Shown here: one piece after another, positions 1 to 42,554 of the stretch | How the letters are laid out: every line of letters starts with the position of its first letter | How positions within the stretch are numbered: position 1 is the stretch's first letter | IMG/VR virus record: IMGVR_UViG_2802429237_000001 | Location: 1-42,554 of that record | Direction: 5' to 3' (one strand) | DNA: 42,554 bases | From: a virus | Taxonomy: Duplodnaviria; Heunggongvirae; Uroviricota; Caudoviricetes | Notes under the pieces: model-generated | Databases searched by the model: none | What the model was told of the DNA's origin: nothing | The model's input: the letters and a program-made list of their open reading frames with translations, nothing else | Translations under genes and position numbers: made by a program

Positions 1-342
1 ATGATGAAAAAAAGTATATTGGCGTTTTTGTTGCTCACCAGTTCCACAGCGGTGCTGGCGGCTCCTCAGGTGATTACCGTCAGCCGTTTTGAAATTGGCA
101 AAGACAAATGGGCGTTTAATCGCGAAGAAGTGATGTTGACATGCCGACCGGGTAATGCGCTGTATGTCATTAATCCCAGCACCCTGGTGCAATACCCTTT
201 GAACGATGTTGCGCAAAAAGAGGTTTCCAGCGGGAAGACTAAGGCCCAGCCTATTTCAGTGATCCAGATTGACGATCCCAACAAACCTGGTGAAAAAATG
301 AGCCTGACGCCATTTATAGAACGAGCTGAAAAACTCTGCTAA
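1..342 (+). CDS. yebY: Host periplasmic protein YebY (DUF2511-like), with signal peptide
   Basis: 113-aa ORF with N-terminal signal peptide ([20 protein letters not shown] then APQ); matches my recollection of enterobacterial YebY; lies outside the repeat-delimited prophage. Confidence 0.8.
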
Positions 343-370
343 TTACCTGAATTAGCCTTTTGATTTCCCA

Positions 371-410
371 AAAAAACGCCGGGGATCTTTTATCAGACCG
401 GGCGTTTTTT
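371..410. terminator. Hairpin flanked by A-run and T-run; likely bidirectional intrinsic terminator after yebY
   Basis: aaaaaacgccgggg...gaccgggcgtttttt: imperfect GC-rich stem with poly-A on the 5' side and poly-T on the 3' side. Confidence 0.5.
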
Positions 411-496
411 ACTTTTTAAAGGATGATAAAGACGCTTTTTTCTGACCACTTTTCATGTGGACTGGAAAACCTGGCGTCGTCATCTATTCTTAAAGG

Positions 497-599
497 GCAA
501 GGCAACTAAGCCTGCATTAATGCCAACTTTTAGCGCACGGCTCTCTCCCAAGAGCCATTTCCCTGGACCGAATACAGGAATCGTATTCGGTCTCTTTTT
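497..599 (+). ncRNA. sdsR: SdsR (RyeB) small RNA; its terminator hairpin carries the prophage att core
   Basis: gcaaggcaactaagcctgcattaatgcc...ccgaatacaggaatcgtattcggtctcttttt matches my memory of the ~104-nt SdsR sequence; ends in hairpin ccgaatac/gtattcgg plus U-tract; context between yebY and pphA is the known sdsR/ryeA locus. Recollection-based, not searched. Confidence 0.6.
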
Positions 600-600
600 A
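574..600. repeat. attL core: 27-bp direct repeat acaggaatcgtattcggtctcttttta
   Basis: Exact copy of 41533..41559; lies next to the integrase gene; flanking sequence diverges on both sides. Confidence 0.75.
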
Positions 601-631
601 ATTGTATTTAAAATCAACTAGTTGCAAACGT

Positions 632-651
632 TTCCCCGAAATTCCCCGAAA
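632..651. promoter_or_regulatory. Tandem repeat ttccccgaaa x2; candidate integrase arm-type binding sites
   Basis: ttccccgaaattccccgaaatttactcgaatttc between attL core and int stop; a related motif attcccgaaaatttc...actcgaaaaaaa occurs near attR at 41386..41420. Confidence 0.3.
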
Positions 652-730
652 TTTACTCGAATTTCTGTATTCCGGTCTTTTTTGGTTATATCACAACCAA
701 AATATATTTAACAATCCATTTACGTAAAAA

Positions 731-1807
731 TCAGAGCAGTAAGTACGTTTTTTCTCTATCATCAAGATACAGTTTTGTTGTCTTCTCCGATGTGTGGCCA
801 AGTAGACGTTGAGCAAATTCTTCTCCACAGGTTTCTTTGTACAGTCGTCCGGCCAGACTTCTGATCTCGTGAAAAGTTGGCGGATTTTCACTGAACTGGA
901 TACCCGATAATTTTCTGGCTGCGACAAATTTTTTTGTCAGGCCGTCCGGGTGAATGCTGCCGTCCGGGCTGTTTTTTCTGATCCCTGCACTGATTAGATA
1001 ATCCCCCCGACTTAGCAGTCGACACCGATCAATCACTGCTCCCAGCCGTAAACCAGCGACCGGAAGGCTGAGTGACAGGGGGATAGCAATCATCATTCCT
1101 GTCTTAATTTGCTTGATGTGGAGACGATCATCATAAATATCACTGAATCGCATATTCGTTATGTCTTCGCGACGTTGTCCTGTTACAAGGGCTAAGTCCA
1201 TAGCTAATGGGAACCATGCCGGAAGTTGGTCTGCTGCCTCCCTGATGTAGTTGTATGTCTTTAGTTTCAGCCGTTCTCTTGTAACTACTATTTTCGGTGC
1301 TCTTGTTGGCGTTACTGGATTTTGAGATATACGTCCTTCAACAATGGCTTCGCGGAACATATCAGATAACACAGAACGCATTGATCCTGCCATCGTGTTT
1401 TTCCCTCCTTCAATCCACAAATCAAGAAACTCGGCAATATGGCGAGTGGTTATTTCTGTCAGTAAAATCCCTCCTAATTTTTCTTTTATTGTTTCCAGTT
1501 GATTTACCCTAATTTTATAAGTATTTCTGGACACTTTTCTCCTTATAAGAATCGTTTTGTAACGTTCAATCCAGTCTGCCATAGTAAATGAGTCGACCCC
1601 TTTAAGTTTTTCAATTAAGGCAGCAGGAGAGTAGTTTTTGTATATATAATGATTTGCTTCAATTGCCTGCGCGATTGCATCTCTTCTTGAAATTTTACCT
1701 AGTGTAAATTCTTCTTTCGTCAGAGGGTTGCGCCAGTAATATGCTTTGTCCCTCCTTCGATATGTTAAGTTCCTAGGCAAATTGGGATCGTATTTTTTCC
1801 GCTGCAT
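731..1807 (-). CDS. int: Tyrosine recombinase, lambda Int-family prophage integrase
   Basis: 358-aa ORF adjacent to attL; C-terminal tyrosine-recombinase-like region (HEIRSLAGRLY...LLGHTSEKTTKLYLDD); position and length match Rac IntR. Confidence 0.9.
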   Translation of the reverse strand: MQRKKYDPNLPRNLTYRRRDKAYYWRNPLTKEEFTLGKISRRDAIAQAIEANHYIYKNYSPAALIEKLKGVDSFTMADWIERYKTILIRRKVSRNTYKIRVNQLETIKEKLGGILLTEITTRHIAEFLDLWIEGGKNTMAGSMRSVLSDMFREAIVEGRISQNPVTPTRAPKIVVTRERLKLKTYNYIREAADQLPAWFPLAMDLALVTGQRREDITNMRFSDIYDDRLHIKQIKTGMMIAIPLSLSLPVAGLRLGAVIDRCRLLSRGDYLISAGIRKNSPDGSIHPDGLTKKFVAARKLSGIQFSENPPTFHEIRSLAGRLYKETCGEEFAQRLLGHTSEKTTKLYLDDREKTYLLL

Positions 1808-2060
1808 GTTTTAACTTCTCCAGTAACGGACTGTCTCTCCCTTGTCGCCCATTAGGCTGATGGTGTGTTATATCGGTATCAACCTTATTTGGGTTGATAT
1901 AGAAAGCCTCCGGAACCACTCTGTAACTCCTCCCGTGTAGTTCAGGTGCAGGATAAATGTTTCCATTCCTTGCCCATCGTCGCAGCGTTGATATTGATGG
2001 TGGATTATCCGGATATCTGAGTTTTCCCCACGTTTTGAGTGTCACAAGATTCATTGCCAT
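1773..2060 (-). CDS. xis: Putative excisionase
   Basis: Small basic ORF immediately upstream of int and overlapping its start by 35 nt, the classic xis-int arrangement; start may be Met1 or Met3. Confidence 0.6.
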   Translation of the reverse strand: MAMNLVTLKTWGKLRYPDNPPSISTLRRWARNGNIYPAPELHGRSYRVVPEAFYINPNKVDTDITHHQPNGRQGRDSPLLEKLKHAAEKIRSQFA

Positions 2061-2076
2061 ACCTCTTACGATATGA

Positions 2077-2105
2077 CCGCCAGTAAATATACAGAATACT
2101 GGCGG
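2077..2105. promoter_or_regulatory. Perfect inverted repeat ccgccagta-N11-tactggcgg upstream of xis
   Basis: 9-bp perfect arms; sits 17 bp upstream of the xis start on the transcribed strand; operator-like or attenuator hairpin. Confidence 0.3.
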
Positions 2106-2160
2106 ACGTGATTGATTTTTAATAATCAGCTATGAAGTTCTAATTTGGATATAATGCAAC

Positions 2161-2349
2161 TCACGAGGACAGAAGTTTCTCGCAATTAAAATTTATCAGT
2201 TTTACTTTCTGCTCTCTGGAAACGCCTGCTTCTTTTTTCCCCGAGAGCATTTTTTCGCATTCCGATTTGGTTAACTTTGTTTTTGAGTACCTTGTCCAGT
2301 TAGTAGGAGTGCCACCTTCCTTTTCAATAGTGGCGGTAATTTTATACAT
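2161..2349 (-). CDS. Hypothetical small protein (Rac ydaC position)
   Basis: 62-aa ORF from ATG at 2349 with strong SD (tggaggtg) upstream; overlaps the last codons of lar. Confidence 0.5.
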   Translation of the reverse strand: MYKITATIEKEGGTPTNWTRYSKTKLTKSECEKMLSGKKEAGVSREQKVKLINFNCEKLLSS

Positions 2350-2551
2350 GAACACCTCCATTATTATTTCCAGTAGTTCGTTTATTCCATCTTTCGAGTG
2401 CTTCTTTTTCACTTCTACCATAGCCGGTTCGGGATTCGCATCCGTTACACTTCGCGCGGTAATATCCTGAAATGGCTTTCACCGTTACTGATGGACAACC
2501 ACAAAAAGGGCATGGTTTGACTTTTTCATACCGCATTGTCTTTTCTCTCAT
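2342..2551 (-). CDS. lar: Lar-family restriction alleviation protein (zinc ribbon)
   Basis: KPCPFCG...CNGCESRTG zinc-ribbon pattern typical of Lar/RalR; located upstream of recT as in Rac; start could instead be Met6 at 2536. Confidence 0.75.
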   Translation of the reverse strand: MREKTMRYEKVKPCPFCGCPSVTVKAISGYYRAKCNGCESRTGYGRSEKEALERWNKRTTGNNNGGVHV

Positions 2552-2599
2552 AAAATAAAATTTTGTGATGGCGGTGAGGCTACACCGCCAAAGTAAATA

Positions 2600-3703
2600 T
2601 CAGGAGCCGATATATTCTGGTTTCATATCTGTCAGTGTCGTTTTATACGCCTCATATAATTCACCCAGATGTGGCCGGGCAGCATTCAGCGTATTTTCCA
2701 GAGCAGTAAATTTTTGTTCTGCTTCTGGATCACCTGATGAAGGAAGGTCATTTATCATCTTCTCGATACTGGCAATAGCATTGAGACGGTGATGACGCCG
2801 AACCACTTTTCCTTTAAGCTCGGCAAAGAATTCGCCGATCTGGTTTTTCTGATCCTCTATCTCTTGGCGTAATGCAGTGGTTTCCTCAGTCGTGGCCGCG
2901 CTTTCGACACGCTGCCGGAATTCATCAATCCACGCTTCGTCAATACGCTGTTCGATGGCTTCTGTTCGCTGCTCGCTTACCTCGCTATAATTCTGTACCG
3001 GCACAGGATTGATGATTTTTTCCTGTGGCTCTTCCAGTTCGTCCGGGGTATACACGCCCAGGATGACGTCAGGACAATAAAGGCGAGCCCAGTATTTCAA
3101 CGCCAGATAGGCGAGCTGTTGTTTCGGGTTTGAGGTCCATAAAGGAGAATTACGCGTAATCACGCTGGAAAGAAACACCGGTTCTCCCCAGGTAATCTCA
3201 CTTTCACCGCGAAGAACTGCACCAACTCGAACTGAGAGACCATACTCATCTTCACTGGTCCAACATGGGATCGTTTCTTTTTTCTCATAGATTCCGCCTC
3301 CTTTGGCCGTTTTCTTAACGGTCTCCACTCGGGTGCGAGAGCATTTCTCCCAGTCTCCCTCGTACTTGTAATGGAAGCGGCCTACAATTGCACTTGAGCT
3401 AGAGATCACAGCGTTAACCAGTTGTGCTTCATAACCCAGAACTCCGTTTACCAGGTGTGTTTTCTGAGCCACAGCGTAGGGGTTCATGCCCCATTGCATG
3501 GCTTGCATGATGATTGCCATGCAGTCGGCAGGATTTCCGCGAAGGTGATCGGGAACTGTGACGGTGGCCTGTGCCATCAAGCCGGCTACTGCCTGAAGTT
3601 GCGTCAACGCCTGAACGTTAAAAATAGTGTTACTGGCAGAAATGGTATTTGGTGTCTGCTCTGTCGTGATGATATTGGTATTTTGCATGGTCAGGTTCTC
3701 CAT
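2600..3703 (-). CDS. recT: RecT-family single-strand annealing recombinase
   Basis: 367 aa; region GNPADCMAIIMQAMQWGMNPYAVAQKTHLVNGVLGYEAQL resembles RecT; start overlaps the recE stop by one base. Confidence 0.85.
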   Translation of the reverse strand: MENLTMQNTNIITTEQTPNTISASNTIFNVQALTQLQAVAGLMAQATVTVPDHLRGNPADCMAIIMQAMQWGMNPYAVAQKTHLVNGVLGYEAQLVNAVISSSSAIVGRFHYKYEGDWEKCSRTRVETVKKTAKGGGIYEKKETIPCWTSEDEYGLSVRVGAVLRGESEITWGEPVFLSSVITRNSPLWTSNPKQQLAYLALKYWARLYCPDVILGVYTPDELEEPQEKIINPVPVQNYSEVSEQRTEAIEQRIDEAWIDEFRQRVESAATTEETTALRQEIEDQKNQIGEFFAELKGKVVRRHHRLNAIASIEKMINDLPSSGDPEAEQKFTALENTLNAARPHLGELYEAYKTTLTDMKPEYIGS

Positions 3704-6700
3704 TAAGCCAGATGCAGTGCTTCAAGACGACGAAGATCAAAGTCGTTTAATTCGTCGGTGTAACTTTCGGTAATCGGTGCTGGCCAGTTGTTTGTCTCCA
3801 GGGCTTCGTTTATCTGGCGTAGCGTCCGGCGATATTCCTGTCGACCAAGTTCCAGGAGTTCCTGCGAGGCTTCCACGACTGCCACCCAGTGATAGCCAGC
3901 ATCTTTGTTGACGAAGATCCAGAAAAATTTGTCCAGGTTTGCCACATCGCAATACATTGCGGCGCTGAGGTGATAATCACGCTCAATAATTTCACGGTGC
4001 AGGCGATCTTTAAGTCGTTCCTGTCGCACATAACCGAGGCTGACTGACTTCACGTCAGCGCAAATGCTTTCGTATGGCAGCCGGATTTCGATATCAGGAC
4101 GGACCCTGATTTCCAGCCCGGTTTCTTCATCAAACCCGAAATAGCTGATTTCAGATTTGCGATCCGGGTGGTTGAGTAGCCTTGCTGCATCGGTATTGTT
4201 TTGCAGTGCCGCGTGAATATTTTTTGCCTGTTCATACATATCCGGACTGATAAACGTTTTCCCGGCATTTTCTTCTTGCTGGCGTTTTTGCCAGTCCTCC
4301 AGTGTCACCAGTTCCGGGCGAATTTTCCGTGCGATTTCGGTTAATTGCTCTTTTGTGCCACTGATGTTGTAAGGCAAAGATTTAGCACGTTCTTTTTTTG
4401 CCAGTTCTGGGTCTACAGTTTCAATTTGATCCAGAAGCTGCTCCCGTGCTCCACTGGTTTTCAACAGAGGAGGGAGGCTTGCGTTGTATTCTTTAATACA
4501 GGCTTTCATTGCTGATGCTGTGTGTTTTTCCCCCTCAGGAATACGCCGAAATTCCACCGGAAGCGAACCGTAAAGGATGCCTGTTTCTTCGGCCCCGGCA
4601 CTTACAGACAGTGGCTGTATAAGAGTGCTGTTGTAGCTTTCGATCCACTCTTTCATCTGCTCTGGTGTCATCAGTGCTGGCAGACTGGCATTGTGTTTTT
4701 TAATGATGGCGATCAGTTCGCTAGAAGTAGTAACCACATATTCAGGAACCGGTACCGGAATGGCATATTCATCAGCGAATTTATCCGTTTCCAGAACATA
4801 GCTGTGAATGATCCGCCCACGCAGCAGTGCATCACTTTCCTCACTCGGAATAGTTCCGGCAATGTGCCGTCCGTGGTAATACATCAGGCTGATACGAGCA
4901 TCCTTCAGCATTGTGCTGCTTATTCCATTGGCAGAGTGATAAACCTCGTTTGGGAGGTTTTCATAGCGGCCTGGTTCGAAATATGATGGCCACATGATTT
5001 CAGTTGCTACAGGAGCTGACGCTTCACCAGTTTCATCACTGCAATTGTGATGCGAATCGCTGCCAGCGTTCTCCTTGTGCAGAGGTTCAGTGCCTTCCAT
5101 TTCCTCCGGATCTTTTTCCAGAGATTCATCCAGATTTTCTTCATTAAAGGTTTCCTGATACGTTGCGTCGCCCATTACCGCACCACAGTCGGGGCAGCTA
5201 TCCCCACCAGTCTGACCGCAGGCATTGCAGACTTTTTTCGGTTCCTGTTGCACTACTGGCTCAGGTTGTTTCACATCCGGGCTAGTTTTTTCAGTTTCTG
5301 GCGTGTTTTGTTCCGTTTCTGGCTGGTTCTGGTTCACAGAATCGCGAGTCTGGATCCCCTTAACCCATTTCGGATCATTCGGGTCGCTAATCCCTTCAAC
5401 AAATTCTCCACGCGAGGCAGCCAGCAATTTGTCTGCATCGACAGGATTTTTGGGCGGAATGTTTTTCCGGGCTTCATGGAGTTCTGCCCGCAGTTTCTGA
5501 TATTTCGCATCAACAGGGTTTACCTGTGACTGAGCATCCAGCGGCTGCGTGTCCTGATGATGTTCAGTTGCGTCCGGTTCCATTGTTTCAGCCGTTGCCT
5601 GTTCATCTGCCATTGCGCAAGATGGTTGCGGTTTTTCTTCATCATTCGGTTTTTCTTCTTCTGTTACACGCTGCGGCATCGGAGCAGAGGAGCGACCGCA
5701 GGCAATATCCACGATTTCCGGATCAGGGTTGGCATGATCGGTTTCAGTCAGTACTTTGTTCAGATATTCAGTGACGTGTGCGGGGATAACCTCGATACCA
5801 ATTGGTGCTTCTTTCACGGCCGCAACCACGATGGCACGGGAATAATCCAGCCCACCAGGCATGGCGATGAATTTGTCGCGGAAAACAGAAAAGGGTGGTT
5901 TATTTTCAGCGATAATTTCCTCGACACGTTTAGCGTGTGCTGGATGAAGGTTATAAATGTCCACGTCCATTGAACGGGCCAGTACGCCAGTGGCTACGTC
6001 GCGCGCCAGCGACGTCAGATCGTGAACGAAACCTTCGCCGCGGTCGGTAAGAATGCCGCCACCGGCATTTGCGCCCGACGGGGTGCGATTGATTTCAGAT
6101 ACGCAATTTCCTTTTGCCCACTCTTTTATCAGTAAGCTCTGATCCAGGTAATCGGTTTTCATCCAGGTGGATATGAACTTGTTGTATTCAGCCGGACTGA
6201 TGCGGCGAGTTTCTGCGTGAGTGAATGCCTTTTCCACGGAGCGCGCCAGTCTTTCCAGATGGTGGTTTGTCAGTTTATCCAGCTCAGGATGTGAGCGCAC
6301 CGCTGTAAGCATGCTCTGGAGGTTATGCTCCTCCATATCCATCTCCAGGCGGATCACGTCCTGGCGTTGTTCCGGTGTGGCGTGATGTTTGTATTTCCCA
6401 TTGAACTCCTGACCAAAGAAGTAGAGGTGCAGGAAACGATGAGCAAGACTGAGAGTGGCGACGGATACTTCGCAATCCTGGCAATCCCCGTGAGCGTCTG
6501 CCCGTGTGTTTTCTTCCTGGCCTCCCGCCGGTTCTTCGGTTTCCGGTGCATCCTCCTGATGGTGAACGTCGTCTGGCGCTGCTCCCGGTTTTAGTTCCCA
6601 GGTCATGGAGTCTTTGCTGAGTTGATAGCGTTCACTCCAGGTAAAATCGATCTCACCTTCAGGGGGAAGGTCATTAACGACAGGAAAATTCGTGGCAACA

Positions 6701-6858
6701 GGTTTAAAATAGCTGCTCAGTTTTTTACCTGACTTAACGAGCAGGTAGTCCAGAGTGGTGCTGGTCGATTCAAAATCGTCGTTTGCCCACAGGACGACGT
6801 CAGGTTCACCGGATGATTTTTTCGCTTTCCGTAACAGGAAGAGTGGTTTTGTGCTCAT
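3703..6858 (-). CDS. recE: Exodeoxyribonuclease VIII (RecE)-like protein, extended form (1051 aa)
   Basis: Directly upstream of recT; C-terminal region with PD-(D/E)xK-like RecE nuclease segment ([21 protein letters not shown]...ICADVKSV); central acidic low-complexity linker and [16 protein letters not shown] zinc-ribbon-like motif. Confidence 0.75.
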
Positions 6859-6928
6859 TGTTTTTTAACCTCAACTCAGATTAAAATTACTGCGAGTGAT
6901 GAATAAATGTCCCAGGTTCTTCACTCAG

Positions 6929-6958
6929 GCCTGCACACTGTGCAGGCTTTCTTTTTTT
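6929..6958 (+). terminator. Intrinsic terminator on + strand inside the leftward early operon
   Basis: Perfect palindrome gcctgcacactgtgcaggc followed by tttcttttttt on the + strand. Confidence 0.4.
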
Positions 6959-6986
6959 CAGATTTCACCTTTTTATTTCATTGCAA

Positions 6987-7232
6987 TCAGATCTGCCAGA
7001 AATTCGGCTTTTTTTCTGCGGGCAGATTATTTCCGATGTAAACCAGGCACATTTTTGTGGCACCTTCAACAAGAGTTTTAAAGTTTCCTGATAGACCGTC
7101 GATATCAACCACAGTGAATGGGGTTTCTTTATTTTCTGTTTTAATTACGTAGCCAATATGCTTTCCTTCCAGGTAAACCTCGTGAACAATGTTATCAGTA
7201 GTTGCAACAGTGGCTTCATAATTGGTGTTCAT
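6987..7232 (-). CDS. Hypothetical early protein (Rac racC position)
   Basis: 81-aa ORF between recE and the ydaE-like gene on the same strand; no recognisable domain. Confidence 0.5.
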   Translation of the reverse strand: MNTNYEATVATTDNIVHEVYLEGKHIGYVIKTENKETPFTVVDIDGLSGNFKTLVEGATKMCLVYIGNNLPAEKKPNFWQI

Positions 7233-7306
7233 GTTTTTCTACTTAATTAAGGTTGAGCGAATCCCTGCCATTGCTGGCATAAATTCAGTTTCGAATAGTC
7301 AGTTAA

Positions 7307-7477
7307 TTAAAGTTCGTGTGCCATCTGGTCTTTTTCGGCACAATTTTTACTACAATATTTTTTCATTTCCGTCGTTGGGATAACTCCACGCATGAAATGA
7401 AGTGGTCTTTTAATACTTTTGCTTTCTTCAATTTCTTTATTGCAAAGGTGGTAAGCACATTTTATTTTCTTAGTCAT
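7307..7477 (-). CDS. ydaE: YdaE-like small zinc-binding protein
   Basis: 56-aa ORF not in the track (below 60 aa), translated by hand: [56 protein letters not shown]; C-x4-C...C-x3-C; start ATG overlaps the kilR stop (ATGA); same position and length as Rac ydaE. Confidence 0.6.
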   Translation of the reverse strand: MTKKIKCAYHLCNKEIEESKSIKRPLHFMRGVIPTTEMKKYCSKNCAEKDQMAHEL

Positions 7478-7698
7478 CACCATGACTCCGCCTTTACAGG
7501 TAAACCATCACGACCGAGGAAGACTTTAATCATGCAGTCAGTAATGCATGTTTTTGTGGTCAGGCTACGGATATAAAGTTTCCGCTTTTTAATATTATTT
7601 GCCGAGGCGATATATGTCCGACCTTCATGAAGAACATAATCGCCAGGGGTCACGCACTGACGTGGTATTTCATCAGTTCCGAAGTGATGTGCAATCAT
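7477..7698 (-). CDS. kilR: KilR-like cell-division inhibitor
   Basis: 73 aa from ATG at 7698 with SD ggaga 6 nt upstream; length and position match Rac KilR; sequence [15 protein letters not shown]... is consistent with my recollection. Confidence 0.6.
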
Positions 7699-7755
7699 AA
7701 TTATCTCCATTTTTACAAATGAACTTTGTTGATGCGGTGCCTGGTGCCTCCAGGT

Positions 7756-7782
7756 GACGTTAACCAGTTAACAATTAACGTC
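7756..7782. promoter_or_regulatory. Inverted repeat gacgttaa-N11-ttaacgtc in the kilR leader region
   Basis: 8-bp perfect arms containing HpaI-like gttaac motifs, 60-85 bp upstream of kilR; operator or 5'-UTR hairpin. Confidence 0.3.
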
Positions 7783-7864
7783 GGATAATCCACCCATAAC
7801 ACTGATGCTTTTAACTGTTCCGCGTGCGCTTAGCCGCATTCACCGCATCACAAAATTCACTTTA

Positions 7865-7927
7865 AAAAGGGCAGACATCAGTCGAACTTCAAGAAAAAAA
7901 CTGATGCCGCCAGGACTACACACAGTA
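7865..7927 (-). ncRNA. Candidate DicF-like small RNA with intrinsic terminator
   Basis: Minus-strand sequence ...tcctggcggcatcagtttttttcttgaagttcgactgatgtctgccctttttaaa: hairpin plus U-tract; resembles my recollection of DicF (tttggcggtatcagtttt...gactgctctgccgcccttttt) in the ggcggNatcagtttt and gactgNtNtctgcc segments. No convincing ORF in this gap. Boundaries approximate. Confidence 0.3.
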
Positions 7928-8104
7928 GTGTTGTTATTCACAACCGGAAGCGCACGGTCGAAGAAATTTAACGACAAGCCTTCTAAGGGAAAAACACCTC
8001 CTCCGTGCGCTTTCGTGTTGTGTGCCTGTCTTTTTACCACTTCAGGCTCGGTGGTCTCGGCTATACCCCTACAGCGAGAATATTGAATTAATCCAATAAA
8101 TTGA

Positions 8105-8257
8105 TTAGCTGGTATTTTTGGCAAGCCAGCGACGTGCGCCAGCTTCGGTTTTAAACGTTTTGCTTTTGGTATACGTCATCGCGGTGAACGTGCCGTCCTG
8201 GTTGGGGAACACGCCGTATACCAGAGATTCGTTGTTGCCAAGATCGATAGTATCCAT
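8105..8257 (-). CDS. YdfK/YnaE-like small protein (DUF1391-like)
   Basis: 50-aa ORF translated by hand: MDTIDLGNNESLVYGVFPNQDGTFTAMTYTKSKTFKTEAGARRWLAKNTS; SD aggggaaa upstream; resembles the Qin/Rac cold-shock-associated YdfK/YnaE as I recall them. Confidence 0.55.
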   Translation of the reverse strand: MDTIDLGNNESLVYGVFPNQDGTFTAMTYTKSKTFKTEAGARRWLAKNTS

Positions 8258-8453
8258 GTTGACCTCATTTCCCCTTAACGCCGGGTGGCGGAACTAAAAC
8301 CTACAGCGCCGTGCTGTTCTTGATAGAAATATTAGTAACACGGATATTTTAAGTCAACAGTATGGCGTATGATATTTTTGATTTAGTAACTATGTAAATG
8401 TTTTTTCAAGGGAAAAATATTAGTTACACAGCTGATTTGCAGAAGTTATGGCA

Positions 8454-8486
8454 CAAAAAAAACCGACTAAGACGTCGGTTTTTTTG
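8454..8486. terminator. Bidirectional intrinsic terminator downstream of racR
   Basis: aaaaaaaaccgac-taagac-gtcggttttttt: 7-bp stem flanked by A-run and T-run. Confidence 0.6.
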
Positions 8487-8511
8487 TTGTGGATGGGGTA
8501 GTGAGTGGTGG

Positions 8512-8973
8512 CTACTGGTTACGTTTCTTTAGTGCCAGCATGTTCTCGAAGGCTTCCTCGTAGAGCTTGTTTAGTCCACGTAGCTGGTTAAGGAGTTTGG
8601 CTTTTTCTGACGCAGGTAGAATCTCGAAGAGGTTAAGTAACTCTGCCTGTTCTTCATTGACCAGCCTCCATCCTTTGCCTGAAAAGCTATCATCATAAGT
8701 ATCTGATGATCTTACATAATTCATTAAGTCTTTAAGGTCTTCTCGAATGTCCTCTGGTTTTACCTTTAACAGAGCCGCAAATTTTAGCGCAGCGTCGGTA
8801 TTTACCGGTATCTTGCCGTTCAGATACTGGCTAACGGTGCCTTGAGATTCGAACCCCAACAGCTCAGCCGCCAGCTCTTGAGTCAGCTTCAGCTCTTTTT
8901 TTCTTGCATTCCATGCGGCTTTTAAATTCTTGCTCGCTTCTGGAGTTGCAATCACTTCGCGTGTTTTTTTCAT
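8512..8973 (-). CDS. racR: RacR-like HTH (XRE-family) prophage repressor, no peptidase domain
   Basis: 153 aa; HTH segment LTQELAAELLGFESQGTVSQYLNGK; divergent from the cro-like gene; RacR-like size and position; no S24 peptidase C-terminal domain. Confidence 0.8.
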   Translation of the reverse strand: MKKTREVIATPEASKNLKAAWNARKKELKLTQELAAELLGFESQGTVSQYLNGKIPVNTDAALKFAALLKVKPEDIREDLKDLMNYVRSSDTYDDSFSGKGWRLVNEEQAELLNLFEILPASEKAKLLNQLRGLNKLYEEAFENMLALKKRNQ

Positions 8974-9080
8974 ACATAGAGTTTATTTGTTTTACCAATA
9001 TTATCAAAGATAGTCTGACTGTTGATCTTTAAAATTAGTGGGGCTAATATTTGCTCGAGGCATAACGTAGAAGGTTGGCT
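8974..9080. promoter_or_regulatory. Divergent promoter/operator region of the immunity switch
   Basis: 107-bp AT-rich gap between divergently oriented racR and ydaS-like genes; partial dyad tcaaagat...atctttaa. Confidence 0.5.
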
Positions 9081-9356
9081 ATGAACTTAAGAGACTATTT
9101 AAAAGAGAAACATATCACCCAGTTACAGTTTGGGAAGCTAACGGGTTTATCTCAGGTGCATGTAAGTCGAGTGCTGGGGGGCTATGAAAGATTCAGCCCT
9201 GAAAAAGCATTACGTGTTGCTGAAGTAACGAATTTCGAGGTTACACCTCATGAACTCCGGCCTGATATCTACCCGAATCCGACCGATGGTTTACCTGTTG
9301 GGTGTAAGGCTAACACACAAAATGCACAGGAGTTGATTCATGAAAATCAGGCATGA
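9081..9356 (+). CDS. ydaS: Cro/YdaS-like HTH protein
   Basis: 91 aa from ATG at 9081 (track start 9075 is TTG); SD aagg; HTH QLQFGKLTGLSQVHVSRVLGG; divergent from racR as in Rac. Confidence 0.7.
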   Translation: MNLRDYLKEKHITQLQFGKLTGLSQVHVSRVLGGYERFSPEKALRVAEVTNFEVTPHELRPDIYPNPTDGLPVGCKANTQNAQELIHENQA

Positions 9357-9762
9357 GCACATCGAATCAGTGTTGTTAGCCCTAGCCGCTGAAAAAGGGC
9401 AGGCGTGGGTCGCTAACGCAATTACTGAAGAATATCTGCGCCAGGGGGGCGGCGAATTGCCCCTGGTACCAGGCAAGGACTGGAATAATCAGCAGAACAT
9501 CTATCACCGTTGGTTAAAAGGTGAAACGGAAGCGCAAAGGGAAAAAATTCAGAAACTGATCCCTGCAATTCTGGCAATCCTTCCGCGCGAGCTGCGTCAC
9601 CGACTCTGCATCTTCGATACCTTGGAACGCCGTGCATTACTGGCGGCGCAGGAAGCGTTGAGTACGGCAATTGATGCGCATGATGATGCAGTCCAGGCCG
9701 TTTACCAGAAAGCGCATTTCAGCGGCGGCGGGTCTTCCGACGATTCTGTCATTGTTCATTAA
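9340..9762 (+). CDS. ydaT: YdaT-like protein (toxic partner in the RacR-controlled module)
   Basis: 140 aa, the same length as Rac YdaT; follows the ydaS-like gene with 17-nt overlap; SD caggag. Confidence 0.65.
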   Translation: MKIRHEHIESVLLALAAEKGQAWVANAITEEYLRQGGGELPLVPGKDWNNQQNIYHRWLKGETEAQREKIQKLIPAILAILPRELRHRLCIFDTLERRALLAAQEALSTAIDAHDDAVQAVYQKAHFSGGGSSDDSVIVH

Positions 9763-9774
9763 GCAAAAGTTTCC

Positions 9775-10632
9775 ATGCTGTTTGTGCTTATTCTAAGCCA
9801 CCGGGCAGCATCATACGGGGCAATTATGGCCGCATTACCATACATGCAACTGTACATAGCTGATTACCTGGCTGACACCATGCATTTGTCAGCAGAGGAG
9901 CACGGTGCGTATTTGTTGCTGATGTTCAATTACTGGCAAACAGGAAAGCCAATACCCAAAAACAGGCTGGCAAAAATTGCCCGTCTGACTAACGAGCGAT
10001 GGGCTGATGTTGAACCATCCTTGCGGGAGTTTTTTTGCGATAACGGCGAGGAATGGGTGCATCTTCGGATTGAGGAAGATCTGGCATCAGTCAGGGAAAA
10101 ATTAACCAAAAAATCAGCCGCAGGAAAAGCATCTGTTCAGGCCAGAAGAAGCAGAAAGAAAGCAGATGTTCAAACAAAACAAGAGAGAAATTTAACAGGT
10201 GTTCAAACAGATGTTGAAGTGGTGTTTGAACATGATGTCAACACAAAGGCAACTAATAAAGATACAGATAAAGATCTAAAAACAGATCCCCCCCTAAATC
10301 CCCCCCGGGGGAATCGAGGTGTCAAAAAGTTTGACCCTCTGGATATTGCTTTGCCGAACTGGATTTCTGTCTCGCTTTGGCGTGAGTGGGTTGAATTTCG
10401 CCAGGCATTGCGTAAACCGATTCGAACGGAGCAGGGCGCTAACGGGGCGATACGGGAGCTGGAAAAATTCCGCCAGCAGGGTTTTTCACCTGAGCAGGTG
10501 ATTCGACACAGCATCGCCAATGAATACCAGGGCTTGTTCGCGCCGAAAGGTGTTCGGCCTGAGACGTTGCTCCGACAGGTTAACACCGTCTCGTTGCCGG
10601 ACAGTGCGATCCCGCCAGGCTTCAGGGGGTAA
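9775..10632 (+). CDS. ydaU: YdaU-like replication protein (DUF1376-like)
   Basis: 285 aa, matching Rac YdaU length; N-terminal segment YMQLYIADYLADTMHLSAEEHGAYLLL; alternative start at ATG 9826 has a better SD. Confidence 0.7.
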   Translation: MLFVLILSHRAASYGAIMAALPYMQLYIADYLADTMHLSAEEHGAYLLLMFNYWQTGKPIPKNRLAKIARLTNERWADVEPSLREFFCDNGEEWVHLRIEEDLASVREKLTKKSAAGKASVQARRSRKKADVQTKQERNLTGVQTDVEVVFEHDVNTKATNKDTDKDLKTDPPLNPPRGNRGVKKFDPLDIALPNWISVSLWREWVEFRQALRKPIRTEQGANGAIRELEKFRQQGFSPEQVIRHSIANEYQGLFAPKGVRPETLLRQVNTVSLPDSAIPPGFRG

Positions 10633-10638
10633 GAGACC

Positions 10639-11385
10639 ATGAAAAATATTGCGACAGGCGGCGTTCTGGAGCGTATCCGCAGACTGACCCCACCACATGT
10701 AACTGCCCCATTCAGAACGGTTACGGAGTGGCGTGAGTGGCAACTTGCTGAAGGCCAGAAACGTTGCGAGGAGATCAACCGCCTGAATCGTCAGTTGCGG
10801 GTGGAAAAAATTCTGAATCGCTCTGGCATCCAGCCGTTGCACCGTAAATGCTCGTTTGCGAATTACCAGGTGCAGAACGACGGCCAGCGATACGCGTTAA
10901 GCCAGGCGAAATCCATCGCCGATGAACTGATGACCGGGTGTACAAATTTTGCGTTCAGCGGAAAACCTGGTACCGGGAAGAATCACTTAGCGGCAGCTAT
11001 CGGGAATCGCCTGCTGAAAGACGGTCAGACAGTGATTGTGGTTACCGTGGCTGATGTTATGAGCGCCCTGCACGCCAGCTATGACGACGGGCAGTCAGGC
11101 GAAAAATTTTTGCGGGAGCTGTGCGAAGTGGATCTGCTGGTTCTTGATGAAATTGGCATTCAGCGCGAGACGAAAAACGAGCAGGTGGTGCTGCACCAGA
11201 TTGTTGATCGCCGGACAGCGTCGATGCGCAGCGTGGGGATGCTGACAAACCTGAACTATGAGGCCATGAAAACATTGCTCGGCGAGCGGATTATGGATCG
11301 CATGACCATGAACGGCGGACGCTGGGTGAATTTTAACTGGGAGAGCTGGCGTCCGAATGTTGTCCAGCCAGGAATTGCGAAGTAA
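10639..11385 (+). CDS. ydaV: DnaC/IstB-like AAA+ helicase loader
   Basis: 248 aa; Walker [11 protein letters not shown] and Walker B LLVLDEIG; follows the replication initiator gene; matches Rac YdaV length. Confidence 0.85.
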
Positions 11386-11407
11386 TTTTTACCGGGAGGA
11401 AATTTTA

Positions 11408-12169
11408 ATGGAGACCGTTTTTGACGCACTGAAAGCAATGGGAAAAGCCACATCCATAGAACTTGCTGCGCGACTTGATATCAGTCGTGAAGAAGTGCTG
11501 AACGAACTATGGGAACTGAAAAAAGCTGGCTTCGTTGATAAAACCGCGTACACCTGGCGCGTGGCTGATAACAACGTTCGGCAGGAACAGCCAGCACTGG
11601 CAGAACAGCCGGAAGAAACCACCACAGCAACAGTAGCGAAAATCTCAGAGTGCGATTTAACCGCGACGATTGAACAACGCGGACCACAAACGGCTGATGA
11701 GCTGGCTACATTGTTTGGTACCACATCACGCAAAGTGGCTTCAACGCTGGCAATGGCAATCAGCAAAGGTCGTCTGATTCGCGTAAATCAGGGCGGTAAA
11801 TTTCGTTACTGCATACCGGGCGATAATTTACCAGCAGAGTCGAAAGCAGCATCGGTAGCGGAAACTGATGGTAAGGCCTTTCCTCAGCCCGCAGGTGTTG
11901 CGTTACCAGTACAGGAGGCTGCAACACAGGAAGAAATTAAAACAGAAACTGTGGCGGATATTGTGCAGTCGCTGCCATCGTTTACTGCAACGCGATCTGA
12001 TGATTTGATTTTGCCATCGCTGCATTTGGCAAACCGCGAACTGCGTCGGGCGAAAAATCATGTCCAGAAGTGGGAGCGTGTCTGCGCCGCGCTGCGTGAG
12101 TTGAACAAGCACAGGGATATTGTACGACAGATTACTGATTCTTCCCGCCATGTTGCATCGGAAAAGTGA
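11408..12169 (+). CDS. Hypothetical protein, N-terminal winged-helix-like region
   Basis: 253 aa from ATG at 11408 with SD gggagg; the track ORF starts earlier at 11357 but overlaps ydaV. Confidence 0.55.
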
Positions 12170-12184
12170 TTGCCGGAGGCGCTT

Positions 12185-12646
12185 ATGGCAAAAGTATTTA
12201 CACAAGAAGAGCGGGAAAAAATTAAGGGGAAGGTTGTTGAGCTCGTGCGCCAGAGTGGGCGCGAGACGTTACGACAACTGGAAGCTAAGACAGGTGCGAC
12301 AAGATATCTGATGAGTGTTCTTGCCAGAGAGCTGGTTGCCAGTGGCGATTTATACAACTCCGGCTACGGGTTATTTCCGTCTGAACAGGCACGTAAGGAC
12401 TGGATAAAGGCCCGCAAAAAGATGTCGAAAGCAGCAGTGAAAAAAAAGAGCGACCCGGACCTGGTTTATTCATTACCAGACGGAGAAATACGCCGCTATG
12501 ACAGGCGTCTGAACATAATCTGTCGCGAGTGTCGGAGGAGCGAAGCTATGCAGCGCGTACTGGCGTTTTACCAGAATGGTTTTCGAGAGATATTCGGTGA
12601 ACAGGTTATGCATGAGGGAAATCATGGCACTCAGGTCAGTGTGTAG
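12185..12646 (+). CDS. Hypothetical basic protein
   Basis: 153 aa from ATG at 12185 with SD ggagg (track start 12170 is TTG); conserved-looking C-terminus with CRECRR motif. Confidence 0.5.
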   Translation: MAKVFTQEEREKIKGKVVELVRQSGRETLRQLEAKTGATRYLMSVLARELVASGDLYNSGYGLFPSEQARKDWIKARKKMSKAAVKKKSDPDLVYSLPDGEIRRYDRRLNIICRECRRSEAMQRVLAFYQNGFREIFGEQVMHEGNHGTQVSV

Positions 12647-12882
12647 GCACGTTGACGGTAGAAAGCATATGGGGGATCGATCGTTCTAGTTATGCTGTAA
12701 GAGCGAAAGCGCAGGCGCTGGGTATCAACAGGATGTTACGGGGTGACTTTCACTTGAGCTAGTGGGATCAATTTTACTGTTGGGGTGGGGGGACGTTAAG
12801 TTGCTGACAATTTCGAAATGTTTTTGATAAAGGCAGCGATTTTCTTTGATGGAGGGGCTACAAAAAATTTTTCATGTGAAAT

Positions 12883-14049
12883 ATGATATCTGCGATGTTA
12901 TCAAATGTGAAAATATTTATGAATCTGCAAAAAAGAAGAAAAGTTCAAAAACTAAACTATCGCGGGCAAGTTTCGAAACTGAAGAGGGGGATATTTAATT
13001 CTCTGAAAAGCACGGATTGGGAAGGAGTAGAAAATGCGAAGAGAAAACTGGAATATTACAAACGCACTCGTAAGCTACGAGTCTCGAAGAAAAAGTTGAC
13101 AACAAGTAATAAAAGGGTGGTTTTTTCTGCTCCGATATCTATTAATTATTACAACGATCGTGATTTTGAAATCATGAATAAATTTTTAAATAATTTACGC
13201 GATTGCGTGTTGAAGAATAATCGTGTTTATATAGATTTTTCTTCAACTAAATATATAAGTGCAGCTGCTATGTTATCTTTTCTCGCTGAAGTTGATGTGC
13301 TTATTAAGAAAAGTGAATTTGGAGTAAATGCCATAGGGTTTTCACATCCGAAAGACAAGAAAATTGAAAGCATTTTGAATCAAGTCGGTTTCTATGATCT
13401 ATTAAGGAAACCTAAAAGAGAAACTGAAAGTTATGATGATGTGACTTTTTGGAAATATACATCAGGTTCTTGTTCTGAGCCTCTTTTAGCAAAAGAAATG
13501 ATGGTGGAAATAAAAAAAGAGTTAGAAAGAAAATCATCAAAAAAATTATACCGTGGCTTTACTGAGGCCATGTCTAATTCTGTCGAGCATGCTTATGTTG
13601 ATGATTTAATGCATACGGAAGATGACGAAACAGCTAAGTGGTGGACCTTTGCTGGCATACATGACAAAAATCTTACAGTGGTAATATGTGATAAAGGAGT
13701 GGGAATACCTTCAACATTGCCTAAAACACAAGGTGTAAGTGTGCTAATGAACATCTTCAAAAAACTTAGAGTTCCATTAGCAAATGTAAAGGATTCTACT
13801 TATATAAAGGCTTCCACGTTACTTCAGGAAACGAGGACTGGGGAGCTGAACCGAGGTAAAGGCTTGAATGATATCAAATCGGTAATCGATTCAATAGGTG
13901 ATGGTTTTATGGGGATTTTTTCATCAAAAGGGCGCTATATTTACAAAGGGAAAACTGGCATTATTAACGAAGTGCTTAGAGATTACAAAAGCTCTGTTAA
14001 TGGTACTATAATTGAATGGACAATTCCTTGTGAGGTGGAAACTGAGTAG
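12883..14049 (+). CDS. GHKL-family ATPase/serine-kinase-like protein (RsbW-like C-terminal domain) with Lys/Arg-rich N-terminus
   Basis: 388 aa; Bergerat-fold motifs: N-box EAMSNSVEHAY, G1 box ICDKGVGIP, G2 box NRGKGLNDIKS; N-terminal 75 residues highly basic; AT-rich coding sequence. Confidence 0.7.
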   Translation: MISAMLSNVKIFMNLQKRRKVQKLNYRGQVSKLKRGIFNSLKSTDWEGVENAKRKLEYYKRTRKLRVSKKKLTTSNKRVVFSAPISINYYNDRDFEIMNKFLNNLRDCVLKNNRVYIDFSSTKYISAAAMLSFLAEVDVLIKKSEFGVNAIGFSHPKDKKIESILNQVGFYDLLRKPKRETESYDDVTFWKYTSGSCSEPLLAKEMMVEIKKELERKSSKKLYRGFTEAMSNSVEHAYVDDLMHTEDDETAKWWTFAGIHDKNLTVVICDKGVGIPSTLPKTQGVSVLMNIFKKLRVPLANVKDSTYIKASTLLQETRTGELNRGKGLNDIKSVIDSIGDGFMGIFSSKGRYIYKGKTGIINEVLRDYKSSVNGTIIEWTIPCEVETE

Positions 14050-14050
14050 T

Positions 14051-14365
14051 ATGAAAATTATAAAAGTAGCCAGTCGTTATCCTTGCCCAGGACCTCGTTT
14101 TAAAAGATTGGGGCCCGCTTCTGGTGAGGAGTTTCGTGAGTGGGTAGAAAGAGAGCTTAAACATTCACCAGATCTAACAATAGACCTTGATGGAACGGAG
14201 GGGTATGGTTCTTCTTTCTTGGAGGAGTGCTTTGGCGGATTGATTAGGCGTGGCGTGAGTCCTGATAAGGTTAAAGGGATTAAATTTATCTCAGAAGAAG
14301 AACCTGAGTTAATTGACGAGATAAATGAATATATCGAGGACGCTATAAAGGTATCTCATGGCTAA
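14051..14365 (+). CDS. STAS-like domain protein (DUF4325-type)
   Basis: 104 aa; starts 2 nt after the upstream stop with SD gaggtgg; core LTIDLDGTEGYGSSFLEECFGGLIRRG resembles DUF4325/STAS-like proteins as I recall them. Confidence 0.65.
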   Translation: MKIIKVASRYPCPGPRFKRLGPASGEEFREWVERELKHSPDLTIDLDGTEGYGSSFLEECFGGLIRRGVSPDKVKGIKFISEEEPELIDEINEYIEDAIKVSHG

Positions 14366-14876
14366 TTCAAGTATCCAGGTCTGTACTTGGAGTGCAGACT
14401 TTTGGTGTAAGTTTTTTTCTTTGTTTAAAGATGAAAATCAGTATGTAACTTGGTTTTTAGTTTTAGTTGGATGGGGGATTACGGCATATATTGCTTATCT
14501 CCAAACCACAAAAAGTAGAGGAGATGCTATTAAAGATGCTCATAATGAATGGATCGGTGAGTTTAGACAAAAACTGGAGTTGCTTGAGGATTTTGCCTTA
14601 GAGTTCTGGGCTGAAGATAATAATAAAGAACCTACACTGGCGTTAGCAAAAATGAGTAGGGAGGTTAAGAGTTTAACTACTATCGCTAAAGAAATTGAAA
14701 GGGCCGGTGGTGAAAAATATAAGGCAAAATTGTTTAAGGAATTACGCCAAGCCATGACATATGATAGTGATGTTCACAACCGACCTCTAAGACCTGATTG
14801 TATGCAAATTGTTAGGATTAGAGAAACATGTGCAAGTTTGAGAAGTGCGTACGGGCGCAAAAGCTTGACTGAATAA
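14358..14876 (+). CDS. Single-pass membrane protein with coiled-coil-like C-terminal domain
   Basis: 172 aa; start overlaps the upstream stop (ATGGCTAA); one hydrophobic helix YVTWFLVLVGWGITAYIAYL (about residues 30-50); SD aaagg. Confidence 0.6.
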   Translation: MANSSIQVCTWSADFWCKFFSLFKDENQYVTWFLVLVGWGITAYIAYLQTTKSRGDAIKDAHNEWIGEFRQKLELLEDFALEFWAEDNNKEPTLALAKMSREVKSLTTIAKEIERAGGEKYKAKLFKELRQAMTYDSDVHNRPLRPDCMQIVRIRETCASLRSAYGRKSLTE

Positions 14877-15273
14877 CCTCATATTGCTGAGTAGCTGGTA
14901 CTGCATATTATTATGAAAACACATCGTGGTTTTTATATAAAAGCTGCTTATTATTAAGAGATCTGTTTTATGTTTTTGGCTAGTAAAATGTGATTCTTAA
15001 CTTAAATGTTCCCTTACACTAGATTTATAATATCATCGTGTGATTTATAAACTATGCATTAGTAATAATTAATTTTTCGGAAAAATAGTTAAGTAAAATT
15101 GCTGCGTGTGCTTGAGGCTATCTGCCTCGGGCATGAACACCAACGGCAGATAGAGAAAAGCCCAGTTAACATTACGCGTCCCGCAAGACGTTTAATATTA
15201 ATCTTAGGCCAATTTCATGCTAGACACATGGATGTTAGCCTCTTACGTGCCGAAAGGCAAGGAGAAGCAGGCT

Positions 15274-15429
15274 ATGAAGCAGCAAAAGGCGATGTTAGTC
15301 GCCCTGATCGTCATCTGTTTAACCGTCATTGTGACGGCACTGGTAACGAGGAAAGACCTCTGCGAGGTACGAATCCGAACCGGCCAGACGGAGGTCGCTG
15401 TCTTCACAGCTTACGAACCTGAGGAGTAA
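15274..15429 (+). CDS. hok: Hok/Gef-family type I toxin
   Basis: 51 aa MKQQKAMLVALIVICLTVIVTALVTRKDLCEVRIRTGQTEVAVFTAYEPEE; matches the Hok/HokD (RelF) pattern; in-frame upstream extension from 15217 may correspond to a mok-like leader. Confidence 0.8.
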   Translation: MKQQKAMLVALIVICLTVIVTALVTRKDLCEVRIRTGQTEVAVFTAYEPEE

Positions 15430-15497
15430 GAGACCAGGCGGGGGAGAAATCCCTCGCCACCTCTGATGAGTCAGGCATCCTCAATGCACCCACACTT

Positions 15498-15528
15498 AAC
15501 CCGCTTCGGCGGGTTTTTGTTTTTATTT
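15498..15528 (+). terminator. Intrinsic terminator of the hok transcript
   Basis: aacccgc-ttcg-gcgggtt followed by tttgtttttatttt. Confidence 0.6.
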
Positions 15529-15649
15529 TCAACGCGTTTGAAGTTTTGGATGGTGCCGGAATAGAATCAAAAATACTTAAGTAGCGCGCAGGGAGAAGAG
15601 GGATGGACCCCGAACAGGGGAGTGCTATTTATCTGGAAGGATTCTGTTG

Positions 15650-15823
15650 ATGAAAATCGAAGAATTACGTGAAATTTTTAGTGAAGATGGCCTCTATGCT
15701 GTGCGCGTTGAGAATGGAGAAGTTATCTACACAACGTTAATTCCTGATGATCATGTGATTTTATCTATCGAGGCATTCATTGAATACTTGGAAAGGCTCG
15801 GTTTCAAGGTGGTTCGGGAATGA
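15650..15823 (+). CDS. Hypothetical small acidic protein (57 aa)
   Basis: Hand-translated: MKIEELREIFSEDGLYAVRVENGEVIYTTLIPDDHVILSIEAFIEYLERLGFKVVRE; SD ggaagga 7 nt upstream; absent from the track because below 60 aa. Confidence 0.35.
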   Translation: MKIEELREIFSEDGLYAVRVENGEVIYTTLIPDDHVILSIEAFIEYLERLGFKVVRE

Positions 15824-15882
15824 GTTATAATTCGTAAGCCAGCCTGAACAACTGGCAACCTACAGCGCCATTGGAGATAGCA

Positions 15883-16482
15883 ATGGCGCATATACAACTG
15901 GTTAAACAAACTTCTTCTGGTTTACTTCTCCCGGCGACGCCAGAGAGTTGCGATTTTCTGCATCAAATCAAAATAGGCGAGTGGATACACGCTGATTTTA
16001 AGCGCGTTCGTAACTACGCATTCCATAAGCGTTTTTTCAAACTTCTGCAACTCGGATTCGATTACTGGACTCCGGTCGGAGGGGCGATCACGCCTCGCGA
16101 ACGAAAACTGGTTTCAGGATTCGTTGATTACCTGTGTGAATCAGTAAGCCGGGAACATACGCCAGCTCTGAGCGAAGCCGCAGAGCAATATCTGAATACA
16201 GTTGCGGCACGCAGAACCCAGGATACGGCATTGCTAAAGTCGTTTGAGGCTTTCCGCGAGTGGGTAACCATTCAGGCCGGATTTTACACCGATCATGTTT
16301 ATCCGGACGGTAGCCGTGGGCGCAGGGCGAAATCCATCGCGTTTGCGAATATGGACGAAACCGAGTTTCAGCAGGTTTATAAATCTGTACTGAATGTGCT
16401 GTGGAACTGGATCCTGTTCCGTAAATTTTCCTCTCCGGAGGAAGTCGAAAATGTGGCCGCGCAGTTACTGGAGTTTGCGTAA
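15883..16482 (+). CDS. nin-region hypothetical protein (Qin ydfU-like position)
   Basis: 199 aa from ATG at 15883 with SD ggag (track start 15871 is TTG); stop overlaps the next gene start (TAATG). Confidence 0.6.
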   Translation: MAHIQLVKQTSSGLLLPATPESCDFLHQIKIGEWIHADFKRVRNYAFHKRFFKLLQLGFDYWTPVGGAITPRERKLVSGFVDYLCESVSREHTPALSEAAEQYLNTVAARRTQDTALLKSFEAFREWVTIQAGFYTDHVYPDGSRGRRAKSIAFANMDETEFQQVYKSVLNVLWNWILFRKFSSPEEVENVAAQLLEFA

Positions 16483-16772
16483 TGGTGGATTTACGTAAAG
16501 CGGCGCGGGGGCAGATGTGCACCGTCAGAATTCCTGGCTACTGCAATCACAATCCCGAAACTTCTGTGCTGGCGCATTACAGGCTGGCGGGGACGTGCGG
16601 AACAGCGACAAAACCACACGATATGCAGGCAGCGATTGCCTGTAGCTCATGCCACGATTTAATCGACGGGCGGGTAAAAACCAGCGATTACACCAAAGAA
16701 GAATTACGCCTGATGCATGCAGAAGGTGTTTTTCGCACACAAGAAATCTGGAGAAAGGAAGGTTATTTATGA
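16482..16772 (+). CDS. ybcO: YbcO-like putative nuclease (DUF1364-like, Cys-rich)
   Basis: 96 aa with cysteine pattern CTVRIPGYC...CGTATKP...ACSSCHDLIDGR resembling DLP12 YbcO as I recall it; same length. Confidence 0.7.
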   Translation: MVDLRKAARGQMCTVRIPGYCNHNPETSVLAHYRLAGTCGTATKPHDMQAAIACSSCHDLIDGRVKTSDYTKEELRLMHAEGVFRTQEIWRKEGYL

Positions 16773-17311
16773 TTTACCCAACAAATACAGGCAAAAGCGG
16801 GGAACACCTTCGTCTCACCACGCTGGAAAGTGTCTGGATTCAGGGAAAACTGCGCATGTGGGGGCGCTGGTCGTATATTGGCGGCGGTAAGACGGGAAAT
16901 ATGTTTAACCAGTTGCTGACCTCTAAAAAGCTGACAAAAACGGCAATTAACGAGGCGCTCCGGAGGATGAAAAAAGCAGGTCTGGACAAACCTGAACTTG
17001 AGGCTTTTTTGCGGGAGATGATCAACGGCAAGCAAAAAAGCTGGTTGGCGCATTGTACTGATGCAGAGGCGTTATGTATTGATAGAGTCATAAGTGAGGT
17101 GCTAGCAGAGCATCCTGGATTGATTAGTGTCCTCCGGCAACGGTATGAAGGACGGGGGATGACTAAGCGCAAAATGGCTGAATTGCTAAATGATGCACAT
17201 CCTGAGTGGTGTTTTAGCACATGCGAAAAGCGAATTGCTAATTGGTTGGCTGTTGCTGAGTATGCCCTATATATTCCCATGCGAGAATCATTTGCTCAAA
17301 AAATAGCTTGA
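16769..17311 (+). CDS. Putative late-gene antiterminator Q-like protein
   Basis: 180 aa from ATG at 16769 (ATGA overlap with ybcO stop); last gene of the early-right operon before a terminator and the lysis region. Family not confirmed. Confidence 0.45.
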   Translation: MIYPTNTGKSGEHLRLTTLESVWIQGKLRMWGRWSYIGGGKTGNMFNQLLTSKKLTKTAINEALRRMKKAGLDKPELEAFLREMINGKQKSWLAHCTDAEALCIDRVISEVLAEHPGLISVLRQRYEGRGMTKRKMAELLNDAHPEWCFSTCEKRIANWLAVAEYALYIPMRESFAQKIA

Positions 17312-17394
17312 TTTTTTACGCATAAACTGCTTCAATTCCGGTATGCTTCGCAAAGCTGTATCGCGAGGCGAACCAAGCGCATGAACTTTACCAG

Positions 17395-17423
17395 AACCCG
17401 CCATTGAGCGGGTTTTGTTGTTT
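17395..17423 (+). terminator. Intrinsic terminator downstream of the Q-like gene
   Basis: cccgcc-attga-gcggg followed by ttttgttgttt. Confidence 0.6.
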
Positions 17424-17436
17424 GAGGAGGGGGGGA

Positions 17437-17637
17437 ATGAATCAGACTGGTCAACCCAGCTATGCGCTTTTCGCTGGGAATGATAGCAACAACCTCAAAA
17501 CGTTTGTTCTTGAGGTTGATTGCTACCGCACTGAAGACGCGCTACTAGCAATGGAGAAAGCTATAAGCGAATTAAAAATCTGTCAGCGTCAGTTCGGCTA
17601 TGGAAATGATTCTGGTGTCAGAGCCATTATTCGATAA
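17437..17637 (+). CDS. Hypothetical small protein (66 aa)
   Basis: ATG at 17437 preceded by strong SD gaggaggggggg; 3' end overlaps the convergent minus-strand gene by 11 nt. Confidence 0.45.
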   Translation: MNQTGQPSYALFAGNDSNNLKTFVLEVDCYRTEDALLAMEKAISELKICQRQFGYGNDSGVRAIIR

Positions 17638-18175
17638 TTCTTTCTCCAATAATAACTGGCAATGGAATGAGTACCTCCCAGAATGGTTGATACCCTGCGT
17701 AAATCTGAGTTGTTTCTCCCTTCCAGTAAAGATCCAGCCTCTGAGATATTTCTACTGGGGAGCAGTTCAGATTTAACAAATTCATATCGCCTCTATGATA
17801 GTTCGACGATGAGTTGACTTGAAATATTGGGGTATCAAGTGGAAACTTTGAAAAACCTCTGAACCAGGCTGCTTCTTTTACAGACTCACATGCAAAAATT
17901 GATTGGAAACGCGATGGTTTTTCAGGGAAATGTGATTTTCTTCGTTCTTCCAGCAGTATTTCTATTATTGCTCCAAATCGTTCATCTGAGCTGACGAGGT
18001 TTATGTGGTAGTTGAAAAAAAGATTATTTGCATGCCTGGATACGCCGTCGGAAAACAATGAGCTCGTATGAGCCTGAAGTGGAACGATTGGGCAGTGCGG
18101 TTCAGTCAACTCAATTTTCATGCCTGACGTCAGTGTACGCAGCCTGTCAAGTGTGAAAAAAAGATGGTTCGCCAT
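17627..18175 (-). CDS. Hypothetical cargo protein (182 aa), opposite strand between Q-like gene and lysis genes
   Basis: ATG at 18175 with SD aggaaag; lower GC than flanks; no domain recognised. Confidence 0.6.
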   Translation of the reverse strand: MANHLFFTLDRLRTLTSGMKIELTEPHCPIVPLQAHTSSLFSDGVSRHANNLFFNYHINLVSSDERFGAIIEILLEERRKSHFPEKPSRFQSIFACESVKEAAWFRGFSKFPLDTPIFQVNSSSNYHRGDMNLLNLNCSPVEISQRLDLYWKGETTQIYAGYQPFWEVLIPLPVIIGERIIE

Positions 18176-18209
18176 ATTAATGCTTTCCTGCTGATATTGG
18201 TTATTTCTG

Positions 18210-18237
18210 TTGATTTAACGATATCAGGATATATAAG
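18210..18237 (+). promoter_or_regulatory. Candidate late promoter (PR'-like): ttgatt-N16-tataag
   Basis: -35-like ttgatt at 18210..18215 and -10-like tataag at 18232..18237; about 230 bp upstream of the holin gene and upstream of a terminator hairpin. Confidence 0.3.
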
Positions 18238-18342
18238 TGTAGTGAATACAATGCTGTAAAAGCGGTAGAGCAGCCTCCGCATCTGGTAGCCTGACTGGAT
18301 GAAATAGTGCAGTGATATTCCTAATAGCCACGATTAATAGAC

Positions 18343-18371
18343 CTCGGCATTTGCCGGGGTTTTTTATTTAA
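18343..18371 (+). terminator. tR'-like intrinsic terminator upstream of the lysis cassette
   Basis: cucggca-uu-ugccggg (one G-U pair) followed by guuuuuuauuu. Confidence 0.5.
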
Positions 18372-18465
18372 GGCCGCAGACAGGCCCATTTAGTGCAACG
18401 CCTTTCCCCGTTTCCGCTCCTGGAATATTCGGGGATTTTTTATTCCCTCAATTTGCACCCGCGAT

Positions 18466-18825
18466 ATGTGCGAGGTGAGAGATGATGAAATGCCTCATAA
18501 CCCAAATACCTGGCCGGACTGGCTGGAGTTGTTTCAGAGCTGGTGGCGTGGAGACACTCCGCTGGGCGCAGTGATTATGTCGATCGTTATGGCTGGTTTG
18601 CGCATCGCCTATTTTGGCGGTGGTGGGGGCTGGAAACGAAAAACGCTTGAGATTTTGCTCTGTGGTGCCCTGACGCTGACCTTTGCATCCGCGCTTGAGT
18701 ATGTCGGATGGCCTAAATCACTTTCTGTTGCCATTGGTGGAGGGGTGGGGCTGATTGGTGTTGATGCTATTCGTGGTGCGGCAATGAGGGTCATCGGTAA
18801 CAAGTTCGGTGCCCATAAGGAGTAA
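18466..18825 (+). CDS. S: Holin, lambda S-like class I
   Basis: Hydrophobic helices GAVIMSIVMAGLRIAYFGG, ILLCGALTLTFASALEYVGW, SVAIGGGVGLIGV arranged like lambda S; probable start at ATG 18490 (SD gaggtgaga) with upstream in-frame ATG at 18466. Confidence 0.8.
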   Translation: MCEVRDDEMPHNPNTWPDWLELFQSWWRGDTPLGAVIMSIVMAGLRIAYFGGGGGWKRKTLEILLCGALTLTFASALEYVGWPKSLSVAIGGGVGLIGVDAIRGAAMRVIGNKFGAHKE

Positions 18826-18828
18826 TTA

Positions 18829-19305
18829 ATGCAGACACTTAATTCCCAGCGTAAAGCTTTCCTTGATATGGTGGCATGGTCAGAAGGAACAGATAACGGA
18901 CGGCAGAAAACCAGAAATCACGGTTATGATGTTATTGTCGGTGGCGAACTGTTCACTGATTACTCCGATCACCCCCGCAAACTTGTCACGCTAAATCCGA
19001 AACTCAAATCAACAGCCGCCGGACGTTACCAGCTTCTTTCCCGTTGGTGGGATGCCTATCGTAAGCAACTTGGCCTGAAAGACTTCTCGCCGAAAAGCCA
19101 GGACGCTGTGGCACTGCAGCAGATTAAAGAGCGTGGCGCTTTACCGATGATTGACCGTGGCGATATTCGTCAGGCAATCGACCGTTGCAGCAATATCTGG
19201 GCGTCGTTACCTGGTGCAGGTTACGGTCAGTATGAACATAGAATCGGTGACCTGATTTCCCGATTTAAAGAAGCTGGTGGGGTGGTAAATGAAGCTGAGA
19301 TATAA
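18829..19305 (+). CDS. R: Endolysin, lambda R-like lytic transglycosylase
   Basis: 158 aa; NSQRKAFLDMVAWSEGTDNGRQKTRNHGYDVIVGGELFTDYSDHPRKLVTLNPKLKSTAAGRYQLLSRWWDAYRKQLGLKDFSPKSQDAVALQQIKERGALPMIDRGDIRQAIDRCSNIWASLPGAGYGQ is nearly identical to lambda R as I recall it. Confidence 0.9.
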   Translation: MQTLNSQRKAFLDMVAWSEGTDNGRQKTRNHGYDVIVGGELFTDYSDHPRKLVTLNPKLKSTAAGRYQLLSRWWDAYRKQLGLKDFSPKSQDAVALQQIKERGALPMIDRGDIRQAIDRCSNIWASLPGAGYGQYEHRIGDLISRFKEAGGVVNEAEI

Positions 19306-19681
19306 GCTGGTTATTGTTGCCTTCTTTGTTACCGTCATCGGTTCTTTTATCTGGTCTGCCGGGCATTACTACAGCAAATATCAACACGAAAAGGAGCGTG
19401 CTGATGAGGCTGTACGAAATGCTGAATCTGCAACAGCCATTACCAGTAACGTCCTGCAATCACTGCAAATCATCAATACAGTTATAGAGGCTAACCAGCA
19501 TGCAAAACAGCAGATCGCACTGGAGTCACAGAGAACCCAGGAAGATATCAAAGTGGCTGTTGCGGATGATGATTGTGCTGTTCGTATCGTTCCTTCTGGC
19601 GCAGTTAAGCGGTTGCACGAATACGCGAACGGTATACGTGTCGGTGCCGGTCGTTCCGTTACCAGCCAGTCTGACGGATGA
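19289..19681 (+). CDS. Rz: Rz-like i-spanin
   Basis: 130 aa; N-terminal TM helix LVIVAFFVTVIGSFIWSAGHYY then coiled-coil-like periplasmic domain; immediately follows the endolysin. Confidence 0.7.
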   Translation: MKLRYKLVIVAFFVTVIGSFIWSAGHYYSKYQHEKERADEAVRNAESATAITSNVLQSLQIINTVIEANQHAKQQIALESQRTQEDIKVAVADDDCAVRIVPSGAVKRLHEYANGIRVGAGRSVTSQSDG

Positions 19682-19844
19682 AACACCCCAGCCAGATTTA
19701 CCCGACCCGTTTACGTGGGGAGCCAGCATTAACCTGAATGTTGCGTTGTTGTCAGCGTTAGCACAGTGCAACAGGGATAAGGCTGATATCAGGACTTTTG
19801 AGAAAAATAGGGCAGCACAAACCAATGGCACGATTAAACGTTGA
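19566..19844 (+). CDS. Rz1: Rz1-like o-spanin lipoprotein, overlapping Rz in +1 frame
   Basis: Signal peptide MMIVLFVSFLLAQLSGC with lipobox LSGC; proline-rich mature part; starts inside Rz and extends 163 nt beyond it. Confidence 0.6.
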   Translation: MMIVLFVSFLLAQLSGCTNTRTVYVSVPVVPLPASLTDETPQPDLPDPFTWGASINLNVALLSALAQCNRDKADIRTFEKNRAAQTNGTIKR

Positions 19845-20010
19845 AGTTATCCCACCAGACAGCGAAACGATGAACGGGATTTTTGCAGAGATTGAACGTA
19901 AATATGCGCATCAGCCGATGACGCCAAAAGTTATCGATGAAATGCAACGCGAAGCGGCGCGCCTTGTACGGCGAGCGACAAACACGAAGGTTACGTTCGT
20001 TCGGGACTGA
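19825..20010 (+). CDS. Hypothetical small protein (61 aa)
   Basis: ATG at 19825 (track start 19798 is TTG); overlaps the Rz1 3' end; weak SD; followed by a perfect 10-bp hairpin. Confidence 0.3.
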   Translation: MARLNVEVIPPDSETMNGIFAEIERKYAHQPMTPKVIDEMQREAARLVRRATNTKVTFVRD

Positions 20011-20147
20011 CATTACAGAAGCTCCTTTGATAAGGAGCTTCGATAATGTCACTAAGAGGAAAAATTCATGGCAAAACCGGACTGGGAGGCCATCGAATCG
20101 GTGCCCCGGGCCAGATTGCTCTCTCCGTTAAATCAGAACTCAAAATC

Positions 20148-20609
20148 CTATCCGTGGAAAATATTTGCATCCAAATCATCTATGAGATTAGACCTAACTG
20201 ATTCATAATTTTTCCCATATGCGGCCCCTTTACCTGAATGGGTTACATGCCCAATAGGACCGTACAGAAGTATAGAGATTGTGAATGATATTTCATCAGA
20301 AATGCCGCCTATCTTTTGAAACCAAAGTTCCGGGTTACGATTCCGGTCGGTTACAACGTCAAATACAAGCGCGATAAGATCTGGGAGATAGTACATGTTA
20401 AATCCGCCATTTGGGGTCAACTCGAGATTCAACAGGTCTTTGATGGAGGGATAATTGCTTACATCATCCTGAATGCCATTCTTAAGAGCTGTAAACACAA
20501 AGTTCAGCATTTCAGCAACTTTATCTTTGTTTGGTTCTACTCCATTTCTGAAGGACCGCTCTCCAGATTCATATTTTTCAACACAAAAATCTAATAAATT
20601 CATTATCAT
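20148..20609 (-). CDS. Hypothetical cargo protein (about 151 aa) at the lambda bor position
   Basis: Opposite-strand AT-rich ORF between lysis cassette and terminase; probable start ATG at 20603; its RBS overlaps the terS RBS on the other strand; no domain recognised. Confidence 0.6.
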   Translation of the reverse strand: MIMNLLDFCVEKYESGERSFRNGVEPNKDKVAEMLNFVFTALKNGIQDDVSNYPSIKDLLNLELTPNGGFNMYYLPDLIALVFDVVTDRNRNPELWFQKIGGISDEISFTISILLYGPIGHVTHSGKGAAYGKNYESVRSNLIDDLDANIFHG

Positions 20610-20625
20610 TCCCCGAGGTAACTAA

Positions 20626-21177
20626 ATGGCGCTCACCGACAAACAAGAGATGTTCTGTCGCGAGTACCTCATCGATTTAAACGCCACGCAAGCGGCTATT
20701 CGGGCGGGGTACAGCGCTAAGACAGCTAACCGTACCGCATCCGAAAACCTGTCAAAACCTGACATCAAGTTAAGAATCGCCGAACTGAAAGCGCAACGCA
20801 ATGATCTTGTTGGTATTAATGCAGAATATGTACTTAATCGCCTTATTGAAATCGACCAGATGGATGTGCTTGACATTCTCCTGCAAAACGGTGAGCTAAA
20901 ACCCATTAAAGACTGGCCTAAGGTATGGCGCACAACGCTATCAGGAATGGATGTCGTGGAGATGGTATCCGCAGATAGCGCCGCACTTCTGAAGAAAATC
21001 AAATGGCCTGATAAGGTTAAAAACCTTGAGTTGCTTGGGCGCCATGTTTCTGTTCAGGCGTTTAAAGACAACGTCAAAAATGAAGTGACTGGCGCTGATG
21101 GAGGTCCAGTCAGAACAGAAATTACCAACTTAACGCCGGAGCAGGTTGCAGAGGCGTATAGAAAAATGATGGGCTAA
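20626..21177 (+). CDS. Terminase small subunit
   Basis: 183 aa; N-terminus [30 protein letters not shown] typical of small terminase subunits; directly precedes the large subunit. Confidence 0.8.
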
Positions 21178-21179
21178 GT

Positions 21180-22802
21180 ATGCCGTTACCATTCCCCTTC
21201 GATTTTAAGCATCCTGATTACCAGATGGTTTTTGAATGGCGGATGGAACGCTTACAGCGCATTCGCCAGAACCCTGAAATATTGCCTGCACTAAAACAGT
21301 TTTACCGAACCAATCCGGCTCAGTTCATCATCGACTGGGGCATGACAACGGACCCGCGTAATATTGATTATGGCCTGCCGGTGACCATTCCGTTTTTACT
21401 CTTCCCTAAGCAGGAGGAGTGGATCCACTGGATTATGGAACGCTGGGGCAATCGGGAGAATGGTATTACCGAAAAATCCCGTGAAATGGGGCTCAGTTGG
21501 ACCGCGATCGGACTGGCATGCTCGCTTTGTCTCTTCAACAAAGAAATGGTTATCGGTTTCGGCTCCCGTAAAGAGGAATACGTCGACAGCACTGGTGACC
21601 CGAAAGCATTGTTCTGGAAGGCACGCAAGTTCGTGGAAACGCTACCTGTAGAGTTTCGCGGTTCGTGGAGTGAGAAGAAGCACGCGCCATATATGCGTGT
21701 TGAGTTTCCTGAAACTGGTGCCGTTATCAAAGGCGAGGCTGGCGATAATATTGGTCGTGGTGACCGTACCACGCTTTATCTGGTTGATGAGGCTGCATTC
21801 CTTCAGCGTCCTCTGCTGATTGATGCGGCGTTGTCACAAACGACGCGTTGCCGTATCGACCTGAGTTCAGTTAACGGCATGGCTAACCCGTTCGCTCAGA
21901 AGCGTCATGGCGGGAAGATACCGGTATTCACATTCCACTGGCGGGATGATCCTCGCAAGGATGAAGAGTGGTATCGCAGGGAATGCGAGAAAATCGATAA
22001 TCCGGTGGTGGTGGCACAGGAACTTGATCTGAACTACAGCGCATCAGCGGAAGGCGTTCTGATTCCATCCGAATGGGTACAGGCTGCCGTTGATGCGCAT
22101 ATCAAACTGGGTATCCAGCCAACAGGCAAACGACTTGGCGCGATGGATGTCGCCGACGAAGGCAGGGACAAAAATGCCTTTTCCACCCGTCATGGCTTCC
22201 TCCTGGAAAATGTGCGGGAATGGTCCGGTGTGGGCAGCGACATTTATCAGTCCGTCGAGAAGGTTTTCGGCTTTTGCGAACAGGACAACCTCGAAGAGTT
22301 TCGCTTTGACGAGGACGGGCTGGGCGCTGGCGTTCGCGGCGATGCACGCGCTATCAACGAACTGCGTAACGCTGCGCGTCGACCGTCAATACTTGCCACA
22401 CCGTTTCGAGGTAGTGGCGCGGTATTTGATCCGGATGATGAAGCTGTTCGCGGGGACAACGGGCAAGCCGCACGTCTGAACAAGGACTTCTTCGCTAACG
22501 CCAAAGCCCAGAGCTGGTGGCGGTTACGTAAACTTTTTCAGAATACCTGGCGCGCCGTGGTTGAAGGTATGGCTTACAACTCGGACGAAATCATCTCAAT
22601 CAGCAGTAGCATGGCACTCAAAGATAAACTCATCATCGAGCTTTCGCAGCCGACCTATTCCATTAATGGTGTGGGAAAAATCGTTATTGATAAACAGCCT
22701 GATGGAACCCGATCGCCAAACCTTGCCGACTCGGTGATGATCAACTATGCCCCAATGAATTCAGCCCTGAACATCTGGGAGCTGCTAGGGAGACAGGCCT
22801 GA
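21180..22802 (+). CDS. Terminase large subunit
   Basis: 540 aa; position between terS and portal; nuclease-like acidic segments ([11 protein letters not shown]). Confidence 0.85.
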
Positions 22803-24268
22803 TGGCACGAAACAAACAAGCCCTGCGGCGAACTGCGCAGGCCACAGCTGATGGTTATGAGAATTTTATTGCCCGCGTAGGGATGCAGACACCTAACCAG
22901 CACTCAGCATCCACCTACCGGGCTAATTTCACCAGTCGTAACCGCATGCTGGTGGAATGGTCCTATCGTTCATCCTGGATCATCGGCGAAGCAGTCGATG
23001 CTATCCCGGATGATATGACCCGCAAAGGCATTCGCATCACTTCGGAAATTGATGCAAAAGATCGTGGCATTCTCGAATCACAACTGGATGAGTTGCAAAT
23101 CTGGGATGCGCTGAATGACGTGCTGAAATGGTCGCGCCTCTACGGCGGCGCGGTGGGTTTCATCATGATTGAGGGGCAGGCACCAATGACCCCGCTGCGA
23201 CCCGAAACCATCGGTAAGGGCAAGTTTAAGGGGATTCTCCCGCTCGACCGCTGGATGATCGACCCGGTACTGACCCGCCGCATTAAAGATATGGGGCCGG
23301 ACCTGGGTAAACCTGAGTTTTACGATGTGGTGACCACAGCAACGGGAATTCCTGCCTGGCGCATTCATCACAGTCGCCTGATTCGCTTTGATGGCGTCAC
23401 GCTGCCATTTCAGCAGAAGATGACCGAGAACGAATGGGGAATGTCGGTTGTAGAGCGTATCTGGGATCGTCTTACCGCGTTCGACAGCGCTACTGTCGGC
23501 GCGGCGCAGCTGGTCTACAAAGCGCATTTGCGTACCTACAGCGTGGAGAAGCTACGCGAGCTTATCGCACTTGGTGGTCCTGCGTATGAAGCGTTGCTGA
23601 AGAATATTGACCTGATTCGACAGTTCCAGAGCAATGAAGGCATGACTCTCATGGACTCGCGGGATAAGTTTGAAACCCATCAGTACAGCTTCAGTGGTCT
23701 GGATGACATCCTTTCACAGTTTGCAGAACAGATTAGTGGCGCTGTTGGTATCCCACTGGTGCGGTTGTTCGGACAGTCCCCGAAGGGATTTTCTACCGGC
23801 GATGCAGACCTTGCCAACTATTACGACCGGGTAAGCTCGTTGCAGGAGAGGCGTTTACGTCTTCCGGTGCGGCGGATACTGGACATCATGCATCGTTCGG
23901 AACTTGGCAAGCCGCTCCCGGATGATTTCACGTTTGAGTTTAACCCGCTCTGGCAAATGTCTGATGTCGATCGTTCAACGGTGGCGTTAAATACCACCAA
24001 CGCAATCAGTACAGCGCTGGGTGATGGTCTGATGACACTGAAAGCCGCTATGACTGATTTGCGCGAAAATTCTGACGTAACCGGCATCGGGGCATCCATT
24101 ACCGACGAGGACATAGAGAATGCCGAAGACGAAGCGCCGCCCGGCATCGGCGAACCTGATGACGAACCGCAGGAACCGTCAGGCGGAAATCCGGTATCGA
24201 ACCAGTCTACGCAGGATAGCGCGGGCGGTCGGGGACATCGTAAATGGTCGCTACGATGGTTCAAATGA
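22802..24268 (+). CDS. Portal protein (Mu gp29-like)
   Basis: 488 aa; start overlaps terL stop (TGATG); acidic C-terminal tail; canonical position. Confidence 0.75.
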   Translation: MARNKQALRRTAQATADGYENFIARVGMQTPNQHSASTYRANFTSRNRMLVEWSYRSSWIIGEAVDAIPDDMTRKGIRITSEIDAKDRGILESQLDELQIWDALNDVLKWSRLYGGAVGFIMIEGQAPMTPLRPETIGKGKFKGILPLDRWMIDPVLTRRIKDMGPDLGKPEFYDVVTTATGIPAWRIHHSRLIRFDGVTLPFQQKMTENEWGMSVVERIWDRLTAFDSATVGAAQLVYKAHLRTYSVEKLRELIALGGPAYEALLKNIDLIRQFQSNEGMTLMDSRDKFETHQYSFSGLDDILSQFAEQISGAVGIPLVRLFGQSPKGFSTGDADLANYYDRVSSLQERRLRLPVRRILDIMHRSELGKPLPDDFTFEFNPLWQMSDVDRSTVALNTTNAISTALGDGLMTLKAAMTDLRENSDVTGIGASITDEDIENAEDEAPPGIGEPDDEPQEPSGGNPVSNQSTQDSAGGRGHRKWSLRWFK

Positions 24269-24893
24269 CAGTATCACGGAAATTATTGAGGCGCTGGAAC
24301 GCTACAGTGAAATCATCACCCCCTGGGCGACAAAGGTCGCGGAAAACTTTACCGCCGACATTGTGCGCAAGAATGATGAGCAGTGGCGTAAACACAGCAA
24401 AACCATCAGCCGTGAGCTACGCAATCTGGTAAACAGTGCCCCTCCAGGGCAGGTGATGAAATCCATCGTTGCTGAACAGGTTAAGTACATCAAATCGCTA
24501 CCCCTCGAGGCGGCTGACAGGGTGTACGACATCCAGAATCGGGCGATAGAAGCTGTTGTTACCGGTGGGAGAGCGGAACATTTTGCTAAAGAAATAGCCG
24601 CATCGGGTGATATAGCAAAGTCCAGAGCTGACCTGATTGCCCGTACTGAACTTGGACGTGCAACCGGAGCGCTGGATCAGGCGCGTGCGCTGTCAATTGG
24701 TTCGAATGGTTATATCTGGCGTACAGCCGAAGATGGTGACGTCAGGCATTCTCATCAGGAAATGGAAGGTAAATTTGTCGAATGGGGCAAACCTCCAACG
24801 CTTGACGGCATGACAGGTCATGCTGGCGAGCTCCCGAATTGTCGCTGTTATAAAGAAATCGTTTTTCCCACCTCCCAATCTTATCCCGCCTGA
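24120..24893 (+). CDS. Head morphogenesis protein, Mu F-like
   Basis: 257 aa; C-terminal segment WRTAEDGDVRHSHQEMEGKFVEWGKPP...GELPNCRCY resembles the Mu F/SPP1 gp7 family; start uncertain (149-nt overlap with portal). Confidence 0.7.
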   Translation: MPKTKRRPASANLMTNRRNRQAEIRYRTSLRRIARAVGDIVNGRYDGSNDSITEIIEALERYSEIITPWATKVAENFTADIVRKNDEQWRKHSKTISRELRNLVNSAPPGQVMKSIVAEQVKYIKSLPLEAADRVYDIQNRAIEAVVTGGRAEHFAKEIAASGDIAKSRADLIARTELGRATGALDQARALSIGSNGYIWRTAEDGDVRHSHQEMEGKFVEWGKPPTLDGMTGHAGELPNCRCYKEIVFPTSQSYPA

Positions 24894-24907
24894 ATCGCAG
24901 GTAACCC

Positions 24908-26128
24908 ATGAAATATTTTTTCAATACCCGGCTGGGAGAAACCCGCTACCAGCTGGCTGACGGCTCGTTGCTGTGCAAAGACGTGCCGATAGGACGAACA
25001 GGTAAGCAGCTCTATGGTGCTGATGACCTGCCAAAACTGAAACCCGATAAGTTCGGTGAAATAGTCGTCACACGTTCTCCTGAGCAGGTATTCCATCCGG
25101 CCACGCTTGCCTCATTCGAAGGGATGAGCATCACGATCCTGCATCCTGAAGATGAAAACGGGAATGTGCGGCTAGTAAATCCCGAGAACTGGAAAGAGCT
25201 TGCTGTCGGGCATCTTCAGAATGTCCGGCGCGGGACGGGTGAGCAGTCTGATTTGATGCTGGCTGACCTTATCGTCAAAGACGAAAACGCCATTCAGCTT
25301 ATCGAAGATGGCCTGCGTGAAGTGTCGTGCGGCTATGACGCGGAGTACGAGCAGACCGAGCTAGGTAAAGCCGAGCAGGTCGATATTACCGGAAACCATG
25401 TGGCTCTTGTCCCCAAAGGCAGAGCCGGAAATCGTTGTGCAATTGGAGACAGAGACACAATGGCAAATCAAAAGAAAAACTGGTGGAACCGCATGCGTGC
25501 AGCCATCAAGACAGGAGATGCCGACACCATGAACGAACTGGTGGAGTCGGCTCCCGCATCGGTTACAGGAGATGAGGGGGATTTGCCGCAGGGCGTTAAT
25601 CTCAACATCAACCTGTCCCCGCAGCAACCACTACCGGACAAAGCACCAGAGATGGGTGGAGGTCCAACCGGCGACAGTGATGATGACCTCAAAACATTAC
25701 TGAAAGCCCTGCTGGCTAAGCTGGAAGGAAATGCCACGGGCGATAACGATAATAAGCCTGACGATAATCCGACCGGTGACGGCGAGGACGATGAAGAGGA
25801 AACCACGATTACTGGTGACTCAGCCTGGCGTGCCGAAGTTATCGTTCCGGGTATCGATCTGAGCCGTAAGATGAAACCGACCGAGTTCAAACGCGAGGTT
25901 CTGGCTTCCGCAGATAAAATGCTGGTTCGCCAGATCGTCGGTGATGCGGATATCCGCAAATTGCCGAAACAATCGGTCGACATGGCGTTTAATGCCGTGT
26001 CTGAGATTGCCAAAGGGCGCAACACCCGCGCCACCACCGGCGATGCACAGCGCCTAAACATGGGCATGACCAGTATCGCTTCCCTGAACAAACAAAACGC
26101 TGAATTCTGGGCAAACCGTAAAGGGTAA
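24908..26128 (+). CDS. Putative head scaffold/prohead protease-like protein
   Basis: 406 aa; acidic Gly/Asp-rich central linker; located between the Mu F-like gene and capsid genes. Confidence 0.55.
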   Translation: MKYFFNTRLGETRYQLADGSLLCKDVPIGRTGKQLYGADDLPKLKPDKFGEIVVTRSPEQVFHPATLASFEGMSITILHPEDENGNVRLVNPENWKELAVGHLQNVRRGTGEQSDLMLADLIVKDENAIQLIEDGLREVSCGYDAEYEQTELGKAEQVDITGNHVALVPKGRAGNRCAIGDRDTMANQKKNWWNRMRAAIKTGDADTMNELVESAPASVTGDEGDLPQGVNLNINLSPQQPLPDKAPEMGGGPTGDSDDDLKTLLKALLAKLEGNATGDNDNKPDDNPTGDGEDDEEETTITGDSAWRAEVIVPGIDLSRKMKPTEFKREVLASADKMLVRQIVGDADIRKLPKQSVDMAFNAVSEIAKGRNTRATTGDAQRLNMGMTSIASLNKQNAEFWANRKG

Positions 26129-26131
26129 AAA

Positions 26132-26638
26132 ATGAATAATGTATTTCTGTACCGGATGCCTGTTGGCATTGCCGGGGCTATCTCTCGCCCGCAGGACTTA
26201 ACCGTCGAACCGGTGGTCCTTAAATCCGATAACGCCTTCGCTGCCTATGGCCTGGCTGGTAAATACGATGATGACGGTTTTTTCGTGCCGCTGGCAGATG
26301 GTGATACCGCAGACAAGGTGAAGGGGATCTACGTGCGCCCTTATCCGACCACTTCGCAGCCGGACATGGTTCGCCAGGTGGGGACTGGCAAGAACTTCCC
26401 GGGCGACGCCATGAAGCGTGGCTACGTGACCATTAATCTCGGTTCTGATTTTGATGCCAGCACCATCAAAAAAGGCGACCCGGTATACGTTGTCGTCTCC
26501 ACTGATGAATCCATCAAAGTGCCCCTGGGTGGATTCATGGCCACGTCAGTCAGTGGCAAAAACGTGGTGCTGACCAACGCTGAATTCACAGGTGCCGGTG
26601 ATGCTGACGGCAATGCAGAAATTTCCTGGAAGATTTAA
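26132..26638 (+). CDS. Putative head decoration/accessory protein
   Basis: 168 aa with SD aagggtaaaa; immediately upstream of the major capsid gene. Confidence 0.5.
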   Translation: MNNVFLYRMPVGIAGAISRPQDLTVEPVVLKSDNAFAAYGLAGKYDDDGFFVPLADGDTADKVKGIYVRPYPTTSQPDMVRQVGTGKNFPGDAMKRGYVTINLGSDFDASTIKKGDPVYVVVSTDESIKVPLGGFMATSVSGKNVVLTNAEFTGAGDADGNAEISWKI

Positions 26639-26649
26639 GGAACAGACGA

Positions 26650-27591
26650 ATGATTACTTTTGATCAGGCAACCGTTGACAGCTCTGGTGCCTTTCTCATC
26701 GGGGAGCTGGAGCGACTCGACCAGACGCTGAACCTGCCACTGGTGGGGTACACCTGGACCCGTGATATTCAACTGCGTGAAGATGTCTCCATCGCAGATG
26801 ACATTTCCAGCTGGACGAATACCAGCTTCGCCGCTGCGGGTACTGGTGCAAATCCGAATGGCAAAAACTGGGTAGGCAAAGACTCAACCGCTATTGCTGG
26901 CGTGAACGTGGATATCGGCAAATCCGGTAACCCGCTGAACCTGTGGGGGATGGAACTTGGCTGGACGATCATAGAATTGCAGGCTGCTCAGCAGGTCGGC
27001 CGCCCGATTGATACGCAGAAGTATGACGGTATGCAACTGAAATGGCAGATGGATAACGATGAACAGGTATATGTTGGCGATTCCGCATTAAACCTGAAAG
27101 GCCTTGTCACCCTGGACGGCGTGCCTGTCAACAACGCTGCCAAAACGTGGGCAACCTCAACACCGGACGAAATCCGCGCGAGCATTAACCAGGTGCTGTC
27201 TGATGCGTGGGCCGCTTCCGGTTACTCTGTGGTTCCGCGTGATTTGCTGATCCCGCCTGAGCAGTTTGCTCTGTTGTCCAGCATCATCGTTTCATCTGCG
27301 GGTAACCAGTCCCTGTTGACGTATCTTCAGACCAACACCATCAGCTATCACCAGAACGGTGTTCCGCTGAATATCCGCGCGGTTAAATGGCTGAAAGGCC
27401 GTGGTGTGGGGAAAAAGGATCGCATGGTTGCGTACACCAACGATAAAAAATACGTCCGCTACCCGCTGGTTCCGCTTCAGAGCGTGCCGGTGCAGTATCG
27501 CGGTCTGTATCAGATCGTCACTTACTACGGCAAGCTGGGTGCGGTTGAGCCAGTGTACAAAGAAACCATTTCGTACGTTGATGGCATCTAA
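26650..27591 (+). CDS. Putative major capsid protein
   Basis: 313 aa; SD aagga; position after scaffold/decoration genes; followed by a GC hairpin. Confidence 0.65.
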   Translation: MITFDQATVDSSGAFLIGELERLDQTLNLPLVGYTWTRDIQLREDVSIADDISSWTNTSFAAAGTGANPNGKNWVGKDSTAIAGVNVDIGKSGNPLNLWGMELGWTIIELQAAQQVGRPIDTQKYDGMQLKWQMDNDEQVYVGDSALNLKGLVTLDGVPVNNAAKTWATSTPDEIRASINQVLSDAWAASGYSVVPRDLLIPPEQFALLSSIIVSSAGNQSLLTYLQTNTISYHQNGVPLNIRAVKWLKGRGVGKKDRMVAYTNDKKYVRYPLVPLQSVPVQYRGLYQIVTYYGKLGAVEPVYKETISYVDGI

Positions 27592-27632
27592 CAGCCACAT
27601 GGCCCCCTGGCGGGGCCATTAAGGATGACCCG

Positions 27633-27854
27633 ATGGCAAAAAATAATGCAGTAATACACGTACATACCCCGTTTGTGCTCACGCTTCCCGACGGTTCACG
27701 GCGCGAGTTTGTTAAAGGCCGTCATGCTGTGGAGGAAGACGTTGCCACGCACTGGTTCACTCGTGCGCACGCGGAAGTATCCGTTGGCAAAGCCACAGAC
27801 GCGCGTAACGAGGTAAAAAATGCCAAAGAATCAAAGTCTGCCAGCGGTAAGTGA
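27633..27854 (+). CDS. Hypothetical small head-associated protein
   Basis: 73 aa; SD aaggatg; overlaps the next gene by 35 nt. Confidence 0.45.
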
Positions 27855-28227
27855 TTTTCGCCGCGACTTCCCGCAGTTTGCTGACCCTGCCAAATATCCC
27901 GAAGCGCAAATCCAGTTTCGTCTGAATCTGGCCGATGAACTGCTGAGTGAAAACGTCACCGGCAAAAAGTTGTTTCCGTACTTTGCCGGATTGTTCGTTG
28001 CGCACTACATGACGCTCTGGGCGGCAGACAGCAGAGCGATGCTGGCTGGTGGTCCGGGCGGTTCAACCAATGGTGTTCAGTCCTCAAAGTCCGTTGACAA
28101 GGTAAGCGTCAGCTATGACACCAGCGCGACGCTGAATCCTGATGCAGGTTTCTGGAATAACACCCGATATGGCGCTGAATTTTATCAGTTGATCACGATG
28201 TTCGGTGCAGGCGGTCGCCAGCTATGA
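27820..28227 (+). CDS. Putative head-tail connector protein (DUF4054-like)
   Basis: 135 aa; strong SD gaggtaaaaa; position. Confidence 0.55.
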
Positions 28228-28778
28228 GTTTCAAAAGCGGTGTAACAACGAGGGTGGATAACGCTAAGGCCATTCTGGATGCGCTCAGGTCGTTAACCAA
28301 AAAAGATGTGCTGGTCGGCATCCCTTCGGAAGACAGCGAGCGGGATGATGTTCCGTTTGGTAATGCGGGCATCGGTTACCTCAACGAATACGGCTCACCA
28401 GAGCAGAACATCCCGCCACGACCTCACCTGGTCCCCGGCGTTAAATCGGCAGAAGAGCAGACGGTGCCGCAGCTCAAAACCGCGGCGCAGGCTGCTCTTG
28501 ATGGTAATGCTGCGGGAGCAGAACGCGCACTCAACCGTGCCGGAACGCTGGCCGCTAATGGCGTCAGGCGTTACATGACTATTACCGACTTTACGCCGCT
28601 TGCTGACAGCACTGTTGAAGCCCGGGCTCGTCGGGGGCGCAAGGGGGCAACACTGGAACTTGCCCGGCGTGTTGCTGGCGAATCTCCCGGAACCGATCTG
28701 GCGAAACCATTAATTGACACCGGGCAATATCGCAGAGCTATTACCCATGTAGTGAGGGATAAAGATGCCGACTCTTGA
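28224..28778 (+). CDS. Putative head completion/virion morphogenesis protein
   Basis: 184 aa; translationally coupled ORF in the head-tail joining block. Confidence 0.55.
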
Positions 28779-29154
28779 TGTAACAGATGTGCTTTTTGAC
28801 CCCGATTTTTGCGACTTCAATTTGTGGGTAACACGCCGAGTGCAAACGGTGGATGAGGACGGGATCGGCAGCGACAGTGAAGTTAAAAAGCAGTTTGCCG
28901 GAGTCGTAACTGTTGATCGCTCTCTGGAAAACCGCCGTATGCAGGCAGGGCAGGTAATCAGCGGTGCAATTCTGATTGTGACGACTGAGCGACTGACGCA
29001 GGGACAGACTGGTCGTGATGCCGATATCGTGACGTATCAGGGCCGTGATTATCGTGTGACCTTCGTCGACCCGTATACAGCTTATGGGGCCGGATTCGTT
29101 CAGGCGCATTGTGAGTTGATGCCGTTTGATGGGGGAACTCCGGTTGAGCAATAA
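28765..29154 (+). CDS. Putative head-tail joining protein
   Basis: 129 aa; SD gtgaggga; coupled to flanking genes. Confidence 0.5.
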   Translation: MPTLDVTDVLFDPDFCDFNLWVTRRVQTVDEDGIGSDSEVKKQFAGVVTVDRSLENRRMQAGQVISGAILIVTTERLTQGQTGRDADIVTYQGRDYRVTFVDPYTAYGAGFVQAHCELMPFDGGTPVEQ

Positions 29155-29692
29155 CACCAGTACAGAGCGCGGATGGTTAATACCAACCAGTGGCGATCCG
29201 GATTATGACGAAGCGCTCGACAGGCTGTTAAGCCAGTGGATGCGTAACGTTTCCGGTCTGTCTGCCGGGATGGTTCGCCCGCGCTGGCAGAAAGAGCAGC
29301 CGCCACTGCTACCGGTTGAAACGAACTGGTGTGCGTTTGGGGTTATCGGATGGTCAGGTGATGACAGTCCGGCATTCACCAGACAGACCGATGATGGCTC
29401 TCAGCTCTGGCGGCATGAAACGATTGAGTGTATGGCTTCGTTTTATGGACCGGCGGGGATGGTGTATGCGTCCCGGTTTCGTGACGGTATATCTGTGCCG
29501 CAGAATAATGCAGCACTGAATGCGCTGGGGCTGTCTCTTGGCGATTACACAGGTCTGACTCCCTTCCCTGAACTTATTAATCAGCAATGGGTCCGCCGCT
29601 ACGATATGACGGTGCGCCTGCGCCGGAAGGTTGTGCGCGAGTACGGTATTAAATCGCTGGTGGAAGCACCAGTCATCTTTTTCGGAGATTAA
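29129..29692 (+). CDS. Putative tail completion/neck protein
   Basis: 187 aa from ATG at 29129 (track start 29126 is TTG); precedes the sheath gene. Confidence 0.5.
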   Translation: MGELRLSNNTSTERGWLIPTSGDPDYDEALDRLLSQWMRNVSGLSAGMVRPRWQKEQPPLLPVETNWCAFGVIGWSGDDSPAFTRQTDDGSQLWRHETIECMASFYGPAGMVYASRFRDGISVPQNNAALNALGLSLGDYTGLTPFPELINQQWVRRYDMTVRLRRKVVREYGIKSLVEAPVIFFGD

Positions 29693-29695
29693 GCT

Positions 29696-30841
29696 ATGGC
29701 ACAGGGCTTGCCTGTATCAAACGTTGTTAATGTTGATGTGATCATGTCGCCGCGTGCAGCATCAGGGCGAAATTTTGGTGCATTACTCATTCTCGGCCCG
29801 TCCACAATCATTCCGGTAAGTGAGCGCATTCGCCGTTATTCTGCCGCGGAAGATATTGGAAAAGATTTTGGTGTGGAATCACCAGAATATAAGGCTGCGC
29901 AGGTGTTTTTCTCACAATCACCGAAACCTCAGGAGGTTTTTGTTGGTCGTTGGGTGAAAACGAAGGGAGACAGCGAACAGGCCACGCCTGAGACGCTGGA
30001 GCAGGCTGTGAATGCCATGCTCGATTATACTTCATGGTATGGGCTGGGGATTGCAGACGAGGAAGATATTCCGGATGCAGACTGGCTGAAAGTGGCTGCG
30101 GCGATCGAATCCTCTTCTGTAAGCCGTATTCTGGCGATTACGACAAGCGATGAGAAATGCCTGCAAACTGCATCCAGCGATGATTTGGCATCAAAACTGA
30201 AAACCGCCGGATATTCACGCAGTTTTATTCAGTATTCATCGGGTAATAAATACGCTGCGTTATCTGCATTTGGCCGGGCATTCACGGTTAATTTCAATGG
30301 CAGTAATACCGCGATTACGCTCAAGTTTAAGCAGGAGCCGGGTGTCGGGTATGAAACACGGACAGTCAGCCAGGCATCGGCACTTGATGCAAAAAACTGC
30401 AATGTGTTCGTGTACTACCAGAATGATACAGCTATCCTCCAGCAGGGAGTGATGGCCAACGGTGATTTCTTTGATGAACGCCACGGCCTGGACTGGTTAC
30501 AGAATTATGTGCAGACCAACCTCTATAACCTGCTTTATACCAGCACCACGAAAGTTCCCCAGACTGAAGCCGGTATTACCCGACTGTTATCAAGTGTTGA
30601 AAAATCACTGGATCAGGCCGTTCAGAATGGACTGATTGCTCCGGGCGTATGGAACGGTGGCGACCTTGGTCAGTTGTCATCAGGTGACACGCTGCCTAAA
30701 GGTTATTACGTATACGCCCAGCCGCTGGATGAACAGGCACAATCAGAACGTGAAGCCCGTAAGGCTCCGGTGATTCAGGCTGCAATAAAACTTGCAGGCG
30801 CGGTTCATTACGCTGACGTACAGATTAACGTTGTTCGCTAA
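29696..30841 (+). CDS. Putative contractile tail sheath protein
   Basis: 381 aa; gene order sheath, tube, chaperone, tape measure; SD ggaga. Confidence 0.65.
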
Positions 30842-30851
30842 GGGGAAGTGA

Positions 30852-31292
30852 ATGTCTACCTATTCTTTTATGGATGTCACTGCGACGCTGACCGGGCCGA
30901 CCGGTTCGATTGACCTTGGGTACGGTTCTGCAAGTTCTGAAGAGGGGATTGTGGTTGCGATGGGCGGTCCTAAAAACACCATGACCATCGGTGCTGATGG
31001 CGAAGTGATGCACAGTCTCCATGCAGATAAAAGCGGGACGATTACCGTTAACCTTCTGAAGACATCACCGACAAATAAAAAATTGTCGCTGGCGTATAAC
31101 GCCCAGAGCCAGTCTTCTGCCACATGGGGGAATAACGTTATCGTGATCCGCAACAAGGTCAGCGGCGACATCATCACGGCACGCAGTGTTGCGTTCCAGA
31201 AACAACCGGATAACGCCAACGCTAAAACCGGTAATACGATGCCGTGGGTGTTTGACTGCGGCAAGATTGACCAGGTTCTCGGGGAGTTTTAA
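30852..31292 (+). CDS. Putative tail tube protein
   Basis: 146 aa directly after the sheath gene with SD aggggaag. Confidence 0.6.
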   Translation: MSTYSFMDVTATLTGPTGSIDLGYGSASSEEGIVVAMGGPKNTMTIGADGEVMHSLHADKSGTITVNLLKTSPTNKKLSLAYNAQSQSSATWGNNVIVIRNKVSGDIITARSVAFQKQPDNANAKTGNTMPWVFDCGKIDQVLGEF

Positions 31293-31295
31293 TAC

Positions 31296-31748
31296 ATGGA
31301 ATTCGAAATCAAAGGTGTGAAATATCGCGTGGCAAAACTCAGCGTTTTTGACCAGCTGAAAGTGACCCGCAAACTTCTGCCGGTGCTGGCAGGAATGATG
31401 TCAGATTTCGGGAGCATTCGCTCCCGTTTGCCTGCTGATGGCAAAATCGACACCGTGAAATTCGAGCAGTTAAAACCGGTGTTTGAATCCATGCTCCCGC
31501 GTATCGCTGAGGAACTGTCTTCCCTGACCGAAGATGACACCGATGCGATTATTCACCCCTGTCTTGCGGTGGTATCGCGGCGTCATATGGACGGATGGGT
31601 GCCGGTATTTACCCGGGGCGAACTGATGTTTGATGATATTGACTTGCTGGTCATGCTGCAGCTGGTGGCGCGGGTGGTCGCCGATTCGCTGGGAAATTTT
31701 TTGCCTACACCCCTTACCAGCACGACGCAGAGCCTGCAACAGGGCTGA
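31296..31748 (+). CDS. Tail assembly chaperone (G-like)
   Basis: 150 aa immediately upstream of the tape measure gene; contains slippery heptamer T_TTT_TTG near its 3' end. Confidence 0.65.
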   Translation: MEFEIKGVKYRVAKLSVFDQLKVTRKLLPVLAGMMSDFGSIRSRLPADGKIDTVKFEQLKPVFESMLPRIAEELSSLTEDDTDAIIHPCLAVVSRRHMDGWVPVFTRGELMFDDIDLLVMLQLVARVVADSLGNFLPTPLTSTTQSLQQG

Positions 31749-31945
31749 CGTTTAACAGCCTGCCGGACGGGCTGTCCTACCTTCTCAATCCGGTTGACGC
31801 CGGGTTAATTCCTTATACAGCACTTAAAGATGGCTCTGTCGATTTGTACGACATTGCTCTCTTGAATGACCATCTGGTGGTAAAAGCGGATAACCAGCGG
31901 CGCATTGAGAAATGGAGAGAGGATAATGAACGCCGAGACTATTAA
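31697..31945 (+). other. -1 frame extension of the tail chaperone (G-T-like fusion), inferred
   Basis: Slippery site T TTT TTG at 31697..31703; the -1 frame stays open for 82 codons to TAA at 31943..31945, overlapping the tape measure start. Confidence 0.45.
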
Positions 31946-33914
31946 AGATTTCCTCGTCTCGCTTGGCTTCAGTGTGGATGATGCAGGAGCGAAAAAATTC
32001 GGTTCTGTTCTCGCCGGTACAACTGCAAATGTCATCAAAATGGGGCTGGCCGTCGAAGGAGCTGCGCTGTCCGTGGTGGCCTTCACGGCTAAGATCGCCT
32101 CTGGTCTGGATAATCTTTACTGGGCGTCACAGCGCACCGGCGCGACAGTCCAGGGAATTCAGTCTATTGGCTATGCGGTTTCGCAGGTTGGCGGCAGCGT
32201 GGACGCTGCGCGATCTTCTCTGGAAAACCTCTCCCGGTTTATTCGTAACAATCCCGGGGCAGAGGGATTTCTGAATCGCCTGGGCGTTCAGACACGGGAT
32301 GCCAGCGGCAACATGCGTGACATGGCCGCTATCTTTACGGGCGTTGGACAGAAACTCAGCAGCATGCCGTATTACCGGGCTAACCAGTATGCGCAGATGC
32401 TGGGCATTGACGAAAATACCCTTATGGCGATGCGCCGGGGTGTGGGTGGCTTCTCCGGGCAGTACAGCGCAATGGCGAAAGCTATCGGCTTCAATGCTGA
32501 CGAGGCGGCCAGAAGCTCCAACAAATTTATGACCTCCCTGCGTGAGTTTGGCGCGATGGCAGGCATGGCCCGTGACAAAATCGGCTCTAATCTTGCGGGG
32601 GGGCTTGCGGGTTCGCTGGACACCCTGCGCCGCCATATCCTGGACAACTTCCCTCGTATCGAGCAGACCCTGACGAAAGCCATAAAAGGCATTCTGGCGC
32701 TCGGGGATATTATCGGGCGGCTGTTCTTCAGACTGATTGAAGGAACATCAGGCCTCATCACCTGGTGGCAATCGCTGGATAAGCAAACGCGGGAGTTGAT
32801 CTCGCTGTTTGGCGCACTGACGATTGCGCTGCGCATTCTGAACAGTACGTTCTGGATGTCGCCGGTTGGCCTCATTACCGCGCTGGCGGCGGGGATTGCC
32901 CTCCTGTGGGAGGACTATCAGACCTGGAAGGAAGGCGGCGACAGCCTGATTGACTGGGGCAAGTGGAAACCGGAGGTCGATGCCGCGTTGAAGATGGTTC
33001 GTGACCTTAAAACGACCGTTAACGACCTGGCGAAAGCGCTGGCGAAACTGCTCAATATTGACCCCAAATCATGGTCCCTGAAGTGGGATTTCAGCAACTT
33101 CATCGACCAGATGGGCGAATTCAGCAAAATGCTGAACATGATCGCCGACCTGCTCAACGCTATCAAAGATGGACGCTGGGCTGATGCCGTCAGCATCGGC
33201 AAACAGATACTTAATCAGGGCAGCGAAAATCAGTCAGCGATGCCGATGGTTACAGACAGCGCTAACAGTACTGCCGACTGGATTAAAGAGCACTGGGGAT
33301 TCGATCCCCGCAGTGTGGGCCGGACGGTACGCGGCTGGTTTGGTGATGATGAGCCGGAACAACATGCACAGGCTACAAAACGAGGAGAGCGGAATAACAA
33401 TCCGGGAAACCTTAATTTTGCTGGTCAGGCGGGGGCTTCTCTTGAACATCCGGGCGGGCGATTTGCCAGATTTGAAACTGCCTTTGATGGATTACGGGCT
33501 CTTGCTCGTCAGTTAATGTTGTACGCCGGGCGAGGAATAAACAGTGTGGAAAAAATTATCTCTACCTGGGCACCTGCCTCTGATAATAACAACACAACTG
33601 CGTATATCAGGGCTGTATCGCAACGACTGGGAGTGGATCCCCGGGCTGCCCTGAATATGAGCGATCCGCAAACCATGTCAGCATTGATGAGCAGCATTAT
33701 CCAGCATGAGAATGGAAGAAATATCTATTCTCGAGAGCTGATTAATAAGGCTGCCGTGGCGGGAATTAGTGGCAAAGTGACAGAGGTTAACCAGCAAAAT
33801 ACCTACCACATTTACGGTGGCGGAGATCCGCACGCTGTCGGTAATGAGGTTGCACGTCGGCAACAGTCTGCAAATGCTCAGGTCATGCGAAGTAATCAGG
33901 TGAGGGTGGGTTAG
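31926..33914 (+). CDS. Tail tape measure protein
   Basis: 662 aa from ATG at 31926 with SD ggagagagga (track start 31905 is TTG); long helical hydrophobic stretches. Confidence 0.8.
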   Translation: MNAETIKDFLVSLGFSVDDAGAKKFGSVLAGTTANVIKMGLAVEGAALSVVAFTAKIASGLDNLYWASQRTGATVQGIQSIGYAVSQVGGSVDAARSSLENLSRFIRNNPGAEGFLNRLGVQTRDASGNMRDMAAIFTGVGQKLSSMPYYRANQYAQMLGIDENTLMAMRRGVGGFSGQYSAMAKAIGFNADEAARSSNKFMTSLREFGAMAGMARDKIGSNLAGGLAGSLDTLRRHILDNFPRIEQTLTKAIKGILALGDIIGRLFFRLIEGTSGLITWWQSLDKQTRELISLFGALTIALRILNSTFWMSPVGLITALAAGIALLWEDYQTWKEGGDSLIDWGKWKPEVDAALKMVRDLKTTVNDLAKALAKLLNIDPKSWSLKWDFSNFIDQMGEFSKMLNMIADLLNAIKDGRWADAVSIGKQILNQGSENQSAMPMVTDSANSTADWIKEHWGFDPRSVGRTVRGWFGDDEPEQHAQATKRGERNNNPGNLNFAGQAGASLEHPGGRFARFETAFDGLRALARQLMLYAGRGINSVEKIISTWAPASDNNNTTAYIRAVSQRLGVDPRAALNMSDPQTMSALMSSIIQHENGRNIYSRELINKAAVAGISGKVTEVNQQNTYHIYGGGDPHAVGNEVARRQQSANAQVMRSNQVRVG

Positions 33915-34501
33915 TGGATATTCTCTCTACACTTTTTCATCAGCAGAGCAGAAAAATAGGAATGATTGTTCCCAGTGTTGTTATTTCAGAGAAGCATACA
34001 GATATGCTTGAAATAACAGAGCATCCGGTAGAGGTCGGGGCCGCTGTCGCTGATCATGCCTATAAAAAACCGTCAGAAGTGGTGATGGAGGTTGGTTTCG
34101 CCGGTGGCGGCGCATTGCTGGATTTTGCCAGTAACCTGACGGCTACCAGCCTGCTCGGCCTGAGTCCTCAGCAGACGTATCAGGAGCTACTGGATCTGCA
34201 GGAAAGCCGTATCCCCTTCGATGTGGTAACCGGTAAACGACTGTACAGCAACATGTTGATCCGGGCGCTGGAAGTGACGACGGACAAGACAACCGAAAAC
34301 GTCCTGTCCGCCGTCATCACCCTGAGGGAGGTCCTTATCTCCCGGACACAGCAGATTACCGCCGCGGATAAAACCAACATGAAGGAAGGGGCCAGCACGT
34401 CGGCGGTACAGAATAGCGGCAACAAAACCACAAAGCCTCCAGATACTTCACTGCTGAAAAGCATCACGGGTAACGTGGTGTCATTACTGGGGGGCGGTTA
34501 A
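33914..34501 (+). CDS. Putative tail protein (Mu gp43-like position)
   Basis: 195 aa; GTG start overlapping the tape measure stop (TAGTG); alternative ATG about 48 nt downstream. Confidence 0.5.
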   Translation: MDILSTLFHQQSRKIGMIVPSVVISEKHTDMLEITEHPVEVGAAVADHAYKKPSEVVMEVGFAGGGALLDFASNLTATSLLGLSPQQTYQELLDLQESRIPFDVVTGKRLYSNMLIRALEVTTDKTTENVLSAVITLREVLISRTQQITAADKTNMKEGASTSAVQNSGNKTTKPPDTSLLKSITGNVVSLLGGG

Positions 34502-34803
34502 TGACAATTCAGGAAATTCCGCTGACAGCGGACAACCAGCAGTTCAGCATCGTCCTGGGTGGTGTCACCTGGCGGATTAGCATCATATGGCGAGATCCTT
34601 ACTGGATTATGGACCTGCAGAACGACAGAGGAGAGCCGGTAATCTCCGGTATTCCTCTCGTCACTGGCGCTGATCTGCTGGCGCAGTACGCCTGTATGGG
34701 GCTTGGTTTTAAGCTGTTGGTGGTCTGCGATGACAACACACAGGATTATCCCACGAAAACTGACCTGGGCGGTCGCAGTCATTTACTGGTATCAACGGAG
34801 TAA
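34501..34803 (+). CDS. Putative small tail/baseplate protein
   Basis: 100 aa; start overlaps upstream stop (TAATG). Confidence 0.5.
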   Translation: MTIQEIPLTADNQQFSIVLGGVTWRISIIWRDPYWIMDLQNDRGEPVISGIPLVTGADLLAQYACMGLGFKLLVVCDDNTQDYPTKTDLGGRSHLLVSTE

Positions 34804-34805
34804 GC

Positions 34806-35882
34806 ATGTCACAGAACTGGATGAGACATTTCGAGCTGCAGCTTGTGGACGGGAACGGTCAGGGAATTGAGCTAAGTGATTTCAAAGTCACCTTTACGAT
34901 CGACTGGTTCAACATCAGCAGCGCGTCCCGGGTAGGGACTATCAAAATTTATAACCTCTCGGCAGATACTGTGAACCGAATTACCGGGCAGGAGTTTTCG
35001 AAAGTGCGTCTGATTGCGGGTTACGACGGTATCGCGCCGGAGGTGTCGGCAAGCGACGTCGGGACAGTGCGGGAAGTTGACGCGGCGGACGTGGGCCAGA
35101 GTGATGGTCGCAACTACGGACTGATTTTCAGCGGTGAAATTCGCTACTCGGTCACAGGAAAAGACAGTCCGGTTGATTCCTACGTCCTGATTCAGGCAGC
35201 AGATACTGATCTGGCTTTTGCCACCAGTATAACCTCACAGACGCTGGCTGCCGGTTACACGGTCGCTGATGTGAACCGTGCGCTGATGAAAGACTTCGAA
35301 GCCAAAGGCGCGACCGAAGGCCTGACGCCTGAAATGCCTGCTAATGTATTCCCCCGGGGGCGGGTGCTCTTTGGCATGACGCGGCATCTAATGGATAACG
35401 TAGCCGGGCAATGTGGCGCAACATGGCAATTCGTGGACGGTCAGCGCCAGATGGTGGCGAATAACGAATATGTTCACGAAGCGATTGTGCTCAACAGCGC
35501 TACCGGGCTTATCGGTATGCCGCAGCAGACCATCGGCAACGGCGTAAACGTCCGCGCGCTTATTAATCCGAACATCCGGGTTAACGGGCTCATTCAGCTG
35601 GATCAGGCTTCCGTCTATCGTACTGCGTTGTCGAACAACGATATTGCGATGGCTGGTGGTCAGATCACCGACCAAAACACGGACGGAAATATCACGCTCA
35701 GCGGCACCATATCGCAGCCTGCCAGCATCGCAACGGATGGCGTTTATATTGTGCGCGGGATTATGTACACTGGTGACACAAGGGGCCAGGCGTGGTACAT
35801 GGACATGATGTGCGAAGCGCGTGGCGCGGCGGATTTACTTTCGTCCTCAGCGCAGCAAAGGATTTATTCATGGAGCGTATGA
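34806..35882 (+). CDS. Putative baseplate hub protein (Mu gp44/P-like)
   Basis: 358 aa; position after tape measure and two small tail genes. Confidence 0.55.
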   Translation: MSQNWMRHFELQLVDGNGQGIELSDFKVTFTIDWFNISSASRVGTIKIYNLSADTVNRITGQEFSKVRLIAGYDGIAPEVSASDVGTVREVDAADVGQSDGRNYGLIFSGEIRYSVTGKDSPVDSYVLIQAADTDLAFATSITSQTLAAGYTVADVNRALMKDFEAKGATEGLTPEMPANVFPRGRVLFGMTRHLMDNVAGQCGATWQFVDGQRQMVANNEYVHEAIVLNSATGLIGMPQQTIGNGVNVRALINPNIRVNGLIQLDQASVYRTALSNNDIAMAGGQITDQNTDGNITLSGTISQPASIATDGVYIVRGIMYTGDTRGQAWYMDMMCEARGAADLLSSSAQQRIYSWSV

Positions 35883-36217
35883 AGTTAGTTCTGACAATTT
35901 CGTTACTGTTTTCCTGCTCATCGGCTTTCGCTGATTTGCAATGCGGGGGATACCGACTTCATGCATCTGATAACGGGTGGACGAAAATCAACGGCGAACA
36001 GGTAACATCTCAGAAAATTAAGTTTCTTGGTCAGAAAGATGACTGGGACAACGTTAAAACCGACATGGGCCTGATGCCTTCCCGCGATGGCAACAATTAC
36101 GGCTTTGAGTTTGTGAAGCGTAACGGAAAAGCCTTCCTGAACGTCCAACTGCTGCAAAACAGCATGGATGCTCCGAAAATCATTGGATCTTACCCTTGTA
36201 AGAAAATTGCTGATTGA
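35870..36217 (+). CDS. Secreted hypothetical protein with signal peptide (cargo within tail operon)
   Basis: ATG at 35870 or 35879; signal peptide MKLVLTISLLFSCSSAFA then DLQ; cysteines in the mature part; lower GC than neighbours; own terminator downstream. Confidence 0.6.
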   Translation: MERMKLVLTISLLFSCSSAFADLQCGGYRLHASDNGWTKINGEQVTSQKIKFLGQKDDWDNVKTDMGLMPSRDGNNYGFEFVKRNGKAFLNVQLLQNSMDAPKIIGSYPCKKIAD

Positions 36218-36235
36218 ACATTTTTAGTATTCATT

Positions 36236-36269
36236 GAAAAAGCCTCATATCGCCGTGAGGCTTTTTTTT
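36236..36269. terminator. Bidirectional intrinsic terminator
   Basis: gaaaaagcctca-tatcgccg-tgaggctttttttt between convergent genes. Confidence 0.6.
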
Positions 36270-36280
36270 GGGGATGTTAT

Positions 36281-36502
36281 TTAGACTTTCGTACCTATAA
36301 ATCCGCCATCCTTAAATCTAGCTTTGAAATTTTCTTTATTACAATCAGTCATTTTATGACATTTCGGGCATTGTTGCTTGTTCCCAAACAAAACTCCAGA
36401 CTGAAGGGACTCACGATCCCCAATCCATATAGCTGAAGGAAACCATGCTCCACAATGCAGGCATTTGACCTGAATATCGGTTGTTTGCGAGTCAGTGCTC
36501 AT
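36281..36502 (-). CDS. Zinc-ribbon protein (73 aa), opposite-strand cargo in tail module
   Basis: ATG at 36502 with SD aagga; two CxxC pairs (CLHCG and CPKC); the track ORF extends further upstream to 36565. Confidence 0.55.
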   Translation of the reverse strand: MSTDSQTTDIQVKCLHCGAWFPSAIWIGDRESLQSGVLFGNKQQCPKCHKMTDCNKENFKARFKDGGFIGTKV

Positions 36503-36643
36503 ATCTAATCCTTGTAAAGATTTAATTGCTGTGATTGATAAGCGGAAAACGGTTAATAAAACCAACCACTATCCGAACATATAGTTTGATTGCTCTTAAC
36601 AAAAATATCAAAGTAAGTGTTTTAAATTATTGGAGCCTATCAA

Positions 36644-37396
36644 ATGGCAGTATCCGACCAGACCCGCAGCGGCGACCTTGCTGAAACATTCAAATCCGAG
36701 CGGGAAACCATTAAAAACCAGATCCGTGTCGCCTTGCCTGGCATTATTCAGTCATTCGATCCTGATGCGGTGACGGCGGTTGTGCAGCCTGCTATCCGTT
36801 CGGTTGAAAAGGATAATGACGGCAGCCGCATTACCAAAAATTACCCATTGCTGGTGGATGTGCCAGTGGTATTCCCGCGCGGAGGAGGCTGTACGTTGAC
36901 TTTTCCGGTAAAAGCCGGGGATGAGTGTCTTGTCGTTTTTGCCGATCGTTGTATTGATTTCTGGTGGCAGAACGGCGGGATACAGGAGCCTGTTGATGAC
37001 AGAATGCATGATTTATCGGATTCGTTTTGTATTGTCGGTCCCCAGTCGCAGGCAAGGAAGATTAGCGGTATTAATACCAGTGCCACACAGTTGCGTAGTG
37101 ACGACGGCAGCACCTATTTTGAGCTTAATCCTGATACCAGGAAAATTAAAATTGTCGCACCCGGGGGGCTTGATGTGGTCGCCCCTCTGGCTGATTTTTC
37201 TGAGAAAGTAACCATTCATGGCCTGTTAACCTGGATGGGGGGCATGGTGGGGTCTGTTGTTTCTGGCGTGGCTTCAAAAATCACTGGTGCTGTTGAGTTC
37301 TTGGGGAGCGTTAAGGCTAACGGCAAGCCAATCGATGATACGCACACTCATGGCGGTGTTCAGCGCGGTGGAAGCAGTACCGACGGGGTAAACTGA
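36644..37396 (+). CDS. Baseplate central spike protein (gpV/Mu gp45-like)
   Basis: 250 aa; SD ggag; Gly-rich C-terminal region; position before W-like and J-like genes. Confidence 0.65.
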   Translation: MAVSDQTRSGDLAETFKSERETIKNQIRVALPGIIQSFDPDAVTAVVQPAIRSVEKDNDGSRITKNYPLLVDVPVVFPRGGGCTLTFPVKAGDECLVVFADRCIDFWWQNGGIQEPVDDRMHDLSDSFCIVGPQSQARKISGINTSATQLRSDDGSTYFELNPDTRKIKIVAPGGLDVVAPLADFSEKVTIHGLLTWMGGMVGSVVSGVASKITGAVEFLGSVKANGKPIDDTHTHGGVQRGGSSTDGVN

Positions 37397-37749
37397 TGCG
37401 ATACAGACGTGAAGACGCCGATGGCGATTACACCTTTGGCAGCGGTGATGACACCTGGCTGATTAACTCGCCTGAGGCCGTGGCGCAGGCTGTGAAAACG
37501 CGATTCGAAGTGTGGTATGGGCAATGGTTTCTCGACACCACCGAAGGGACTCCGTGGATCCAGTCTGTGCTCGGTAAGCAGAAGCCGGAAACCTACAACC
37601 TGGCGATCCGTAAGCGCATCCTCGAAACGCGGGGCGTTAAATCAATCCTCTCTTTCAATACGACAGTGGATACCACGACCCGACGTGTCATGTTTTCCGC
37701 TGAAATCGACACTCTCTATGGAATAACGACTGTTACATCGGAGGCGTAA
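37396..37749 (+). CDS. Baseplate protein (gpW/Mu gp46-like)
   Basis: 117 aa; coupled (ATGA-type overlap) between spike and J-like genes. Confidence 0.55.
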   Translation: MRYRREDADGDYTFGSGDDTWLINSPEAVAQAVKTRFEVWYGQWFLDTTEGTPWIQSVLGKQKPETYNLAIRKRILETRGVKSILSFNTTVDTTTRRVMFSAEIDTLYGITTVTSEA

Positions 37750-38948
37750 TGGCTCTGAACCTTGATTCTCTCGGTTTATCTGCAAAGGTAACCGCGGAGG
37801 GGATCAGTGCGCCTGATTATCAGACGATACTCAGCACCCTGATTAGCTATTTTCAGCAGATTTATGGCAGTGATGCCTACCTCGAACCGGACAGCAAAGA
37901 CGGCCAGATGGTGGCTCTGATGGCGCTGGCGATTCATGATGCCAATAATACTGCGATAACTGTCTACAACTGTTTTTCACCGGCAACCGGCTATGGGGCT
38001 GCACTGACCAGTAACGTGAAAATAAATGGTATTTCACGTAAAGGCGCGACGAACTCTACGGTTGATTTGCTTCTTACAGGAACTGCCGGAACAACCATCA
38101 TTAATGGCAGCGTGAAAGACAGTAATAATGTGATATGGCGTTTGCCTGCTTCAGTGGTGGTCGGCGTGGATGGTACAGTGATGGTGACCGCAACATGTTC
38201 CGTCAGTGGTGCAGTGGCGGCGCTGGCTGGAACTATCACTGAAATTAATACGCCAACCCGTGGCTGGGTTTCGGTAACTAATCCTGCTGCGGCTACTGTG
38301 GGCACTCCGGCAGAAACTGACGCTGAGTTACGTATTCGCCAGTCGCAAAGTGTTGCGTTGCCATCAATAACCCCATTTGAAGCATTGGATGGCGCTGTTT
38401 CTAATGTTGCCGGTGTAACCCGCCACAAACTCTATGAAAACGATACTGGTTCGGAGGACGGTAACGGGTTACCGCCACACTCTGTTGCTGTAATTGTGGA
38501 TGGCGGTGATGTGACGGATATTGCTCAGGCTATCAGAGGGAATAAAGGCCAGGGGACAGCCACTTACGGTACAACATCCGTTACGGTTCCGGATAAATAC
38601 GGCAATCCCCATGTAATCAAATTCTCGCGTTCCAGTGATGTGCCTGTTTATGCCCGGATTAAATTAAAAGTTTTTACGGGTTATACATCACAGATAGGGC
38701 TGCAGATCCAGCAGGCTATTTCCGACTATATCAATAGTCTGACGATCGGTGATTCGGTCCTTTTAAGTCGCATTTACTCACCGGCGAATCTTGGCGTGGT
38801 GAGTGGCGGGAATGCACGCTATTACGATATTCAGGAACTGACGATTGGTAAATCCCCGGGGGCTTTGTCGTCATCAAACATTGATATCAGATATAACGAA
38901 TCTGCGTCCTGTACCCCGGAAAATATCGTTATAACGGTGGAGTCATGA
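37749..38948 (+). CDS. Baseplate J-like protein
   Basis: 399 aa; size and order typical for baseplate J (Mu gp47). Confidence 0.7.
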   Translation: MALNLDSLGLSAKVTAEGISAPDYQTILSTLISYFQQIYGSDAYLEPDSKDGQMVALMALAIHDANNTAITVYNCFSPATGYGAALTSNVKINGISRKGATNSTVDLLLTGTAGTTIINGSVKDSNNVIWRLPASVVVGVDGTVMVTATCSVSGAVAALAGTITEINTPTRGWVSVTNPAAATVGTPAETDAELRIRQSQSVALPSITPFEALDGAVSNVAGVTRHKLYENDTGSEDGNGLPPHSVAVIVDGGDVTDIAQAIRGNKGQGTATYGTTSVTVPDKYGNPHVIKFSRSSDVPVYARIKLKVFTGYTSQIGLQIQQAISDYINSLTIGDSVLLSRIYSPANLGVVSGGNARYYDIQELTIGKSPGALSSSNIDIRYNESASCTPENIVITVES

Positions 38949-39625
38949 GCAAATACACCGAACTAATCACAAACTACCACGCCACCAAACCTAAATTTCT
39001 TGCACATGTTGATCTGATGACCCGGCCGCTTATTGATGTTGCGGCTGCCACCAGAGGGCTGATTACTGCATTTGATATTGACTCTGCGGTTGGTGTGCAA
39101 CTTGACATTCTGGGATTGTGGATCGGACGTAGCCGTGTTGTCAACCAGCCTATCTCAGGTGTCTATTTCAGCTGGGATACCGACGGGCTTGGATATGATC
39201 AGGGGGTATGGCAGGGGCCATATGATCCTGATTCCGGATATATGTATCTCAGCGATGAAACTTATCGTGTCATTCTTAAAGCGAAGATTGCGATTAATAA
39301 CTGGGACGGACGGAATGATTCGCTTCCGGCAATTCTTGACGCTGCAACAGCAGGAACCGGACTGCGAATGCAGATAGTCGATAACCAGGACATGACGATA
39401 TCGGTCTGGGTCTTTCCTGATACTGATATTTCAGATGTATCGCGTGAGTTAATTGCTGCAATTAAACAGGGATATCTCACAGTAAAAGCCGCCGGGGTGT
39501 GGGCGGGTGGCATTGAAACACCTTCGGTGGAAACCCCATCGGAAGGCTCAAAATTTTTTGGTTTTGATATGGATAACGAATTCATCAGTGGTTTTGATGT
39601 AGGAGCATGGGGAGTATTACTCTGA
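38945..39625 (+). CDS. Baseplate/tail protein (gpI/Mu gp48-like)
   Basis: 226 aa; overlaps the J-like stop; precedes the tail fiber gene. Confidence 0.55.
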   Translation: MSKYTELITNYHATKPKFLAHVDLMTRPLIDVAAATRGLITAFDIDSAVGVQLDILGLWIGRSRVVNQPISGVYFSWDTDGLGYDQGVWQGPYDPDSGYMYLSDETYRVILKAKIAINNWDGRNDSLPAILDAATAGTGLRMQIVDNQDMTISVWVFPDTDISDVSRELIAAIKQGYLTVKAAGVWAGGIETPSVETPSEGSKFFGFDMDNEFISGFDVGAWGVLL

Positions 39626-40521
39626 TGGCGAAAAATGACTTTAAAGCGTTTGCAACTGATCGAAATGCCAATGTTATGCCGCAGAAGGAATGGGAAGCAT
39701 TGCCTGCGCTTTTATCCGGATTTACAGCAGGGAAAGCATCCAGTGCGCAAGTCAATAAGGTTATTCGGCAGGCCAGCTTTATAGCAGCAGCACTTGCACA
39801 GTACACAGCAAACAAAAGCGGACTGGATGTATTGGATGATGGCGACCTGAATGGGTTCATTACCAAAATGTCTTCTGCGTTCGGTAAGGATTATCAGGCG
39901 CTTGATGCCACGTTGACGGCTCTGGCAGGACTGGCGACTGGGGCAAATAAGCTACCGTATTTCACTGGCACAGATAAGGCTGCGCAGACCGACCTCACTA
40001 AGGTAGGCCGTGATATTATCGGCAAAAATACTATTGCTGACATTCTCGCATACCTTGGTTTGGGAGAAGGCTCTGCATTGCCTGTTGGCGTACCTGTTCC
40101 GTGGCCTTCGGCCACACCGCCGACAGGCTGGTTGAAATGCAATGGCGCTGCCTTTGATAAGGTGAAATATCCTAAGCTTGCCAAGGTATACACTACCGGA
40201 AAATTACCTGATTTACGTGGCGAATTCATTCGTGGCTGGGATGACGGACGTGGTGTGGATAGTGGGCGAACGTTATTGAGTGCTCAGAGCGATACGCTGC
40301 AAAATATTACAGGTAGCTTTTTGGATATGACTGCGGGGCCAAATAATAGTGCTGTCGGCGTATTTACATCTTCAGTATTGACACCAAATCTCGCATCACT
40401 TGCGACAGGTGGTGCATATAAACAGGCGAATTATTATTTTGATGCATCACGTGTTGCCAGAACATCAGCGGAAACACGTGCACGCAATATTGCATTTAAC
40501 TATATAGTGAGGGCTGCATAA
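39607..40521 (+). CDS. Tail fiber protein
   Basis: 304 aa; conserved fiber motif PVGVPVPWPSATPPTGWLKCNGAAFDKVKYPKLAKVY...LPDLRGEFIRGW; start may be ATG at 39625. Confidence 0.8.
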   Translation: MGSITLMAKNDFKAFATDRNANVMPQKEWEALPALLSGFTAGKASSAQVNKVIRQASFIAAALAQYTANKSGLDVLDDGDLNGFITKMSSAFGKDYQALDATLTALAGLATGANKLPYFTGTDKAAQTDLTKVGRDIIGKNTIADILAYLGLGEGSALPVGVPVPWPSATPPTGWLKCNGAAFDKVKYPKLAKVYTTGKLPDLRGEFIRGWDDGRGVDSGRTLLSAQSDTLQNITGSFLDMTAGPNNSAVGVFTSSVLTPNLASLATGGAYKQANYYFDASRVARTSAETRARNIAFNYIVRAA

Positions 40522-41123
40522 TGGATAAAGCTGTCTTAAATAGTGAGCTTATTGCCACGAAGGCAGGGAATATTACTGTCTATAATTATGATGGTGAAAC
40601 ACGAGAATATATTTCCGCATCAACTGAATATCTTGCCGTTGGTGTCGGCATTCCGGAATGTTCCTGTTTAGATGCTCCTGGCGCATACAAAGCTGGTTAT
40701 GCAATCTGTCGTTCTGTGAATTTAAATTCGTGGGAATATGTGCCAGACCATCGCGGCGAAATCGTCTATAGCACCGAAACAGGAGAATCGAAAGAAATCA
40801 CAGATCCGGGTGATTATCCTGAAAATACAACCACTATGGCCCCGTTAACGCCATACGATAAATGGGATGGTGAGAAATGGGTGACAGACACCGAGGCACA
40901 ACACAGTGCCGCAGTAGAAGCGGCAGAAGCACAGCGCCAGTTACTGATTGATGCTGCTATGGCTTCCATTAGTCTGATTCAGTTGAAATTACAGGCCGGA
41001 CGTAAACTGACGCAGGTAGAAACAACCCGATTAAACGCTGTGCTGGATTACATTGACGCGGTGACAGCAACAGATACCAGCACCGCGCCAGATGTCATCT
41101 GGCCTGAACTGCCAGAGGCGTAG
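40521..41123 (+). CDS. Tail fiber assembly protein (Tfa-like)
   Basis: 200 aa; C-terminal segment LQLKLQAGRKLTQVETTRLNAVLDYIDAVTATDTSTAPDVIWPELPEA typical of Tfa chaperones. Confidence 0.8.
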   Translation: MDKAVLNSELIATKAGNITVYNYDGETREYISASTEYLAVGVGIPECSCLDAPGAYKAGYAICRSVNLNSWEYVPDHRGEIVYSTETGESKEITDPGDYPENTTTMAPLTPYDKWDGEKWVTDTEAQHSAAVEAAEAQRQLLIDAAMASISLIQLKLQAGRKLTQVETTRLNAVLDYIDAVTATDTSTAPDVIWPELPEA

Positions 41124-41228
41124 ACTGGGTGGCTAATTGCATCAGGAGTTCATCGCCAGAAGGCGGCGATCATCTATGATGTTGGCGTATCGACTTTGTA
41201 TAAGAAGTTTCCGCTCGGAGATGAATGA
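41124..41228 (+). pseudogene. 3' remnant of a Pin/Gin-family DNA invertase (HTH end)
   Basis: In-frame directly after the tfa TAG stop: TGWLIASGVHRQKAAIIYDVGVSTLYKKFPLGDE, resembling the C-terminal HTH of Hin/Gin/Pin invertases (..IYDV.LSTLYKK..); no catalytic domain remains. Confidence 0.55.
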
Positions 41229-41532
41229 AACCGTAGCACGTCGTATGCAAGAACGTGCCACGGCTGGCTGATGGACGTTCGATAGCGCGAGTTTGAATGA
41301 AAATCAGCCGGAGGTGATTTTACATAATTGCTACGGAATTATTCAATACAGGGATTGCTTGTGTATGCATGGATTGACCTGAAATATTCCCGAAAATTTC
41401 TCTAAAAAACTCGAAAAAAATGGTAACTAATTGAATGCATTAATATGTAATGGTACGTGTCAGGGATTAAAAGATGAGTATAAATTTATTTAATGCATTG
41501 ATTCTAAAAGCTTTTGTTGCTTATTGACGAAA

Positions 41533-41559
41533 ACAGGAATCGTATTCGGTCTCTTTTTA
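41533..41559. repeat. attR core: 27-bp direct repeat acaggaatcgtattcggtctcttttta
   Basis: Exact copy of 574..600; preceded by an AT-rich non-coding arm. Confidence 0.75.
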
Positions 41560-41705
41560 TCTATAAAGCCAACGGATGAATACATCACTGTTTTCCCTGT
41601 GCTGACTTCACAATCAACCATAACACACACTCTACTGCTTCAGTCCAGCCTTTTTTAACATTTATGTTAAAATAATGTGACCTTCTGCGCGGGAGTAAAA
41701 AATTG

Positions 41706-42362
41706 ATGAAAGAGGCAGGCCGCACCTATCAGAAAATTGATGGCAGCCATTGGCGACATATCTGGTTGGTAGGGGATATTCATGGCTGCCTTGGGCTACT
41801 GCGTATCAAATTATGGCACTGCCGTTTTGACCCGTGGCAAGACTTATTGATCTCGGTAGGTGATGTTATTGATCGTGGTCCGGAGAGTTTGCGTTGTCTT
41901 CAACTACTGGAGCAACGCTGGGTTAGAGCGGTAAGAGGTAATCATGAGCAGATGGCGATAGATGCACTGGCCGCGCAGCAGATGTCTTTATGGTATATGA
42001 ACGGTGGCGACTGGTTTGCTGCGCTGACAGATAAACAACAGAAGCAAGCAGAAAGGGCACTCGAAAAATGCCAGCATTTGCCTTTTATTCTTGAATTAAA
42101 CAGTTGCACGGGCAAACATGTTATTGCCCATGCTGATTATCCAGACGACATTTATCAATGGCAAAAGGAAGTCGATTTGCACCAGGTATTGTGGAGTCGT
42201 TCGCGATTACGTGAAGGCCAAAAAGGGCAGGGAATTAGCGGTGCTGACCATTTCTGGTTTGGCCATACGCCATTACCTCATCGTGTAGATATTGGAAACT
42301 TGCATTATATAGACACCGGCGCCGTCTTCGGAGGGACACTCACGGTGGAACAACTCCAGTAA
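41706..42362 (+). CDS. pphA: Serine/threonine protein phosphatase 1 (PrpA/PphA), host gene
   Basis: 218 aa from ATG at 41706 (track start is TTG); metallophosphatase motifs GDIHGC, GDVIDRG, GNHE; close to my recollection of E. coli PphA but not identical. Confidence 0.9.
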   Translation: MKEAGRTYQKIDGSHWRHIWLVGDIHGCLGLLRIKLWHCRFDPWQDLLISVGDVIDRGPESLRCLQLLEQRWVRAVRGNHEQMAIDALAAQQMSLWYMNGGDWFAALTDKQQKQAERALEKCQHLPFILELNSCTGKHVIAHADYPDDIYQWQKEVDLHQVLWSRSRLREGQKGQGISGADHFWFGHTPLPHRVDIGNLHYIDTGAVFGGTLTVEQLQ

Positions 42363-42554
42363 CTAAAAGTTACTGTACTCCTGTGCGGGCCGCCAGAACC
42401 CATCAATAAAATCCTCAACAGGAAAGCAGCCACCGTGGCGGATCCGTTGATCGTCCATTGAGTAGATGCACTGCTGTTCCGTGTTGTAAACGTCAACAAC
42501 AATATCTTCACAGCCAGCGTCCAGATAGCAAACAAAAAGTACCAGCGCGAACAT
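42363..42554 (-). CDS. yebW: YebW-like small host protein
   Basis: 63-aa ORF MFALVLFVCYLDAGCEDIVVDVYNTEQQC... beginning at the window edge and abutting pphA as in E. coli; recollection-based. Confidence 0.7.
   Translation of the reverse strand: MFALVLFVCYLDAGCEDIVVDVYNTEQQCIYSMDDQRIRHGGCFPVEDFIDGFWRPAQEYSNF

Follow-up and report, generated by a model that had tools for sequence, protein, structure and literature searches.

What becomes of an antisense partner when a temperate phage takes as its attachment site the terminator of a small RNA gene that is transcribed against another? The question arises in a 42,554-nucleotide stretch of viral DNA from IMG/VR (hereafter the window), which contains a prophage of 40,959 bp bracketed by an exact 27-bp direct repeat, ACAGGAATCGTATTCGGTCTCTTTTTA, and lying between the host genes yebY and pphA, as the homologous E. 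coli loci are annotated. A sequence-only reading had proposed this repeat, these neighbours, and insertion at the 3′ end of sdsR (also known as ryeB), and all three hold: the 27-mer occurs exactly twice, on the + strand, even when two mismatches are permitted throughout the window, its identity stops at both of its borders, and the left copy corresponds to the terminator loop, 3′ stem arm, and U-tract of sdsR. The gene is a published phage target, known since 2008, and the prophage is an ordinary new case of its use. The best explanation of the whole, to which we assign a probability of about 0.88, is that a temperate phage integrated by site-specific recombination at the sdsR terminator, in such a way that sdsR is rebuilt and ryeA split.

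The flanking sequences identify the host as Escherichia whittamii. An empty attB is present in E. whittamii strain Sa2BVA5, where the left and right flanks align at 99.0% and 99.4% identity respectively and the two alignments overlap by precisely the 27-bp core. An uninterrupted allele, which the earlier reading implied, is thus found within the species. Among 5426 complete E. coli genomes, 5191 likewise show the joined flanks as a single alignment, and 228 more (about 4%) carry the same kind of integrase at the sdsR site, with attL-type and attR-type junctions numbering 228 each. A matching attP, in which the two arms meet at the core, can be seen in three records of related phages, as distinct from the window phage's own attP: phage record PP818812.1 (90% identity over 95% of a synthetic attP), an IMG/VR contig, and ZC-S1_prp, a circular Salmonella phage record. 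In free-phage records the P arm runs without interruption through the core into the P′ arm. Were the repeat a product of chance or duplication that marks no mobile-element ends, neither these attP sequences nor a same-species empty site joining the flanks exactly at the core would be expected; no chance matches are expected for a 27-bp repeat, and none of 100 dinucleotide-preserving shuffles of the sequence matched it. Nothing was found that favors such an origin; its probability is negligible and we reject it.

With Rfam searches run at gathering thresholds, sdsR is recognized at full length (SdsR_RyeB, RF00111; 500–599 on the + strand, 116.4 bits against a cutoff of 38, model positions 1–100 of 100), in agreement with its earlier identification, and a terminator scan places its hairpin at 565–593. 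In alignment with E. coli the gene differs at one base, and approximately 35 nt upstream of the sdsR +1 are invariant. We propose that a lambda-type tyrosine integrase recombined the phage attP with an attB consisting of the sdsR terminator hairpin, and because attP would carry a copy of the loop, 3′ stem arm, and U-tract, sdsR would be restored intact at attL.

Single-nucleotide differences within the core of E. coli relatives provide a direct view of this exchange. In E. coli the attB core reads G12/C21 and two attP sequences read A12/T21; the E. coli lysogen PEC178 (NZ_CM168017.1) has the phage alleles A12/T21 at attL and the host alleles G12/C21 at attR; one further attL and one further attR, from other strains, agree with this pattern. 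In these lysogens the 3′ half of the SdsR terminator is thus phage DNA by its alleles, as the sequence-only reading had anticipated. The phage-derived half introduces two base changes into SdsR in E. coli and none in E. whittamii, and the hairpin is predicted to fold at −15.8 kcal/mol with either set of alleles, host or phage. The same differences show that the crossover occurs to the left of core position 12, and on this evidence it lies in ACAGGAATCGT, the site being probably the 7-nt terminator loop. From the lysogen alleles and the inverted stem arms that flank the loop, we propose AGGAATC (576–582) as the 7-bp overlap in which strand exchange most likely takes place, with the stem arms serving as the inverted core-type sites for Int, a geometry known for integrases targeting tRNA anticodon loops. 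The window attL has a C at core position 21 where the two closest attP sequences have a T, which is unexplained unless a C-type attP is assumed; a C-type attP does exist in Salmonella ZC-S1_prp.

The integrase gene lies 131 nt inside attL, close to the core as first noted, and its product matches phrog_7244 (5e-129); the catalytic domain (PF00589, Phage_integrase) scores 62 bits against a cutoff of 27.1 and the N-terminal domain (PF09003, lambda Arm-DNA-bind_1) 29.7 bits against 22, with a central domain belonging to Pfam Phage_int_M. The excisionase matches phrog_629 (1e-23). As in lambda, the tyrosine integrase carries an arm-binding domain at its N terminus and is encoded together with xis beside the att site, imperfect inverted core sites surround a short proposed overlap, and the P arm has two candidate arm-type sites and the P′ arm a tandem set of three; the target, the core sequence, and the arm-site motif (CYCGAAW, in candidate binding sites) are different from those of lambda. 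The P′ copies are at 635, 645, and 656, and are followed at 666–685 by a degenerate version of the sdsR terminator's 3′ half. Five same-strand CYCGAAW motifs fall within 150 bp of the core, compared with 27 on both strands of the whole window, a count to be read knowing that the motif was picked after seeing the sequence. The P′ repeats are kept in the attP sequences of pPE4, of an IMG/VR contig, and of Salmonella ZC-S1_prp despite diverged surroundings, and the last of these, which shares the 27-bp core, has the same triple CYCGAAAT repeat in an int-proximal arm of 77% identity. Integrases that target tRNA and tmRNA genes, or sRNA genes such as ryeE (Bobay et al. 2013, PMC3603311), likewise enter the 3′ portion of a conserved gene for a structured RNA, whose new 3′ end the phage supplies, and there too crossover probably takes place in a 7-nt loop flanked by a symmetric stem; the target here is the terminator hairpin of an Hfq-type sRNA rather than a tRNA loop. 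The sdsR locus is moreover bidirectional, so that one RNA cannot be restored without disrupting its antisense partner.

That partner, RyeA, is recognized at the left end by the Rfam SraC_RyeA model (RF00101; 603–459 on the − strand, 176.1 bits against a cutoff of 37, model positions 1–145 of 145), a model that spans RyeA only from about +36 onward. Its 3′ extent in the window is inferred from alignment with E. coli, where RyeA 3′ ends lie at +261 to +270 (PMC6610125). In E. coli, RyeA transcription begins on the pphA side, at sdsR +141 (PMC6610125), which by homology would place the RyeA start at about 41609 (−), with a putative TG-extended −10 at about 41617–41625 (the hexamer assignment is our own reading). 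The promoter and start homologue, at about 41609–41650, is therefore beyond attR and not contiguous with the SdsR-antisense body, and homology thus favors the earlier suggestion that RyeA has been parted from its target by 41 kb and reads into the right arm of the prophage. According to the mechanism we propose, the sigma-70 promoter and first ~50 nt of ryeA would remain at attR, and the SdsR-complementary body at attL would have no promoter of its own. RyeA would be expected to fall and SdsR to rise, with both antisense pairing and transcriptional interference removed.

A second consequence may concern pphA. In E. coli K-12, from which alone the regulation of this gene is known, pphA is made by read-through from the sdsR promoter, its main driver, ryeA transcription interferes with sdsR, and mutation of the ryeA promoter raises both SdsR and pphA (PMC6610125). 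By homology, pphA in the window is now 41 kb from that driver, and read-through into it would be expected to be lost. An effect of insertion on pphA has not, to our knowledge, been previously reported.

Antisense RNA could still be supplied by the phage. A promoter-like site at 628–601 (−) is directed into the core, although it is a 9-of-12 match in a scan that did not rise above chance, and read-through from int antisense to sdsR is plausible because the terminator scan of the minus strand showed none of the intrinsic type from 731 to 601. With either source SdsR may not be fully freed.

These considerations bear on whether the site is simply a neutral harbor, in which sdsR is rebuilt and neither the split of ryeA nor the separation of pphA has a meaningful effect on the host. 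The exact reconstruction of SdsR in E. whittamii, the equal hairpin energies, the occurrence of such prophages in about 4% of complete E. coli genomes, and the chance that phage transcription stands in for that of RyeA all agree with neutrality. We nonetheless regard it as doubtful, as the ryeA–sdsR and sdsR promoter–pphA links are both physically broken in the window, each of them matters in E. coli as described above, and lysogeny by PhiW104 at the same site in Salmonella measurably lowers ryeA and raises ryeB (PMC7380047). A tentative proposal, to which we give somewhat less than even odds, is that lysogeny at sdsR goes beyond safe insertion and works as a regulatory switch for a stress module of the host. 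Removal of the RyeA promoter would then de-repress SdsR, a toxic sigma-S sRNA, pphA would be severed from its main driver, and an antisense transcript under phage control, arising by int read-through or at the 628–601 site, would take the place of RyeA, so that both SdsR dosage and the expression of the PphA phosphatase would vary with the state of the prophage, in about 4% of E. coli and in other Escherichia and Salmonella strains with such phages.

The closest published parallel is PhiW104, a prophage that occupies ryeB in Salmonella enterica DT104 (Balbontin et al. 2008, J Bacteriol 190:4075; via PMC7380047). Prophages of this type have their attachment site in the last ~23 bp of ryeB, internal to ryeA (PMC7380047), and the window core, being the last 27 bp of sdsR, fits that definition; both phages restore ryeB and put new sequence in place of the 5′ portion of ryeA. 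By its published description PhiW104 differs in its host, Salmonella rather than E. whittamii, and in its identity block, 23 bp rather than 27 bp; the window phage is a Rac-like/SEN34-like mosaic. Salmonella ZC-S1_prp, described above, serves only as a proxy for it.

Table 1. Coordinates of features in the window, with the basis of each assignment.
Feature	Position	Strand	Basis or remark
yebY, left-flank host gene	1..342	+	ORF; E. coli annotation; flank 99% identical to E. whittamii Sa2BVA5 (L006)
RyeA/SraC body: SdsR-antisense part and 3′ tail to bidirectional yebY terminator	370..600	-	Rfam SraC_RyeA; 3′ extent inferred
sdsR (ryeB), complete	497..600	+	Rfam SdsR_RyeB 500-599; last 27 nt are the attL core
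attL core (left 27-bp copy)	574..600	+	Repeat search, core comparison
P′ arm	601..730	.	Motif scan; repeats compared with other attP
Integrase and excisionase	731..2060	-	Integrase 731-1807, excisionase 1773-2060
Rac-like early-left operon	2161..8124	-	PHROG; Rfam RalA; ~92% nucleotide identity to phage Rac-SA53
ralR toxin with RalA antitoxin sRNA	RalA 2165-2343	+	Rfam RalA, 216.7 bits
recT	2600-3703	-	PHROG
recE	3703-6858	-	PHROG
kil	7477-7710	-	PHROG
Immunity and replication region	8512..12646	.	PHROG/Pfam matches
Repressor	8512-8973	-	Immunity region
Cro-like	9075-9356		Immunity region
CII-like/YdaT	9340-9762		Immunity region
Primosomal O-like	9775-10632		Replication
DnaC-like loader	10639-11385		Replication
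DUF1627 and DUF977 proteins	within 8512..12646		Immunity/replication region
Low-GC cargo (35-38% GC)	12883..14876	+	GHKL/HATPase-like "ATP-binding protein", DUF4325 STAS-like protein, 172-aa ORF
hok/sok-type type I toxin-antitoxin locus	15106..15429	+	Rfam sok, 96.4 bits
NinB-like, HNH/DUF1364, Q-like antiterminator, then lysis genes	15871..19681	+	
DUF2441 moron	17627-18175	-	Within 15871..19681
Holin	18466-18825	+	Lysis region
Endolysin	18829-19305	+	Lysis region
Rz spanin	19289-19681	+	Lysis region
Late region of contractile-tailed phage	20626..41123	+	PHROG
Pin-type DNA invertase remnant, last 33 codons only	41121..41226	+	Translation matches pinE C-terminus of PEC178 prophage
P arm	41227..41532	.	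Two candidate arm-type sites, CYCGAAW at 41389 and 41410
attR core (right 27-bp copy)	41533..41559	+	Repeat search, core comparison
RyeA promoter and first ~50 nt	41560..41650	-	Homology to mapped E. coli RyeA start; block conserved in alignment
pphA (PP1-like phosphatase), right-flank host gene	41703..42362	+	Pfam Metallophos; E. coli annotation

The prophage lacks none of the modules for lysogeny, replication, lysis, head, and tail, and we interpret it as a temperate phage that would join a Rac-like lambdoid early region to a SEN34-like contractile-tail late region in the E. whittamii chromosome. The late region shares 97% identity with Escherichia phage vB_EcoM-611R5 and 82% with Salmonella phage SEN34, and includes the small and large terminase, portal, head morphogenesis, protease/scaffold, and major capsid genes, as well as those for the sheath, tube, tape measure, baseplate, tail fibre, and fibre assembly. 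The Rac prophage of E. coli K-12 shares recE, recT, ralR/RalA, kil, and ydaS-W-like replication genes, all of which are about 92% identical in the window to those of Rac-SA53, but it occupies another chromosomal site and is defective; the window element has a different integrase target and a complete late region.

One E. coli counterpart at the same site is the PEC178 prophage, which has the same integrase type, att core, and yebY-sdsR and pphA flanks; 72% of the window aligns to it at 85–98% identity with the same gene order, while the immunity region, cargo (12138–15078), terminase, and some baseplate genes differ. PEC178 also retains pinE and an invertible tail-fibre segment, unlike the window prophage, in which this segment is deleted and ~1.3 kb present in PEC178 is missing. 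Loss of the invertase and the invertible segment indicates at least some decay, and together with the modules replaced relative to PEC178 it raises the question of whether the element is locked in at sdsR as a defective prophage that no longer excises or forms particles, its att repeats being relics. This is unlikely, as the core copies are identical across all 27 bp, int and xis are untruncated and match their families strongly, the structural, lysis, and replication modules tested are all unbroken ORFs with the length expected of them, and losing a fibre-switching module does not disable a phage. We favor a temperate phage complete in its modules and presume that it is inducible.

The low-GC cargo segment is missing from the related E. 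coli prophage, and its proteins have no match in PADLOC, NCBIfam, or PDB. The position homologous to the adjacent hok/sok-type locus is annotated in L015 as a Hok/Gef family protein.

The 27-mer ACAGGAATCGTATTCGGTCTCTTTTTA is present in two exact copies in the window (see table), and the sequence identity of their flanks ends exactly at the repeat borders; there is no further copy in the window at up to two mismatches, and no match in 100 shuffled sequences. The pattern search and the shuffles thus bear out every detail that the sequence-only reading had given for this repeat. Searching with Rfam covariance models at their gathering thresholds gives four matches in the window, one of them a full-length match to SdsR (RyeB), so that the assignment of a sequence of about 103 nt to this sRNA was correct. 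As had also been proposed, the left repeat copy coincides with the 3′ part of the SdsR terminator, comprising its loop, the 3′ stem arm and the U-tract. Integration into a tRNA gene is excluded, as there is no tRNA gene in the window.

Features of the prophage and its junctions (window coordinates)
Feature	Position	Strand	Remarks
Left repeat copy (attL core)	574-600		27 bp, exact
Right repeat copy (attR core)	41533-41559		27 bp, exact
SdsR_RyeB	500-599	+	Rfam 116.4 bits, full model
SraC_RyeA	603-459	-	Rfam 176.1 bits, full model
SdsR-antisense body	600 to ~370	-	predicted promoterless
RyeA start	~41609	-	predicted by homology
Promoter-like site	628-601	-	9-of-12 match
CYCGAAW trio, tandem	635, 645, 656	+	candidate arm-type Int sites
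CYCGAAW pair	41389, 41410	+	candidate arm-type Int sites
P′ arm element	666-685	+
Tyrosine integrase	731-1807	-	catalytic, central and lambda arm-binding domains
Excisionase	1773-2060	-
ralR	2161-2421	-	type I toxin-antitoxin locus
RalA	2165-2343	+	Rfam 216.7 bits
Cargo island, three genes	12883-14876	+	35-38% GC
sok	15106-15279	+	Rfam 96.4 bits
hok/sok-type locus	15106-15429	+	type I toxin-antitoxin locus
Moron-like ORF	17627-18175	-	DUF2441 protein (phrog_5663)
Moron-like ORF	20148-20609	-	153 aa
Pin-type DNA invertase remnant	41121-41226	+	C-terminal 33 codons only
P arm non-coding sequence	41217-41323	+	~100 nt

The flanks of the window are only 80–87% identical to E. coli, which rules out E. 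coli as the host. A scan for empty junctions, covering one genome per species, returned eight loci, among them that of Escherichia whittamii Sa2BVA5, which matches the left flank (1–600) at 99.0% identity and the right flank (41533–42554) at 99.4%, the two alignments sharing exactly 27 nt, which are the core. By this comparison the locus is the empty attB of the same species, and the expected empty-site allele, with flanks meeting at the 27-bp core, therefore exists. A chance repeat is accordingly rejected, given two exact copies against none in the shuffles and an empty site joined at the core. Of 5426 complete E. coli genomes, 5191 align without a break to the artificially joined flanks; a further 228 have an attL-type junction beside a related integrase, and the matching attR-type junction is likewise found in 228, so that about 4% are occupied at the sdsR site. 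PEC178 and AH19B041 were used as reference lysogens in place of E. coli 2013C-3342, which was set aside; its attL is usable, but the late region of its sdsR-site prophage is lambda-like and long-tailed, and the far end adjoins potB and the type III effector genes nleL, espN and espK, not pphA, which suggests inter-prophage recombination and chromosomal rearrangement.

A synthetic attP, built from the right arm, core and left arm of the window prophage, aligns in one piece with the phage record PP818812.1 (pPE4) at 90% identity over 95% of its length; an IMG/VR contig yielded another attP in an exact-pattern scan, and Salmonella phage ZC-S1_prp, a circular record, has an identical 27-bp core beside an int-proximal arm of 77% identity. 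Among the att sequences compared, the core varies at positions 12 and 21 only. The E. coli attB has G and C at these positions, and the attP sites of pPE4 and the IMG/VR contig have A and T; PEC178 has the phage pair (A12/T21) at attL and the host pair (G12/C21) at attR, and a second attL (2013C-3342) and a second attR (AH19B041) carry the same alleles. On these alleles, attL in the E. coli lysogens is phage DNA from core position 12 rightwards, and it is thus directly shown that the phage rebuilds the 3′ end of SdsR, as the sequence-only reading had claimed. The split of alleles between attL and attR further places strand exchange within ACAGGAATCGT, so that the natural SNPs of E. coli map the crossover cleanly to the core's first 11 bp. 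This stretch contains the 7-nt terminator loop AGGAATC with inverted stem arms on either side, the left stem arm of attP being an imperfect copy (GACGAAAAC versus GACCGAATAC); the loop is our inferred overlap region, and the stem arms are putative core-type Int sites. This placement speaks for integrases recognising the terminator hairpins of sRNAs as they do tRNA stem-loops.

The E. whittamii host alleles are A12/C21, and because the host already has these bases its SdsR is unchanged and the two core copies are identical; the window attL has a C at core position 21, and its origin would call for an attP of the C type, like that of ZC-S1_prp. The possibility that phage-derived SNPs in the terminator alter hairpin stability is rejected, as all three alleles have the same predicted hairpin energy (−15.8 kcal/mol) and differ in the U-tract alone.

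Five CYCGAAW motifs, all on the plus strand, lie by the core, against 27 in the whole window on both strands, and are candidate arm-type Int sites, although the motif was picked post hoc from the sequence; the tandem triplet is retained in the diverged Salmonella attP, and the candidate two-plus-three layout parallels the P1–P2 and P′1–P′3 sites of lambda. In the P′ arm, the sequence GTATTCCGGTCTTTTTTGG is much like the 3′ half of the sdsR terminator (GTATTCGGTCTCTTTTTA) and is kept in the attP of pPE4, the IMG/VR contig and Salmonella. It folds into a weak hairpin only, and could serve as a secondary Int site or as a reserve terminator that stops read-through, whether from sdsR or from late transcription. 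The non-coding sequence in the P arm has 75–83% identity to unannotated sequence of many lambdoid phages, with relatives near attP or downstream of side tail-fibre genes in phages with other integration sites (HK97, HK106, phi80, Stx phages).

As reported for E. coli (PMC6610125), the RyeA transcript measures about 270 nt and begins on the pphA side, at sdsR +141; transcribing it interferes with sdsR, and pphA is expressed mainly by read-through from the sdsR promoter. Alignment of the joined flanks with E. coli empty-site loci places the corresponding start in the right flank, and we read the conserved block upstream of it as a TG-extended −10; the RyeA promoter was missed by our sigma-70 scan and looks like the extended −10 type. 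By homology, then, the proposal that the RyeA start side is cut off by 41 kb and reads into the right arm holds: in the lysogen, transcripts from this promoter would cover about 50 nt of the host flank before crossing the core into the phage right arm. No promoter would remain for the SdsR-antisense body, and pphA, at 41 kb from the sdsR promoter, would have lost its main promoter. The full-length SraC score at attL arises because the Rfam model begins only at about RyeA +36, with the promoter and 5′ end 41 kb off, and in every lysogen at the sdsR site automated annotation would call SraC intact in error.

Antisense RNA at attL could yet arise from int read-through, since no intrinsic terminator is seen on the minus strand from 731 to 601. 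Alternatively, it could start from the promoter-like site beside the core; its match is not above chance in the scan, and we treat it as a lead only, because the numbers of sigma-70 and terminator hits around the two junctions did not exceed those in shuffled sequence. According to the summary in a review (PMC7380047), lysogeny of Salmonella by PhiW104 at this site gives lower ryeA and higher ryeB. With the RyeA promoter and the main pphA promoter lost, the lysogens (in E. whittamii, in Salmonella and in 228 of the 5426 E. coli genomes) would be natural promoter-swap mutants of the SdsR/RyeA/pphA circuit.

The observation of a prophage at sdsR is thus confirmed and its interpretation supported. 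ryeB/sdsR is a published insertion hot spot (Balbontin et al. 2008, as cited in PMC3333887 and summarised in PMC7380047) and is among the known phage-targeted sRNAs in Bobay et al. 2013 (PMC3603311); prophages such as Cfr111.52.RyeB are already named for the site. New in the window are the host species and the mosaic phage, and the comparative data add the SNP-based crossover placement and the pphA point; the main relevance is to annotation and sRNA biology, and nothing here would surprise a specialist.

A non-phage island is rejected on gene content, as all phage modules are intact ORFs in the window: recombination and early-left functions (recET, ralR/RalA, kil); immunity (repressor, Cro-like and CII-like genes); replication (O-like and DnaC-like proteins); late control and lysis (NinB, Q, holin, endolysin, spanin); and the particle (terminase, portal, capsid, sheath, tube, tape measure, baseplate, fibre and fibre assembly). 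The early half has about 92% identity to Rac-type phages, and the late half 97% to vB_EcoM-611R5 and 82% to Salmonella SEN34; the PEC178 prophage at the same site is collinear with 72% of the window, with modules replaced. In PEC178, pinE is intact and an alternative tail-fibre segment is present in inverted orientation, whereas the window prophage lacks the invertible fibre segment and retains only the end of a Pin-type invertase (GWLIASGVHRQKAAIIYDVGVSTLYKKFPLGDE and stop), which on its sequence is one sign of decay; compared with PEC178, the window phage would therefore have lost a host-range switch. We note that PP818812.1, deposited as 'Actinobacillus phage vB_Apl-pPE4' with Actinobacillus pleuropneumoniae as host, has about 92% identity to the Rac-like early region and carries an sdsR-type attP and integrase; the host label looks doubtful, and the record possibly represents an Escherichia phage or contamination.

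Two type I toxin-antitoxin loci are present, ralR with its RalA sRNA and one of the hok/sok type, and two reverse-strand moron-like ORFs lie within rightward operons, the second without a match in Pfam, PHROGs, PADLOC or NCBIfam. The low-GC cargo island is absent from the related PEC178 prophage. Its first gene encodes an 'ATP-binding protein' of about 376 aa, with distant homologues containing histidine-kinase-like ATPase domains (PF02518, PF13581). The other two are a gene for a STAS-like protein of 117 aa (DUF4325) and an ORF of 172 aa that matches no family. These genes gave no match in PADLOC, NCBIfam or PDB and one distant match only among 50,697 phage records; by its domains, the cargo resembles a kinase/STAS pair of the partner-switching type that the phage bears as a moron.

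Follow-up and report, generated by a model that had tools for sequence, protein, structure and literature searches.

Bacteriophage lambda produces OOP, an antisense RNA of 77 nt that has its own promoter, pO, and its own terminator and lies in opposite orientation within the early rightward operon, where it overlaps the cII coding sequence at the 3' end and exerts its effect through RNase III. The RNA-OUT of IS10 is a stably folded antisense RNA of ~70 nt. Its promoter, pOUT, is directed against the gene under its control and extends over the 5' end of that gene, and the RNA pairs with the ribosome-binding site and the start codon of the transposase mRNA. A third RNA, RalA of the Rac prophage, has been described as an antitoxin that pairs with the ralR mRNA (PMC4041452). 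Here, we analyzed a hairpin with an adjoining T-run that is located between the racC-like gene and recE of a Rac-like prophage and is oriented against the genes on either side. The results indicate that the structure is a real plus-strand intrinsic terminator, most likely that of an unannotated cis-antisense sRNA.

The window, i.e., the whole stretch of 42,554 nucleotides that was analyzed (IMG/VR record IMGVR_UViG_2802429237_000001), is a Rac-like lambdoid prophage inserted beside the sdsR/ryeA locus, and Rfam matches to SdsR/RyeA occur at 459-603. The features surrounding the hairpin are as follows:

731-1807, minus strand: long leftward ORF, an integrase by position; an integrase is annotated there in the related locus L001
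2164-2421, minus strand: DUF1187 gene, overlapped by RalA on the plus strand
2165-2343, plus strand: RalA (Rfam RF02694 match), antitoxin sRNA on the strand opposite to the DUF1187 gene
2603-3703, minus strand: recT
3703-6858, minus strand: recE, exonuclease VIII, 1051 aa (Pfam Exonuc_VIII)
6859-6986, not assigned to a strand: racC-recE spacer of 128 nt, containing the hairpin and the T-run
6987-7232, minus strand: racC-like ORF of 81 aa with a frameshift against K-12 RacC
7310-7483, minus strand: ydaE-like gene
8108-8257, minus strand: DUF1391 gene
8515-8973, minus strand: HTH repressor
9075-9759, plus strand: ydaS/ydaT-like genes

The leftward ORF at 731-1807 is only ~130 bp away from the convergent sRNA pair SdsR/RyeA, which suggests an integration of the element next to that locus; the similar prophage of L001, the closest E. 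coli match, adjoins ybhA/modC instead. Scanning the window with Rfam in gathering mode returned RalA, SraC/RyeA, SdsR and sok only, all of them outside the racC-recE spacer, with sok, the antitoxin RNA of a hok/sok module, at 15106-15279 on the plus strand. RecE comprises 1051 aa in the window compared to 866 aa in K-12 (as calculated from the K-12 CDS coordinates), and the middle part of the window protein has a high content of acidic residues, proline and glutamine.

Both neighbors of the hairpin, recE and the racC-like ORF, are encoded on the minus strand and thus run leftward, as had been stated in an earlier note on this DNA. The frameshift of the racC-like ORF against K-12 RacC (91 aa) is due to a run of seven A residues that replaces the run of eight on the sense strand at ~7010-7016. 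The corresponding run on the plus strand is T7, and the original racC frame meets a TAA at ~6972-6974 (window 6972-7017). Among the related loci this homopolymer occurs as A7, A8 or A9 in many independent contexts, which suggests either slippage-prone on/off switching of racC or homopolymer sequencing error. The ancestral racC stop codon is located at 6958-6960, so that the T-run directly abuts the end of racC. On the other side of the spacer, identical spacer and ribosome-binding site sequences are followed in the related loci by a downstream gene that starts either with MSTKPLFLL, which is recE as in K-12 and in the window (start codon at 6856-6858), or with MSTDKQVYPLYYEA / MNTDKQ. Two alternative gene starts behind an identical spacer place a mosaic boundary right at the start codon; the spacer types A and B introduced below were each found with both downstream genes.

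The structure itself consists of two adjoining parts:

6927-6949, plus strand: terminator hairpin with an 8-bp palindromic core at 6929-6947, forming a 10-bp stem as RNA
6948-6958, plus strand: T-tract (TTTCTTTTTTT), abutting the ancestral racC stop codon (tca, 6958-6960)

The earlier note had described a perfect palindrome followed by a T-run, which was borne out: GCCTGCAC-ACT-GTGCAGGC is a perfect 8-bp inverted repeat at 6929-6947 with a loop of 3 nt, and the sequence downstream of the stem at 6948-6959, TTTCTTTTTTTC, contains a run of seven T residues. In the plus-strand RNA the stem extends to 10 bp, of which six are G-C and one is G.U (6927-6949). The arrangement is that of an intrinsic terminator, i.e., a G+C-rich stem-loop followed by UUUCUUUUUUU on the transcribed plus strand. 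The plus-strand hairpin folds with -16.0 kcal/mol (z = -3.2 against dinucleotide shuffles). A simple terminator scan of positions 1-15000 yielded 16 sites compared to 16.0 in shuffled sequences and ranked the racC-recE hairpin first; as the number of sites equals that in the shuffles, matches of this kind are uninformative in general. When stricter criteria were applied (at least 8 perfect bp, at least 5 G-C, a loop of 3-8 nt and at least 7 T within 9 positions), the racC-recE hairpin was the sole match on both strands of the 42.5-kb window, while 0.017 sites per window are expected by chance according to first-order Markov simulations.

The Rac prophage of E. coli K-12 carries a hairpin at the same place directly behind the racC stop codon, AGCCTGCG-CCATA-CGCAGGCT with the tail ATTTCTTTC, which is referred to here as type B. 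Compared to the hairpin of the window (type A), it differs in the loop, shows a compensatory A-T to G-C change in the stem and is followed by a T-tract of its own, and the 40 nt on its recE side are strongly diverged. In the curated Term-seq data of MG1655 (Adams et al., 2021; PMC7815308, supplementary file 1), a plus-strand 3' end is placed at 1417486 and classified as 'antisense racC'. This position is entered three times in the file, which has one tab per growth condition, and two of the three entries give read counts of 185,664 and 146,140. It corresponds to position 8487 of our K-12 locus, L002, and is located 7 nt past the stem core (...GCAGGCUAUUUCU-3'), which is the canonical position for intrinsic termination. 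The same table gives 92,121 and 36,200 reads for Spot 42, 119,068 for SdsR, and 133,651 and 254,683 for SibA, while RalA and FnrS are absent from this supplementary file (PMC7815308). The read counts of the K-12 antisense 3' end are thus within the range of those of Spot 42, SdsR and SibA. A second data set, the TRS study, lists in two supplementary files a plus-strand terminus at 1417482-1417495 with 1417487 as the dominant position; the signal given in Supplementary Data 3 is 0.99, with rank 151 among all tested positions and an adjusted p of ~0 (PMC10687069).

Two independent data sets therefore place the in vivo 3' end of the K-12 homolog within the U-tract, 7-8 nt past the stem core. These mapped ends support the proposal of the earlier note that a terminator for rightward transcription is embedded in the leftward operon. 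The plus-strand 3' end that the note had named as its check was found in both data sets at the homologous K-12 site, i.e., for the type B hairpin. By analogy to K-12, the RNA 3' end in the window is predicted at ~6954-6957. The K-12 end already stands in two published supplementary tables and is there only an unnamed row: the MG1655 RefSeq record has no RNA gene at the site and lists only ralA and kilS in the region, text searches of the literature returned no description of an RNA at the racC-recE site, and the supplements of Ettwiller 2016 contain no coordinates in this region. At the level of RNA families, the element remained below every gathering threshold of Rfam 15, with best matches of 12-19 bits against 32-85 bits, all merely overlapping the hairpin. 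The Hfq RIL-seq-derived tables of Bar et al. 2021 contain no racC entry and thus give no sign of an Hfq-dependent trans-acting RNA; the U-tail of the K-12 RNA, UAUUUCU, is short. Two further 3' ends of the K-12 Rac prophage in the Term-seq data are on the minus strand, an 'orphan' end at 1419679, ~86 nt downstream of racR (69,560 reads; L002 ~10680), and an end at 1420148 inside racR (148,214 reads; L002 ~11149) (PMC7815308).

To gain a broader view of the hairpin, its relatives were compared. The racC-recE junction is present in about a third of the complete E. coli genomes (1,842 of 5,426), and 269 complete E. coli genomes carry the exact spacer type of the window. About 250 related loci yielded 13 distinct hairpin variants, which fall into three types, A (window), A' and B (K-12). 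A T-rich tract is present on the plus side of all 13 variants and a U-tract on the gene-sense side of none of the 13. RacC relatives in the genome collection are almost all from Escherichia or Shigella, and the phage records contributed only six near-identical matches, which precludes a deep covariation analysis; a second scan of viral contigs, anchored 3' of the hairpin, yielded no new stem variants. Three stem pairs are changed on both sides among the 13 variants. When scored on the plus strand, 96.9% of the pair cells are standard pairs, and all departures within the outer nine pairs are G.U wobbles; on the gene-sense strand 91.5% of the cells are paired, and the same nine cells become C.A or A.C mismatches. 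This asymmetry amounts to about five independent mutational events against one and is not significant by itself; it supports the mapped 3' end without standing alone. The predicted stabilities of the ~65-nt region point in the same direction for type A, in which the plus-strand fold is ~6 kcal/mol more stable than the sense fold, and for the stem-mutant lineage L100/L141/L187, in which it is favored by 9.5 kcal/mol. In type B both strands fold about equally well, and a type B stem mutant again favors the plus strand.

The variants also bear on the question of whether the leftward mRNA, rather than the plus-strand RNA, is the functional molecule. The hairpin behind the racC stop codon would then be an intercistronic stabilizer or processing element that shields the racC message from 3' exonucleases or tunes recE translation, and the plus-strand 3' end would be a by-product. 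The palindrome does fold on the sense strand (-14.5 kcal/mol, z = -3.7), its position coincides with the end of racC in every variant, and the sense spacer additionally forms a weak hairpin over the recE Shine-Dalgarno sequence; roles of the two strands are also not mutually exclusive. However, a sense U-tract is found in no variant, while the A-run 5' of the hairpin, which is the T-run on the plus strand, is kept in three diverged types. The stem substitutions are C.A mismatches on the sense RNA and G.U pairs on the plus RNA, and the sense folds are weaker by up to 9.5 kcal/mol. Stems of 8-10 bp are, moreover, generally too short for RNase III, and the abundant 3' end was mapped to the plus strand of a lysogen whose leftward operon is repressed. 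We therefore consider a sense-strand function as the main role of the hairpin improbable. The suggestion of the earlier note that the palindrome might be a processing site in the leftward transcript is disfavored for the same reasons, since the sense RNA lacks a U-tract throughout, and variants whose plus-strand helix is kept by G.U pairs have a broken sense helix. A bidirectional terminator was also rejected because the gene-sense side lacks a U-tract in every variant, as was a REP element or RNase III site, given stems of just 8-10 bp and no evident resemblance to REP. The weak A/U-rich hairpin that holds the recE Shine-Dalgarno sequence in the leftward mRNA (UUUUAAUCU / AGGUUAAAA) spans window positions 6865-6888.

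The palindrome might also act at the level of DNA, where it could bind a protein, form a cruciform or promote recombination at a mosaic boundary, or it might be an inverted repeat that arose by chance. The loop occurs in both orientations, as AGT and ACT in type A (window 6937-6939) and as TATGG and CCATA in type B (L002 8470-8474). Inversion of a loop with retention of the palindromic stem is a signature of template switching at a palindrome, and the junction lies near a mosaic boundary. Against this stand the low chance expectation of 0.017 such sites per window, the compensatory pair changes, the conserved T-tract and RNA 3' ends at the canonical distance from the stem. This explanation is largely refuted by the mapped RNA 3' end already, and we regard it as extremely improbable.

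A terminator raises the question of which transcript it ends. The region upstream was scanned with a position weight matrix (PWM) for sigma-70 promoters, and the resulting predictions, together with the folding of the RNA, are as follows:

6858-6887, plus strand: predicted sigma-70 promoter (PWM scan) with the -35 element TTGTTT at 6858-6863, an 18-nt spacer and the -10 element TAAAAT at 6882-6887
6894-6926, plus strand: upstream hairpin of the predicted antisense RNA (GAGTGATGAA...TTCTTCACTC), abutting the terminator hairpin
6894-6957, plus strand: predicted cis-antisense sRNA of ~60-65 nt, its 3' end based on the K-12 mapping and its 5' end on the promoter prediction

TTGTTT-N18-TAAAAT is the best PWM site within the upstream 630 nt in the window and in K-12 alike (L002 8387-8416), and is in the top 0.007% of all sites of the window. 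The -35 element agrees with the consensus only at TTG, and the spacer measures 18 nt. On the opposite strand the site overlaps the recE start codon (cat, 6856-6858) and the Shine-Dalgarno sequence (cctc, 6869-6872), and conservation of the hexamers is therefore confounded, as the overlapping translation initiation region of recE alone explains it. The segment 6865-6888, which in the leftward mRNA forms the weak hairpin around the Shine-Dalgarno sequence, holds, on the other strand, the -10 element and the spacer predicted for the antisense promoter. Weaker promoter-like sites occur farther upstream at 6682-6710 and 6617-6647.

From the best site, the antisense RNA is predicted to start at ~6894 (K-12 ~1417418-1417424). 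The resulting RNAs of the two spacer types would measure 64-65 nt. That of the window (64 nt) would consist of two adjacent hairpins with a folding energy of -26.8 kcal/mol (z = -4.6); its K-12 counterpart differs in sequence and has the same two-hairpin layout (-24.7 kcal/mol, z = -4.8). In the variants the stem of the upstream hairpin is kept by G.U pairs on the plus strand. Along its whole length the predicted RNA would be complementary to the racC-recE spacer, which is untranslated in the leftward mRNA; it would fit this spacer exactly and end shortly before the stop codon of racC. A further complementarity of at least 11 nt to it does not occur within the window, leaving the recE leader as its only evident partner; trans targets within the window were rejected on the same grounds. 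A small ORF on the plus-strand RNA was also dismissed, since in type A the frame stays open through the terminator, the 9-codon ORF of K-12 lacks a Shine-Dalgarno sequence, and neither is conserved between the types.

The terminator may, alternatively, be real and serve to stop longer, non-dedicated antisense transcripts that arise from spurious promoters in recE or recT or from attL-side or host promoters, thus acting as a pure insulator of racC, kil and the immunity region. The mapped plus-strand 3' end of the K-12 homolog agrees with this view, and the weaker promoter-like sites at 6682-6710 and 6617-6647 could provide such transcripts. However, the 3' end of K-12 is discrete and as abundant as those of known sRNAs, with read counts in the range of Spot 42, SdsR and SibA, unlike those of pervasive antisense transcripts. 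An untranslated antisense RNA of several hundred nt is normally stopped by Rho, and would thus be expected to end before it reaches such a site. The plus-strand RNAs encoded upstream end by themselves, with a terminator-like hairpin of SdsR at 565-593 and an end of the RalA match at 2343. In addition, the best promoter-like site is located just ~65 nt upstream of the terminator, and the sequence in between forms a hairpin that is preserved on the plus strand. Taken together, a role as a mere insulator appears unlikely, if less so than the alternatives above. This also applies to the suggestion of the earlier note that the terminator may block antisense transcription from the attL side or from host promoters, which agrees poorly with a 3' end as abundant as those of classic sRNAs and a promoter-like site so close by.

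We therefore favor, with rather better than even confidence, the explanation that the hairpin and T-run are a working Rho-independent terminator of the plus strand that most likely ends a short (~60-65 nt), constitutive cis-antisense RNA. The promoter, the 5' end and the length of this RNA, and its independence from a longer transcript, are predictions. According to this explanation, RNA polymerase would start at TTGTTT-N18-TAAAAT (6858-6887), on top of the ribosome-binding site and start codon of recE, and transcribe rightward through the racC-recE spacer, whereupon the first hairpin would form (6894-6926). The G+C-rich hairpin (6927-6949) would form next, and release of the RNA would follow in the U-tract, directly ahead of the racC stop codon. 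In this way the terminator would confine antisense transcription to the spacer and spare racC, the kil region and the immunity region. In the lysogen the antisense RNA would accumulate and could pair with the untranslated recE leader, to which it is perfectly complementary. Pairing, together with a convergent promoter placed on the recE translation start, may dampen recE expression from leaky or early leftward transcription. That the antisense RNA or the convergent promoter lowers recE expression is speculative. Rather than blocking stray transcription, the terminator probably serves to end a short, dedicated antisense RNA.

According to a preprint, RacC blocks a retron toxin, and the same retron is triggered by RecE (bioRxiv 10.1101/2020.06.22.160242). 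One might accordingly imagine that a constitutive, highly abundant spacer sRNA sets the RacC:RecE ratio and, together with its convergent promoter over the recE start, holds RecE down compared to RacC, so that retron-type abortive-infection defenses are not tripped, and that the types A and B represent alternative specificities; we consider this extension doubtful. Provided that the RNA serves as a dedicated antisense regulator, it would add a control point to the RecET recombination module and likewise to two genes whose products reportedly trigger and block retron defense. More generally, a control element between RacC and RecE could matter for the balance of blocker and trigger.

As a prophage regulatory RNA, an antisense RNA ended at this site is of an ordinary kind that has been overlooked. 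No bacterium is annotated more thoroughly than K-12, and yet an RNA with a 3' end at the level of Spot 42 and SdsR has been left unnamed between racC and recE. For annotation this implies that a terminator pointing 'backwards' in a phage operon can flag a hidden antisense gene. For practical use, the site offers a compact and efficient natural terminator.

Compared to the known systems, the predicted RNA is analogous to lambda OOP in being a short antisense RNA in a lambdoid early operon with a 'backwards' terminator, made in the lysogen and complementary to early mRNA. Unlike OOP, it would cover only the untranslated spacer upstream of recE; its promoter is a predicted one, and the two RNAs share no sequence similarity. 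With RalA it shares the prophage, the leftward operon, the plus strand and a terminator of its own, but it differs in locus and sequence, has no match to RF02694, and has no evident toxin partner. The RNA-OUT of IS10 may serve as a working analogy for a convergent, here predicted, promoter placed over the translation start of the target and for a short, stably folded antisense RNA. In contrast to RNA-OUT, the predicted RNA would leave the Shine-Dalgarno sequence of recE uncovered, starting ~20 nt upstream of it in the sense of the mRNA. The 'antisense racC' terminus of K-12, finally, is the direct homolog of the element, with the same position, a hairpin and T-tract and a plus-strand 3' end at 1417486/1417487; the two differ in that K-12 has the type B hairpin with a diverged upstream hairpin, and the window has type A.

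Follow-up and report, generated by a model that had tools for sequence, protein, structure and literature searches.

The locus considered here raises the question of what three tightly coupled genes, markedly AT-rich, are doing in an E. coli Rac-type prophage. They are found in a stretch of 42,554 nucleotides, referred to as the window, and they form three ORFs on the + strand, the strand of all parts of the cassette and of its two spacers given below. The first encodes a candidate sensor/kinase (g1; 12919..14049; 376 aa; WP_223718946.1), assigned on the RefSeq start, alignment and predicted fold, the second a STAS-like DUF4325 protein whose C-terminal helix is acidic, proposed as kinase substrate and antitoxin (g2; 14051..14365; 104 aa; WP_000691548.1), and the third a protein predicted to cross the inner membrane once and to place a four-helix bundle in the cytoplasm, proposed as effector (g3; 14358..14876; 172 aa; WP_000013905.1). 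An initial annotation of the window had called these ORFs as a coupled, horizontally acquired operon and a candidate undescribed system, and the three ORFs are indeed present. GC content lies at 0.33-0.40 over 13001-15000, compared with ~0.50 in the flanks, in agreement with the AT-richness noted earlier, and this low-GC block is closed by an AT-rich spacer (14877..15105, delimited by composition), after which the hokD/sok locus starts at 15106 (sok, Rfam RF01794, 15106-15279; hokD CDS, 15274-15429). Coupling is as tight as was described for g2 and g3, which share an 8-nt overlap (ATGGCTAA), and slightly tighter for g1 and g2, whose junction reads TAG-T-ATG and leaves a gap of 1 nt instead of the 2 nt first given. 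The block is supported as horizontally acquired cargo, as had been proposed, because its GC is low, just 24 of 5426 complete E. coli genomes carry it, and the slot that it occupies is variable; a distant DNA search revealed no second type of the trio in the complete E. coli genomes.

Upstream of g1 lies a non-coding spacer of 272 bp (12647..12918) that follows the DUF977 gene and is unusually long, given that the flanking replication-module genes are 6-26 nt apart, and this spacer may carry a promoter of the cassette itself. A consensus scan for promoters and terminators stayed at chance level, with 8 promoter-like sites found against 8.5 expected. Similarity of the spacer to that of a relative (L020) is confined to the last ~60 nt, a stretch that includes a TAT(G/T)AT hexamer ~33 nt 5′ of ATG 12919, and conservation of the DNA upstream of the trio was not found between contexts. 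The initial annotation had read g1 from an alternative upstream ATG (12883..14049, 388 aa). However, ATG 12919 is most likely the start, given that RefSeq places it there, that the equivalent Met is the start in 38 of 38 aligned homologues, and that the ATG at 12883 is absent from the same relative, which is 82% identical.

The g1 protein begins with basic helices, which are followed by a STAS-like and then by a GHKL domain. Residues 1-60 (12919..13098) form a Lys/Arg-rich helical hairpin in the AF2 prediction, with helices at 3-31, 34-48 and 51-57 (pLDDT 82-90), and the net charge over the first 70 residues amounts to +19 (family range +10 to +23); no HTH match was obtained in this part, and the module is missing in a short-kinase variant of the family. 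The STAS-like alpha/beta domain spans residues 67-161 (13117..13401; IDFSSTKYISAAAMLSFLAEV), and both this domain and the basic helical module had been missed in the initial annotation. Residues 177-370 (13447..14028) constitute the GHKL (Bergerat) ATP-binding/kinase domain, including the N box (13555-13596), the G1 box (13687-13710) and the G2 box (13852-13866). The GHKL motifs quoted in the initial annotation are real, as E216/N220/H224, D258/G260/G262 and R312/G313/G315 do not vary in any of 39 homologues (24-82% identity). By sequence the HATPase matches remain under the Pfam cut-off, and the GHKL assignment was confirmed by fold comparison, in which the serine kinases SpoIIAB and RsbW came closest among solved folds, in line with the RsbW-like kinase first suggested. 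NCBIfam returned weak RsbW and SpoIIAB matches, and a PDB sequence/profile search gave a marginal match to the RsbW N box (E 0.37) that was used for register only. On the modelled fold, g1 is an RsbW/SpoIIAB-type GHKL kinase with intact ATP-binding motifs and a predicted kinase activity.

The best profile match of g1 is CapK (hhalign P 95%, E 4e-8, 201 columns covering STAS and GHKL), and VapK also matches (P 92%, E 6.5e-7). VapK is the kinase of VapKSC, in which it is joined by the STAS antitoxin VapS and the PIN toxin VapC (Chambers et al., EMBO J 2026, PMC13373217). Activation by ssDNA has been attributed to a conserved aromatic residue in both kinases, F54 in VapK and W68 in CapK (PMC13373217). 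At the motif-equivalent position of g1, residue 112, the aromatic is not conserved and Lys is the commonest residue; other aromatics of g1 are nearly invariant, namely Y78, F107 and W178.

Gene 2 belongs to DUF4325, as had been proposed, with a Pfam match of E 5.6e-12 (45.6 bits, cut-off 23), and VapS falls in the same family (E 2.7e-17). Pfam detects DUF4325 alone in g2, with neither a wHTH nor any other DNA-binding domain. Direct profile similarity between g2 and VapS is weak (E 0.038 to 0.8), and in a PDB search with the g2 profile the top matches, the STAS protein 3t6o and VapS 9Z7O, are marginal (E 0.7-0.8) and serve for register only. Across 120 homologues the motif reads GSSF in 118 and GTSF in 2, so that S55 is invariant and S54 is always Ser or Thr; in the alignments S54 falls on VapS S48, and S55 on CapS S54 as numbered in this analysis. 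These two codons (14210..14215) are predicted from the alignments to be the phospho-acceptor position. Conservation within the trio is highest for g2, an unusual trait in an antitoxin that counts against a VapKSC-like reading of the trio.

Gene 3 is a single-pass membrane protein by hydropathy, as initially annotated, while its tail is predicted as a four-helix bundle rather than the coiled coil first described. The sole hydrophobic transmembrane segment comprises residues 30-48 (14445..14501; VTWFLVLVGWGITAYIAYL), with a mean Kyte-Doolittle hydropathy of 1.73, and T31, W32, G38 and W39 are conserved. Its C-terminal flank is richer in Lys/Arg in 7 of 7 relatives compared, which suggests an N-out/C-in topology and, by the positive-inside rule, places the helical domain in the cytoplasm, the same compartment as g2. 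In fold it is as close to the four-helix sensor domains found in histidine kinases and chemoreceptors as to anything else. No family match was found for g3 in Pfam, NCBIfam or PADLOC, and among PHROGs only a family of unknown function matches weakly (E 8.9e-5). The g3 family is small and unannotated, as a set of 1.84 billion representative proteins yielded only ~50 clusters of it (50% identity). A third gene is present in 52 of 52 assessable viral loci, always with 149-179 aa, and in 47 of them it has a hydrophobic segment (mean hydropathy >=1.5) within the first 60 residues. When the g3 family was compared by hhalign with the third genes of the most divergent subfamilies, the matches (E 0.012 and 0.054) fell short of significance, and for these subfamilies we claim a conserved architecture only, not homology.

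The order g1-g2-g3 is kept in 52 of 52 assessable viral contigs, with kinase identity down to 22%, and in every other neighbourhood examined, and because of this recurrence the association is far beyond chance; conservation across genera also rules out that the trio is not a real gene set. At two loci g1 has been lost with g2 and g3 intact, by an IS insertion (L070) and by a frameshift (L029), and no assessable locus lacks g2, which is what a toxin-antitoxin logic predicts. A survey of homologue neighbourhoods located the trio in known defence slots of prophages and satellites. In Marinobacter phage AS1, in prophages of Pseudomonadales and in 7 more viral contigs it directly follows a cI-type repressor gene in the same orientation, which is the rexAB position; P2-like phages carry it in the gap from gpA to the portal/terminase genes, which is the tin/old position; and in a P4-like satellite it stands beside putAbiC. 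In a syntenic Rac-type prophage of E. coli ES1, the exact slot that it occupies in the window, from the DUF977 gene to a DUF1367/ninB-like gene, is filled by IetAS. The trio is also carried by non-phage islands and mobilisable elements (a Vibrio AlpA/YfjJ island and a relaxase element), and its hosts range from Gammaproteobacteria to Paraburkholderia. Genes beyond g3 vary from context to context, the gene after g2 is always g3, and no PIN gene follows g2 or g3 in any of the viral loci assessed.

An abortive-infection or exclusion role, as we infer it, is well supported by this context. For its mechanism a model is offered by VapKSC, a system that protects against phage Bas42 and whose toxin is freed by phosphomimetic VapS (PMC13373217). 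By analogy, the trio would be a module of abortive infection or superinfection exclusion that is gated by phosphorylation and in which a membrane effector replaces the PIN toxin, a proposal to which we give an even chance of being correct. At rest, g2 would be bound to the cytoplasmic four-helix domain of g3 and keep it inactive. The STAS-like and GHKL domains of g1, perhaps helped by the basic N-terminal helices, would act as the sensor of an infection cue, most likely ssDNA or another nucleic-acid product if CapK and VapK are a guide. Once activated, g1 would phosphorylate g2 at Ser54 or Ser55, and phosphorylated g2 would let go of g3, which could then self-associate in the inner membrane and dissipate its integrity or potential, and such damage would halt the infected cell or the incoming phage. 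Of this scheme the analysis shows which domains are present, that the catalytic and acceptor residues are invariant, that gene order is conserved and that the trio occupies defence slots of mobile elements; we infer the interactions of g1 with g2 and of g2 with g3, as well as what triggers the system, whether g3 is toxic and the anti-phage phenotype. That the trio represents a distinct and widespread family of mobile-element defence, in which a new single-pass membrane effector is under the control of a STAS protein and a Ser kinase of the anti-sigma type, is put forward tentatively, at a probability a little short of even. Besides the high conservation of g2, its weak similarity to VapS and the lack of a conserved aromatic at residue 112 of g1, two further observations count against the VapKSC-like proposal. 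The trio in the window reads in the early-right direction of transcription and the promoter scan was at chance level, which weakens the assumption that it is expressed in the lysogen. The DefensePredictor study cloned ‘VPUS’, an E. coli candidate of three genes of which the middle one is STAS-like, and scored it non-defensive; we count this result against the proposal, though no kinship to the trio is established, the accession numbers of the trio being absent from the tables of that paper and those of VPUS, WP_000060412.1, WP_001244589.1 and WP_000154254.1, not being among the cluster members listed.

The closeness of the GHKL fold to anti-sigma factors, together with the weak RsbW and SpoIIAB matches, suits a different reading along the lines of classical partner switching, in which g1 inhibits a protein of the host or of a phage, for instance a sigma factor, and unphosphorylated g2 relieves the inhibition, with g3 as a membrane anchor or, like the sensor domains that it resembles, as a sensor of envelope signals. 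Transcription or physiology would then be reprogrammed and the membrane would not be damaged. We consider this unlikely, since neither a sigma factor nor a PP2C phosphatase was seen in the neighbourhood listings examined or among the 25 most frequent Pfam families of 149 neighbouring ORFs (23 loci), and since g1 has extra STAS and basic domains, as do the sensor kinases CapK and VapK. Occurrence of the trio on unrelated mobile elements and in such different hosts also speaks against a host-specific protein target. The reprogramming of host transcription raised by the initial annotation is thus left without support, as g2 has no DNA-binding domain and sigma factor and phosphatase are lacking nearby, and this lack of a sigma factor or phosphatase fits the one-shot switch of the phosphorylation-gated module.

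Position within the cI immunity operon of many phages, the presence of SieB-type exclusion genes in sister prophages, and the small single-pass nature of g3 would all be expected if the trio were a non-lethal exclusion or lifecycle module, whose membrane protein blocks the entry of superinfecting DNA (Sie-like) or tunes lysis or induction of its own prophage and whose kinase-STAS pair only regulates. This too is improbable, as the trio is found on non-phage elements and at three unrelated phage positions, which argues that it is not wired into the lifecycle of a single phage, and an elaborate ATP-dependent sensor suggests a triggered response, not a constitutive one. The adjoining hokD/sok, an addiction-type locus, brings up a further reading, namely that the trio has no role dedicated to defence against phages and either stabilises mobile elements as an addiction toxin-antitoxin cassette or serves as a general stress module for DNA damage. 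In agreement with this reading, the cassette is invariably carried by mobile elements, VPUS, which looks related, was non-defensive, and the authors of VapKSC regard the boundary between stress response and immunity as blurred (PMC13373217). Against it stands the recurrence of the trio in slots of validated defence (those of IetAS, P2 tin/old and rexAB, and a P4-like satellite beside AbiC), and a kinase sensor would be superfluous for simple addiction, so that we hold this reading to be distinctly unlikely. A CapK/CapS-type transcriptional controller of neighbouring genes, for which the homology of g1 to CapK over both domains might argue, is very improbable, given that g3 always follows g2 and the genes past g3 differ by context, and we rejected the trio as a CapKS-type regulator because g2 (104 aa) has neither a wHTH nor any other DNA-binding domain.

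If the phosphorylation-gated module is correct, kinase-STAS sensing, described only in 2026, would extend from transcriptional control and nuclease release to a membrane effector, strengthening the view of bacterial immunity as an assembly of interchangeable sensor and effector parts. It would also define a new and very small family of membrane effectors and would give Pfam DUF4325 proteins a function beyond VapKSC. On the more tentative reading as a distinct family of mobile-element defence, the trio would be the first use of partner-switching chemistry to trigger membrane-level abortive infection, and the CapK/VapK sensor module would be a general, swappable trigger for a repressor, a nuclease or a membrane protein. 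The presence of the trio in four independent, well-known prophage or satellite defence slots and in an isolated phage (Marinobacter AS1) makes the proposal easily testable. As the carriers include prophages of porcine ETEC and other animal-associated E. coli, the cassette could influence phage therapy and prophage competition in these strains.

Comparison with known systems shows how far this arrangement is new. PADLOC-DB v2.0 gave only chance-level matches for all three proteins (E 0.026-0.033), NCBIfam nothing significant for the trio and PHROGs only families of unknown function, and the literature consulted, mostly outside subscription journals, describes neither the trio nor a membrane variant of VapKSC. 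IetAS shares the slot and consists of unrelated proteins, an ATPase and an S8 protease. The RexA-RexB pair of lambda, of which the inner-membrane protein is thought to depolarise the cell, resembles the trio as a functional and positional analogue only, lying directly downstream of cI as the trio does in many phages and combining a cytoplasmic sensor with an inner-membrane protein, roles that are predicted for the trio; the two are unrelated in sequence and fold, RexB spans the membrane with four helices, and Rex includes neither a kinase nor a STAS protein. SpoIIAB-SpoIIAA and RsbW-RsbV are core regulons that work with a sigma factor and a PP2C phosphatase, whereas the trio is mobile-element cargo with neither, its g1 has extra domains and its third partner is a membrane protein.

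CapK-CapS, a DNA-damage-activated kinase and a STAS-wHTH repressor found upstream of CBASS, Bub and Thoeris operons (PMC13373217), shares with the trio the principle that a Ser kinase targets a STAS-domain protein, which for the trio is a prediction. CapK, however, begins with an HTH (order HTH-STAS-GHKL) where g1 has basic helices, CapS contains a wHTH, matches HTH_24 and represses transcription, with no DUF4325 detected, and the pair precedes a regulated immune operon, none of which is found downstream of the trio. The closest parallel is VapKSC, likewise a three-gene operon on or near mobile or defence loci in the order kinase, STAS protein and third gene, with a kinase made of a STAS domain followed by a GHKL domain and a middle DUF4325 protein of ~105-116 aa that has an aligned conserved Ser/Thr and then a short C-terminal helix. 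The two differ in the extra ~65-aa basic helical N-terminus of g1 and in the third gene, a PIN nuclease in VapKSC and a single-pass membrane protein with a four-helix bundle in the trio. Enterobacter and Escherichia are the sources of CapK/CapS and of the anti-phage system VapKSC (PMC13373217), so that the earlier statement that enterobacteria do not normally use such logic is outdated. The kinase/antagonist pair suggested by the initial annotation is plausible, and its view that no named system matches agrees with the PADLOC result; as the kinase-STAS pairing has precedent in CapK/CapS and VapKSC, the novelty of the trio is narrower than that of an undescribed system.

The E. coli UMNF18 chromosome is identical to the window over 1683399-1725952, and the window represents a Rac-site prophage that adjoins ttcA and carries intR, xisR, ralR, recT/recE, kilR, ydaT, and ydaV. 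On its + strand, between a DUF977 replication-module gene (end 12646) and hokD/sok, lie a candidate GHKL serine kinase gene g1 (ORF 12883..14049, preferred start 12919), a STAS-like DUF4325 gene g2 (14051..14365), and a single-pass membrane protein gene g3 (14358..14876), confirming the ORFs, order, and coupling of the three-gene operon described in the initial annotation. The g2/g3 junction is indeed the ATGGCTAA overlap, while the g1/g2 spacing turned out to be 1 nt (TAG-T-ATG) and not 2 nt. The block is AT-rich as had been noted, with a GC content of 0.33-0.40 over 13001-15000 vs. ~0.50 on either side. The start of g1 had been placed at 12883, giving 388 aa; since RefSeq starts the gene at 12919 (376 aa), the Met equivalent to 12919 is the start of every aligned homologue, and the ATG at 12883 is not kept in an 82%-identical relative (L020), we take 12919 as the start and number g1 residues on the 376-aa form. 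The ATG at 12883 sits within a TATGAT hexamer (window 12878-12886), whose counterpart in L020 is TATTAT, ~33 nt 5′ of the conserved g1 start, and judged from sequence this hexamer may be a -10 element instead of a start codon. Directly downstream of the trio, the type I toxin-antitoxin hokD/sok occupies 15106-15429, with sok matched by Rfam RF01794 (96 bits, window 15106-15279) and the annotated hokD CDS at 15274-15429.

Several other features of the prophage deserve mention. The replication region (window 9419-10632) looks damaged, with an unannotated ~900-bp gap after ydaT and a ydaU-like gene at 10318-10632 annotated as a pseudogene lacking its N-terminus, and the prophage may thus be defective in replication. 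Just 5′ of the holin/lysis cassette (17756-18974), where Stx phages carry their Shiga toxin genes, are genes for a scabin-related ADP-ribosyltransferase and for the B subunit of a subtilase-family AB5 toxin; together they may represent a prophage-borne AB5-type toxin in this porcine diarrhoeal isolate. At 24608-26044, right after the large terminase and in the expected portal position, an “anti-CBASS protein Acb1 family protein” is annotated, a label that may reflect a fusion or annotation carry-over.

The interval between DUF977 and DUF1367 is a variable cargo/defence slot. In a syntenic Rac-type prophage of E. coli ES1 (L074, NZ_CP133856.1, 5903-9296) it holds iteA/iteS (the IetAS defence system), and methyltransferases and small ORFs occupy it in EDL933 and SC418. 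The DUF1627-DUF977 module is present in 989 complete E. coli genomes and the trio in only 24, all copies being at least 99% identical. The trio is found on mobile elements in every case, repeatedly at sites holding defence genes. In Marinobacter phage AS1 (genes AS1_41, 40, and 39), Pseudomonadales prophages, and seven more viral contigs, it immediately follows a cI-type repressor (HTH plus Peptidase_S24, or Phage_CI_repr) and runs in the same direction, which is the position of rexAB in lambda; in P2-like phages it separates replication gene A from the portal/terminase genes, at the tin/old locus of P2. It is also carried by a Klebsiella P4-like satellite with a Pox_D5-type primase, one variant of which has putAbiC beside the trio. 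The earlier reading of the operon as cargo and candidate defence holds.

The three genes form one unit. All three are present, identically ordered and mostly with overlapping frames, in every distant g1 homologue's neighbourhood examined (Klebsiella/Raoultella, Vibrio fluvialis, Paraburkholderia, and two lineages from metagenomes, of which one is at 26% identity). Viral contigs, when scanned, yielded 55 loci; in 52 of the 52 that extend far enough, the gene after g1 encodes a DUF4325 protein and the next is an ORF of 149-179 aa. In 47/52 loci the first 60 residues of this third ORF include a hydrophobic segment (mean hydropathy at least 1.5), and in 41/52 the ORF matches a g3 HMM; in the most distant subfamilies its homology to g3 is statistically undetectable and the architecture is kept. 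Loss of g2 was seen in none of the assessable viral loci. In L070 (3882-6003) an IS/transposase element stands in place of g1, and in L029 (4965-6959) g1 is frameshifted, possibly by sequencing error, with g2 and g3 intact in both; this kinase loss fits an antitoxin-toxin-like g2/g3 pair. A Vibrio fluvialis island (L006, 6001-9455) carries two tandem trios, one of them long-form. The second combines a kinase that is a bare 187-aa GHKL domain, without basic or STAS modules, with a separate DUF4325 protein and a single-pass membrane protein of 147 aa, so that the system's core comprises GHKL, DUF4325, and a membrane protein with one transmembrane pass.

The domain calls made earlier for the three proteins are borne out. 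From the g1 sequence alone, Pfam gave only HATPase matches below threshold (E 0.006), but an alignment of 39 homologous sequences (24-82% identity) has an invariant N box (E216, N220, H224), G1 box (D258, G260, G262), G2 box (R312, G313, G315), and C-terminal S359..G362-T363..E366-W367 motif. The AlphaFold2 model from this alignment is confident (pLDDT 82, pTM 0.82) and divides the protein into three modules: residues 3-57 form a basic helical hairpin, 67-161 an alpha/beta domain, and 177-370 the GHKL domain. Over the first 70 residues the net charge is +19, and the basic module could bind nucleic acid or membrane. When compared with the sequences supplied in the supplement of PMC13373217, the profile of the g1 family matches the kinases CapK (P 95%, E 4e-8, 201 columns), across the part termed STAS by its authors and the GHKL domain, and VapK (P 92%, E 6.5e-7); the position equivalent to VapK F54 is non-aromatic in g1.

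The g2 protein is acidic (pI 5.0), with an acidic C-terminal helix, and is a significant Pfam member of DUF4325 (“STAS-like”). VapS, taken from the same supplement, is also DUF4325 (E 2.7e-17), and no DUF4325 match was detected by Pfam in CapS. The two best PDB matches of the g2 profile, the STAS anti-sigma antagonist 3t6o and VapS 9Z7O, are marginal (E 0.7-0.8), and both alignments place G-S54-S55-F at the acceptor position. S54 aligns with VapS S48 and S55 with CapS S54 (our own CapS numbering). Among 120 homologues the motif is GSSF in 118 and GTSF in 2, so that S55 is invariant and position 54 is Ser/Thr.

No family in Pfam, NCBIfam, or PADLOC covers g3, and its PHROG match is weak (E 8.9e-5), to a family of unknown function. 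It has a single hydrophobic segment (residues 30-48), C-terminal to which Lys/Arg are richer in 7/7 relatives compared, arguing for an N-out/C-in topology. Searched exhaustively with HMMER, a set of 1.84 billion representative proteins yielded only 50 g3 clusters, all of 124-210 aa and none with a domain fusion. Thr134 (window 14757-14759), L161, and Y165 are invariant even in relatives at only 16-19% identity, and Thr134 may have a structural role or be phosphorylated as a second site.

By analogy with CapK/CapS and VapKSC, we propose a phosphorylation-gated membrane effector, in which g2 would restrain the g3 cytoplasmic bundle in an inactive state, g1 would detect infection and phosphorylate g2 at S54 or S55, and the released g3 would damage or depolarise the inner membrane. 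The interaction, toxicity, and phenotype steps are ones we infer, and we give the model an even chance of being right. Neither a PP2C phosphatase nor a sigma factor was found among the 25 commonest Pfam families of 149 flanking ORFs at 23 loci, which fits a one-shot switch and not reversible partner switching.

Among the papers searched, none cites the trio proteins. The novelty first claimed is narrowed, as the kinase-STAS pair has a 2026 precedent in CapK/CapS and VapKSC, the only characterised systems having it (PMC13373217). The text and supplements of that paper mention neither a transmembrane partner nor DUF4325. A table on the Francisella prophage KIRK places a 293-aa hypothetical, a DUF4325, and a TM protein beside its repressor and integrase (PMC7924643), which may be another variant of the trio system. 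The DefensePredictor candidate “VPUS” (1.87 kb; hypothetical, STAS-like, hypothetical; PMC13092281 Table S6), which comes from a draft E. coli assembly, may also be a variant, and was scored non-defensive when cloned and tested in that study (PMC13092281). A classical Rsb/SpoIIA module is unlikely, neither sigma factor nor phosphatase having been seen among the common Pfam families near the trio. CapK is activated by ssDNA and phosphorylates a STAS serine of the repressor CapS (PMC13373217); a CapKS-type regulator is rejected, g2 having no wHTH. In VapKSC, the STAS domain and C-terminal helix of VapS mediate its binding to the PIN toxin VapC, which is thereby inhibited; a phosphomimetic form of VapS frees the toxin, and the operon protects against phage Bas42 by ~2 logs (PMC13373217). 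The trio is proposed to work alike, but it lacks the PIN toxin, the third defining feature of VapKSC, and we therefore regard it as a variant, not a member, of the VapKSC kind.

Follow-up and report, generated by a model that had tools for sequence, protein, structure and literature searches.

The open reading frame (ORF) at positions 15650-15823 on the plus strand of the window (the whole 42,554-nt stretch of DNA analysed here) is a protein-coding gene under purifying selection. It is almost certainly a genuine gene of the Rem family, and its small acidic product is probably a short-form Rem antirepressor acting on the DicA-class repressor of the resident prophage, the latter assignment being drawn from sequence comparison. 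Here we present the features of the gene, the evidence for its classification and its relation to known antirepressor systems.

The window represents a Rac-like lambdoid prophage in which int, xis, recT, recE and kilR lead to the immunity region, followed by replication genes, hok, the Q region, lysis genes and terminase. The features that surround or bear on the ORF are the following.

8512..8973, minus strand: prophage repressor of 153 aa, proposed target of Rem (HTH_3 and a DicA-like C-terminal tail)
15106-15279: Sok RNA model RF01794 (Rfam, 96 bits)
15217..15429, plus strand: mok/hok toxin gene, with hok at about 15274-15429 (PF01848, E=1.7e-23)
15498..15525, plus strand: intrinsic terminator of the hok transcript (7-bp GC-rich stem, then a T run)
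15538..15567, plus strand: putative sigma-70 promoter TTGAAG-18-TAGAAT (consensus scan and comparison)
15574..15649, plus strand: conserved leader of about 75 nt (87% mean column identity, short and long rem loci)
15608-15620: small hairpin CCCC-GAACA-GGGG within the leader
15635..15641, plus strand: Shine-Dalgarno sequence GGAAGGA (read directly)
15650..15823, plus strand: rem (short form), putative antirepressor, 57-aa acidic protein (ORF, PHROG 340, conservation)
15883..16482, plus strand: DUF1367/IrsA-like gene directly 3' of rem (PF07105, E=1e-97)
16482-16772: YbcO/DUF1364 gene, downstream of the DUF1367 gene
16769-17311: DUF1133/Q-like gene, downstream of the YbcO gene

An earlier note on this DNA had placed the ORF between hok and nin-like genes, and this is accurate: hok lies upstream and the DUF1367, YbcO and DUF1133/Q-like genes lie downstream. 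Two other parts of the region carry accessory genes. Between the replication region and hok (12883-14876) there is a three-gene insert encoding a 388-aa product ('ATP-binding' in RefSeq), a 117-aa STAS-like DUF4325 protein and a 172-aa hypothetical protein; it gave no PADLOC match and has the look of a moron or a candidate defence cassette. A 182-aa DUF2441 ORF on the minus strand (17627-18175), just 3' of the Q-like gene, likewise gave no match in the PADLOC search and is a possible moron.

The ORF extends from the ATG at 15650 to the TGA at 15821-15823 and comprises 57 codons, in exact agreement with the coordinates and translation given in the earlier note; translation might alternatively begin at an in-frame TTG, position 15647. 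The product (MKIEELREIFSEDGLYAVRVENGEVIYTTLIPDDHVILSIEAFIEYLERLGFKVVRE; 6.7 kDa) contains 13 acidic and 6 basic residues (pI 4.5) and is as acidic as had been claimed. The good ribosome-binding site noted at the time was also recovered: GGAAGGA is located 8 nt upstream of the ATG and is nearly constant in the homologues, as is GGAAGGATTCT across 20 aligned homologous leaders. A length of 57 codons is by itself within chance, dozens of ORFs of similar size being present in the window; the evidence for a gene was therefore taken from comparison and conservation.

The comparison set consisted of 80 homologous loci and the window, i.e., 81 copies representing 28 nucleotide alleles. The stop codon is shared and the frame uninterrupted in all 81 copies, so that the reading frame is indeed kept in related prophages, a point on which the earlier note had asked for a check. 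The same ATG is used in 75 of the 81 copies, and the six most divergent ones (Rac-SA53 type, L084) start one to a few codons off; the in-frame sequence 5' of the ATG is interrupted by stops at differing positions. Variable sites number 24, 8 and 36 at codon positions 1, 2 and 3, respectively. Mean pairwise dN/dS among the alleles of short rem is about 0.18, and the comparison with the most diverged alleles yields 0.12-0.15 (dN 0.17, dS 1.2-1.3). In each allele tested, stops interrupt both other frames of the plus strand.

Among 5.8 billion proteins searched, 77 relatives were recovered, most of them 57-58 aa long; they come from E. coli, Shigella, E. albertii and Salmonella. The family is narrow, as only 48 of 1.84 billion representative proteins were hit in a profile search; a scan of a one-genome-per-species contig collection found 3 loci only. 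Diverged proteins of the same short architecture (40-57% identity) occur in Salmonella and Hafnia (one in Hafnia alvei) and retain G14, D34, H35 and S39. Conservation is strongest in the C-terminal half, where D34, H35 and S39 are invariant and F43, E45, Y46, R49 and G51 nearly invariant in proteins as distant as 40% identity. The existence of diverged homologues with this architecture identifies the short form as a stable architecture and not a truncation.

Membership of the Rem family is indicated by a match to the PHROG 340 profile (E=4.3e-18), in which residues 1-56 align to profile positions 13-68 of 85 and which also matches the longer Rem proteins. The precomputed family PF27490 is found on all database homologues of the ORF; scans of the ORF with NCBIfam and with a Pfam model set from which PF27490 is missing gave only sub-threshold noise (DsbC_N, PASTA, adenylosuccinate lyase). 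In tblastn searches of phage records the matches are annotated as rem, the best one being Rem of phage Rac-SA53 (72% identity, residues 4-57). BLASTP against the 83-aa Rem of E. coli K-12 aligns residues 1-26 only, with 73% identity. When short and long forms were aligned with MAFFT, Y16, V18, D34, L38, F43, L47, L50, G51 and F52 proved invariant, and the long form carried an insertion of about 29 residues relative to the short one. The residues absent from the short form fall between a beta-hairpin and the C-terminal helix and correspond to the Cys-containing segment of Qin Rem, so that the short form retains the Rem N-terminus and the C-terminal helix. With 57 aa the product differs from the full-length Qin Rem architecture (83-86 aa with the central Cys-containing segment); since these central residues are absent, it is a short variant and not an orthologue of the experimentally studied protein. 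AlphaFold models were of moderate confidence (pLDDT 76-77) and matched no known fold, and structure thus contributes nothing to the assignment.

The genomic position agrees with that of other Rem-family genes, the ORF lying between hok and the Q-region genes behind a shared promoter and leader. The order in Qin of K-12 is hokD-rem-ydfU-ydfT(Q), and that in Rac-SA53 is hok-rem(58 aa)-irsA-ybcO-Q. In a closely related prophage of E. coli LWY24 (L003, 16001-16213) the position between hok and the DUF1367 gene is occupied by an unrelated 70-aa ORF, for which no similarity to Rem was found, and the repressor type differs. The sequence 5' of that ORF is also different and resembles the one preceding the most diverged rem homologue (L243), and the rem position may hold alternative small-gene cassettes. 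A further observation concerns database entries named Rem (L085-L087/L244-L246, P0085-P0096), many of which are frameshifted or fused and have only the first approximately 30 residues in common. Their sequences suggest a recombination or decay hotspot right after the conserved N-terminal 26 codons of rem.

Judging from its upstream sequence, rem appears to have a dedicated promoter and a constrained leader. TAGAAT occurs 80-83 nt 5' of the ATG in 39 of the 42 unique upstream sequences; in one sequence carrying a 12-nt duplication the distance is 93 nt. A TTGnnn hexamer is present 16 or 18 nt 5' of it, with eight different -35 hexamers amid divergent sequence. A conserved module takes up approximately the last 95 nt before the ATG in both kinds of rem locus, short and long, including loci with unrelated sequence farther upstream. 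The promoter-leader contains TAGAAT, the GCGCGCAGGGAGAAGAGGGATGG block and the hairpin. The leader of the window is 88% identical to that of Qin and 81% identical to that of the Rac-SA53 type, for which coding dS is 1.2-1.3. Its conservation is not due to coding, as 1-nt indels in the hairpin loop shift the upstream frame. Support for a folded RNA is weak (RNAalifold covariation term of -0.19; single-sequence folding z-score of about -1.3), and an Rfam search over the leader found no family. A reading of CCCC-GAACA-GGGG as a lambda-boxB-like element was dropped, there being neither a boxA nor a known N-like protein here. Rfam scored IsrK (RF01394) at 25.7 bits (E=0.003) over 15438-15519, short of its gathering score of 50; this weak match overlaps the 3' end of the hok transcript and its terminator, and probably reflects terminator likeness.

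Searches for a LexA box near the ORF with the 20-mer consensus, allowing up to 3 mismatches, gave no match. The pattern CTGT-N8-ACAG with 1 mismatch matched 10 times, no more than expected by chance and never near the ORF. The absence of a LexA box indicates that the trigger of rem is probably not direct SOS control. The intergenic region of the immunity module and the rem promoter/leader have no sequence of at least 9 nt and no palindrome in common.

Function has been studied for Qin Rem: Ragunathan et al. (2023, PMC10448788) showed that it frees dicBp from DicA repression, with a 165-fold effect, and brings about filamentation that depends on dicB/dicF. Expression from foreign promoters suffices for derepression, and the condition inducing Qin rem was not found (PMC10448788); in a 2024 preprint, the mechanism and inducer of Rem are still given as unknown. 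Functional data were not found in the literature on ECs1774 and Rac-SA53. As a member of the Rem family, the short form would be active as an antirepressor with the resident repressor as its physical target.

That repressor is of the DicA class and non-cleavable: Pfam gives HTH_3 only, with no S24 peptidase domain found in the 153-aa protein, and the tail is DicA/GfoR-like. Over its C-terminal 42 aa the repressor shows 38% identity to DicA, and the motif LLxLFxxLPxxEK is common to this repressor and GfoR of Gifsy-1. The protein is 100% identical to 'dicA' of phage Rac-SA53 (KU052037). Linkage between rem and repressor type was counted in 46 short-rem and 54 Qin-type rem (83 aa) loci with 10-kb flanks, in which the repressor and neighbouring modules were typed. 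The loci are non-independent lineages, and part of the association listed below derives from common descent.

Window-type repressor family (100% or 70% identity branch): short rem 42/46, Qin-type rem 0/54
DicA-family repressor: short rem 0/46, Qin-type rem 54/54
YdaS-type cro: short rem 42/46, Qin-type rem 0/54
YdaT: short rem 45/46, Qin-type rem 0/54
Downstream gene DUF1367 / YdfU: short rem 32 / 12 of 46, Qin-type rem 0 / 53 of 54
Q type DUF1133 / YdfT: short rem 31 / 9 of 46, Qin-type rem 1 / 48 of 54
Window-type O-like replication gene: short rem 7/46, Qin-type rem 0/54
YdaV: short rem 21/46, Qin-type rem 2/54

The type of rem tracks the immunity module, 4-9 kb away, more closely than the gene 60 nt downstream, as expected of a cognate antirepressor-repressor pair. 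The remaining four short-rem loci carry RacR (2), a CI-like S24 repressor (1) or another type (1). The DicA-family repressors found with Qin-type rem represent four immunity types that are 42-64% identical in their HTH half, and one identical Qin Rem allele was found with all four. The linkage is supportive of a cognate pair, but it is not proof, as the loci are not independent lineages.

The description of the ORF as unannotated in the earlier note holds for RefSeq/PGAP, which marks only a pseudogene fragment, but not for the databases as a whole: the exact protein is deposited as 'hypothetical protein' on 185 contigs, and GenBank KU052037 (phage Rac-SA53) names the 58-aa homologue Rem. The RefSeq/PGAP feature covers just codons 1 to 25-26 and is labelled 'hypothetical protein', 'incomplete; missing C-terminus' and pseudogene. 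Examples of such fragment records are NZ_CP083263.1 and NZ_CP035832.1 (L001, 3211-3288, and L002, 3210-3284). The call likely results from the use of a long Rem as the reference protein, and looks like a systematic mis-annotation.

If the RefSeq/PGAP call were correct, the ORF would be a decayed, functionless remnant of a longer rem. Such a remnant would explain why the PGAP feature in E. coli JNU and 025542-1 stops after 25-26 codons, and why the BLASTP likeness to K-12 Rem ends at residue 26. Against it stand the intact frame in 81 of 81 copies, the dN/dS of 0.18 and the bias of variation towards third positions, together with the strongest conservation in the C-terminal half, which holds for Hafnia and Salmonella proteins of the same short length at identities as low as 40%, and a PHROG 340 alignment that continues beyond the N-terminus to residue 56. 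The intact frames and the selection data contradict the pseudogene call and largely refute this explanation, which we regard as most improbable. Selection might instead act mainly on the promoter/leader, as a regulatory RNA or an operator, with the ORF product being secondary. The leader is as strongly conserved as non-synonymous sites, keeping 81-100% identity where coding dS is above 1, and is common to short and long rem genes; however, the coding frame bears its own signature of purifying selection, Qin Rem protein made from foreign promoters suffices for derepression (PMC10448788), and the leader shows almost no covariation, a z-score of only -1.3 and no Rfam family. As the main explanation of the constraint this is very unlikely, and a conserved leader and a selected coding gene can both be true together.

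A connection with the adjoining hok gene, in the form of an antitoxin-like or HicA-like RNA-binding protein, is hardly credible, even though one JGI record labels a homologue 'predicted RNA binding protein YcfA (HicA-like)'. Hok is a type I toxin and has its Sok RNA antitoxin here; Pfam, NCBIfam and PADLOC gave no HicA or toxin-antitoxin match, and the PDB entry of HicA, 4c26, was hit with a non-significant E=0.82 over 23 residues, with no fold match. The rem promoter is located past the hok terminator. Two short-rem loci lack hok, and in one of them (L235) unrelated sequence precedes the rem module. The proposal of a small regulator or antitoxin-like protein made in the earlier note was accordingly right in kind as far as a regulator is concerned, given the antirepressor activity shown for Qin Rem, whereas its antitoxin part is unsupported in view of the Sok RNA, the separate promoter and the lack of a toxin-antitoxin profile. 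It is also conceivable, if rather unlikely, that the ORF product is a working member of the Rem family directed not at the resident repressor but, in trans, at the repressors of co-resident prophages, or at another host or phage protein. The antirepressors of Gifsy and Fels-1 work across prophages (PMC3121763), a single Qin Rem allele pairs with four DicA types only 42-64% identical in the HTH part, and four of the 46 short-rem loci carry unrelated repressors; on the other side, short rem is tied more tightly to the module of window-type repressor, YdaS and YdaT, at a distance of 6-7 kb, than to the gene 60 nt downstream.

The reading that we prefer, a short-form Rem acting on the resident repressor, can be put as a sequence of proposed steps. 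The gene would form a self-contained module behind the hok terminator, consisting of promoter, leader of about 75 nt, strong Shine-Dalgarno sequence and coding sequence. Once made, the 57-aa acidic protein would bind the prophage's own non-cleavable DicA/GfoR-class repressor (8512-8973, minus strand) and strip it from operators between the repressor and the ydaS-like genes, and the early operons would thereby become derepressed. A tentative extension, which we consider possible but doubtful, is that short rem with its LexA-independent promoter and leader is a non-SOS induction switch of Rac-SA53-type prophages, in which the leader (as operator or RNA) senses a host or environmental signal and the short and long Rem proteins are specificity variants for different branches of DicA-class repressors.

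Many enterobacterial prophages (Rac-, Qin- and Gifsy-like ones, with relatives in Shiga-toxin-producing strains) have repressors that RecA cannot cleave and are induced only via small antirepressors, and the assignment to Rem offers the present prophage a plausible route of induction. To call the 57-aa form a working rem gene corrects a recurrent RefSeq annotation. The natural pair of short and long Rem provides a way to map antirepressor-repressor recognition, and the LexA-box-free promoter and leader, conserved in both forms, provide a handle on the inducer of rem.

Among known systems, Qin Rem of K-12 (b1561, 83 aa) is similar in its first 26 residues (73% identity) and in its C-terminal helix motif, in its place after hokD and before the Q-region genes, in its promoter hexamers and their spacing, and in its leader (88% identity); its partner repressor likewise has a DicA-type tail. 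It differs from the 57-aa form of the window in possessing the Cys-containing central segment of about 29 residues, and the repressor of the window belongs to another branch (153 aa, with YdaS-type cro and YdaT) and not to DicA/DicC. Rem of the functional phage Rac-SA53 (KU052037, ALP46928.1, 58 aa) has the same short architecture (72% identity), the same order hok-rem-irsA-ybcO-Q and a 100% identical repressor; its rem is a diverged allele (dS about 1.2), and the name Rem was given in Rac-SA53 by similarity only.

[quoted passage not shown] 2011, PMC3121763). The genes for these antirepressors lie away from the immunity region, in an operon of the order dinI-antirepressor-irsA under LexA control, and DicA and RacR were placed in the Gifsy repressor group (PMC3121763). 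GfoA, GfhA and GftA of Gifsy prophages and FsoA of Fels-1 (Salmonella), each only about 70 aa long, bind short non-cleavable repressors of the DicA/RacR group and thereby inactivate them. Like their genes, rem is located outside the immunity region, past a terminator and directly 5' of an irsA/DUF1367 homologue; it differs from the LexA-controlled dinI operon in lacking a LexA box and in being preceded by hok instead of dinI. The DUF1367 protein of the window is 54% identical to STM2620 of Gifsy-1, which follows a small ORF after dinI; from the operon order of Lemire et al., this small ORF is putatively gfoA. On that reading, the ORF of the window would occupy an antirepressor position common to three related phage types. 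Homology to GfoA could not be demonstrated at a significant level; hhalign gave E=0.077 (probability 0.7%, 34 co-linear columns) for Rem against the GfoA alignment and E=0.17 against the single GfoA sequence. The Gifsy system is an analogue with the same genomic position and not a family to which the ORF can be assigned. In Tum of phage 186 and AntC of N15, too, a small protein binds the repressor and takes it off the DNA (cited in PMC3121763); the logic is like that proposed for Rem, whereas the proteins themselves are unrelated, larger and under SOS control (LexA).

Follow-up and report, generated by a model that had tools for sequence, protein, structure and literature searches.

ADP-ribosyltransferase (ART)-fold toxins accompanied by dedicated small partners are well established, and AcrF11 is an ADP-ribosyltransferase that serves a phage as an anti-CRISPR protein. 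To our knowledge, the DUF2441/BC2332-like proteins are among the few branches of this fold that have had a crystal structure (2005) and yet have no known activity, target or role; we know of neither a functional characterization of BC2332 nor any partner gene described for it. Accessory genes in the late region of lambdoid phages are familiar as well. In Stx phages, stx lies between Q and S, where it comes after both the late promoter and the first terminator, whereas lambda bor is antisense to the late operon and is expressed in lysogens.

DUF2441 has been placed in the Pfam ART clan (PMC7955679), and the BC2332-like proteins constitute SCOP family d.166.1.6 (PMC3000352). ProFunc matched the active-site geometry of the BC2332 structure, 2AUA, to that of diphtheria toxin, residue numbers not being given, and the authors of that report guessed that BC2332 has an enterotoxin role (PMC3024214). 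A "DUF2441 domain-containing protein" appears among the differentially expressed genes in a Salmonella Typhimurium RNA-seq table (PMC9867438); it may or may not be the prophage gene described below, and we treat it as a lead rather than as evidence. Our search of the literature found no functional study of DUF2441 or BC2332. Because BC2332 lacks a functional characterization, membership in this family provides a fold and a probable NAD-dependent chemistry, and no target.

Position and boundaries of the cassette

The window, the whole 42,554-nucleotide stretch analyzed here (IMG/VR record IMGVR_UViG_2802429237_000001), includes a 903-bp, low-GC cargo cassette (17424 to 18326) that carries two small genes. 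Its upstream neighbor, outside the cassette, is a Q-like late antiterminator gene of the DUF1133 family (16769 to 17311, plus strand), which matched Pfam DUF1133 at 1.2e-108, Phage_antitermQ weakly and phrog_753, "anti-termination protein Q-like," at 1.4e-80. Downstream, the lysis cassette begins with a lambda-S-family holin gene (18490 to 18825, plus strand; Pfam Phage_holin_3_1 at 2.6e-27), an assignment with which the RefSeq annotation of the 99%-identical gene of locus L001 concurs. BLAST against L001 placed the breakpoints of the cassette at 17423/17424 and 18326/18327: homology to E. coli prophages ends at 17423 and restarts at 18327, with an unrelated 208 bp there versus 903 bp here. 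The E. coli prophages with the 208-bp spacer are otherwise near-identical to this prophage, and the cassette was absent from 5426 complete E. coli genomes, a distant-mode search included. The GC content of the cassette is 0.39 to 0.43, compared with about 0.46 to 0.56 in the flanks.

Directly after the Q-like gene lies a candidate late promoter resembling pR' (17308 to 17347, plus strand), read from the sequence as a -35 hexamer TTGATT (17308 to 17313), a 17-nt spacer and a -10 hexamer TTCAAT (17331 to 17336), with a -10-like TATGCT (17342 to 17347) at the start of the transcript. A simple promoter scan did not flag this candidate at its threshold. The same layout, with variant hexamers, follows the DUF1133 Q genes of L001, L006 and L004 (Q identity 97%, 72% and 51%, respectively), and we infer that the promoter adjoining Q is the late promoter. 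It is followed by an intrinsic terminator resembling tR' (17392 to 17423, plus strand; hairpin at 17392 to 17417, 10-bp stem with six GC pairs, dG -16.1), the T-rich tail of which ends at 17423. Because the entire promoter/-10-like repeat/terminator unit (17308 to 17423) is conserved beside DUF1133-type Q genes of 51 to 97% identity, the late promoter and its first terminator most likely both precede the cargo, an order like that at stx in Stx phages. The sequence-only reading that preceded this analysis had located the cargo between the Q-like gene and the late promoter, which is probably wrong; its start coordinate, 17395, also took in the terminator. Two further hairpins precede the holin gene, namely, a second intrinsic terminator with a 10-bp stem just beyond the cassette (18339 to 18370, plus strand), within the segment common to E. 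coli prophages, and a third terminator-like hairpin (18418 to 18444, plus strand).

In other respects, the sequence-only reading fared better. The cargo hotspot that it recognized is borne out by comparison of the Q-to-holin interval in related prophages, where the slot also houses genes for ORF6N, HicAB, Bro-N and SET-domain proteins and IS200-type genes. An insert with exact breakpoints, lower GC content, a conserved promoter-like element recognized from sequence and flanking terminators corresponds to what is expected of a moron, and the cassette is best explained as a mobile accessory module of phages that comprises two genes. Covariance models of Rfam 15 yielded only sub-threshold, chance-level matches between 17200 and 18500 (E = 0.066 and 0.41), and thus no known small RNA or riboswitch accounts for the leader or the overlap of the two genes. 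A copy of hok/sok is also present in the window.

The DUF2441 protein and its convergent partner

The two genes run toward each other, as had been described from the sequence: the small gene, encoding 66 amino acids, occupies 17437 to 17637 on the plus strand, the large gene, encoding 182 amino acids, extends from 18175 to 17627 on the minus strand, and their coding regions overlap tail to tail by 11 nt (17627 to 17637), a segment that contains both stop codons (TTATTCGATAA). The translation signals agree with the earlier description as well. The small gene is preceded by a strong Shine-Dalgarno (SD) sequence, GAGGAGG, and a poly-G spacer (17424 to 17436, plus strand), which begin immediately after the terminator that follows the Q-like gene; GAGGAGGGGGGG (17424 to 17435) lies directly 5' of the ATG at 17437. 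The large gene, with the low GC content of the cassette, has its own AGGA 10 nt before its ATG. Among near-identical cassettes, the length of the G-run is 6, 7, 9 or 10.

Contrary to the initial impression that neither protein belongs to a recognizable family, homology and structure searches identified the 182-aa protein as a DUF2441/BC2332-like member of the ART clan and the 66-aa protein as a member of phrog_10826, a small uncharacterized family (PHROG matches of the two cassette proteins at E = 2.8e-40 and 2.9e-58). The 182-aa protein matched Pfam DUF2441 (PF10386) over residues 62 to 153 with 27.8 bits (gathering cut-off 25; E = 2.7e-06), and the same domain is carried by 20 of its 20 homologs. 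The profile of the family, in turn, matched the structure of BC2332 from Bacillus cereus (PDB 2AUA; E = 1.8e-13; identity about 21%). The structural model is confident (pLDDT 89.5) and displays the split beta-sheet ART fold, so that similarity to the solved family structure is present in both sequence and fold. Six residues, E76, R79, R89, Y150, W151 and E167, are invariant among 57 diverse family members (26 to 68% identity), and the 182-aa protein has all of them. Judged from the model and the 57-sequence alignment, R89 is located just before a strand and E167 within one; with Y150, they may correspond to residues of a canonical ART triad (H-Y-E or R-S-E). The PDB profile search at E <= 10 gave no ART besides 2AUA, and hence no residue-level alignment to a characterized ART. 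By its sequence and model, the 182-aa protein is an ART-fold enzyme of the DUF2441/BC2332-like family, for which the use of NAD+ is predicted.

Searches beyond the family were less specific. The structural neighbors of the enzyme model include DarT, RES, ParT and MbcT, and there is weak fold similarity to the effector OspC3, the Salmonella ARF1-dependent effector and classical exotoxins; the structural match to AcrF11 (PDB 6KYF) spans only 71 aligned residues at 10% identity. A fold search of BFVD with the model retrieved solely uncharacterized members of the same family. Scans of both cassette proteins against PADLOC-DB v2 (E <= 1) and NCBIfam returned no match. The model of the partner is only moderately confident and resembles nothing known, secretion chaperones included, and Pfam, the structure model and the fold search detected no DNA-binding fold or domain in it. 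In comparisons with homologs, dN/dS was 0.04 to 0.27 for the small gene and 0.08 to 0.12 for the large gene; both genes are under purifying selection, and the partner evolves more slowly than the enzyme. Given the low dN/dS and the PHROG matches, neither ORF has arisen by chance; both are genuine genes.

Conservation of the arrangement is the principal evidence that the two genes belong together. Of 63 related loci, 56 have a convergent, abutting ORF of the small family beside the enzyme gene, including loci in which the enzyme is only about 33% identical, and the tail spacings are -11, -10, -4, +4 or +8 nt. A scan of genome contigs yielded one locus; a scan of viral contigs and exact-sequence look-ups were far more productive. 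The pair occurs in many prophages of Enterobacterales, among them those of Salmonella, Serratia and Yersinia, and of Pseudomonas, as well as in a Klebsiella phage (KP12). Its Salmonella form is very common: the index lists it in more than 4600 blocks of the sequence collection, most of which are Salmonella assemblies. It is found behind three antiterminator families and before three holin families, and it adjoins the CI repressor in Pseudomonas prophages, so that at least three unrelated genomic contexts are represented. The two proteins diverge in a correlated manner (Spearman 0.73), as genetic linkage alone could produce, and in one locus (L011) both genes have decayed together. These observations support the view, also proposed at the outset, that the two genes form a functional pair, and they argue that phage-borne DUF2441 is half of a conserved convergent pair and not a stand-alone gene.

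The pairing is not universal. In five loci (L009, L010, L019, L020 and L033), the partner is truncated or absent, with the enzyme gene and its promoter intact; these loci represent two lineages, a Cedecea-type one and L033, and the pN/pS of 0.39 is based on only 12 differences. Two Salmonella loci (L048 and L053) that seemed to be enzyme-less turned out to be annotation gaps, the ORF being intact. The DUF2441 family as a whole is spread through phages of Proteobacteria, Firmicutes and Actinobacteria, its relatives including those in soil Gordonia phages, environmental Pseudomonas prophages and an archaeal fusion to a CHAT protease, and some DUF2441 genes of other clades are unaccompanied. Most of the hosts live in association with animals or insects (Salmonella, Yersinia, Escherichia, Sodalis, Arsenophonus and Providencia). 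In Streptococcus phage Javan642 and Gordonia phage Yeezy, small genes adjoining DUF2441 were rejected as partners for lack of detectable homology to the 66-aa family; the one in Javan642 is likewise convergent and overlapping with the DUF2441 gene. The surroundings of the pair are defense-like, which fits the reading favored below: a putative AbiC gene is located about 1.2 kb away in Pseudomonas loci, HicAB is found beside it in Serratia and Salmonella, and one relative is the CHAT-protease fusion already mentioned.

Control signals and a proposed lysogeny-coupled switch

In lambdoid prophages, the partner gene shares the orientation of the late operon, to which the enzyme gene is opposed. The layout of terminator, SD sequence and ATG is kept between lineages, whereas the hairpin stems differ in sequence. 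Because the SD sequence of the partner immediately follows the terminator, any polymerase transcribing the partner gene must first read through it. This gating is a feature of the lambdoid context rather than of the module as a whole, since in KP12 and L036, where the enzyme gene runs in the holin direction and the small gene opposite, no terminator precedes the small gene. The enzyme gene has a candidate promoter of its own (18218 to 18246, minus strand), consisting of a -35 element TTCACT (18246 to 18241), a 17-nt spacer and an extended -10 element, TGATATCGT (18226 to 18218). The motif TGATAT[CT][GA]T is located 40 to 51 nt before the start codon in all 20 distinct enterobacterial upstream regions, even at 37 to 47% protein identity, and we infer that it serves as the enzyme gene's own promoter. 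An imperfect palindrome, CTGATATCGTTA and TAACCAATATCAG separated by a 12-nt spacer, covers the -10 element and the early 5' UTR (18191 to 18227, minus strand) and is possibly an operator; comparable inverted repeats occur in five other loci (L018, L058, L034, L021 and L033). A role as operator of the prophage's own repressor was rejected, there being no second copy in the window, immunity region included.

Together, these signals suggest separate control of the two genes. The terminator scan found no plus-strand terminator between them, the only terminator-like site being a weak hairpin with a 5-bp stem inside the enzyme gene (18074 to 18061, minus strand); mutual antisense transcription may thus occur.

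The reading that we favor, with a probability of roughly 0.4, is that the enzyme is expressed in the lysogen, whereas the partner, which counteracts it, is produced solely when Q antitermination is active. In the lysogen, the enzyme would be produced from its own promoter and would modify or deplete a target with the use of NAD+, most likely so as to exclude other phages or to condition the host in another way. Upon induction, Q-modified RNA polymerase would start at the Q-adjacent promoter and pass the terminator, yielding abundant partner as well as antisense RNA across the whole enzyme gene. The partner would then bind and counteract the enzyme, leaving the phage's own late development unharmed, and the pair, rather than being an addiction module, would be a switch tied to the choice between lysogeny and lysis. 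There is a counterpoint: lambda pR' is constitutive, and if the same holds for the Q-adjacent promoter, leaky read-through combined with the strong SD sequence could supply the partner in the lysogen too. More tentatively still, the pair might be a prophage immunity switch of a kind previously undescribed, in which the ART effector of the lysogen blocks superinfecting phages by NAD+-dependent modification and is disarmed at the commitment to lysis by a Q-gated inhibitor and antisense transcription. If so, Q antitermination would provide a defense system with a built-in "self-exemption."

Should the lysogeny-coupled model be true, an orphan enzyme family would gain a function, an ART-based system would join the repertoire of prophage-encoded defense or exclusion, and it would become apparent how a prophage, by linking the antidote to its commitment to lysis, can escape a weapon that it carries itself. 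The predicted architecture, an enzyme with its own promoter and a partner behind a terminator passable only by antiterminated late transcription, is directly testable. As a new phage-borne toxin or defense switch, the pair is a promising candidate. Even if the idea of defense is wrong, two small genes and six invariant residues make a compact, well-defined experimental target.

Alternative explanations and relation to known systems

A classical toxin-antitoxin (TA) or addiction module, in which DUF2441 is a constitutively dangerous ART toxin and the 66-aa protein an ever-needed antitoxin supplied by leaky terminator read-through and the very strong SD sequence, appears unlikely to us, even though much about the pair recalls one. 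ART-fold toxins with small partners exist, several being among the structural neighbors of the enzyme (DarT, RES, ParT and MbcT); the two genes are strictly paired and move together; HicAB and hok/sok loci occur in the same prophages; and the variable poly-G tract could tune antitoxin translation. What the locus shares with type II modules is the linkage of two genes (56 of 63), whereas neither co-transcription in an operon with autoregulation nor dependence of the toxin on the antitoxin was found. The genes are convergent, one to three terminators precede the presumed antitoxin, in which no DNA-binding fold is detectable, and the enzyme gene persists intact without the partner, albeit in few lineages (the Cedecea-type one and L033). 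Moreover, antitoxins usually evolve faster than toxins, the reverse of what is seen here. The toxin/immunity-like pair suggested by the sequence-only reading is plausible in its classical form, but the persistence of the enzyme without its partner in two lineages, the slower evolution of the partner and its position behind a terminator all speak against it. Less probable again is a role in counter-defense or host takeover, with the ART modifying host defense or machinery during infection, like AcrF11 or T4 Alt/Mod, and the small protein acting as a regulator or cofactor. The wide distribution of the family in phages of three bacterial phyla and the co-orientation of the enzyme gene with neighboring phage genes in KP12 and L036 would fit such a role. 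However, the enzyme gene of lambdoid and Pseudomonas prophages runs antisense to the lytic operons and is preceded by a conserved promoter of its own, a layout like that of lambda bor, late transcription would oppose its expression, and the resemblance to AcrF11 is limited to the short, 10%-identical match given above.

We consider it improbable that the ART is a lysogenic-conversion virulence factor that acts on or reaches eukaryotic cells, with the small protein as its chaperone or helper. The cassette occupies the position at which Stx phages carry stx, most hosts live in association with animals or insects, the fold weakly resembles those of OspC3, the Salmonella ARF1-dependent effector and classical exotoxins, and BC2332 has been guessed to be an enterotoxin (PMC3024214). 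Nevertheless, the protein is a bare 182-aa catalytic domain in which no export signal or delivery domain was identified, its relatives extend to soil Gordonia phages, environmental Pseudomonas prophages and the archaeal CHAT fusion, and the partner is unlike secretion chaperones. Chance adjacency of two unrelated cargo genes in a recombination hotspot would agree with the unrelated cargo that the slot does collect and with the unaccompanied DUF2441 genes of other clades; it is effectively refuted by the retention of a convergent, abutting pair at identities as low as about 33% and in no fewer than three unrelated contexts, and the joint decay of both genes in L011 also counts against it.

The module can be compared with its closest known systems. 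BC2332 itself (2AUA; PF10386; SCOP d.166.1.6) is about 21% identical to the 182-aa protein. As in DarT-DarG, RES-Xre, ParT-ParS and MbcT-MbcA, an ART-fold enzyme is coupled on a mobile element to a dedicated partner, which here would presumably be neutralizing. AcrF11 differs in being an early anti-defense gene, in contrast to a gene with its own promoter antisense to lytic operons, and no Aca-type regulator is present. The tail-to-tail layout is the same as in convergent pairs that antisense RNA or transcriptional interference controls, among them certain restriction-modification systems and type I TA systems (e.g., hok/sok), and either transcript would run antisense to the opposite gene. Unlike in restriction-modification pairs, no methylase or nuclease is encoded, and unlike in type I TA systems, both partners are conserved proteins, the small one being neither an RNA antitoxin nor a hydrophobic peptide. 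With the lambdoid morons stx and bor, the cassette has in common the slot, the lower GC content, an own promoter, flanking terminators and cassette exchange between near-identical prophages. It differs from them in its cargo, which here is a convergent two-gene unit, with one gene running with the late operon and the other against it.

Layout and exchange of the cassette

Downstream of the Q-like gene (16769-17311; DUF1133/phrog_753), a plus-strand hairpin with a T-rich tail (17392-17423), recovered in a terminator scan, lies directly ahead of the cassette, in which GC content drops to 0.39-0.43. The tail is separated by GAGGAGGGGGGG (17424-17435) from a plus-strand ORF of 66 aa (17437-17637; the small gene), which converges on a minus-strand ORF of 182 aa (18175 to 17627; the enzyme gene) with AGGA 10 nt ahead of its ATG, the two coding regions overlapping by 11 nt. 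Values of dN/dS against homologues (small gene, 0.04-0.27; enzyme gene, 0.08-0.12) and a strong PHROG family match for each ORF identify both as genuine genes. The sequence-only reading had described the same overlapping ORFs and lower GC, and coordinates and composition bear it out; it assigned neither product to a family, which no longer holds, since the 66-aa protein belongs to an uncharacterised PHROG family and the 182-aa protein matches Pfam DUF2441 at 27.8 bits (cut-off 25).

The comparison with L001, a near-identical E. coli prophage, delimits the insert: 99.6% homology stops at 17423 and restarts at 18327 with 97.4%, and where the window has its 903 bases, L001 has 208 unrelated ones. 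Of the 5426 complete E. coli genomes, 1490 match on either side of the region and lack a match in its centre, and the cassette was found in none of the 5426, even at blastn sensitivity. The region is an exchangeable cassette. The host belongs to an Escherichia species distinct from E. coli, because its flank is only 88% identical to any complete E. coli genome. The exact window proteins are deposited under the label 'MULTISPECIES: Escherichia' (AUT26751.1 and AUT26752.1), where the annotation goes no further than 'DUF2441 domain-containing protein' and 'hypothetical protein', and their cluster spans E. marmotae, E. albertii, E. whittamii and draft E. coli genomes. The Salmonella form of the pair is index-listed in more than 4600 collection blocks and was intact at all 10 places inspected.

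The window prophage is of the Rac/lambda-like type and encodes an integrase (731-1807) together with RecT and RecE homologues. Rfam identifies RyeA/SraC and SdsR/RyeB (459-603), the RalA antitoxin (2165-2343) and the sok antitoxin (15106-15279); RyeA/SraC and SdsR/RyeB are host small RNAs that adjoin the integrase gene, suggesting that the attachment site is near yebY. Elsewhere, a second antisense ORF of 153 aa (20148-20609, minus strand), flanked by the lysis genes and the gene for the small terminase subunit and without a Pfam match, may be another moron. Two plus-strand ORFs of 388 aa (12883-14049) and 172 aa (14358-14876), with the replication region on one side and the hok/sok locus on the other, likewise have no Pfam family and may be further accessory cargo.

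The enzyme and its convergent partner

A profile of 57 relatives of the enzyme matches BC2332 of B. cereus (PDB 2AUA), the sole solved member of the DUF2441 family, with E = 1.8e-13, in agreement with the inclusion of DUF2441 in the Pfam ADP-ribosyltransferase (ART) clan (PMC7955679), the assignment of BC2332-like proteins to SCOP family d.166.1.6 (PMC3000352) and a reported active-site template match between 2AUA and diphtheria toxin (PMC3024214). An exhaustive HMM search yielded 1062 representative relatives, most of them stand-alone proteins of 170-190 aa. Residues E76, R79, R89, Y150, W151 and E167 are invariant in 57 diverse members, a pattern that fits a conserved active site. Neither PADLOC nor NCBIfam matched the enzyme, and no report of an activity of the DUF2441 family was found in the searchable literature; the enzyme clearly belongs to a family that is known but uncharacterised. 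In one 572-aa protein (P0075, locus L064, 2230-3948), a CHAT (caspase-like protease) domain is fused to a C-terminal DUF2441 domain, which hints that conflict systems can employ DUF2441 as their effector domain; the same contig bears archaeal-type PCNA and primase genes.

The family of the small protein, distributed over Enterobacterales and Pseudomonas, has 66 or more sequence clusters, every one annotated as 'hypothetical'. The protein is neither basic nor hydrophobic. In its model (pLDDT 72), a disordered N-terminus accompanies a beta-alpha-beta unit, and comparison of the model with the PDB revealed no resemblance. It is consistently more conserved than the enzyme in three comparisons (98.5% versus 94%, 85% versus 81%, and 64% versus 53% identity).

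Among loci gathered via the enzyme, via the small protein and out of annotated phages, 56 of the 63 DUF2441 loci carry a convergent ORF of the small family at the 3' end of the enzyme gene, with a tail spacing of -11, -10, -4, +4 or +8 nt. The pairing persists down to ~33% enzyme identity, where the partner has 77 aa and is still alignable with the 66-aa protein, and we regard the two genes as a unit. The pair occurs downstream of three antiterminator families (DUF1133, Phage_antitermQ and PF03589 Antiterm) and upstream of three holin types; in Klebsiella phage KP12, it lies immediately 5' of the holin gene, and in Pseudomonas prophages it adjoins a CI-like repressor, with a putative AbiC gene nearby. 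In locus L011, both genes are frameshifted. Exceptions to the pairing are a Cedecea-type lineage, in which the small gene is reduced to its last ~16 codons, and L033, in which a methylase gene replaces it; both retain an intact enzyme gene together with the promoter motif.

In KP12 (L045; OM835952.1), the small-family gene is unannotated, at ~4500-4760 on the minus strand between KP12_281 (DUF2441) and the holin gene. In the KP12 and L038 types, the small ORF terminates 80-107 nt within the enzyme gene, which fits the long partner forms of 107-109 aa. In Streptococcus phage Javan642 (L046, 3950-4664), the DUF2441 homologue Javan642_0015 faces a convergent 59-aa gene with a 26-nt overlap; no relatedness of its product to the 66-aa family was detected, and it may be an analogous partner.

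Predicted control signals of the two genes

All 20 of the distinct upstream regions from enterobacteria, including those whose proteins are only 37-47% identical, contain an extended -10 element, TGATAT[CT][GA]T (TGnTATnnT), 40-51 nt 5' of the enzyme start codon. In the window, it occupies 18226-18218 on the minus strand, and TTCACT precedes it at a distance of 17 nt. The -10 and the early leader are spanned by an imperfect palindrome, CTGATATCGTTA and TAACCAATATCAG separated by 12 nt (18227-18216 and 18203-18191, minus strand), of which the window holds no second copy; comparable inverted repeats recur in other, diverged loci.

The small gene starts directly 3' of the intrinsic terminator, whose T-tail ends ~18-21 nt before the ATG with the Shine-Dalgarno sequence (SD) in between, so its transcription must pass the terminator. 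This layout is shared by the window, Salmonella, Serratia, L026 and L032, with differing stem sequences. Between the SD and the ATG, a poly-G run (17429-17435) has 7 G in the window and 6, 9 or 10 G in cassettes with 94-100% protein identity (L002, L011 and L013-L017 compared); such a hypermutable homopolymer could tune or phase-vary partner translation.

Directly after Q, promoter-like TTGATT and TTCAAT with a 17-nt spacer (17308-17336) are followed by TATGCT, which resembles a -10 and coincides with the predicted start of the transcript; a conserved leader and the terminator come next. The same layout is found after DUF1133 Q genes with 97%, 72% and 51% identity. A simple promoter scan did not flag this candidate late promoter. 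Because the promoter/pause/terminator-like unit directly follows Q, the cargo probably lies downstream of the late promoter, the reverse of the order proposed from sequence alone, which had placed it between Q and that promoter. In L002 (6730-6900 and 7480-7780), a metagenome contig with a cassette 99% identical to that of the window, this unit instead follows an extra ORF6N gene and Q is followed by a different one (TTGACT...TATATT), so that two promoter-terminator units stand in series.

The terminator scan placed two further plus-strand terminators before the holin gene (18339-18370 and 18418-18444) and none on that strand between the two cargo genes; the only such site there is a weak minus-strand hairpin with a 5-bp stem within the enzyme gene (18074-18061). 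Transcription of either gene would therefore continue into the other in antisense.

A proposed read-through switch and its alternatives

The enzyme gene, which is antisense to the late operon, bears a promoter-like element of its own, and the convergent partner lies behind a terminator. We propose, with a probability of about 0.4, that an ART-fold enzyme made in the lysogen is neutralised on induction by a partner expressed by Q read-through. The enzyme would act by NAD+-dependent modification or NAD+ depletion, likely in exclusion/defence or host conditioning. On induction, Q-modified polymerase would pass the terminator, yielding the partner in quantity and, by transcribing convergently and antisense across the enzyme gene, silencing it; the partner would neutralise enzyme already present. 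This mechanism would explain why the genes are oriented as they are, why a terminator gates the small gene, why its SD is strong and why lysogens tolerate loss of the partner. Its weak points are that KP12-type phages have the opposite orientation with respect to the holin and lack a terminator ahead of the small gene, and that leaky read-through could supply the partner in lysogens too. In Salmonella Typhimurium 14028S, STM14_RS06850 ('DUF2441 domain-containing protein') is differentially expressed in non-induced cultures (PMC9867438, table); lysogen expression would follow if this is the prophage gene.

The ART precedent would also fit a classical toxin-antitoxin module, which we consider unlikely given the convergent layout, the terminators, the existence of orphan enzyme genes and a partner that evolves more slowly than the enzyme. 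An anti-defence or host-takeover enzyme, for which a weak resemblance to AcrF11 and the phage habitat are the sole arguments, is less probable still. An exported virulence factor would suit a position resembling that of stx and the range of hosts, but the enzyme is a bare catalytic domain with relatives in soil phages and archaea, making this reading more doubtful again, and chance adjacency of the two genes is effectively excluded by the conservation data.

Within the searchable literature, nothing was found that describes the partner, the conservation of the convergent architecture or its regulatory wiring. We rate the cassette as a predicted ART-fold enzyme with a putative cognate partner on a prophage, of moderate interest as it stands and of high interest if the reading as a self-exempting defence switch is true. 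A unit of late promoter, pause site and tR' is the known anatomy in lambda, phage 82 and Stx phages, and the post-Q elements of the window share it.

Follow-up and report, generated by a model that had tools for sequence, protein, structure and literature searches.

The hairpin at 20008..20051 (plus strand) of the window, by which we mean the whole stretch of 42,554 nt analyzed here, is very probably a conserved plus-strand RNA element of the leader of terS, the gene for the small terminase subunit. The 46-aa ORF that begins shortly after it (20068..20208, plus strand) is almost certainly the 5' stub of a displaced terS read on to the next stop, that is, a pseudogene fragment. Taking hairpin and stub together, and including a step of RNase III cleavage, we favor on balance an explanation in which the hairpin is a late-operon RNA element of the T7 R1.1 processing-signal type whose terS module has been replaced.

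Prophage context

The window represents a lambdoid prophage of E. coli; the SdsR/RyeA, RalA and sok RNAs lie towards its left. Rfam matches place SraC/RyeA and SdsR/RyeB, a host sRNA locus at the left edge of the prophage, at 459..603; RalA, the antitoxin RNA of RalR, at 2165..2343; and sok, of the hok/sok toxin-antitoxin type, at 15106..15279. Further right, the gene order is DUF1367, YbcO, a Q-like antiterminator (16769..17311), a minus-strand DUF2441 cargo gene and a tR'-like terminator (18339-18362), and it continues with holin, lysozyme, Rz/Rz1, a 61-aa ORF, the hairpin, the 46-aa ORF, a minus-strand 153-aa ORF, terS, terL and portal. Based on this gene order, the hairpin lies inside the rightward Q-dependent late transcription unit. 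The 61-aa ORF (19825..20010, plus strand; WP_000113283.1) is the last small ORF on the lysis side and belongs to phrog_12811, a family annotated as of unknown function (E 1e-39). On the other side of the hairpin, the convergent 153-aa cargo ORF (20148..20609, minus strand) occupies a variable slot that holds different cargo in relatives. The replacement packaging module (20626..22802, plus strand) follows, with a Terminase_2-type terS at 20626..21177 (PF03592, E 7e-40) and terL at 21180..22802 (phrog_2).

A large irregular stem-loop past the last lysis-side gene

The first-pass annotation had described a perfect 10-bp hairpin at 20018..20041, 8 nt past the stop of a small ORF and not followed by Ts, and inspection of the sequence agrees with this in every point. 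The inner stem-loop reads gaagctcctt-tgat-aaggagcttc; its stem (20018-20027 with 20032-20041, closed by the loop UGAU at 20028-20031) begins at the eighth base past the TGA (20008..20010) that ends the upstream ORF. The hairpin is bigger than that description, an irregular stem-loop of 20 positions. An outer 8-bp stem pairs 20008-20015 (TGACATTA) with 20044-20051 (TAATGTCA), and a 2x2 internal loop, with CA at 20016-17 opposite GA at 20042-43, separates it from the inner stem; the TGA of the 61-aa ORF supplies the first three bases of the outer stem. The arms are thus 20 nt long and 90% complementary (18 bp plus the 2x2 loop, or 20 stacked positions), and in an inverted-repeat search this was the longest hairpin-type inverted repeat of the 42.5-kb window. 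The RNA is predicted to fold with -30.9 kcal/mol, compared with an average of -14.5 for shuffled sequences (z = -5.4; none of 200 shuffles as good), and the predicted fold leaves the downstream Shine-Dalgarno (SD) sequence unsequestered by the hairpin. The copy in the window is without wobble pairs and pairs perfectly, and because of this it folds on the minus strand as well as on the plus strand.

At gathering score, an Rfam search of the whole window returned no family at the hairpin locus, and a search of 19900-20250 at E <= 10 returned generic miRNA-precursor hairpin models only. With filters off, further copies of the hairpin were found neither in the window nor in phage GZ7, giving one copy per genome. 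The same unfiltered search gave a weak match to the hairpin model R1 (described below) at 34474..34510 on the minus strand (15.5 bits, E 0.04), which is probably due to chance.

A hairpin family upstream of terS

Using a degenerate 29-mer of the terS start as anchor, with the hairpin itself left out of the search pattern, we scanned the viral contigs of IMG/VR and obtained the loci L008-L127. About 55 of the terS-anchored loci carry a two-tier hairpin upstream, in each case as the predicted minimum-free-energy fold. The family motif is (G)CAUUA-CA-(9-10 bp variable stem, 3-4 nt loop)-GA-UAAUG. Its flanks CAUUA and GAUAAUG (ATT...GATAATG in DNA) are invariant in all 38 distinct sequences, and 18 different sequences of the inner stem occur across the family. 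In L053, a natural variant, the change ACAG->AUCG closes the internal loop. The genes 5' of the family hairpins vary (Rha, unknown ORFs, a lysis protein), with 0-12 nt between their ends and the hairpin, and terS starts 15-25 nt 3' of the latter; in a few copies (L009, L096, L041/L068, L018/L095) another gene lies between hairpin and terS. Q-dependent late operons are the setting of these elements, and the terS family found there is phrog_370.

The base pairs of the inner stem have been maintained as RNA pairs. We counted them outward from the conserved anchors, a procedure that needs no alignment and is independent of model R1, and obtained 144 Watson-Crick cells, 29 G-U cells, no A-C cell and 1 other mismatch. 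The U lies on the 5' arm in 26 of the 29 wobbles. On the minus strand every G-U would turn into an A-C mismatch, and the helix there would be 17% mismatched. The presence of 29 G-U and no A-C cells therefore argues for selection on the plus-strand transcript and not on duplex DNA or an antisense RNA. A covariance model (R1) built from five family members finds 70 copies at E < 1e-5, corresponding to about 70 phage or prophage loci. In the R1 alignment, which is model-fitted and hence leans towards structure, 97% of cells are paired, double changes are found at 11 of 17 pairs, and the covariation score is 0.50, compared with 0.23 in shuffles (0 of 500 reach the observed score) and 0.04-0.09 for slid partners. 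The family is a covariation-supported RNA motif absent from Rfam, and its kind is already known from the intercistronic processing and stabilizer hairpins of phages. For lambdoid phages, a literature search returned no paper on a hairpin conserved before terS or on an RNase III site there.

These counts also bear on a reading of the hairpin as a palindrome at the level of DNA, either a pac or cos site used by the neighboring terminase or an operator to which a dimeric protein binds. The element lies immediately upstream of terS, a frequent place for pac and cos; its outer arms CATTA/TAATG are an invariant inverted repeat; one phage record, that of a Wanchaivirus, begins inside the hairpin; and the cos end of HK639 lies about as far before terS, within another inverted repeat. 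We nevertheless consider a DNA site very improbable, given that the inner stem preserves pairing and not sequence, that an imbalance between G-U and A-C would be meaningless for the recognition of duplex DNA, and that the hairpin is retained beside unrelated terminases and even upstream of other genes. The start of the Wanchaivirus record was considered as a DNA end and rejected, the record being a plain circular permutation without terminal overlap. In HK639 (L002, 1-50; L058) the left end of the genome lies at the center of the inverted repeat TACCAC-CACGCT-GTGGTA, which is intact in the prophage copy, about 55 nt before terS, and distinct from the hairpin studied here; this repeat is presumably the cos nicking site.

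A transcription terminator, possibly a bidirectional one that parts the late lysis genes from the cargo and insulates the structural genes in the lysogen, is also improbable, if somewhat less so. It would suit a hairpin that sits between convergent ORFs and, in the window, pairs perfectly on both strands. As in the intrinsic terminators of lambdoid late operons, a GC-rich stem-loop follows a stop codon, and some relatives hold a real terminator: in L038, L069, L072 and L125, this slot, with an identical outer stem (GCCAUU...AAUGGC), is taken by a canonical stem with U6-7, that is, a stem-plus-U7 type of terminator. This suggests that one element switches between a terminator form and a form with GAUAAUG, and the ancestral role of the element in this slot may have been termination. 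Unlike such terminators, the hairpin in the window has no T-run 3' of the stem on the plus strand (ctaagaggaaaaattc; tail CUAAGAGGAAAAAUUC) or on the minus strand (gtcccgaacgaac; tail GUCCCGAACGAAC), a U-tract is likewise absent from the approximately 55 family members, which conserve GAUAAUG instead, and a scan of the window for consensus promoters and terminators did not report the hairpin as a terminator. Moreover, in the intact relatives the hairpin is found within the operon directly before terS, where termination would block the packaging genes; a Q-modified polymerase would read through a terminator before terS. The G-U pairs of the family, which are A-C on the minus strand, further indicate that a minus-strand hairpin is unselected. 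The opinion of the first-pass annotation that a stability or processing element is likelier than a terminator is therefore supported computationally by the missing U-tract on either strand, the compensatory changes, the G-U pairs that are possible on the plus strand only, and the RNase III-like architecture taken up below.

We also considered the invariant GATAAT as a promoter -10 element and, on reading the sequence, rejected it, there being no acceptable -35 or TG extension. The nearest promoter-like match (20182-20209, plus strand) is a weak one (9/12) inside the 46-aa ORF, and such matches are rarer in the window than in shuffles.

A stub of terS downstream of the hairpin

The ORF at 20068..20208 starts with ATG, encodes 46 aa and is preceded by AAGAGGA at 20054..20060, 7 nt before the start codon. 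It overlaps the minus-strand ORF at 20148..20609 by 61 nt, so that one third of it is antisense. The first-pass annotation had taken these features for a hidden ORF with a strong SD; the frame, the SD and the overlap (of 61 nt) are real, but they do not amount to a gene. By BLAST, the segment 20009..20133 matches the terS leader and the first terS codons in phage records, namely those of the Klebsiella phages Chronis, GZ7 and ST16-OXA48phi5.2, among others, and of a Wanchaivirus; the start of the ORF alone also matches terS of coliphage HK639 and Salmonella phage SEN34. The SD, the ATG and ATGGCAAAACCGGACTGGGAGGCCATCGA are invariant in the alignment with these phage terS starts.

The closest relatives show what has been lost. 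Six loci (L056, L076, L079, L087, L099 and L126) carry the hairpin context of the window, with one A->G difference, and then an intact 249-aa gene, which in L056 (353-1102) scores E 4e-94 against phrog_370, the family 'terminase small subunit'. Window and L056 share every base from a point upstream of the 61-aa ORF up to and including 20101, and the similarity decays afterwards; the SD, the ATG and the first 34 nt of the 46-aa ORF are identical to the intact 249-aa terS. Compared with the Klebsiella terS genes, a weak similarity interrupted by a 2-nt frameshifting deletion persists to ~20130. The 5' remnant of the phrog_370 terS thus covers 20068..20130 (plus strand), identical through 20101 and degenerate with the 2-nt deletion from there on. 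The SD at 20054..20060 is inherited from the displaced gene and is the same in L056 and other loci with intact terS. The rest of the 46-aa ORF is the stub read on into unrelated DNA, antisense to the 3' end of the cargo gene.

Stubs of this kind recur with other endings. Other loci have stubs of 10, 12, 13, 14, 24, 33, 35, 37, 41, 43 and 46 codons, the 41-codon stub being the REL606/BL21 type, and their tails are mutually unrelated. After the stubs come ORFs that vary and often lie on the opposite strand, and then another terS, usually of the Terminase_2 type and once Nu1-like. Since the first 29 nt of terS were part of the scan pattern, these loci cannot show a selective retention of the stub. 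The region is present in 210 complete E. coli genomes, 112 of which have an intact terS together with a terL of the PBSX family; the stub only (the first 163 nt of the query) is found in ~95 of the 210, a figure estimated from sampled rows, and among these are BL21/REL606, E. coli C and EPEC E2348/69.

With these relatives in hand, a genuine small-protein gene overlooked by annotation becomes extremely improbable. An ATG with a strong SD at ideal spacing is what such a gene would have, and the ORF is retained in the loci L003 and L066. However, outside near-identical DNA (~99.9%; L003, L066 and 6 genomes) the 46-aa frame is not kept, and at that level of identity L003 and L066 are uninformative on selection. 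Residues 1-11 (MAKPDWEAIES) are the only part of the ORF that matches terS, and the 11-12 residues that it shares with anything are the terS N-terminus. Beyond them, the tails of the 41-aa, 43-aa and other stubs are wholly different, the 2-nt deletion puts the frame out of step with that of terS, a third of the ORF runs antisense to another one, and the 46-aa product matches no PHROG family. The ORF does not encode a full-length small terminase either, for which one would expect a length of about 200-260 aa, an HTH at the N-terminus and an oligomerization core. The first-pass annotation had looked to conservation of the 46-aa frame in related prophages to decide for the ORF, and to a non-conserved frame with no translation signal to decide against it. 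In the relatives we find either the 249-aa terS or stubs, 10-46 codons long, whose tails are unrelated, and the frame is thus not conserved, whereas the translation signal, a strong SD and an ATG, is genuine. Because these are the inherited initiation signals of terS, the stub may still be translated into a junk peptide. For annotation, the consequence is that the 46-aa ORF should not be called as a gene, a point of some reach given that the terS pseudogene stub recurs in ~95 complete E. coli genomes.

The start of terS has a property of its own. Its first ~30 nt (MAKPDWEAIE; 20068..20101 in the window, and L008-L127) are nearly invariant as DNA, a block that the scan pattern itself demanded. 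The near-invariant block spans terS genes of 171-267 aa that differ in sequence and in the terminases downstream, and the truncations of terS cluster just past it. This block looks like a shared recombination joint for the exchange of modules.

Comparison with T7 RNase III signals

The family resembles the RNase III signals of phage T7 (R0.3, R0.5, R1, R1.1, R1.3, R4.7, R6.5 and R18.5) in several respects. Both are intergenic hairpins in a polycistronic phage mRNA, and both are built of a lower stem, an internal loop, an upper stem of 9-10 bp and a loop of 3-4 nt. In both, the upper stem is rich in U-G wobbles with the G on the 3' arm. Most family stems have U-G and U-A at pairs 8 and 9, as R1.1 does, and local sequence runs are shared with R1 and R1.1. 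For the T7 sites we used the coordinates of Dunn & Studier 1983. Hairpins are present at these coordinates, and the R1.1 hairpin found there agrees with the published details: its tetraloop is GCAA, there are adjacent U:G and C:G pairs, and the distal box contains UA and UG (PMC1540722).

E. coli RNase III substrates need about two helical turns and a minimum of 11 bp from the cleavage site to the loop (Pertzev & Nicholson 2006, PMC1540722). The window hairpin has the length of an R1.1-type substrate: 8 bp, the 2x2 loop and 10 bp follow one another, and the internal loop starts at position 11 off the hairpin loop. Internal loops limit RNase III to cutting one strand, and the 3' hairpin that results shields the upstream RNA from exonucleases (PMC1540722). 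A-U pairs are preferred in the proximal box, and UA/UG in the distal box is a positive determinant (PMC1540722). In the family, the lower stem beside the internal loop consists of four pairs that are all A/U, and counting from the internal loop, pair 8 is U-G in 14 of 18 stems and pair 9 is U-A in 13 of 18, the same pairs as in T7 R1.1; these positions hold for 9-bp and 10-bp stems alike. In the window copy, pair 8 is C-G and pair 9 is U-A, which leaves half of its distal box canonical, and a distal-box substitution of the C-G class is one that lowers the reactivity of uR1.1 more than 5-fold (PMC1540722).

We further compared the two groups by covariance models. A model built from seven T7 sites (R2), with R6.5 held out, was used to search 311 kb; it recovers the held-out R6.5 at 38 bits. 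Of the family it also matches L105 (27.5 bits, E 3e-4), L074 (E 7e-4) and L091 (E 0.04); weaker matches are L027, L085 and L015. For the window copy R2 gives no match (E > 10), and most copies of the Klebsiella type are likewise missed; in the opposite direction, R1 finds no RNase III site in the T7 genome. A direct alignment of T7 R1 with L027 gives 33 identities in 40 aligned positions, the run UCAUCUGCGGGUGG among them.

Based on this architecture, the hairpin may well be an RNase III processing signal; for this assignment, and for the cleavage and consequences predicted from it, we regard the balance as about even. Several features separate the family from the T7 signals. Its internal loop is a symmetric 2x2 one (CA/GA), whereas the T7 loops are asymmetric. 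Its flanks CAUUA...GAUAAUG are invariant, which is more sequence constraint than RNase III is known to need, and each genome has a single copy, in contrast to T7 with its multi-site pattern. Its hosts are temperate lambdoid phages transcribed by a Q-modified host polymerase, its cleavage is predicted, and the window's own copy goes unrecognized by the T7 model. The invariant flanks around a free inner stem, in 38 distinct sequences, are typical of sequence-specific recognition, and the single copy always adjoins the ribosome-binding site of one gene. These features, and the lack of a canonical distal box in the window copy, would fit a conserved RNA element with another reader: a phage or host RNA-binding protein that controls terS translation, or a passive, uncut structure that acts as a barrier to 3' exonucleases or as a 5' stabilizer. 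We consider such a reader possible but unlikely. No candidate binding protein is evident, the SD is not sequestered in the predicted fold, and the architecture, the U-G and U-A positions and the matches to the T7 model favor RNase III.

In lambdoid late operons the element normally lies in the short interval that separates a phrog_370-type terS from the last gene on the lysis side. In the RNase III reading, the enzyme would bind the irregular helix of ~20 positions and cut in or beside the conserved internal loop, with a cut predicted at ~GAU|AAUG, ~13 nt past the loop on its 3' side. A stable 3' hairpin that blocks exonucleases would then remain on the upstream lysis mRNA, and the packaging mRNA would gain a new 5' end ~22 nt before the start codon. 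In the lineage of the window, the original terS/terL has been exchanged for a cargo gene and a Terminase_2-type terS/terL, with the joint just inside the old terS. The scar left by this event comprises the hairpin, the SD, the ATG and ~11-20 degraded codons, and the 46-aa ORF is this scar read to the next stop. The late transcript still crosses the hairpin, runs antisense through the 153-aa cargo ORF and goes on into the replacement terS. For the upstream lysis mRNA the window hairpin could still function as a 3' stabilizer, or it may simply be a young relic, since its downstream partner gene is dead and it is 98-100% identical to the hairpins of intact relatives. On the minus strand, its fold could incidentally cap the 3' end of the cargo mRNA, a role for which the family gives no sign of selection.

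If the hairpin is an RNase III site, the T7 paradigm of intercistronic processing extends to the late operons of temperate lambdoid phages, and the element offers a simple handle on the differential decay of lysis and morphogenesis mRNA. More tentatively, we suggest as a possibility somewhat beyond this evidence that the hairpin is an undescribed, widespread processing element at the boundary between lysis and packaging genes in temperate phages of enterobacteria. Cut by RNase III or a dedicated reader, it might uncouple the stability and translation of lysis mRNA from those of packaging mRNA, and together with the first 30 nt of terS it might form the recombination joint at which packaging modules and cargo are swapped.

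The cargo slot between terS stub and replacement module

The site shares its general form with the remnants left at lambdoid mosaic junctions, where the 5' end of a gene is truncated at a module boundary and variable, often opposite-strand cargo lies between the lysis and packaging genes. A familiar example of such a moron slot is that of lambda, where bor is located between Rz and nu1. Unlike those remnants, the scar in the window retains a full, strong translation-initiation region and an upstream RNA element, and truncation at this boundary has occurred repeatedly, at codons that range from 10 to 46. Stub and hairpin thus mark a hot junction for the exchange of packaging modules and orphan cargo genes.

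The 153-aa cargo protein of the window has no match in Pfam, PHROGs, NCBIfam, PADLOC or the PDB sequences, and its sole match, by tblastn against phages, is to Pseudomonas phage PseuP_222 at 25% identity. Varied orphan ORFs occupy the slot between the terS stub and the Terminase_2 terS (20148..20626 in the window; L001:4354-4922, L027, L052 and L117); they lie mostly on the minus strand and encode 153, 182, 156, 203 and 144 aa. In the window, the start of the cargo ORF (20609) and that of the Terminase_2 terS (20626) are separated by 16 nt only, and because of this short gap the promoter of the 153-aa cargo gene must be inside the terS coding DNA. A second cargo ORF on the opposite strand (17627..18175, minus strand; 182 aa, DUF2441) lies between the Q-like antiterminator gene and the tR'-like terminator and holin.

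Follow-up and report, generated by a model that had tools for sequence, protein, structure and literature searches.

The gene under study lies on the minus strand of a 42,554-nt stretch of Caudoviricetes DNA (IMG/VR record IMGVR_UViG_2802429237_000001), the whole of which is called the window below. It is a cargo gene placed between the lysis genes and the packaging gene terS, and it is oriented away from terS. The features on which the following discussion draws are:

16649-17311, plus strand: Q-type antiterminator, DUF1133 / Phage_antitermQ (Pfam).
17392-17417 and 18339-18362, plus strand: two terminator-like hairpins (terminator scan).
19798-20010, plus strand: small late-operon ORF, phrog_12811 (PHROG match 2.1e-39).
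20009-20050, no strand assigned: long inverted repeat of about 19 pairs with the core GAAGCTCCTT-tgat-AAGGAGCTTC (sequence).
20068-20125, plus strand: apparent relic 5' end of another terS type, MAKPDWEAIESVPRARLL..., with the Shine-Dalgarno (SD) sequence AAGAGG at 20054-20059.
20148-20603, minus strand: cargo gene for a soluble, mildly acidic, predicted all-alpha protein of an orphan family (stop codon 20148-20150).
20604-20625, no strand assigned: divergent intergenic region of 22 bp with back-to-back SD sites (read from the sequence).
20626-21177, plus strand: terS, Terminase_2 family (Pfam PF03592, E = 6.8e-40).

An earlier note on this DNA had described an opposite-strand, AT-rich gene at the position of lambda bor, and both the open-reading-frame listing of the window and the base composition agree with this description. 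The GC content of the cargo ORF is 39.0% compared with 48.4% for the window, which is the 7.6th percentile among windows of equal size, and its GC3 is 0.37 compared with 0.50 in terS. The listing gives a minus-strand ORF at 20148-20609 with 153 aa from the first ATG. We set the start at the ATG at 20603, and thus the gene at 20148-20603 with 151 aa, because the MNLLD N-terminus is conserved in homologues and because PGAP calls the same start: WP_105289058.1 of E. coli TB06053 begins at the position equivalent to 20603. All homologues begin with MNLLD or MKLL, and the in-frame upstream ATG at 20609 is missing from the Klebsiella homologues. The 151-aa protein starting at 20603 that had been proposed before is therefore retained. 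dN/dS, taken only from pairs with unsaturated dS, is 0.37 between the window and a Klebsiella locus (L004) and 0.25 between two further loci (L016 and L015); with these values and with homologues in other taxa, the cargo ORF is a real protein-coding gene under purifying selection.

The encoded protein has a pI of 4.7 and a net charge of -8. Hydrophobic segments are absent (maximum Kyte-Doolittle 19-mer 1.17), and the protein looks cytoplasmic, in line with the previous prediction of a protein without a signal peptide. Lambda bor likewise faces the opposite way in the gap between lysis and packaging genes, and its product is a lipoprotein made with a signal sequence. The cargo N-terminus, MNLLDFCVEKYESGER, has no hydrophobic leader, and a Bor-like signal peptide or lipobox is not present.

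The cargo protein belongs to a small and coherent family with members in Klebsiella, Rahnella, Rouxiella, a Pseudomonas phage and others. Among 5.8 billion proteins, a word-indexed search found 7 relatives, and HMMER, run exhaustively over 1.84 billion cluster representatives, gave 29 matches at E <= 1e-3, among them 16 at E <= 1e-10. Nearly all members have 139-157 aa, and they share the core motif F-x6-D-x2-A-L-V/I-F-D/E-V-x-T/V-D/E-x-N-x-N-P-x-L-W. The protein has no significant match in Pfam, PHROGs, PADLOC or NCBIfam, and PADLOC-DB 2.0 yields 0 families at E <= 1. When 30 family members were scanned singly against Pfam and PHROGs, only single-member noise was seen (best PHROG E = 0.013, one member). 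Clear homology to a phage structural or packaging protein, which the earlier note had named as evidence against its reading, was thus looked for in the target and in the 30-member family, and no such match was found in Pfam, PHROGs or BFVD. Based on a 7-sequence alignment, AlphaFold2 confidently predicts an all-helical protein (pLDDT 87.7, pTM 0.86). A Foldseek search with this model against the PDB and BFVD gave nothing at E <= 0.001, and the family profile found no solved relative among PDB sequences (best E = 0.14). Long HTH-like proteins with 'APEGW..YR..NPEWF' repeats reached HMMER E-values of 1e-4 to 1e-6. We judged these matches unreliable and set them aside because the E-values are inflated by repeat summing, only about 25-50 residues are covered and the spacing is off by 4 residues. 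A catalytic signature is not evident in the cargo protein. Given that no library, profile or fold matches, no biochemical function can be assigned to it.

The junction between the cargo gene and terS is very tight. From the cargo ATG at 20603 to the terS ATG at 20626 the gap is 22 bp, close to the distance of about 20 bp estimated before. The cargo SD sequence is GGGGA on the minus strand at 20610-20614 (tcccc on the plus strand), and the terS SD sequence is GAGGT on the plus strand at 20615-20619, each 6 nt from its ATG. The two SD regions had been described as occupying one shared segment; they do stand back to back on opposite strands, but the two pentamers abut without overlapping. On the terS side, the first 95 nt or so (20626-20720) are nearly invariant across relatives, third codon positions included. 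Synonymous identity is 0.83-0.96 in codons 1-30 and 0.5-0.7 in later codons. This invariant 5' end is consistent with an anchor for recombination, with a regulatory signal inside the gene or with both.

On the plus strand, the order is Q, the two terminators, the genes for holin, endolysin and spanins, the ORF at 19798-20010 and then terS. Since Q, both terminators and the lysis cassette lie upstream on the same strand, terS is assigned to a Q-dependent late operon, and its predicted promoter is located about 3 kb upstream. This contradicts the claim of the earlier note that the terS promoter must be situated inside the cargo coding sequence. Because the late operon runs through to terS, the cargo gene would be wholly covered by antisense late transcripts. 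A promoter for the cargo gene would need to be positioned within or beyond terS. On the minus strand of 20560-21300, neither a promoter scan nor a PWM scan finds a sigma-70 promoter above background, and consensus scans of this kind can miss weak or activator-dependent promoters. The best PWM scores on that strand are 7-8, which occur about 4 times per kb per strand window-wide; the best candidates are TTTCAA-17-TATTCT at 20851-20823 and TTGACA-15-TACGGT at 20755-20729. No intrinsic terminator was called after the cargo gene. The nearest structure is the inverted repeat at 20009-20050, which begins where the small late ORF stops, about 100 nt downstream of the cargo stop, and is without a U-tract on both strands. 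The minus-strand RNA fold of 19990-20160 has a z-score of -3.3.

The position next to terS is a hypervariable slot. We surveyed 80 IMG/VR loci that encode close relatives of the window terS and counted the 64 with a canonical terS ATG and enough upstream sequence, using an ORF threshold of >= 55 aa. All except one (63/64) carry an opposite-strand ORF whose start is at most 35 nt away from the terS ATG. The ORFs form 18 clusters without detectable similarity to one another, and the target cassette is present in 1 of the 80 loci (L027). Slot cassettes are single small genes of 60-192 aa with a mean GC content of 41% compared with 48% in terS. Similarity between cassette types stops exactly at the terS ATG, so that the terS 5' end forms the right-hand border of the slot. 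Each cassette brings its own spacer of 15-30 bp composed of CAT, a reverse-complement SD (CTCC/TCCC), a forward SD (AGG/GAGG) and ATG, and the spacing recurs with unrelated cassettes as CAT-(4-8 nt)-CTCC/TCCC-AGG/GAGG-(5-8 nt)-ATG. Since every spacer is built alike, back-to-back ribosome binding sites are a general design of the slot. E. coli B REL606, for example, shares the flanks; the opposite-strand gene between them encodes an unrelated protein of 182 aa (WP_000762846.1), has its start 19 bp away from the ATG of terS and shows no homology to the cargo gene.

Most other slot occupants are likewise unannotated, and four types have some identity: Tai, DUF2441, DUF2158 and a CxxCxxCC protein. 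DUF2441 is a member of the Pfam ADP-ribosyltransferase clan (PMC7955679). The Tai type includes a 174-aa cassette (L065) that is homologous to TaiEcA of phi80 (30% identity, E = 9e-23), and a 190-aa cassette (L082) belongs to the same cluster. TaiEcA has been shown experimentally to be an anti-phage protein that interferes with tail assembly (He et al., Nat Commun 2024, PMC11364771). Its gene lies upstream of the packaging module on the strand opposite that of the Q-dependent late operon. The lysogen produces the protein, whose level drops upon Q expression (PMC11364771). The cargo protein itself is not a Tai protein: BLASTP against TaiEcA (phi80 orf63) gives E = 22 and hhalign of the 30-sequence family profile a probability of 0.8%, so that neither the sequence nor the profile shows similarity. 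In the L016 locus, a near-identical Tai gene is found 1.2 kb from the homologue of the target. The cargo gene has the foreign composition and orientation and the patchy presence among relatives that characterize a moron, and it is very probably swappable cargo in a hotspot that abuts terS.

The left side of the slot appears to preserve a trace of its history. The left flank (19840-20101) has matches in 209 E. coli genomes, the majority of which lose homology to 19840-20147 near 20101. The relic MAKPDWEAIESVPRARLL matches the N-termini and the DNA of terS genes of about 200 aa in the Rouxiella locus L008, in L017 and in Pseudomonas phage PseuP_222, and the same terS start is also found in REL606. 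This fragment looks like the remnant of an earlier terS, which gave way to the present cassette together with the Terminase_2 packaging module, and it marks the left border of the slot. The cassette itself is extremely compact, with only the ORF, its leader of 22 bp and, on the 3' side, some tens of bases. The small late ORF at 19798-20010, whose 61-aa form is WP_000113283.1, was considered as a cognate antidote. This is ruled out because the identical protein, under the same accession, adjoins the target in TB06053 and the unrelated 182-aa cassette in REL606. A cassette-specific second gene does not accompany the cargo gene. Slot membership and the relic terS start 3' of the cargo gene were absent from the earlier note.

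The contexts of the homologues differ in what they adjoin. In enterobacterial prophages, all homologues are oriented divergently from terS, with the following gaps to the terS start:

E. coli and Klebsiella: 22 bp.
L016, with a cargo homologue of 38% identity: 23 bp.
Rahnella: 37 bp.
Rouxiella (L008): 78 bp.

The head-to-head arrangement with terS, found nearly everywhere, raises the alternative of a packaging-linked function. The protein would then either regulate or assist the phage's own terminase or, like TerI, inhibit foreign terminases. In Listeria, TerI and the unrelated proteins that share its slot all block packaging via TerS. Several contexts argue against such a link and make it very unlikely. 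The cargo homologues of the Rouxiella locus L008 and of L015 are 98% identical. The former abuts a terS of about 200 aa ('MTKPDWEAIE') and the latter is found near a Terminase_2 terS, and the two terS types are unrelated. Hence, position rather than protein partner is conserved, and co-evolution of the cargo gene with one terS type is ruled out. In PseuP_222, L014 and L015, the cargo homologue is separated from terS by one or two small ORFs, and a distant family member in a Castellaniella prophage abuts lysis genes instead. Together with the 18 unrelated proteins that occupy the same position, the L014, L015 and Castellaniella contexts and the unrelated terS partners make an accessory role for the phage's own terminase unlikely. 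Tai, an occupant of the same slot, acts on tail assembly and not on packaging (PMC11364771). Inhibition of foreign terminases may still apply and would be a sub-case of the anti-phage explanation developed below.

A second alternative is lysogenic conversion unrelated to phages, for instance through stress tolerance, signalling or colonisation, as with lambda bor, whose position and orientation the cargo gene shares. A distant family member in Aeromonas is located in a non-phage chromosomal locus behind a soluble histidine kinase, which suggests that the family is not strictly phage-bound and is compatible with this alternative. The cargo protein, though, has no Bor-type signal peptide or lipobox, and its distribution is rare and patchy. 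The cassette is present in 6 of 5426 complete E. coli genomes, always on the chromosome; the terS platform is found in 203 of the 5426, and all 6 are among these. The cargo DNA was matched in no deposited phage, and tblastn of the cargo against plasmids gave no match. At the protein level, one phage with a homologue was found, PseuP_222 (25% identity). Moreover, alternation with many unrelated genes, a known defence gene included, resembles an arms race rather than host adaptation. Taken together, we regard conversion of this kind as quite unlikely.

The best explanation for the whole is a single-gene accessory cassette (moron), in a hypervariable slot head-to-head with terS of lambdoid prophages, that would be expressed in the lysogen, damped by late antisense transcription and probably directed against phages. 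We consider this composite reading evenly balanced between right and wrong, and anti-phage defence as the function of the cargo has an even chance at most. Leftward transcription may start at a weak promoter located within the invariant 5' region of terS or beyond it, and the gene would be expressed in the lysogen. During lytic growth, Q-dependent late transcription would read antisense over the cargo gene and dampen it, in the manner of a 'noncontiguous operon'. The product most likely shields the lysogen from other phages, probably by binding a phage or host protein and not by catalysis; binding is favoured because there is no enzymatic signature. The expression and protection steps are modelled on phi80 TaiEcA and similar systems, and since PADLOC and the other libraries are silent, we infer defence from slot position alone. 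The negative promoter and terminator scans, the mostly uncharacterised slot-mates and the Aeromonas family member outside any phage weigh against this reading. A lysogenic-conversion, defence or anti-defence role, as the earlier note had suggested, is reasonable as a class in view of the slot alternatives and the Tai homologue; the terS promoter that it had placed within the cargo gene does not survive.

The main competitor is a counter-defence or host-takeover gene, expressed early or constitutively, that neutralises a host immune or stress system. Small, soluble, acidic orphan proteins with a novel predicted fold have a typical anti-defence profile, and the cargo protein diverges rapidly: in L016, it is 38% identical to that of the window, compared with 70% for the adjacent terS. 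Phage diversity hotspots are also known to carry defence and anti-defence genes alike (bioRxiv 10.1101/2024.10.15.618418). Yet the gene is antisense in the late operon, so that strong late transcription would oppose it when a lytic function is needed, and its charge is far from the range of DNA mimics. In addition, Tai, which shares the slot and has an experimentally proven role, is a lysogen-expressed defence protein. Therefore, we consider counter-defence unlikely and keep the anti-phage cassette as the preferred explanation.

New immune and counter-immune mechanisms have often been found among the cargo genes of prophage hotspots. The slot described here is easily recognised by an opposite-strand ORF whose start precedes the ATG of a conserved Terminase_2 terS by 15-30 bp. 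At least 18 unrelated small proteins are encoded there; almost none is annotated, and one proven defence family is among them. The target is one of the rarest occupants of the slot, and no relative with a known structure was detected. Should it confer immunity, a new family would be added and, probably, a new mechanism as well. The paired ribosome binding sites and the invariant terS 5' end provide a testable model of cargo expression in the lysogen, lytic switch-off and exchange between phages. A more far-reaching proposal combines a new single-gene anti-phage or anti-defence family of unseen all-alpha fold with the terS slot as a plug-in expression platform. Such a platform would comprise an invariant terS 5' end as anchor and possible antisense promoter, paired ribosome binding sites and late antisense silencing, and it would hold about twenty further, as yet undiscovered immunity genes. 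We put this combination forward tentatively and would sooner doubt than accept it in full. Its size and regular layout make the slot a useful handle for gene discovery, and current understanding is extended by it, not overturned.

Comparison with known systems places the cargo gene in familiar company. Morons of the classical kind come with a promoter and a terminator of their own. Like lambda bor and morons, the cargo gene is AT-rich, foreign in composition, oppositely oriented, located in the gap between lysis and packaging genes and presumably expressed from the prophage. It differs from bor in that Bor is a lipoprotein and the cargo protein is predicted to be cytoplasmic, with no sequence relationship between the two, and from classical morons in that the scans detected neither a promoter nor a terminator of its own.

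The closest parallel in layout is phi80 TaiEcA, a single small opposite-strand gene upstream of a lambdoid packaging module that interrupts a Q-dependent late operon, and a Tai homologue occupies the identical head-to-head terS slot (L065). TaiEcA is longer (204 aa compared with 151 aa), and the cargo gene lacks a cassette-specific counter-defence gene such as atiEcA. In the Listeria TERi site, unrelated small opposite-strand genes (TerI, TerI-80, TerI-180) alternate behind a conserved promoter (bioRxiv 10.1101/2025.02.27.640495). Both are expression sites in a prophage lytic module with a conserved flank and variable opposite-strand cargo. The TERi site belongs to another host clade and is found in the early module, not at terS, and its promoter is mapped and conserved, whereas none stands above background for the cargo gene here. 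In S. aureus, the antisense 'noncontiguous operon' of Tha/Ith couples immunity to the phage life cycle.

The antiviral hotspots of P2 and P4 resemble the slot in their fixed position, conserved phage flanks and many, mostly uncharacterised, alternative cargo genes (Rousset et al., Cell Host Microbe 2022, PMC9122126). They occur in another phage family and at another position and hold multi-gene systems, in contrast to the single genes described here, and the shared back-to-back ribosome binding site design against terS is a feature of the terS slot. Hence, the cargo family is new and unannotated, whereas its kind, opposite-strand cargo between lysis and packaging genes, is already known, since bor, morons and Tai have been seen there.

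Two features lie on the left side of the slot that holds the 151-aa minus-strand cargo gene (the target):

20009-20050: long inverted repeat of about 19 pairs, core GAAGCTCCTT/AAGGAGCTTC, beginning where the small late ORF has its stop codon
20054-20125, plus strand: stump of a different type of terS, with SD AAGAGG followed by an ATG at 20068 and 'MAKPDWEAIESVPRARLL'

Sequence matching the stump opens the ~200-aa terS of the Rouxiella locus L008, of locus L017 and of Pseudomonas phage PseuP_222. It is also present in E. coli B REL606, and the left flank that contains it has matches in 209 E. coli genomes. The stump looks like a scar left by a swap of the packaging module. Many E. coli prophages retain the inverted repeat, which lacks a U-tract on both strands, together with the left flank. 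The repeat may serve RNA processing or RNA stability, or act as a pause site separating convergent transcripts.

In E. coli B and BL21-type strains, the target is substituted by another cassette:

L018 (E. coli B REL606) 3304-3852, minus strand: 182-aa cassette WP_000762846.1, in the target's place

This type is the third commonest cassette in the IMG/VR sample (7/80 loci). Searches of WP_000762846.1 against Pfam and PADLOC gave no match. Its sequence contains an R...S/T...E-like pattern (LYRGENK, CWTTDIS, GENEFTV), which is reminiscent of ADP-ribosyltransferases. The interval from the Q antiterminator/terminator to the holin of the window encodes a member of the Pfam ADP-ribosyltransferase clan, DUF2441:

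17627-18175, minus strand: second opposite-strand AT-rich cargo gene, 182 aa, 41% GC, DUF2441, phrog_5663

The terS slot of locus L045 holds a DUF2441 protein 36% identical to this product, and cassettes therefore appear to move between cargo slots. In E. coli TB06053, tRNA-Asn and tRNA-Thr replace the second cargo gene in the equivalent interval.

The viral contig L009 (IMGVR_UViG_2690315994_000029) carries terS twice (2263-2811 and 3719-4267), each copy 99% identical to the window terS and the two separated by about 0.9 kb; the gene was duplicated in tandem here, or else the contig is misassembled. Among the phage records searched, the 5' part of terS (window ~20624-20870) matches, for instance, P22 (NC_002371.2, 40741-40984), with ~76% identity over about 250 nt to an unannotated stretch of P22 and P22-like phages. 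The corresponding BTP1 sequence carries the annotation pid (Pid regulatory protein). The P22-like stretch looks like a terS fragment embedded at another genome position.

A distant member of the target family, P0037 (139 aa), is encoded outside phages:

L100 (Aeromonas hydrophila, JACSWL010000005.1) 4549-6420, all genes on one strand: chromosomal, non-phage locus

The genes directly preceding P0037 code for an unknown 214-aa protein and a histidine-kinase-like protein (soluble, 253 aa), and the three genes may form a unit. The target also matches weakly, via an 'NPE(L)WF' segment, four metagenomic proteins of 780-1485 aa (P0027, P0030, P0031, P0032) built from many ~70-aa HTH-like repeats ('APEGWMTN..LA..LGV...TI..IA..YR..NPEWF..Y....EHYAPELV'). 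One of these ends in a C-terminal SNF2 helicase domain; the repeat architecture is unusual in itself.

In the Rahnella loci L003 and L012, the spacer between the target homologue and terS measures 37 bp and contains the direct duplication ATTTCCTCACCTT ATTTCCTCACCTT. Compared with the REL606-type spacer AATTTCCTCAGGTATATCA, the reverse-complement SD region is doubled in Rahnella.
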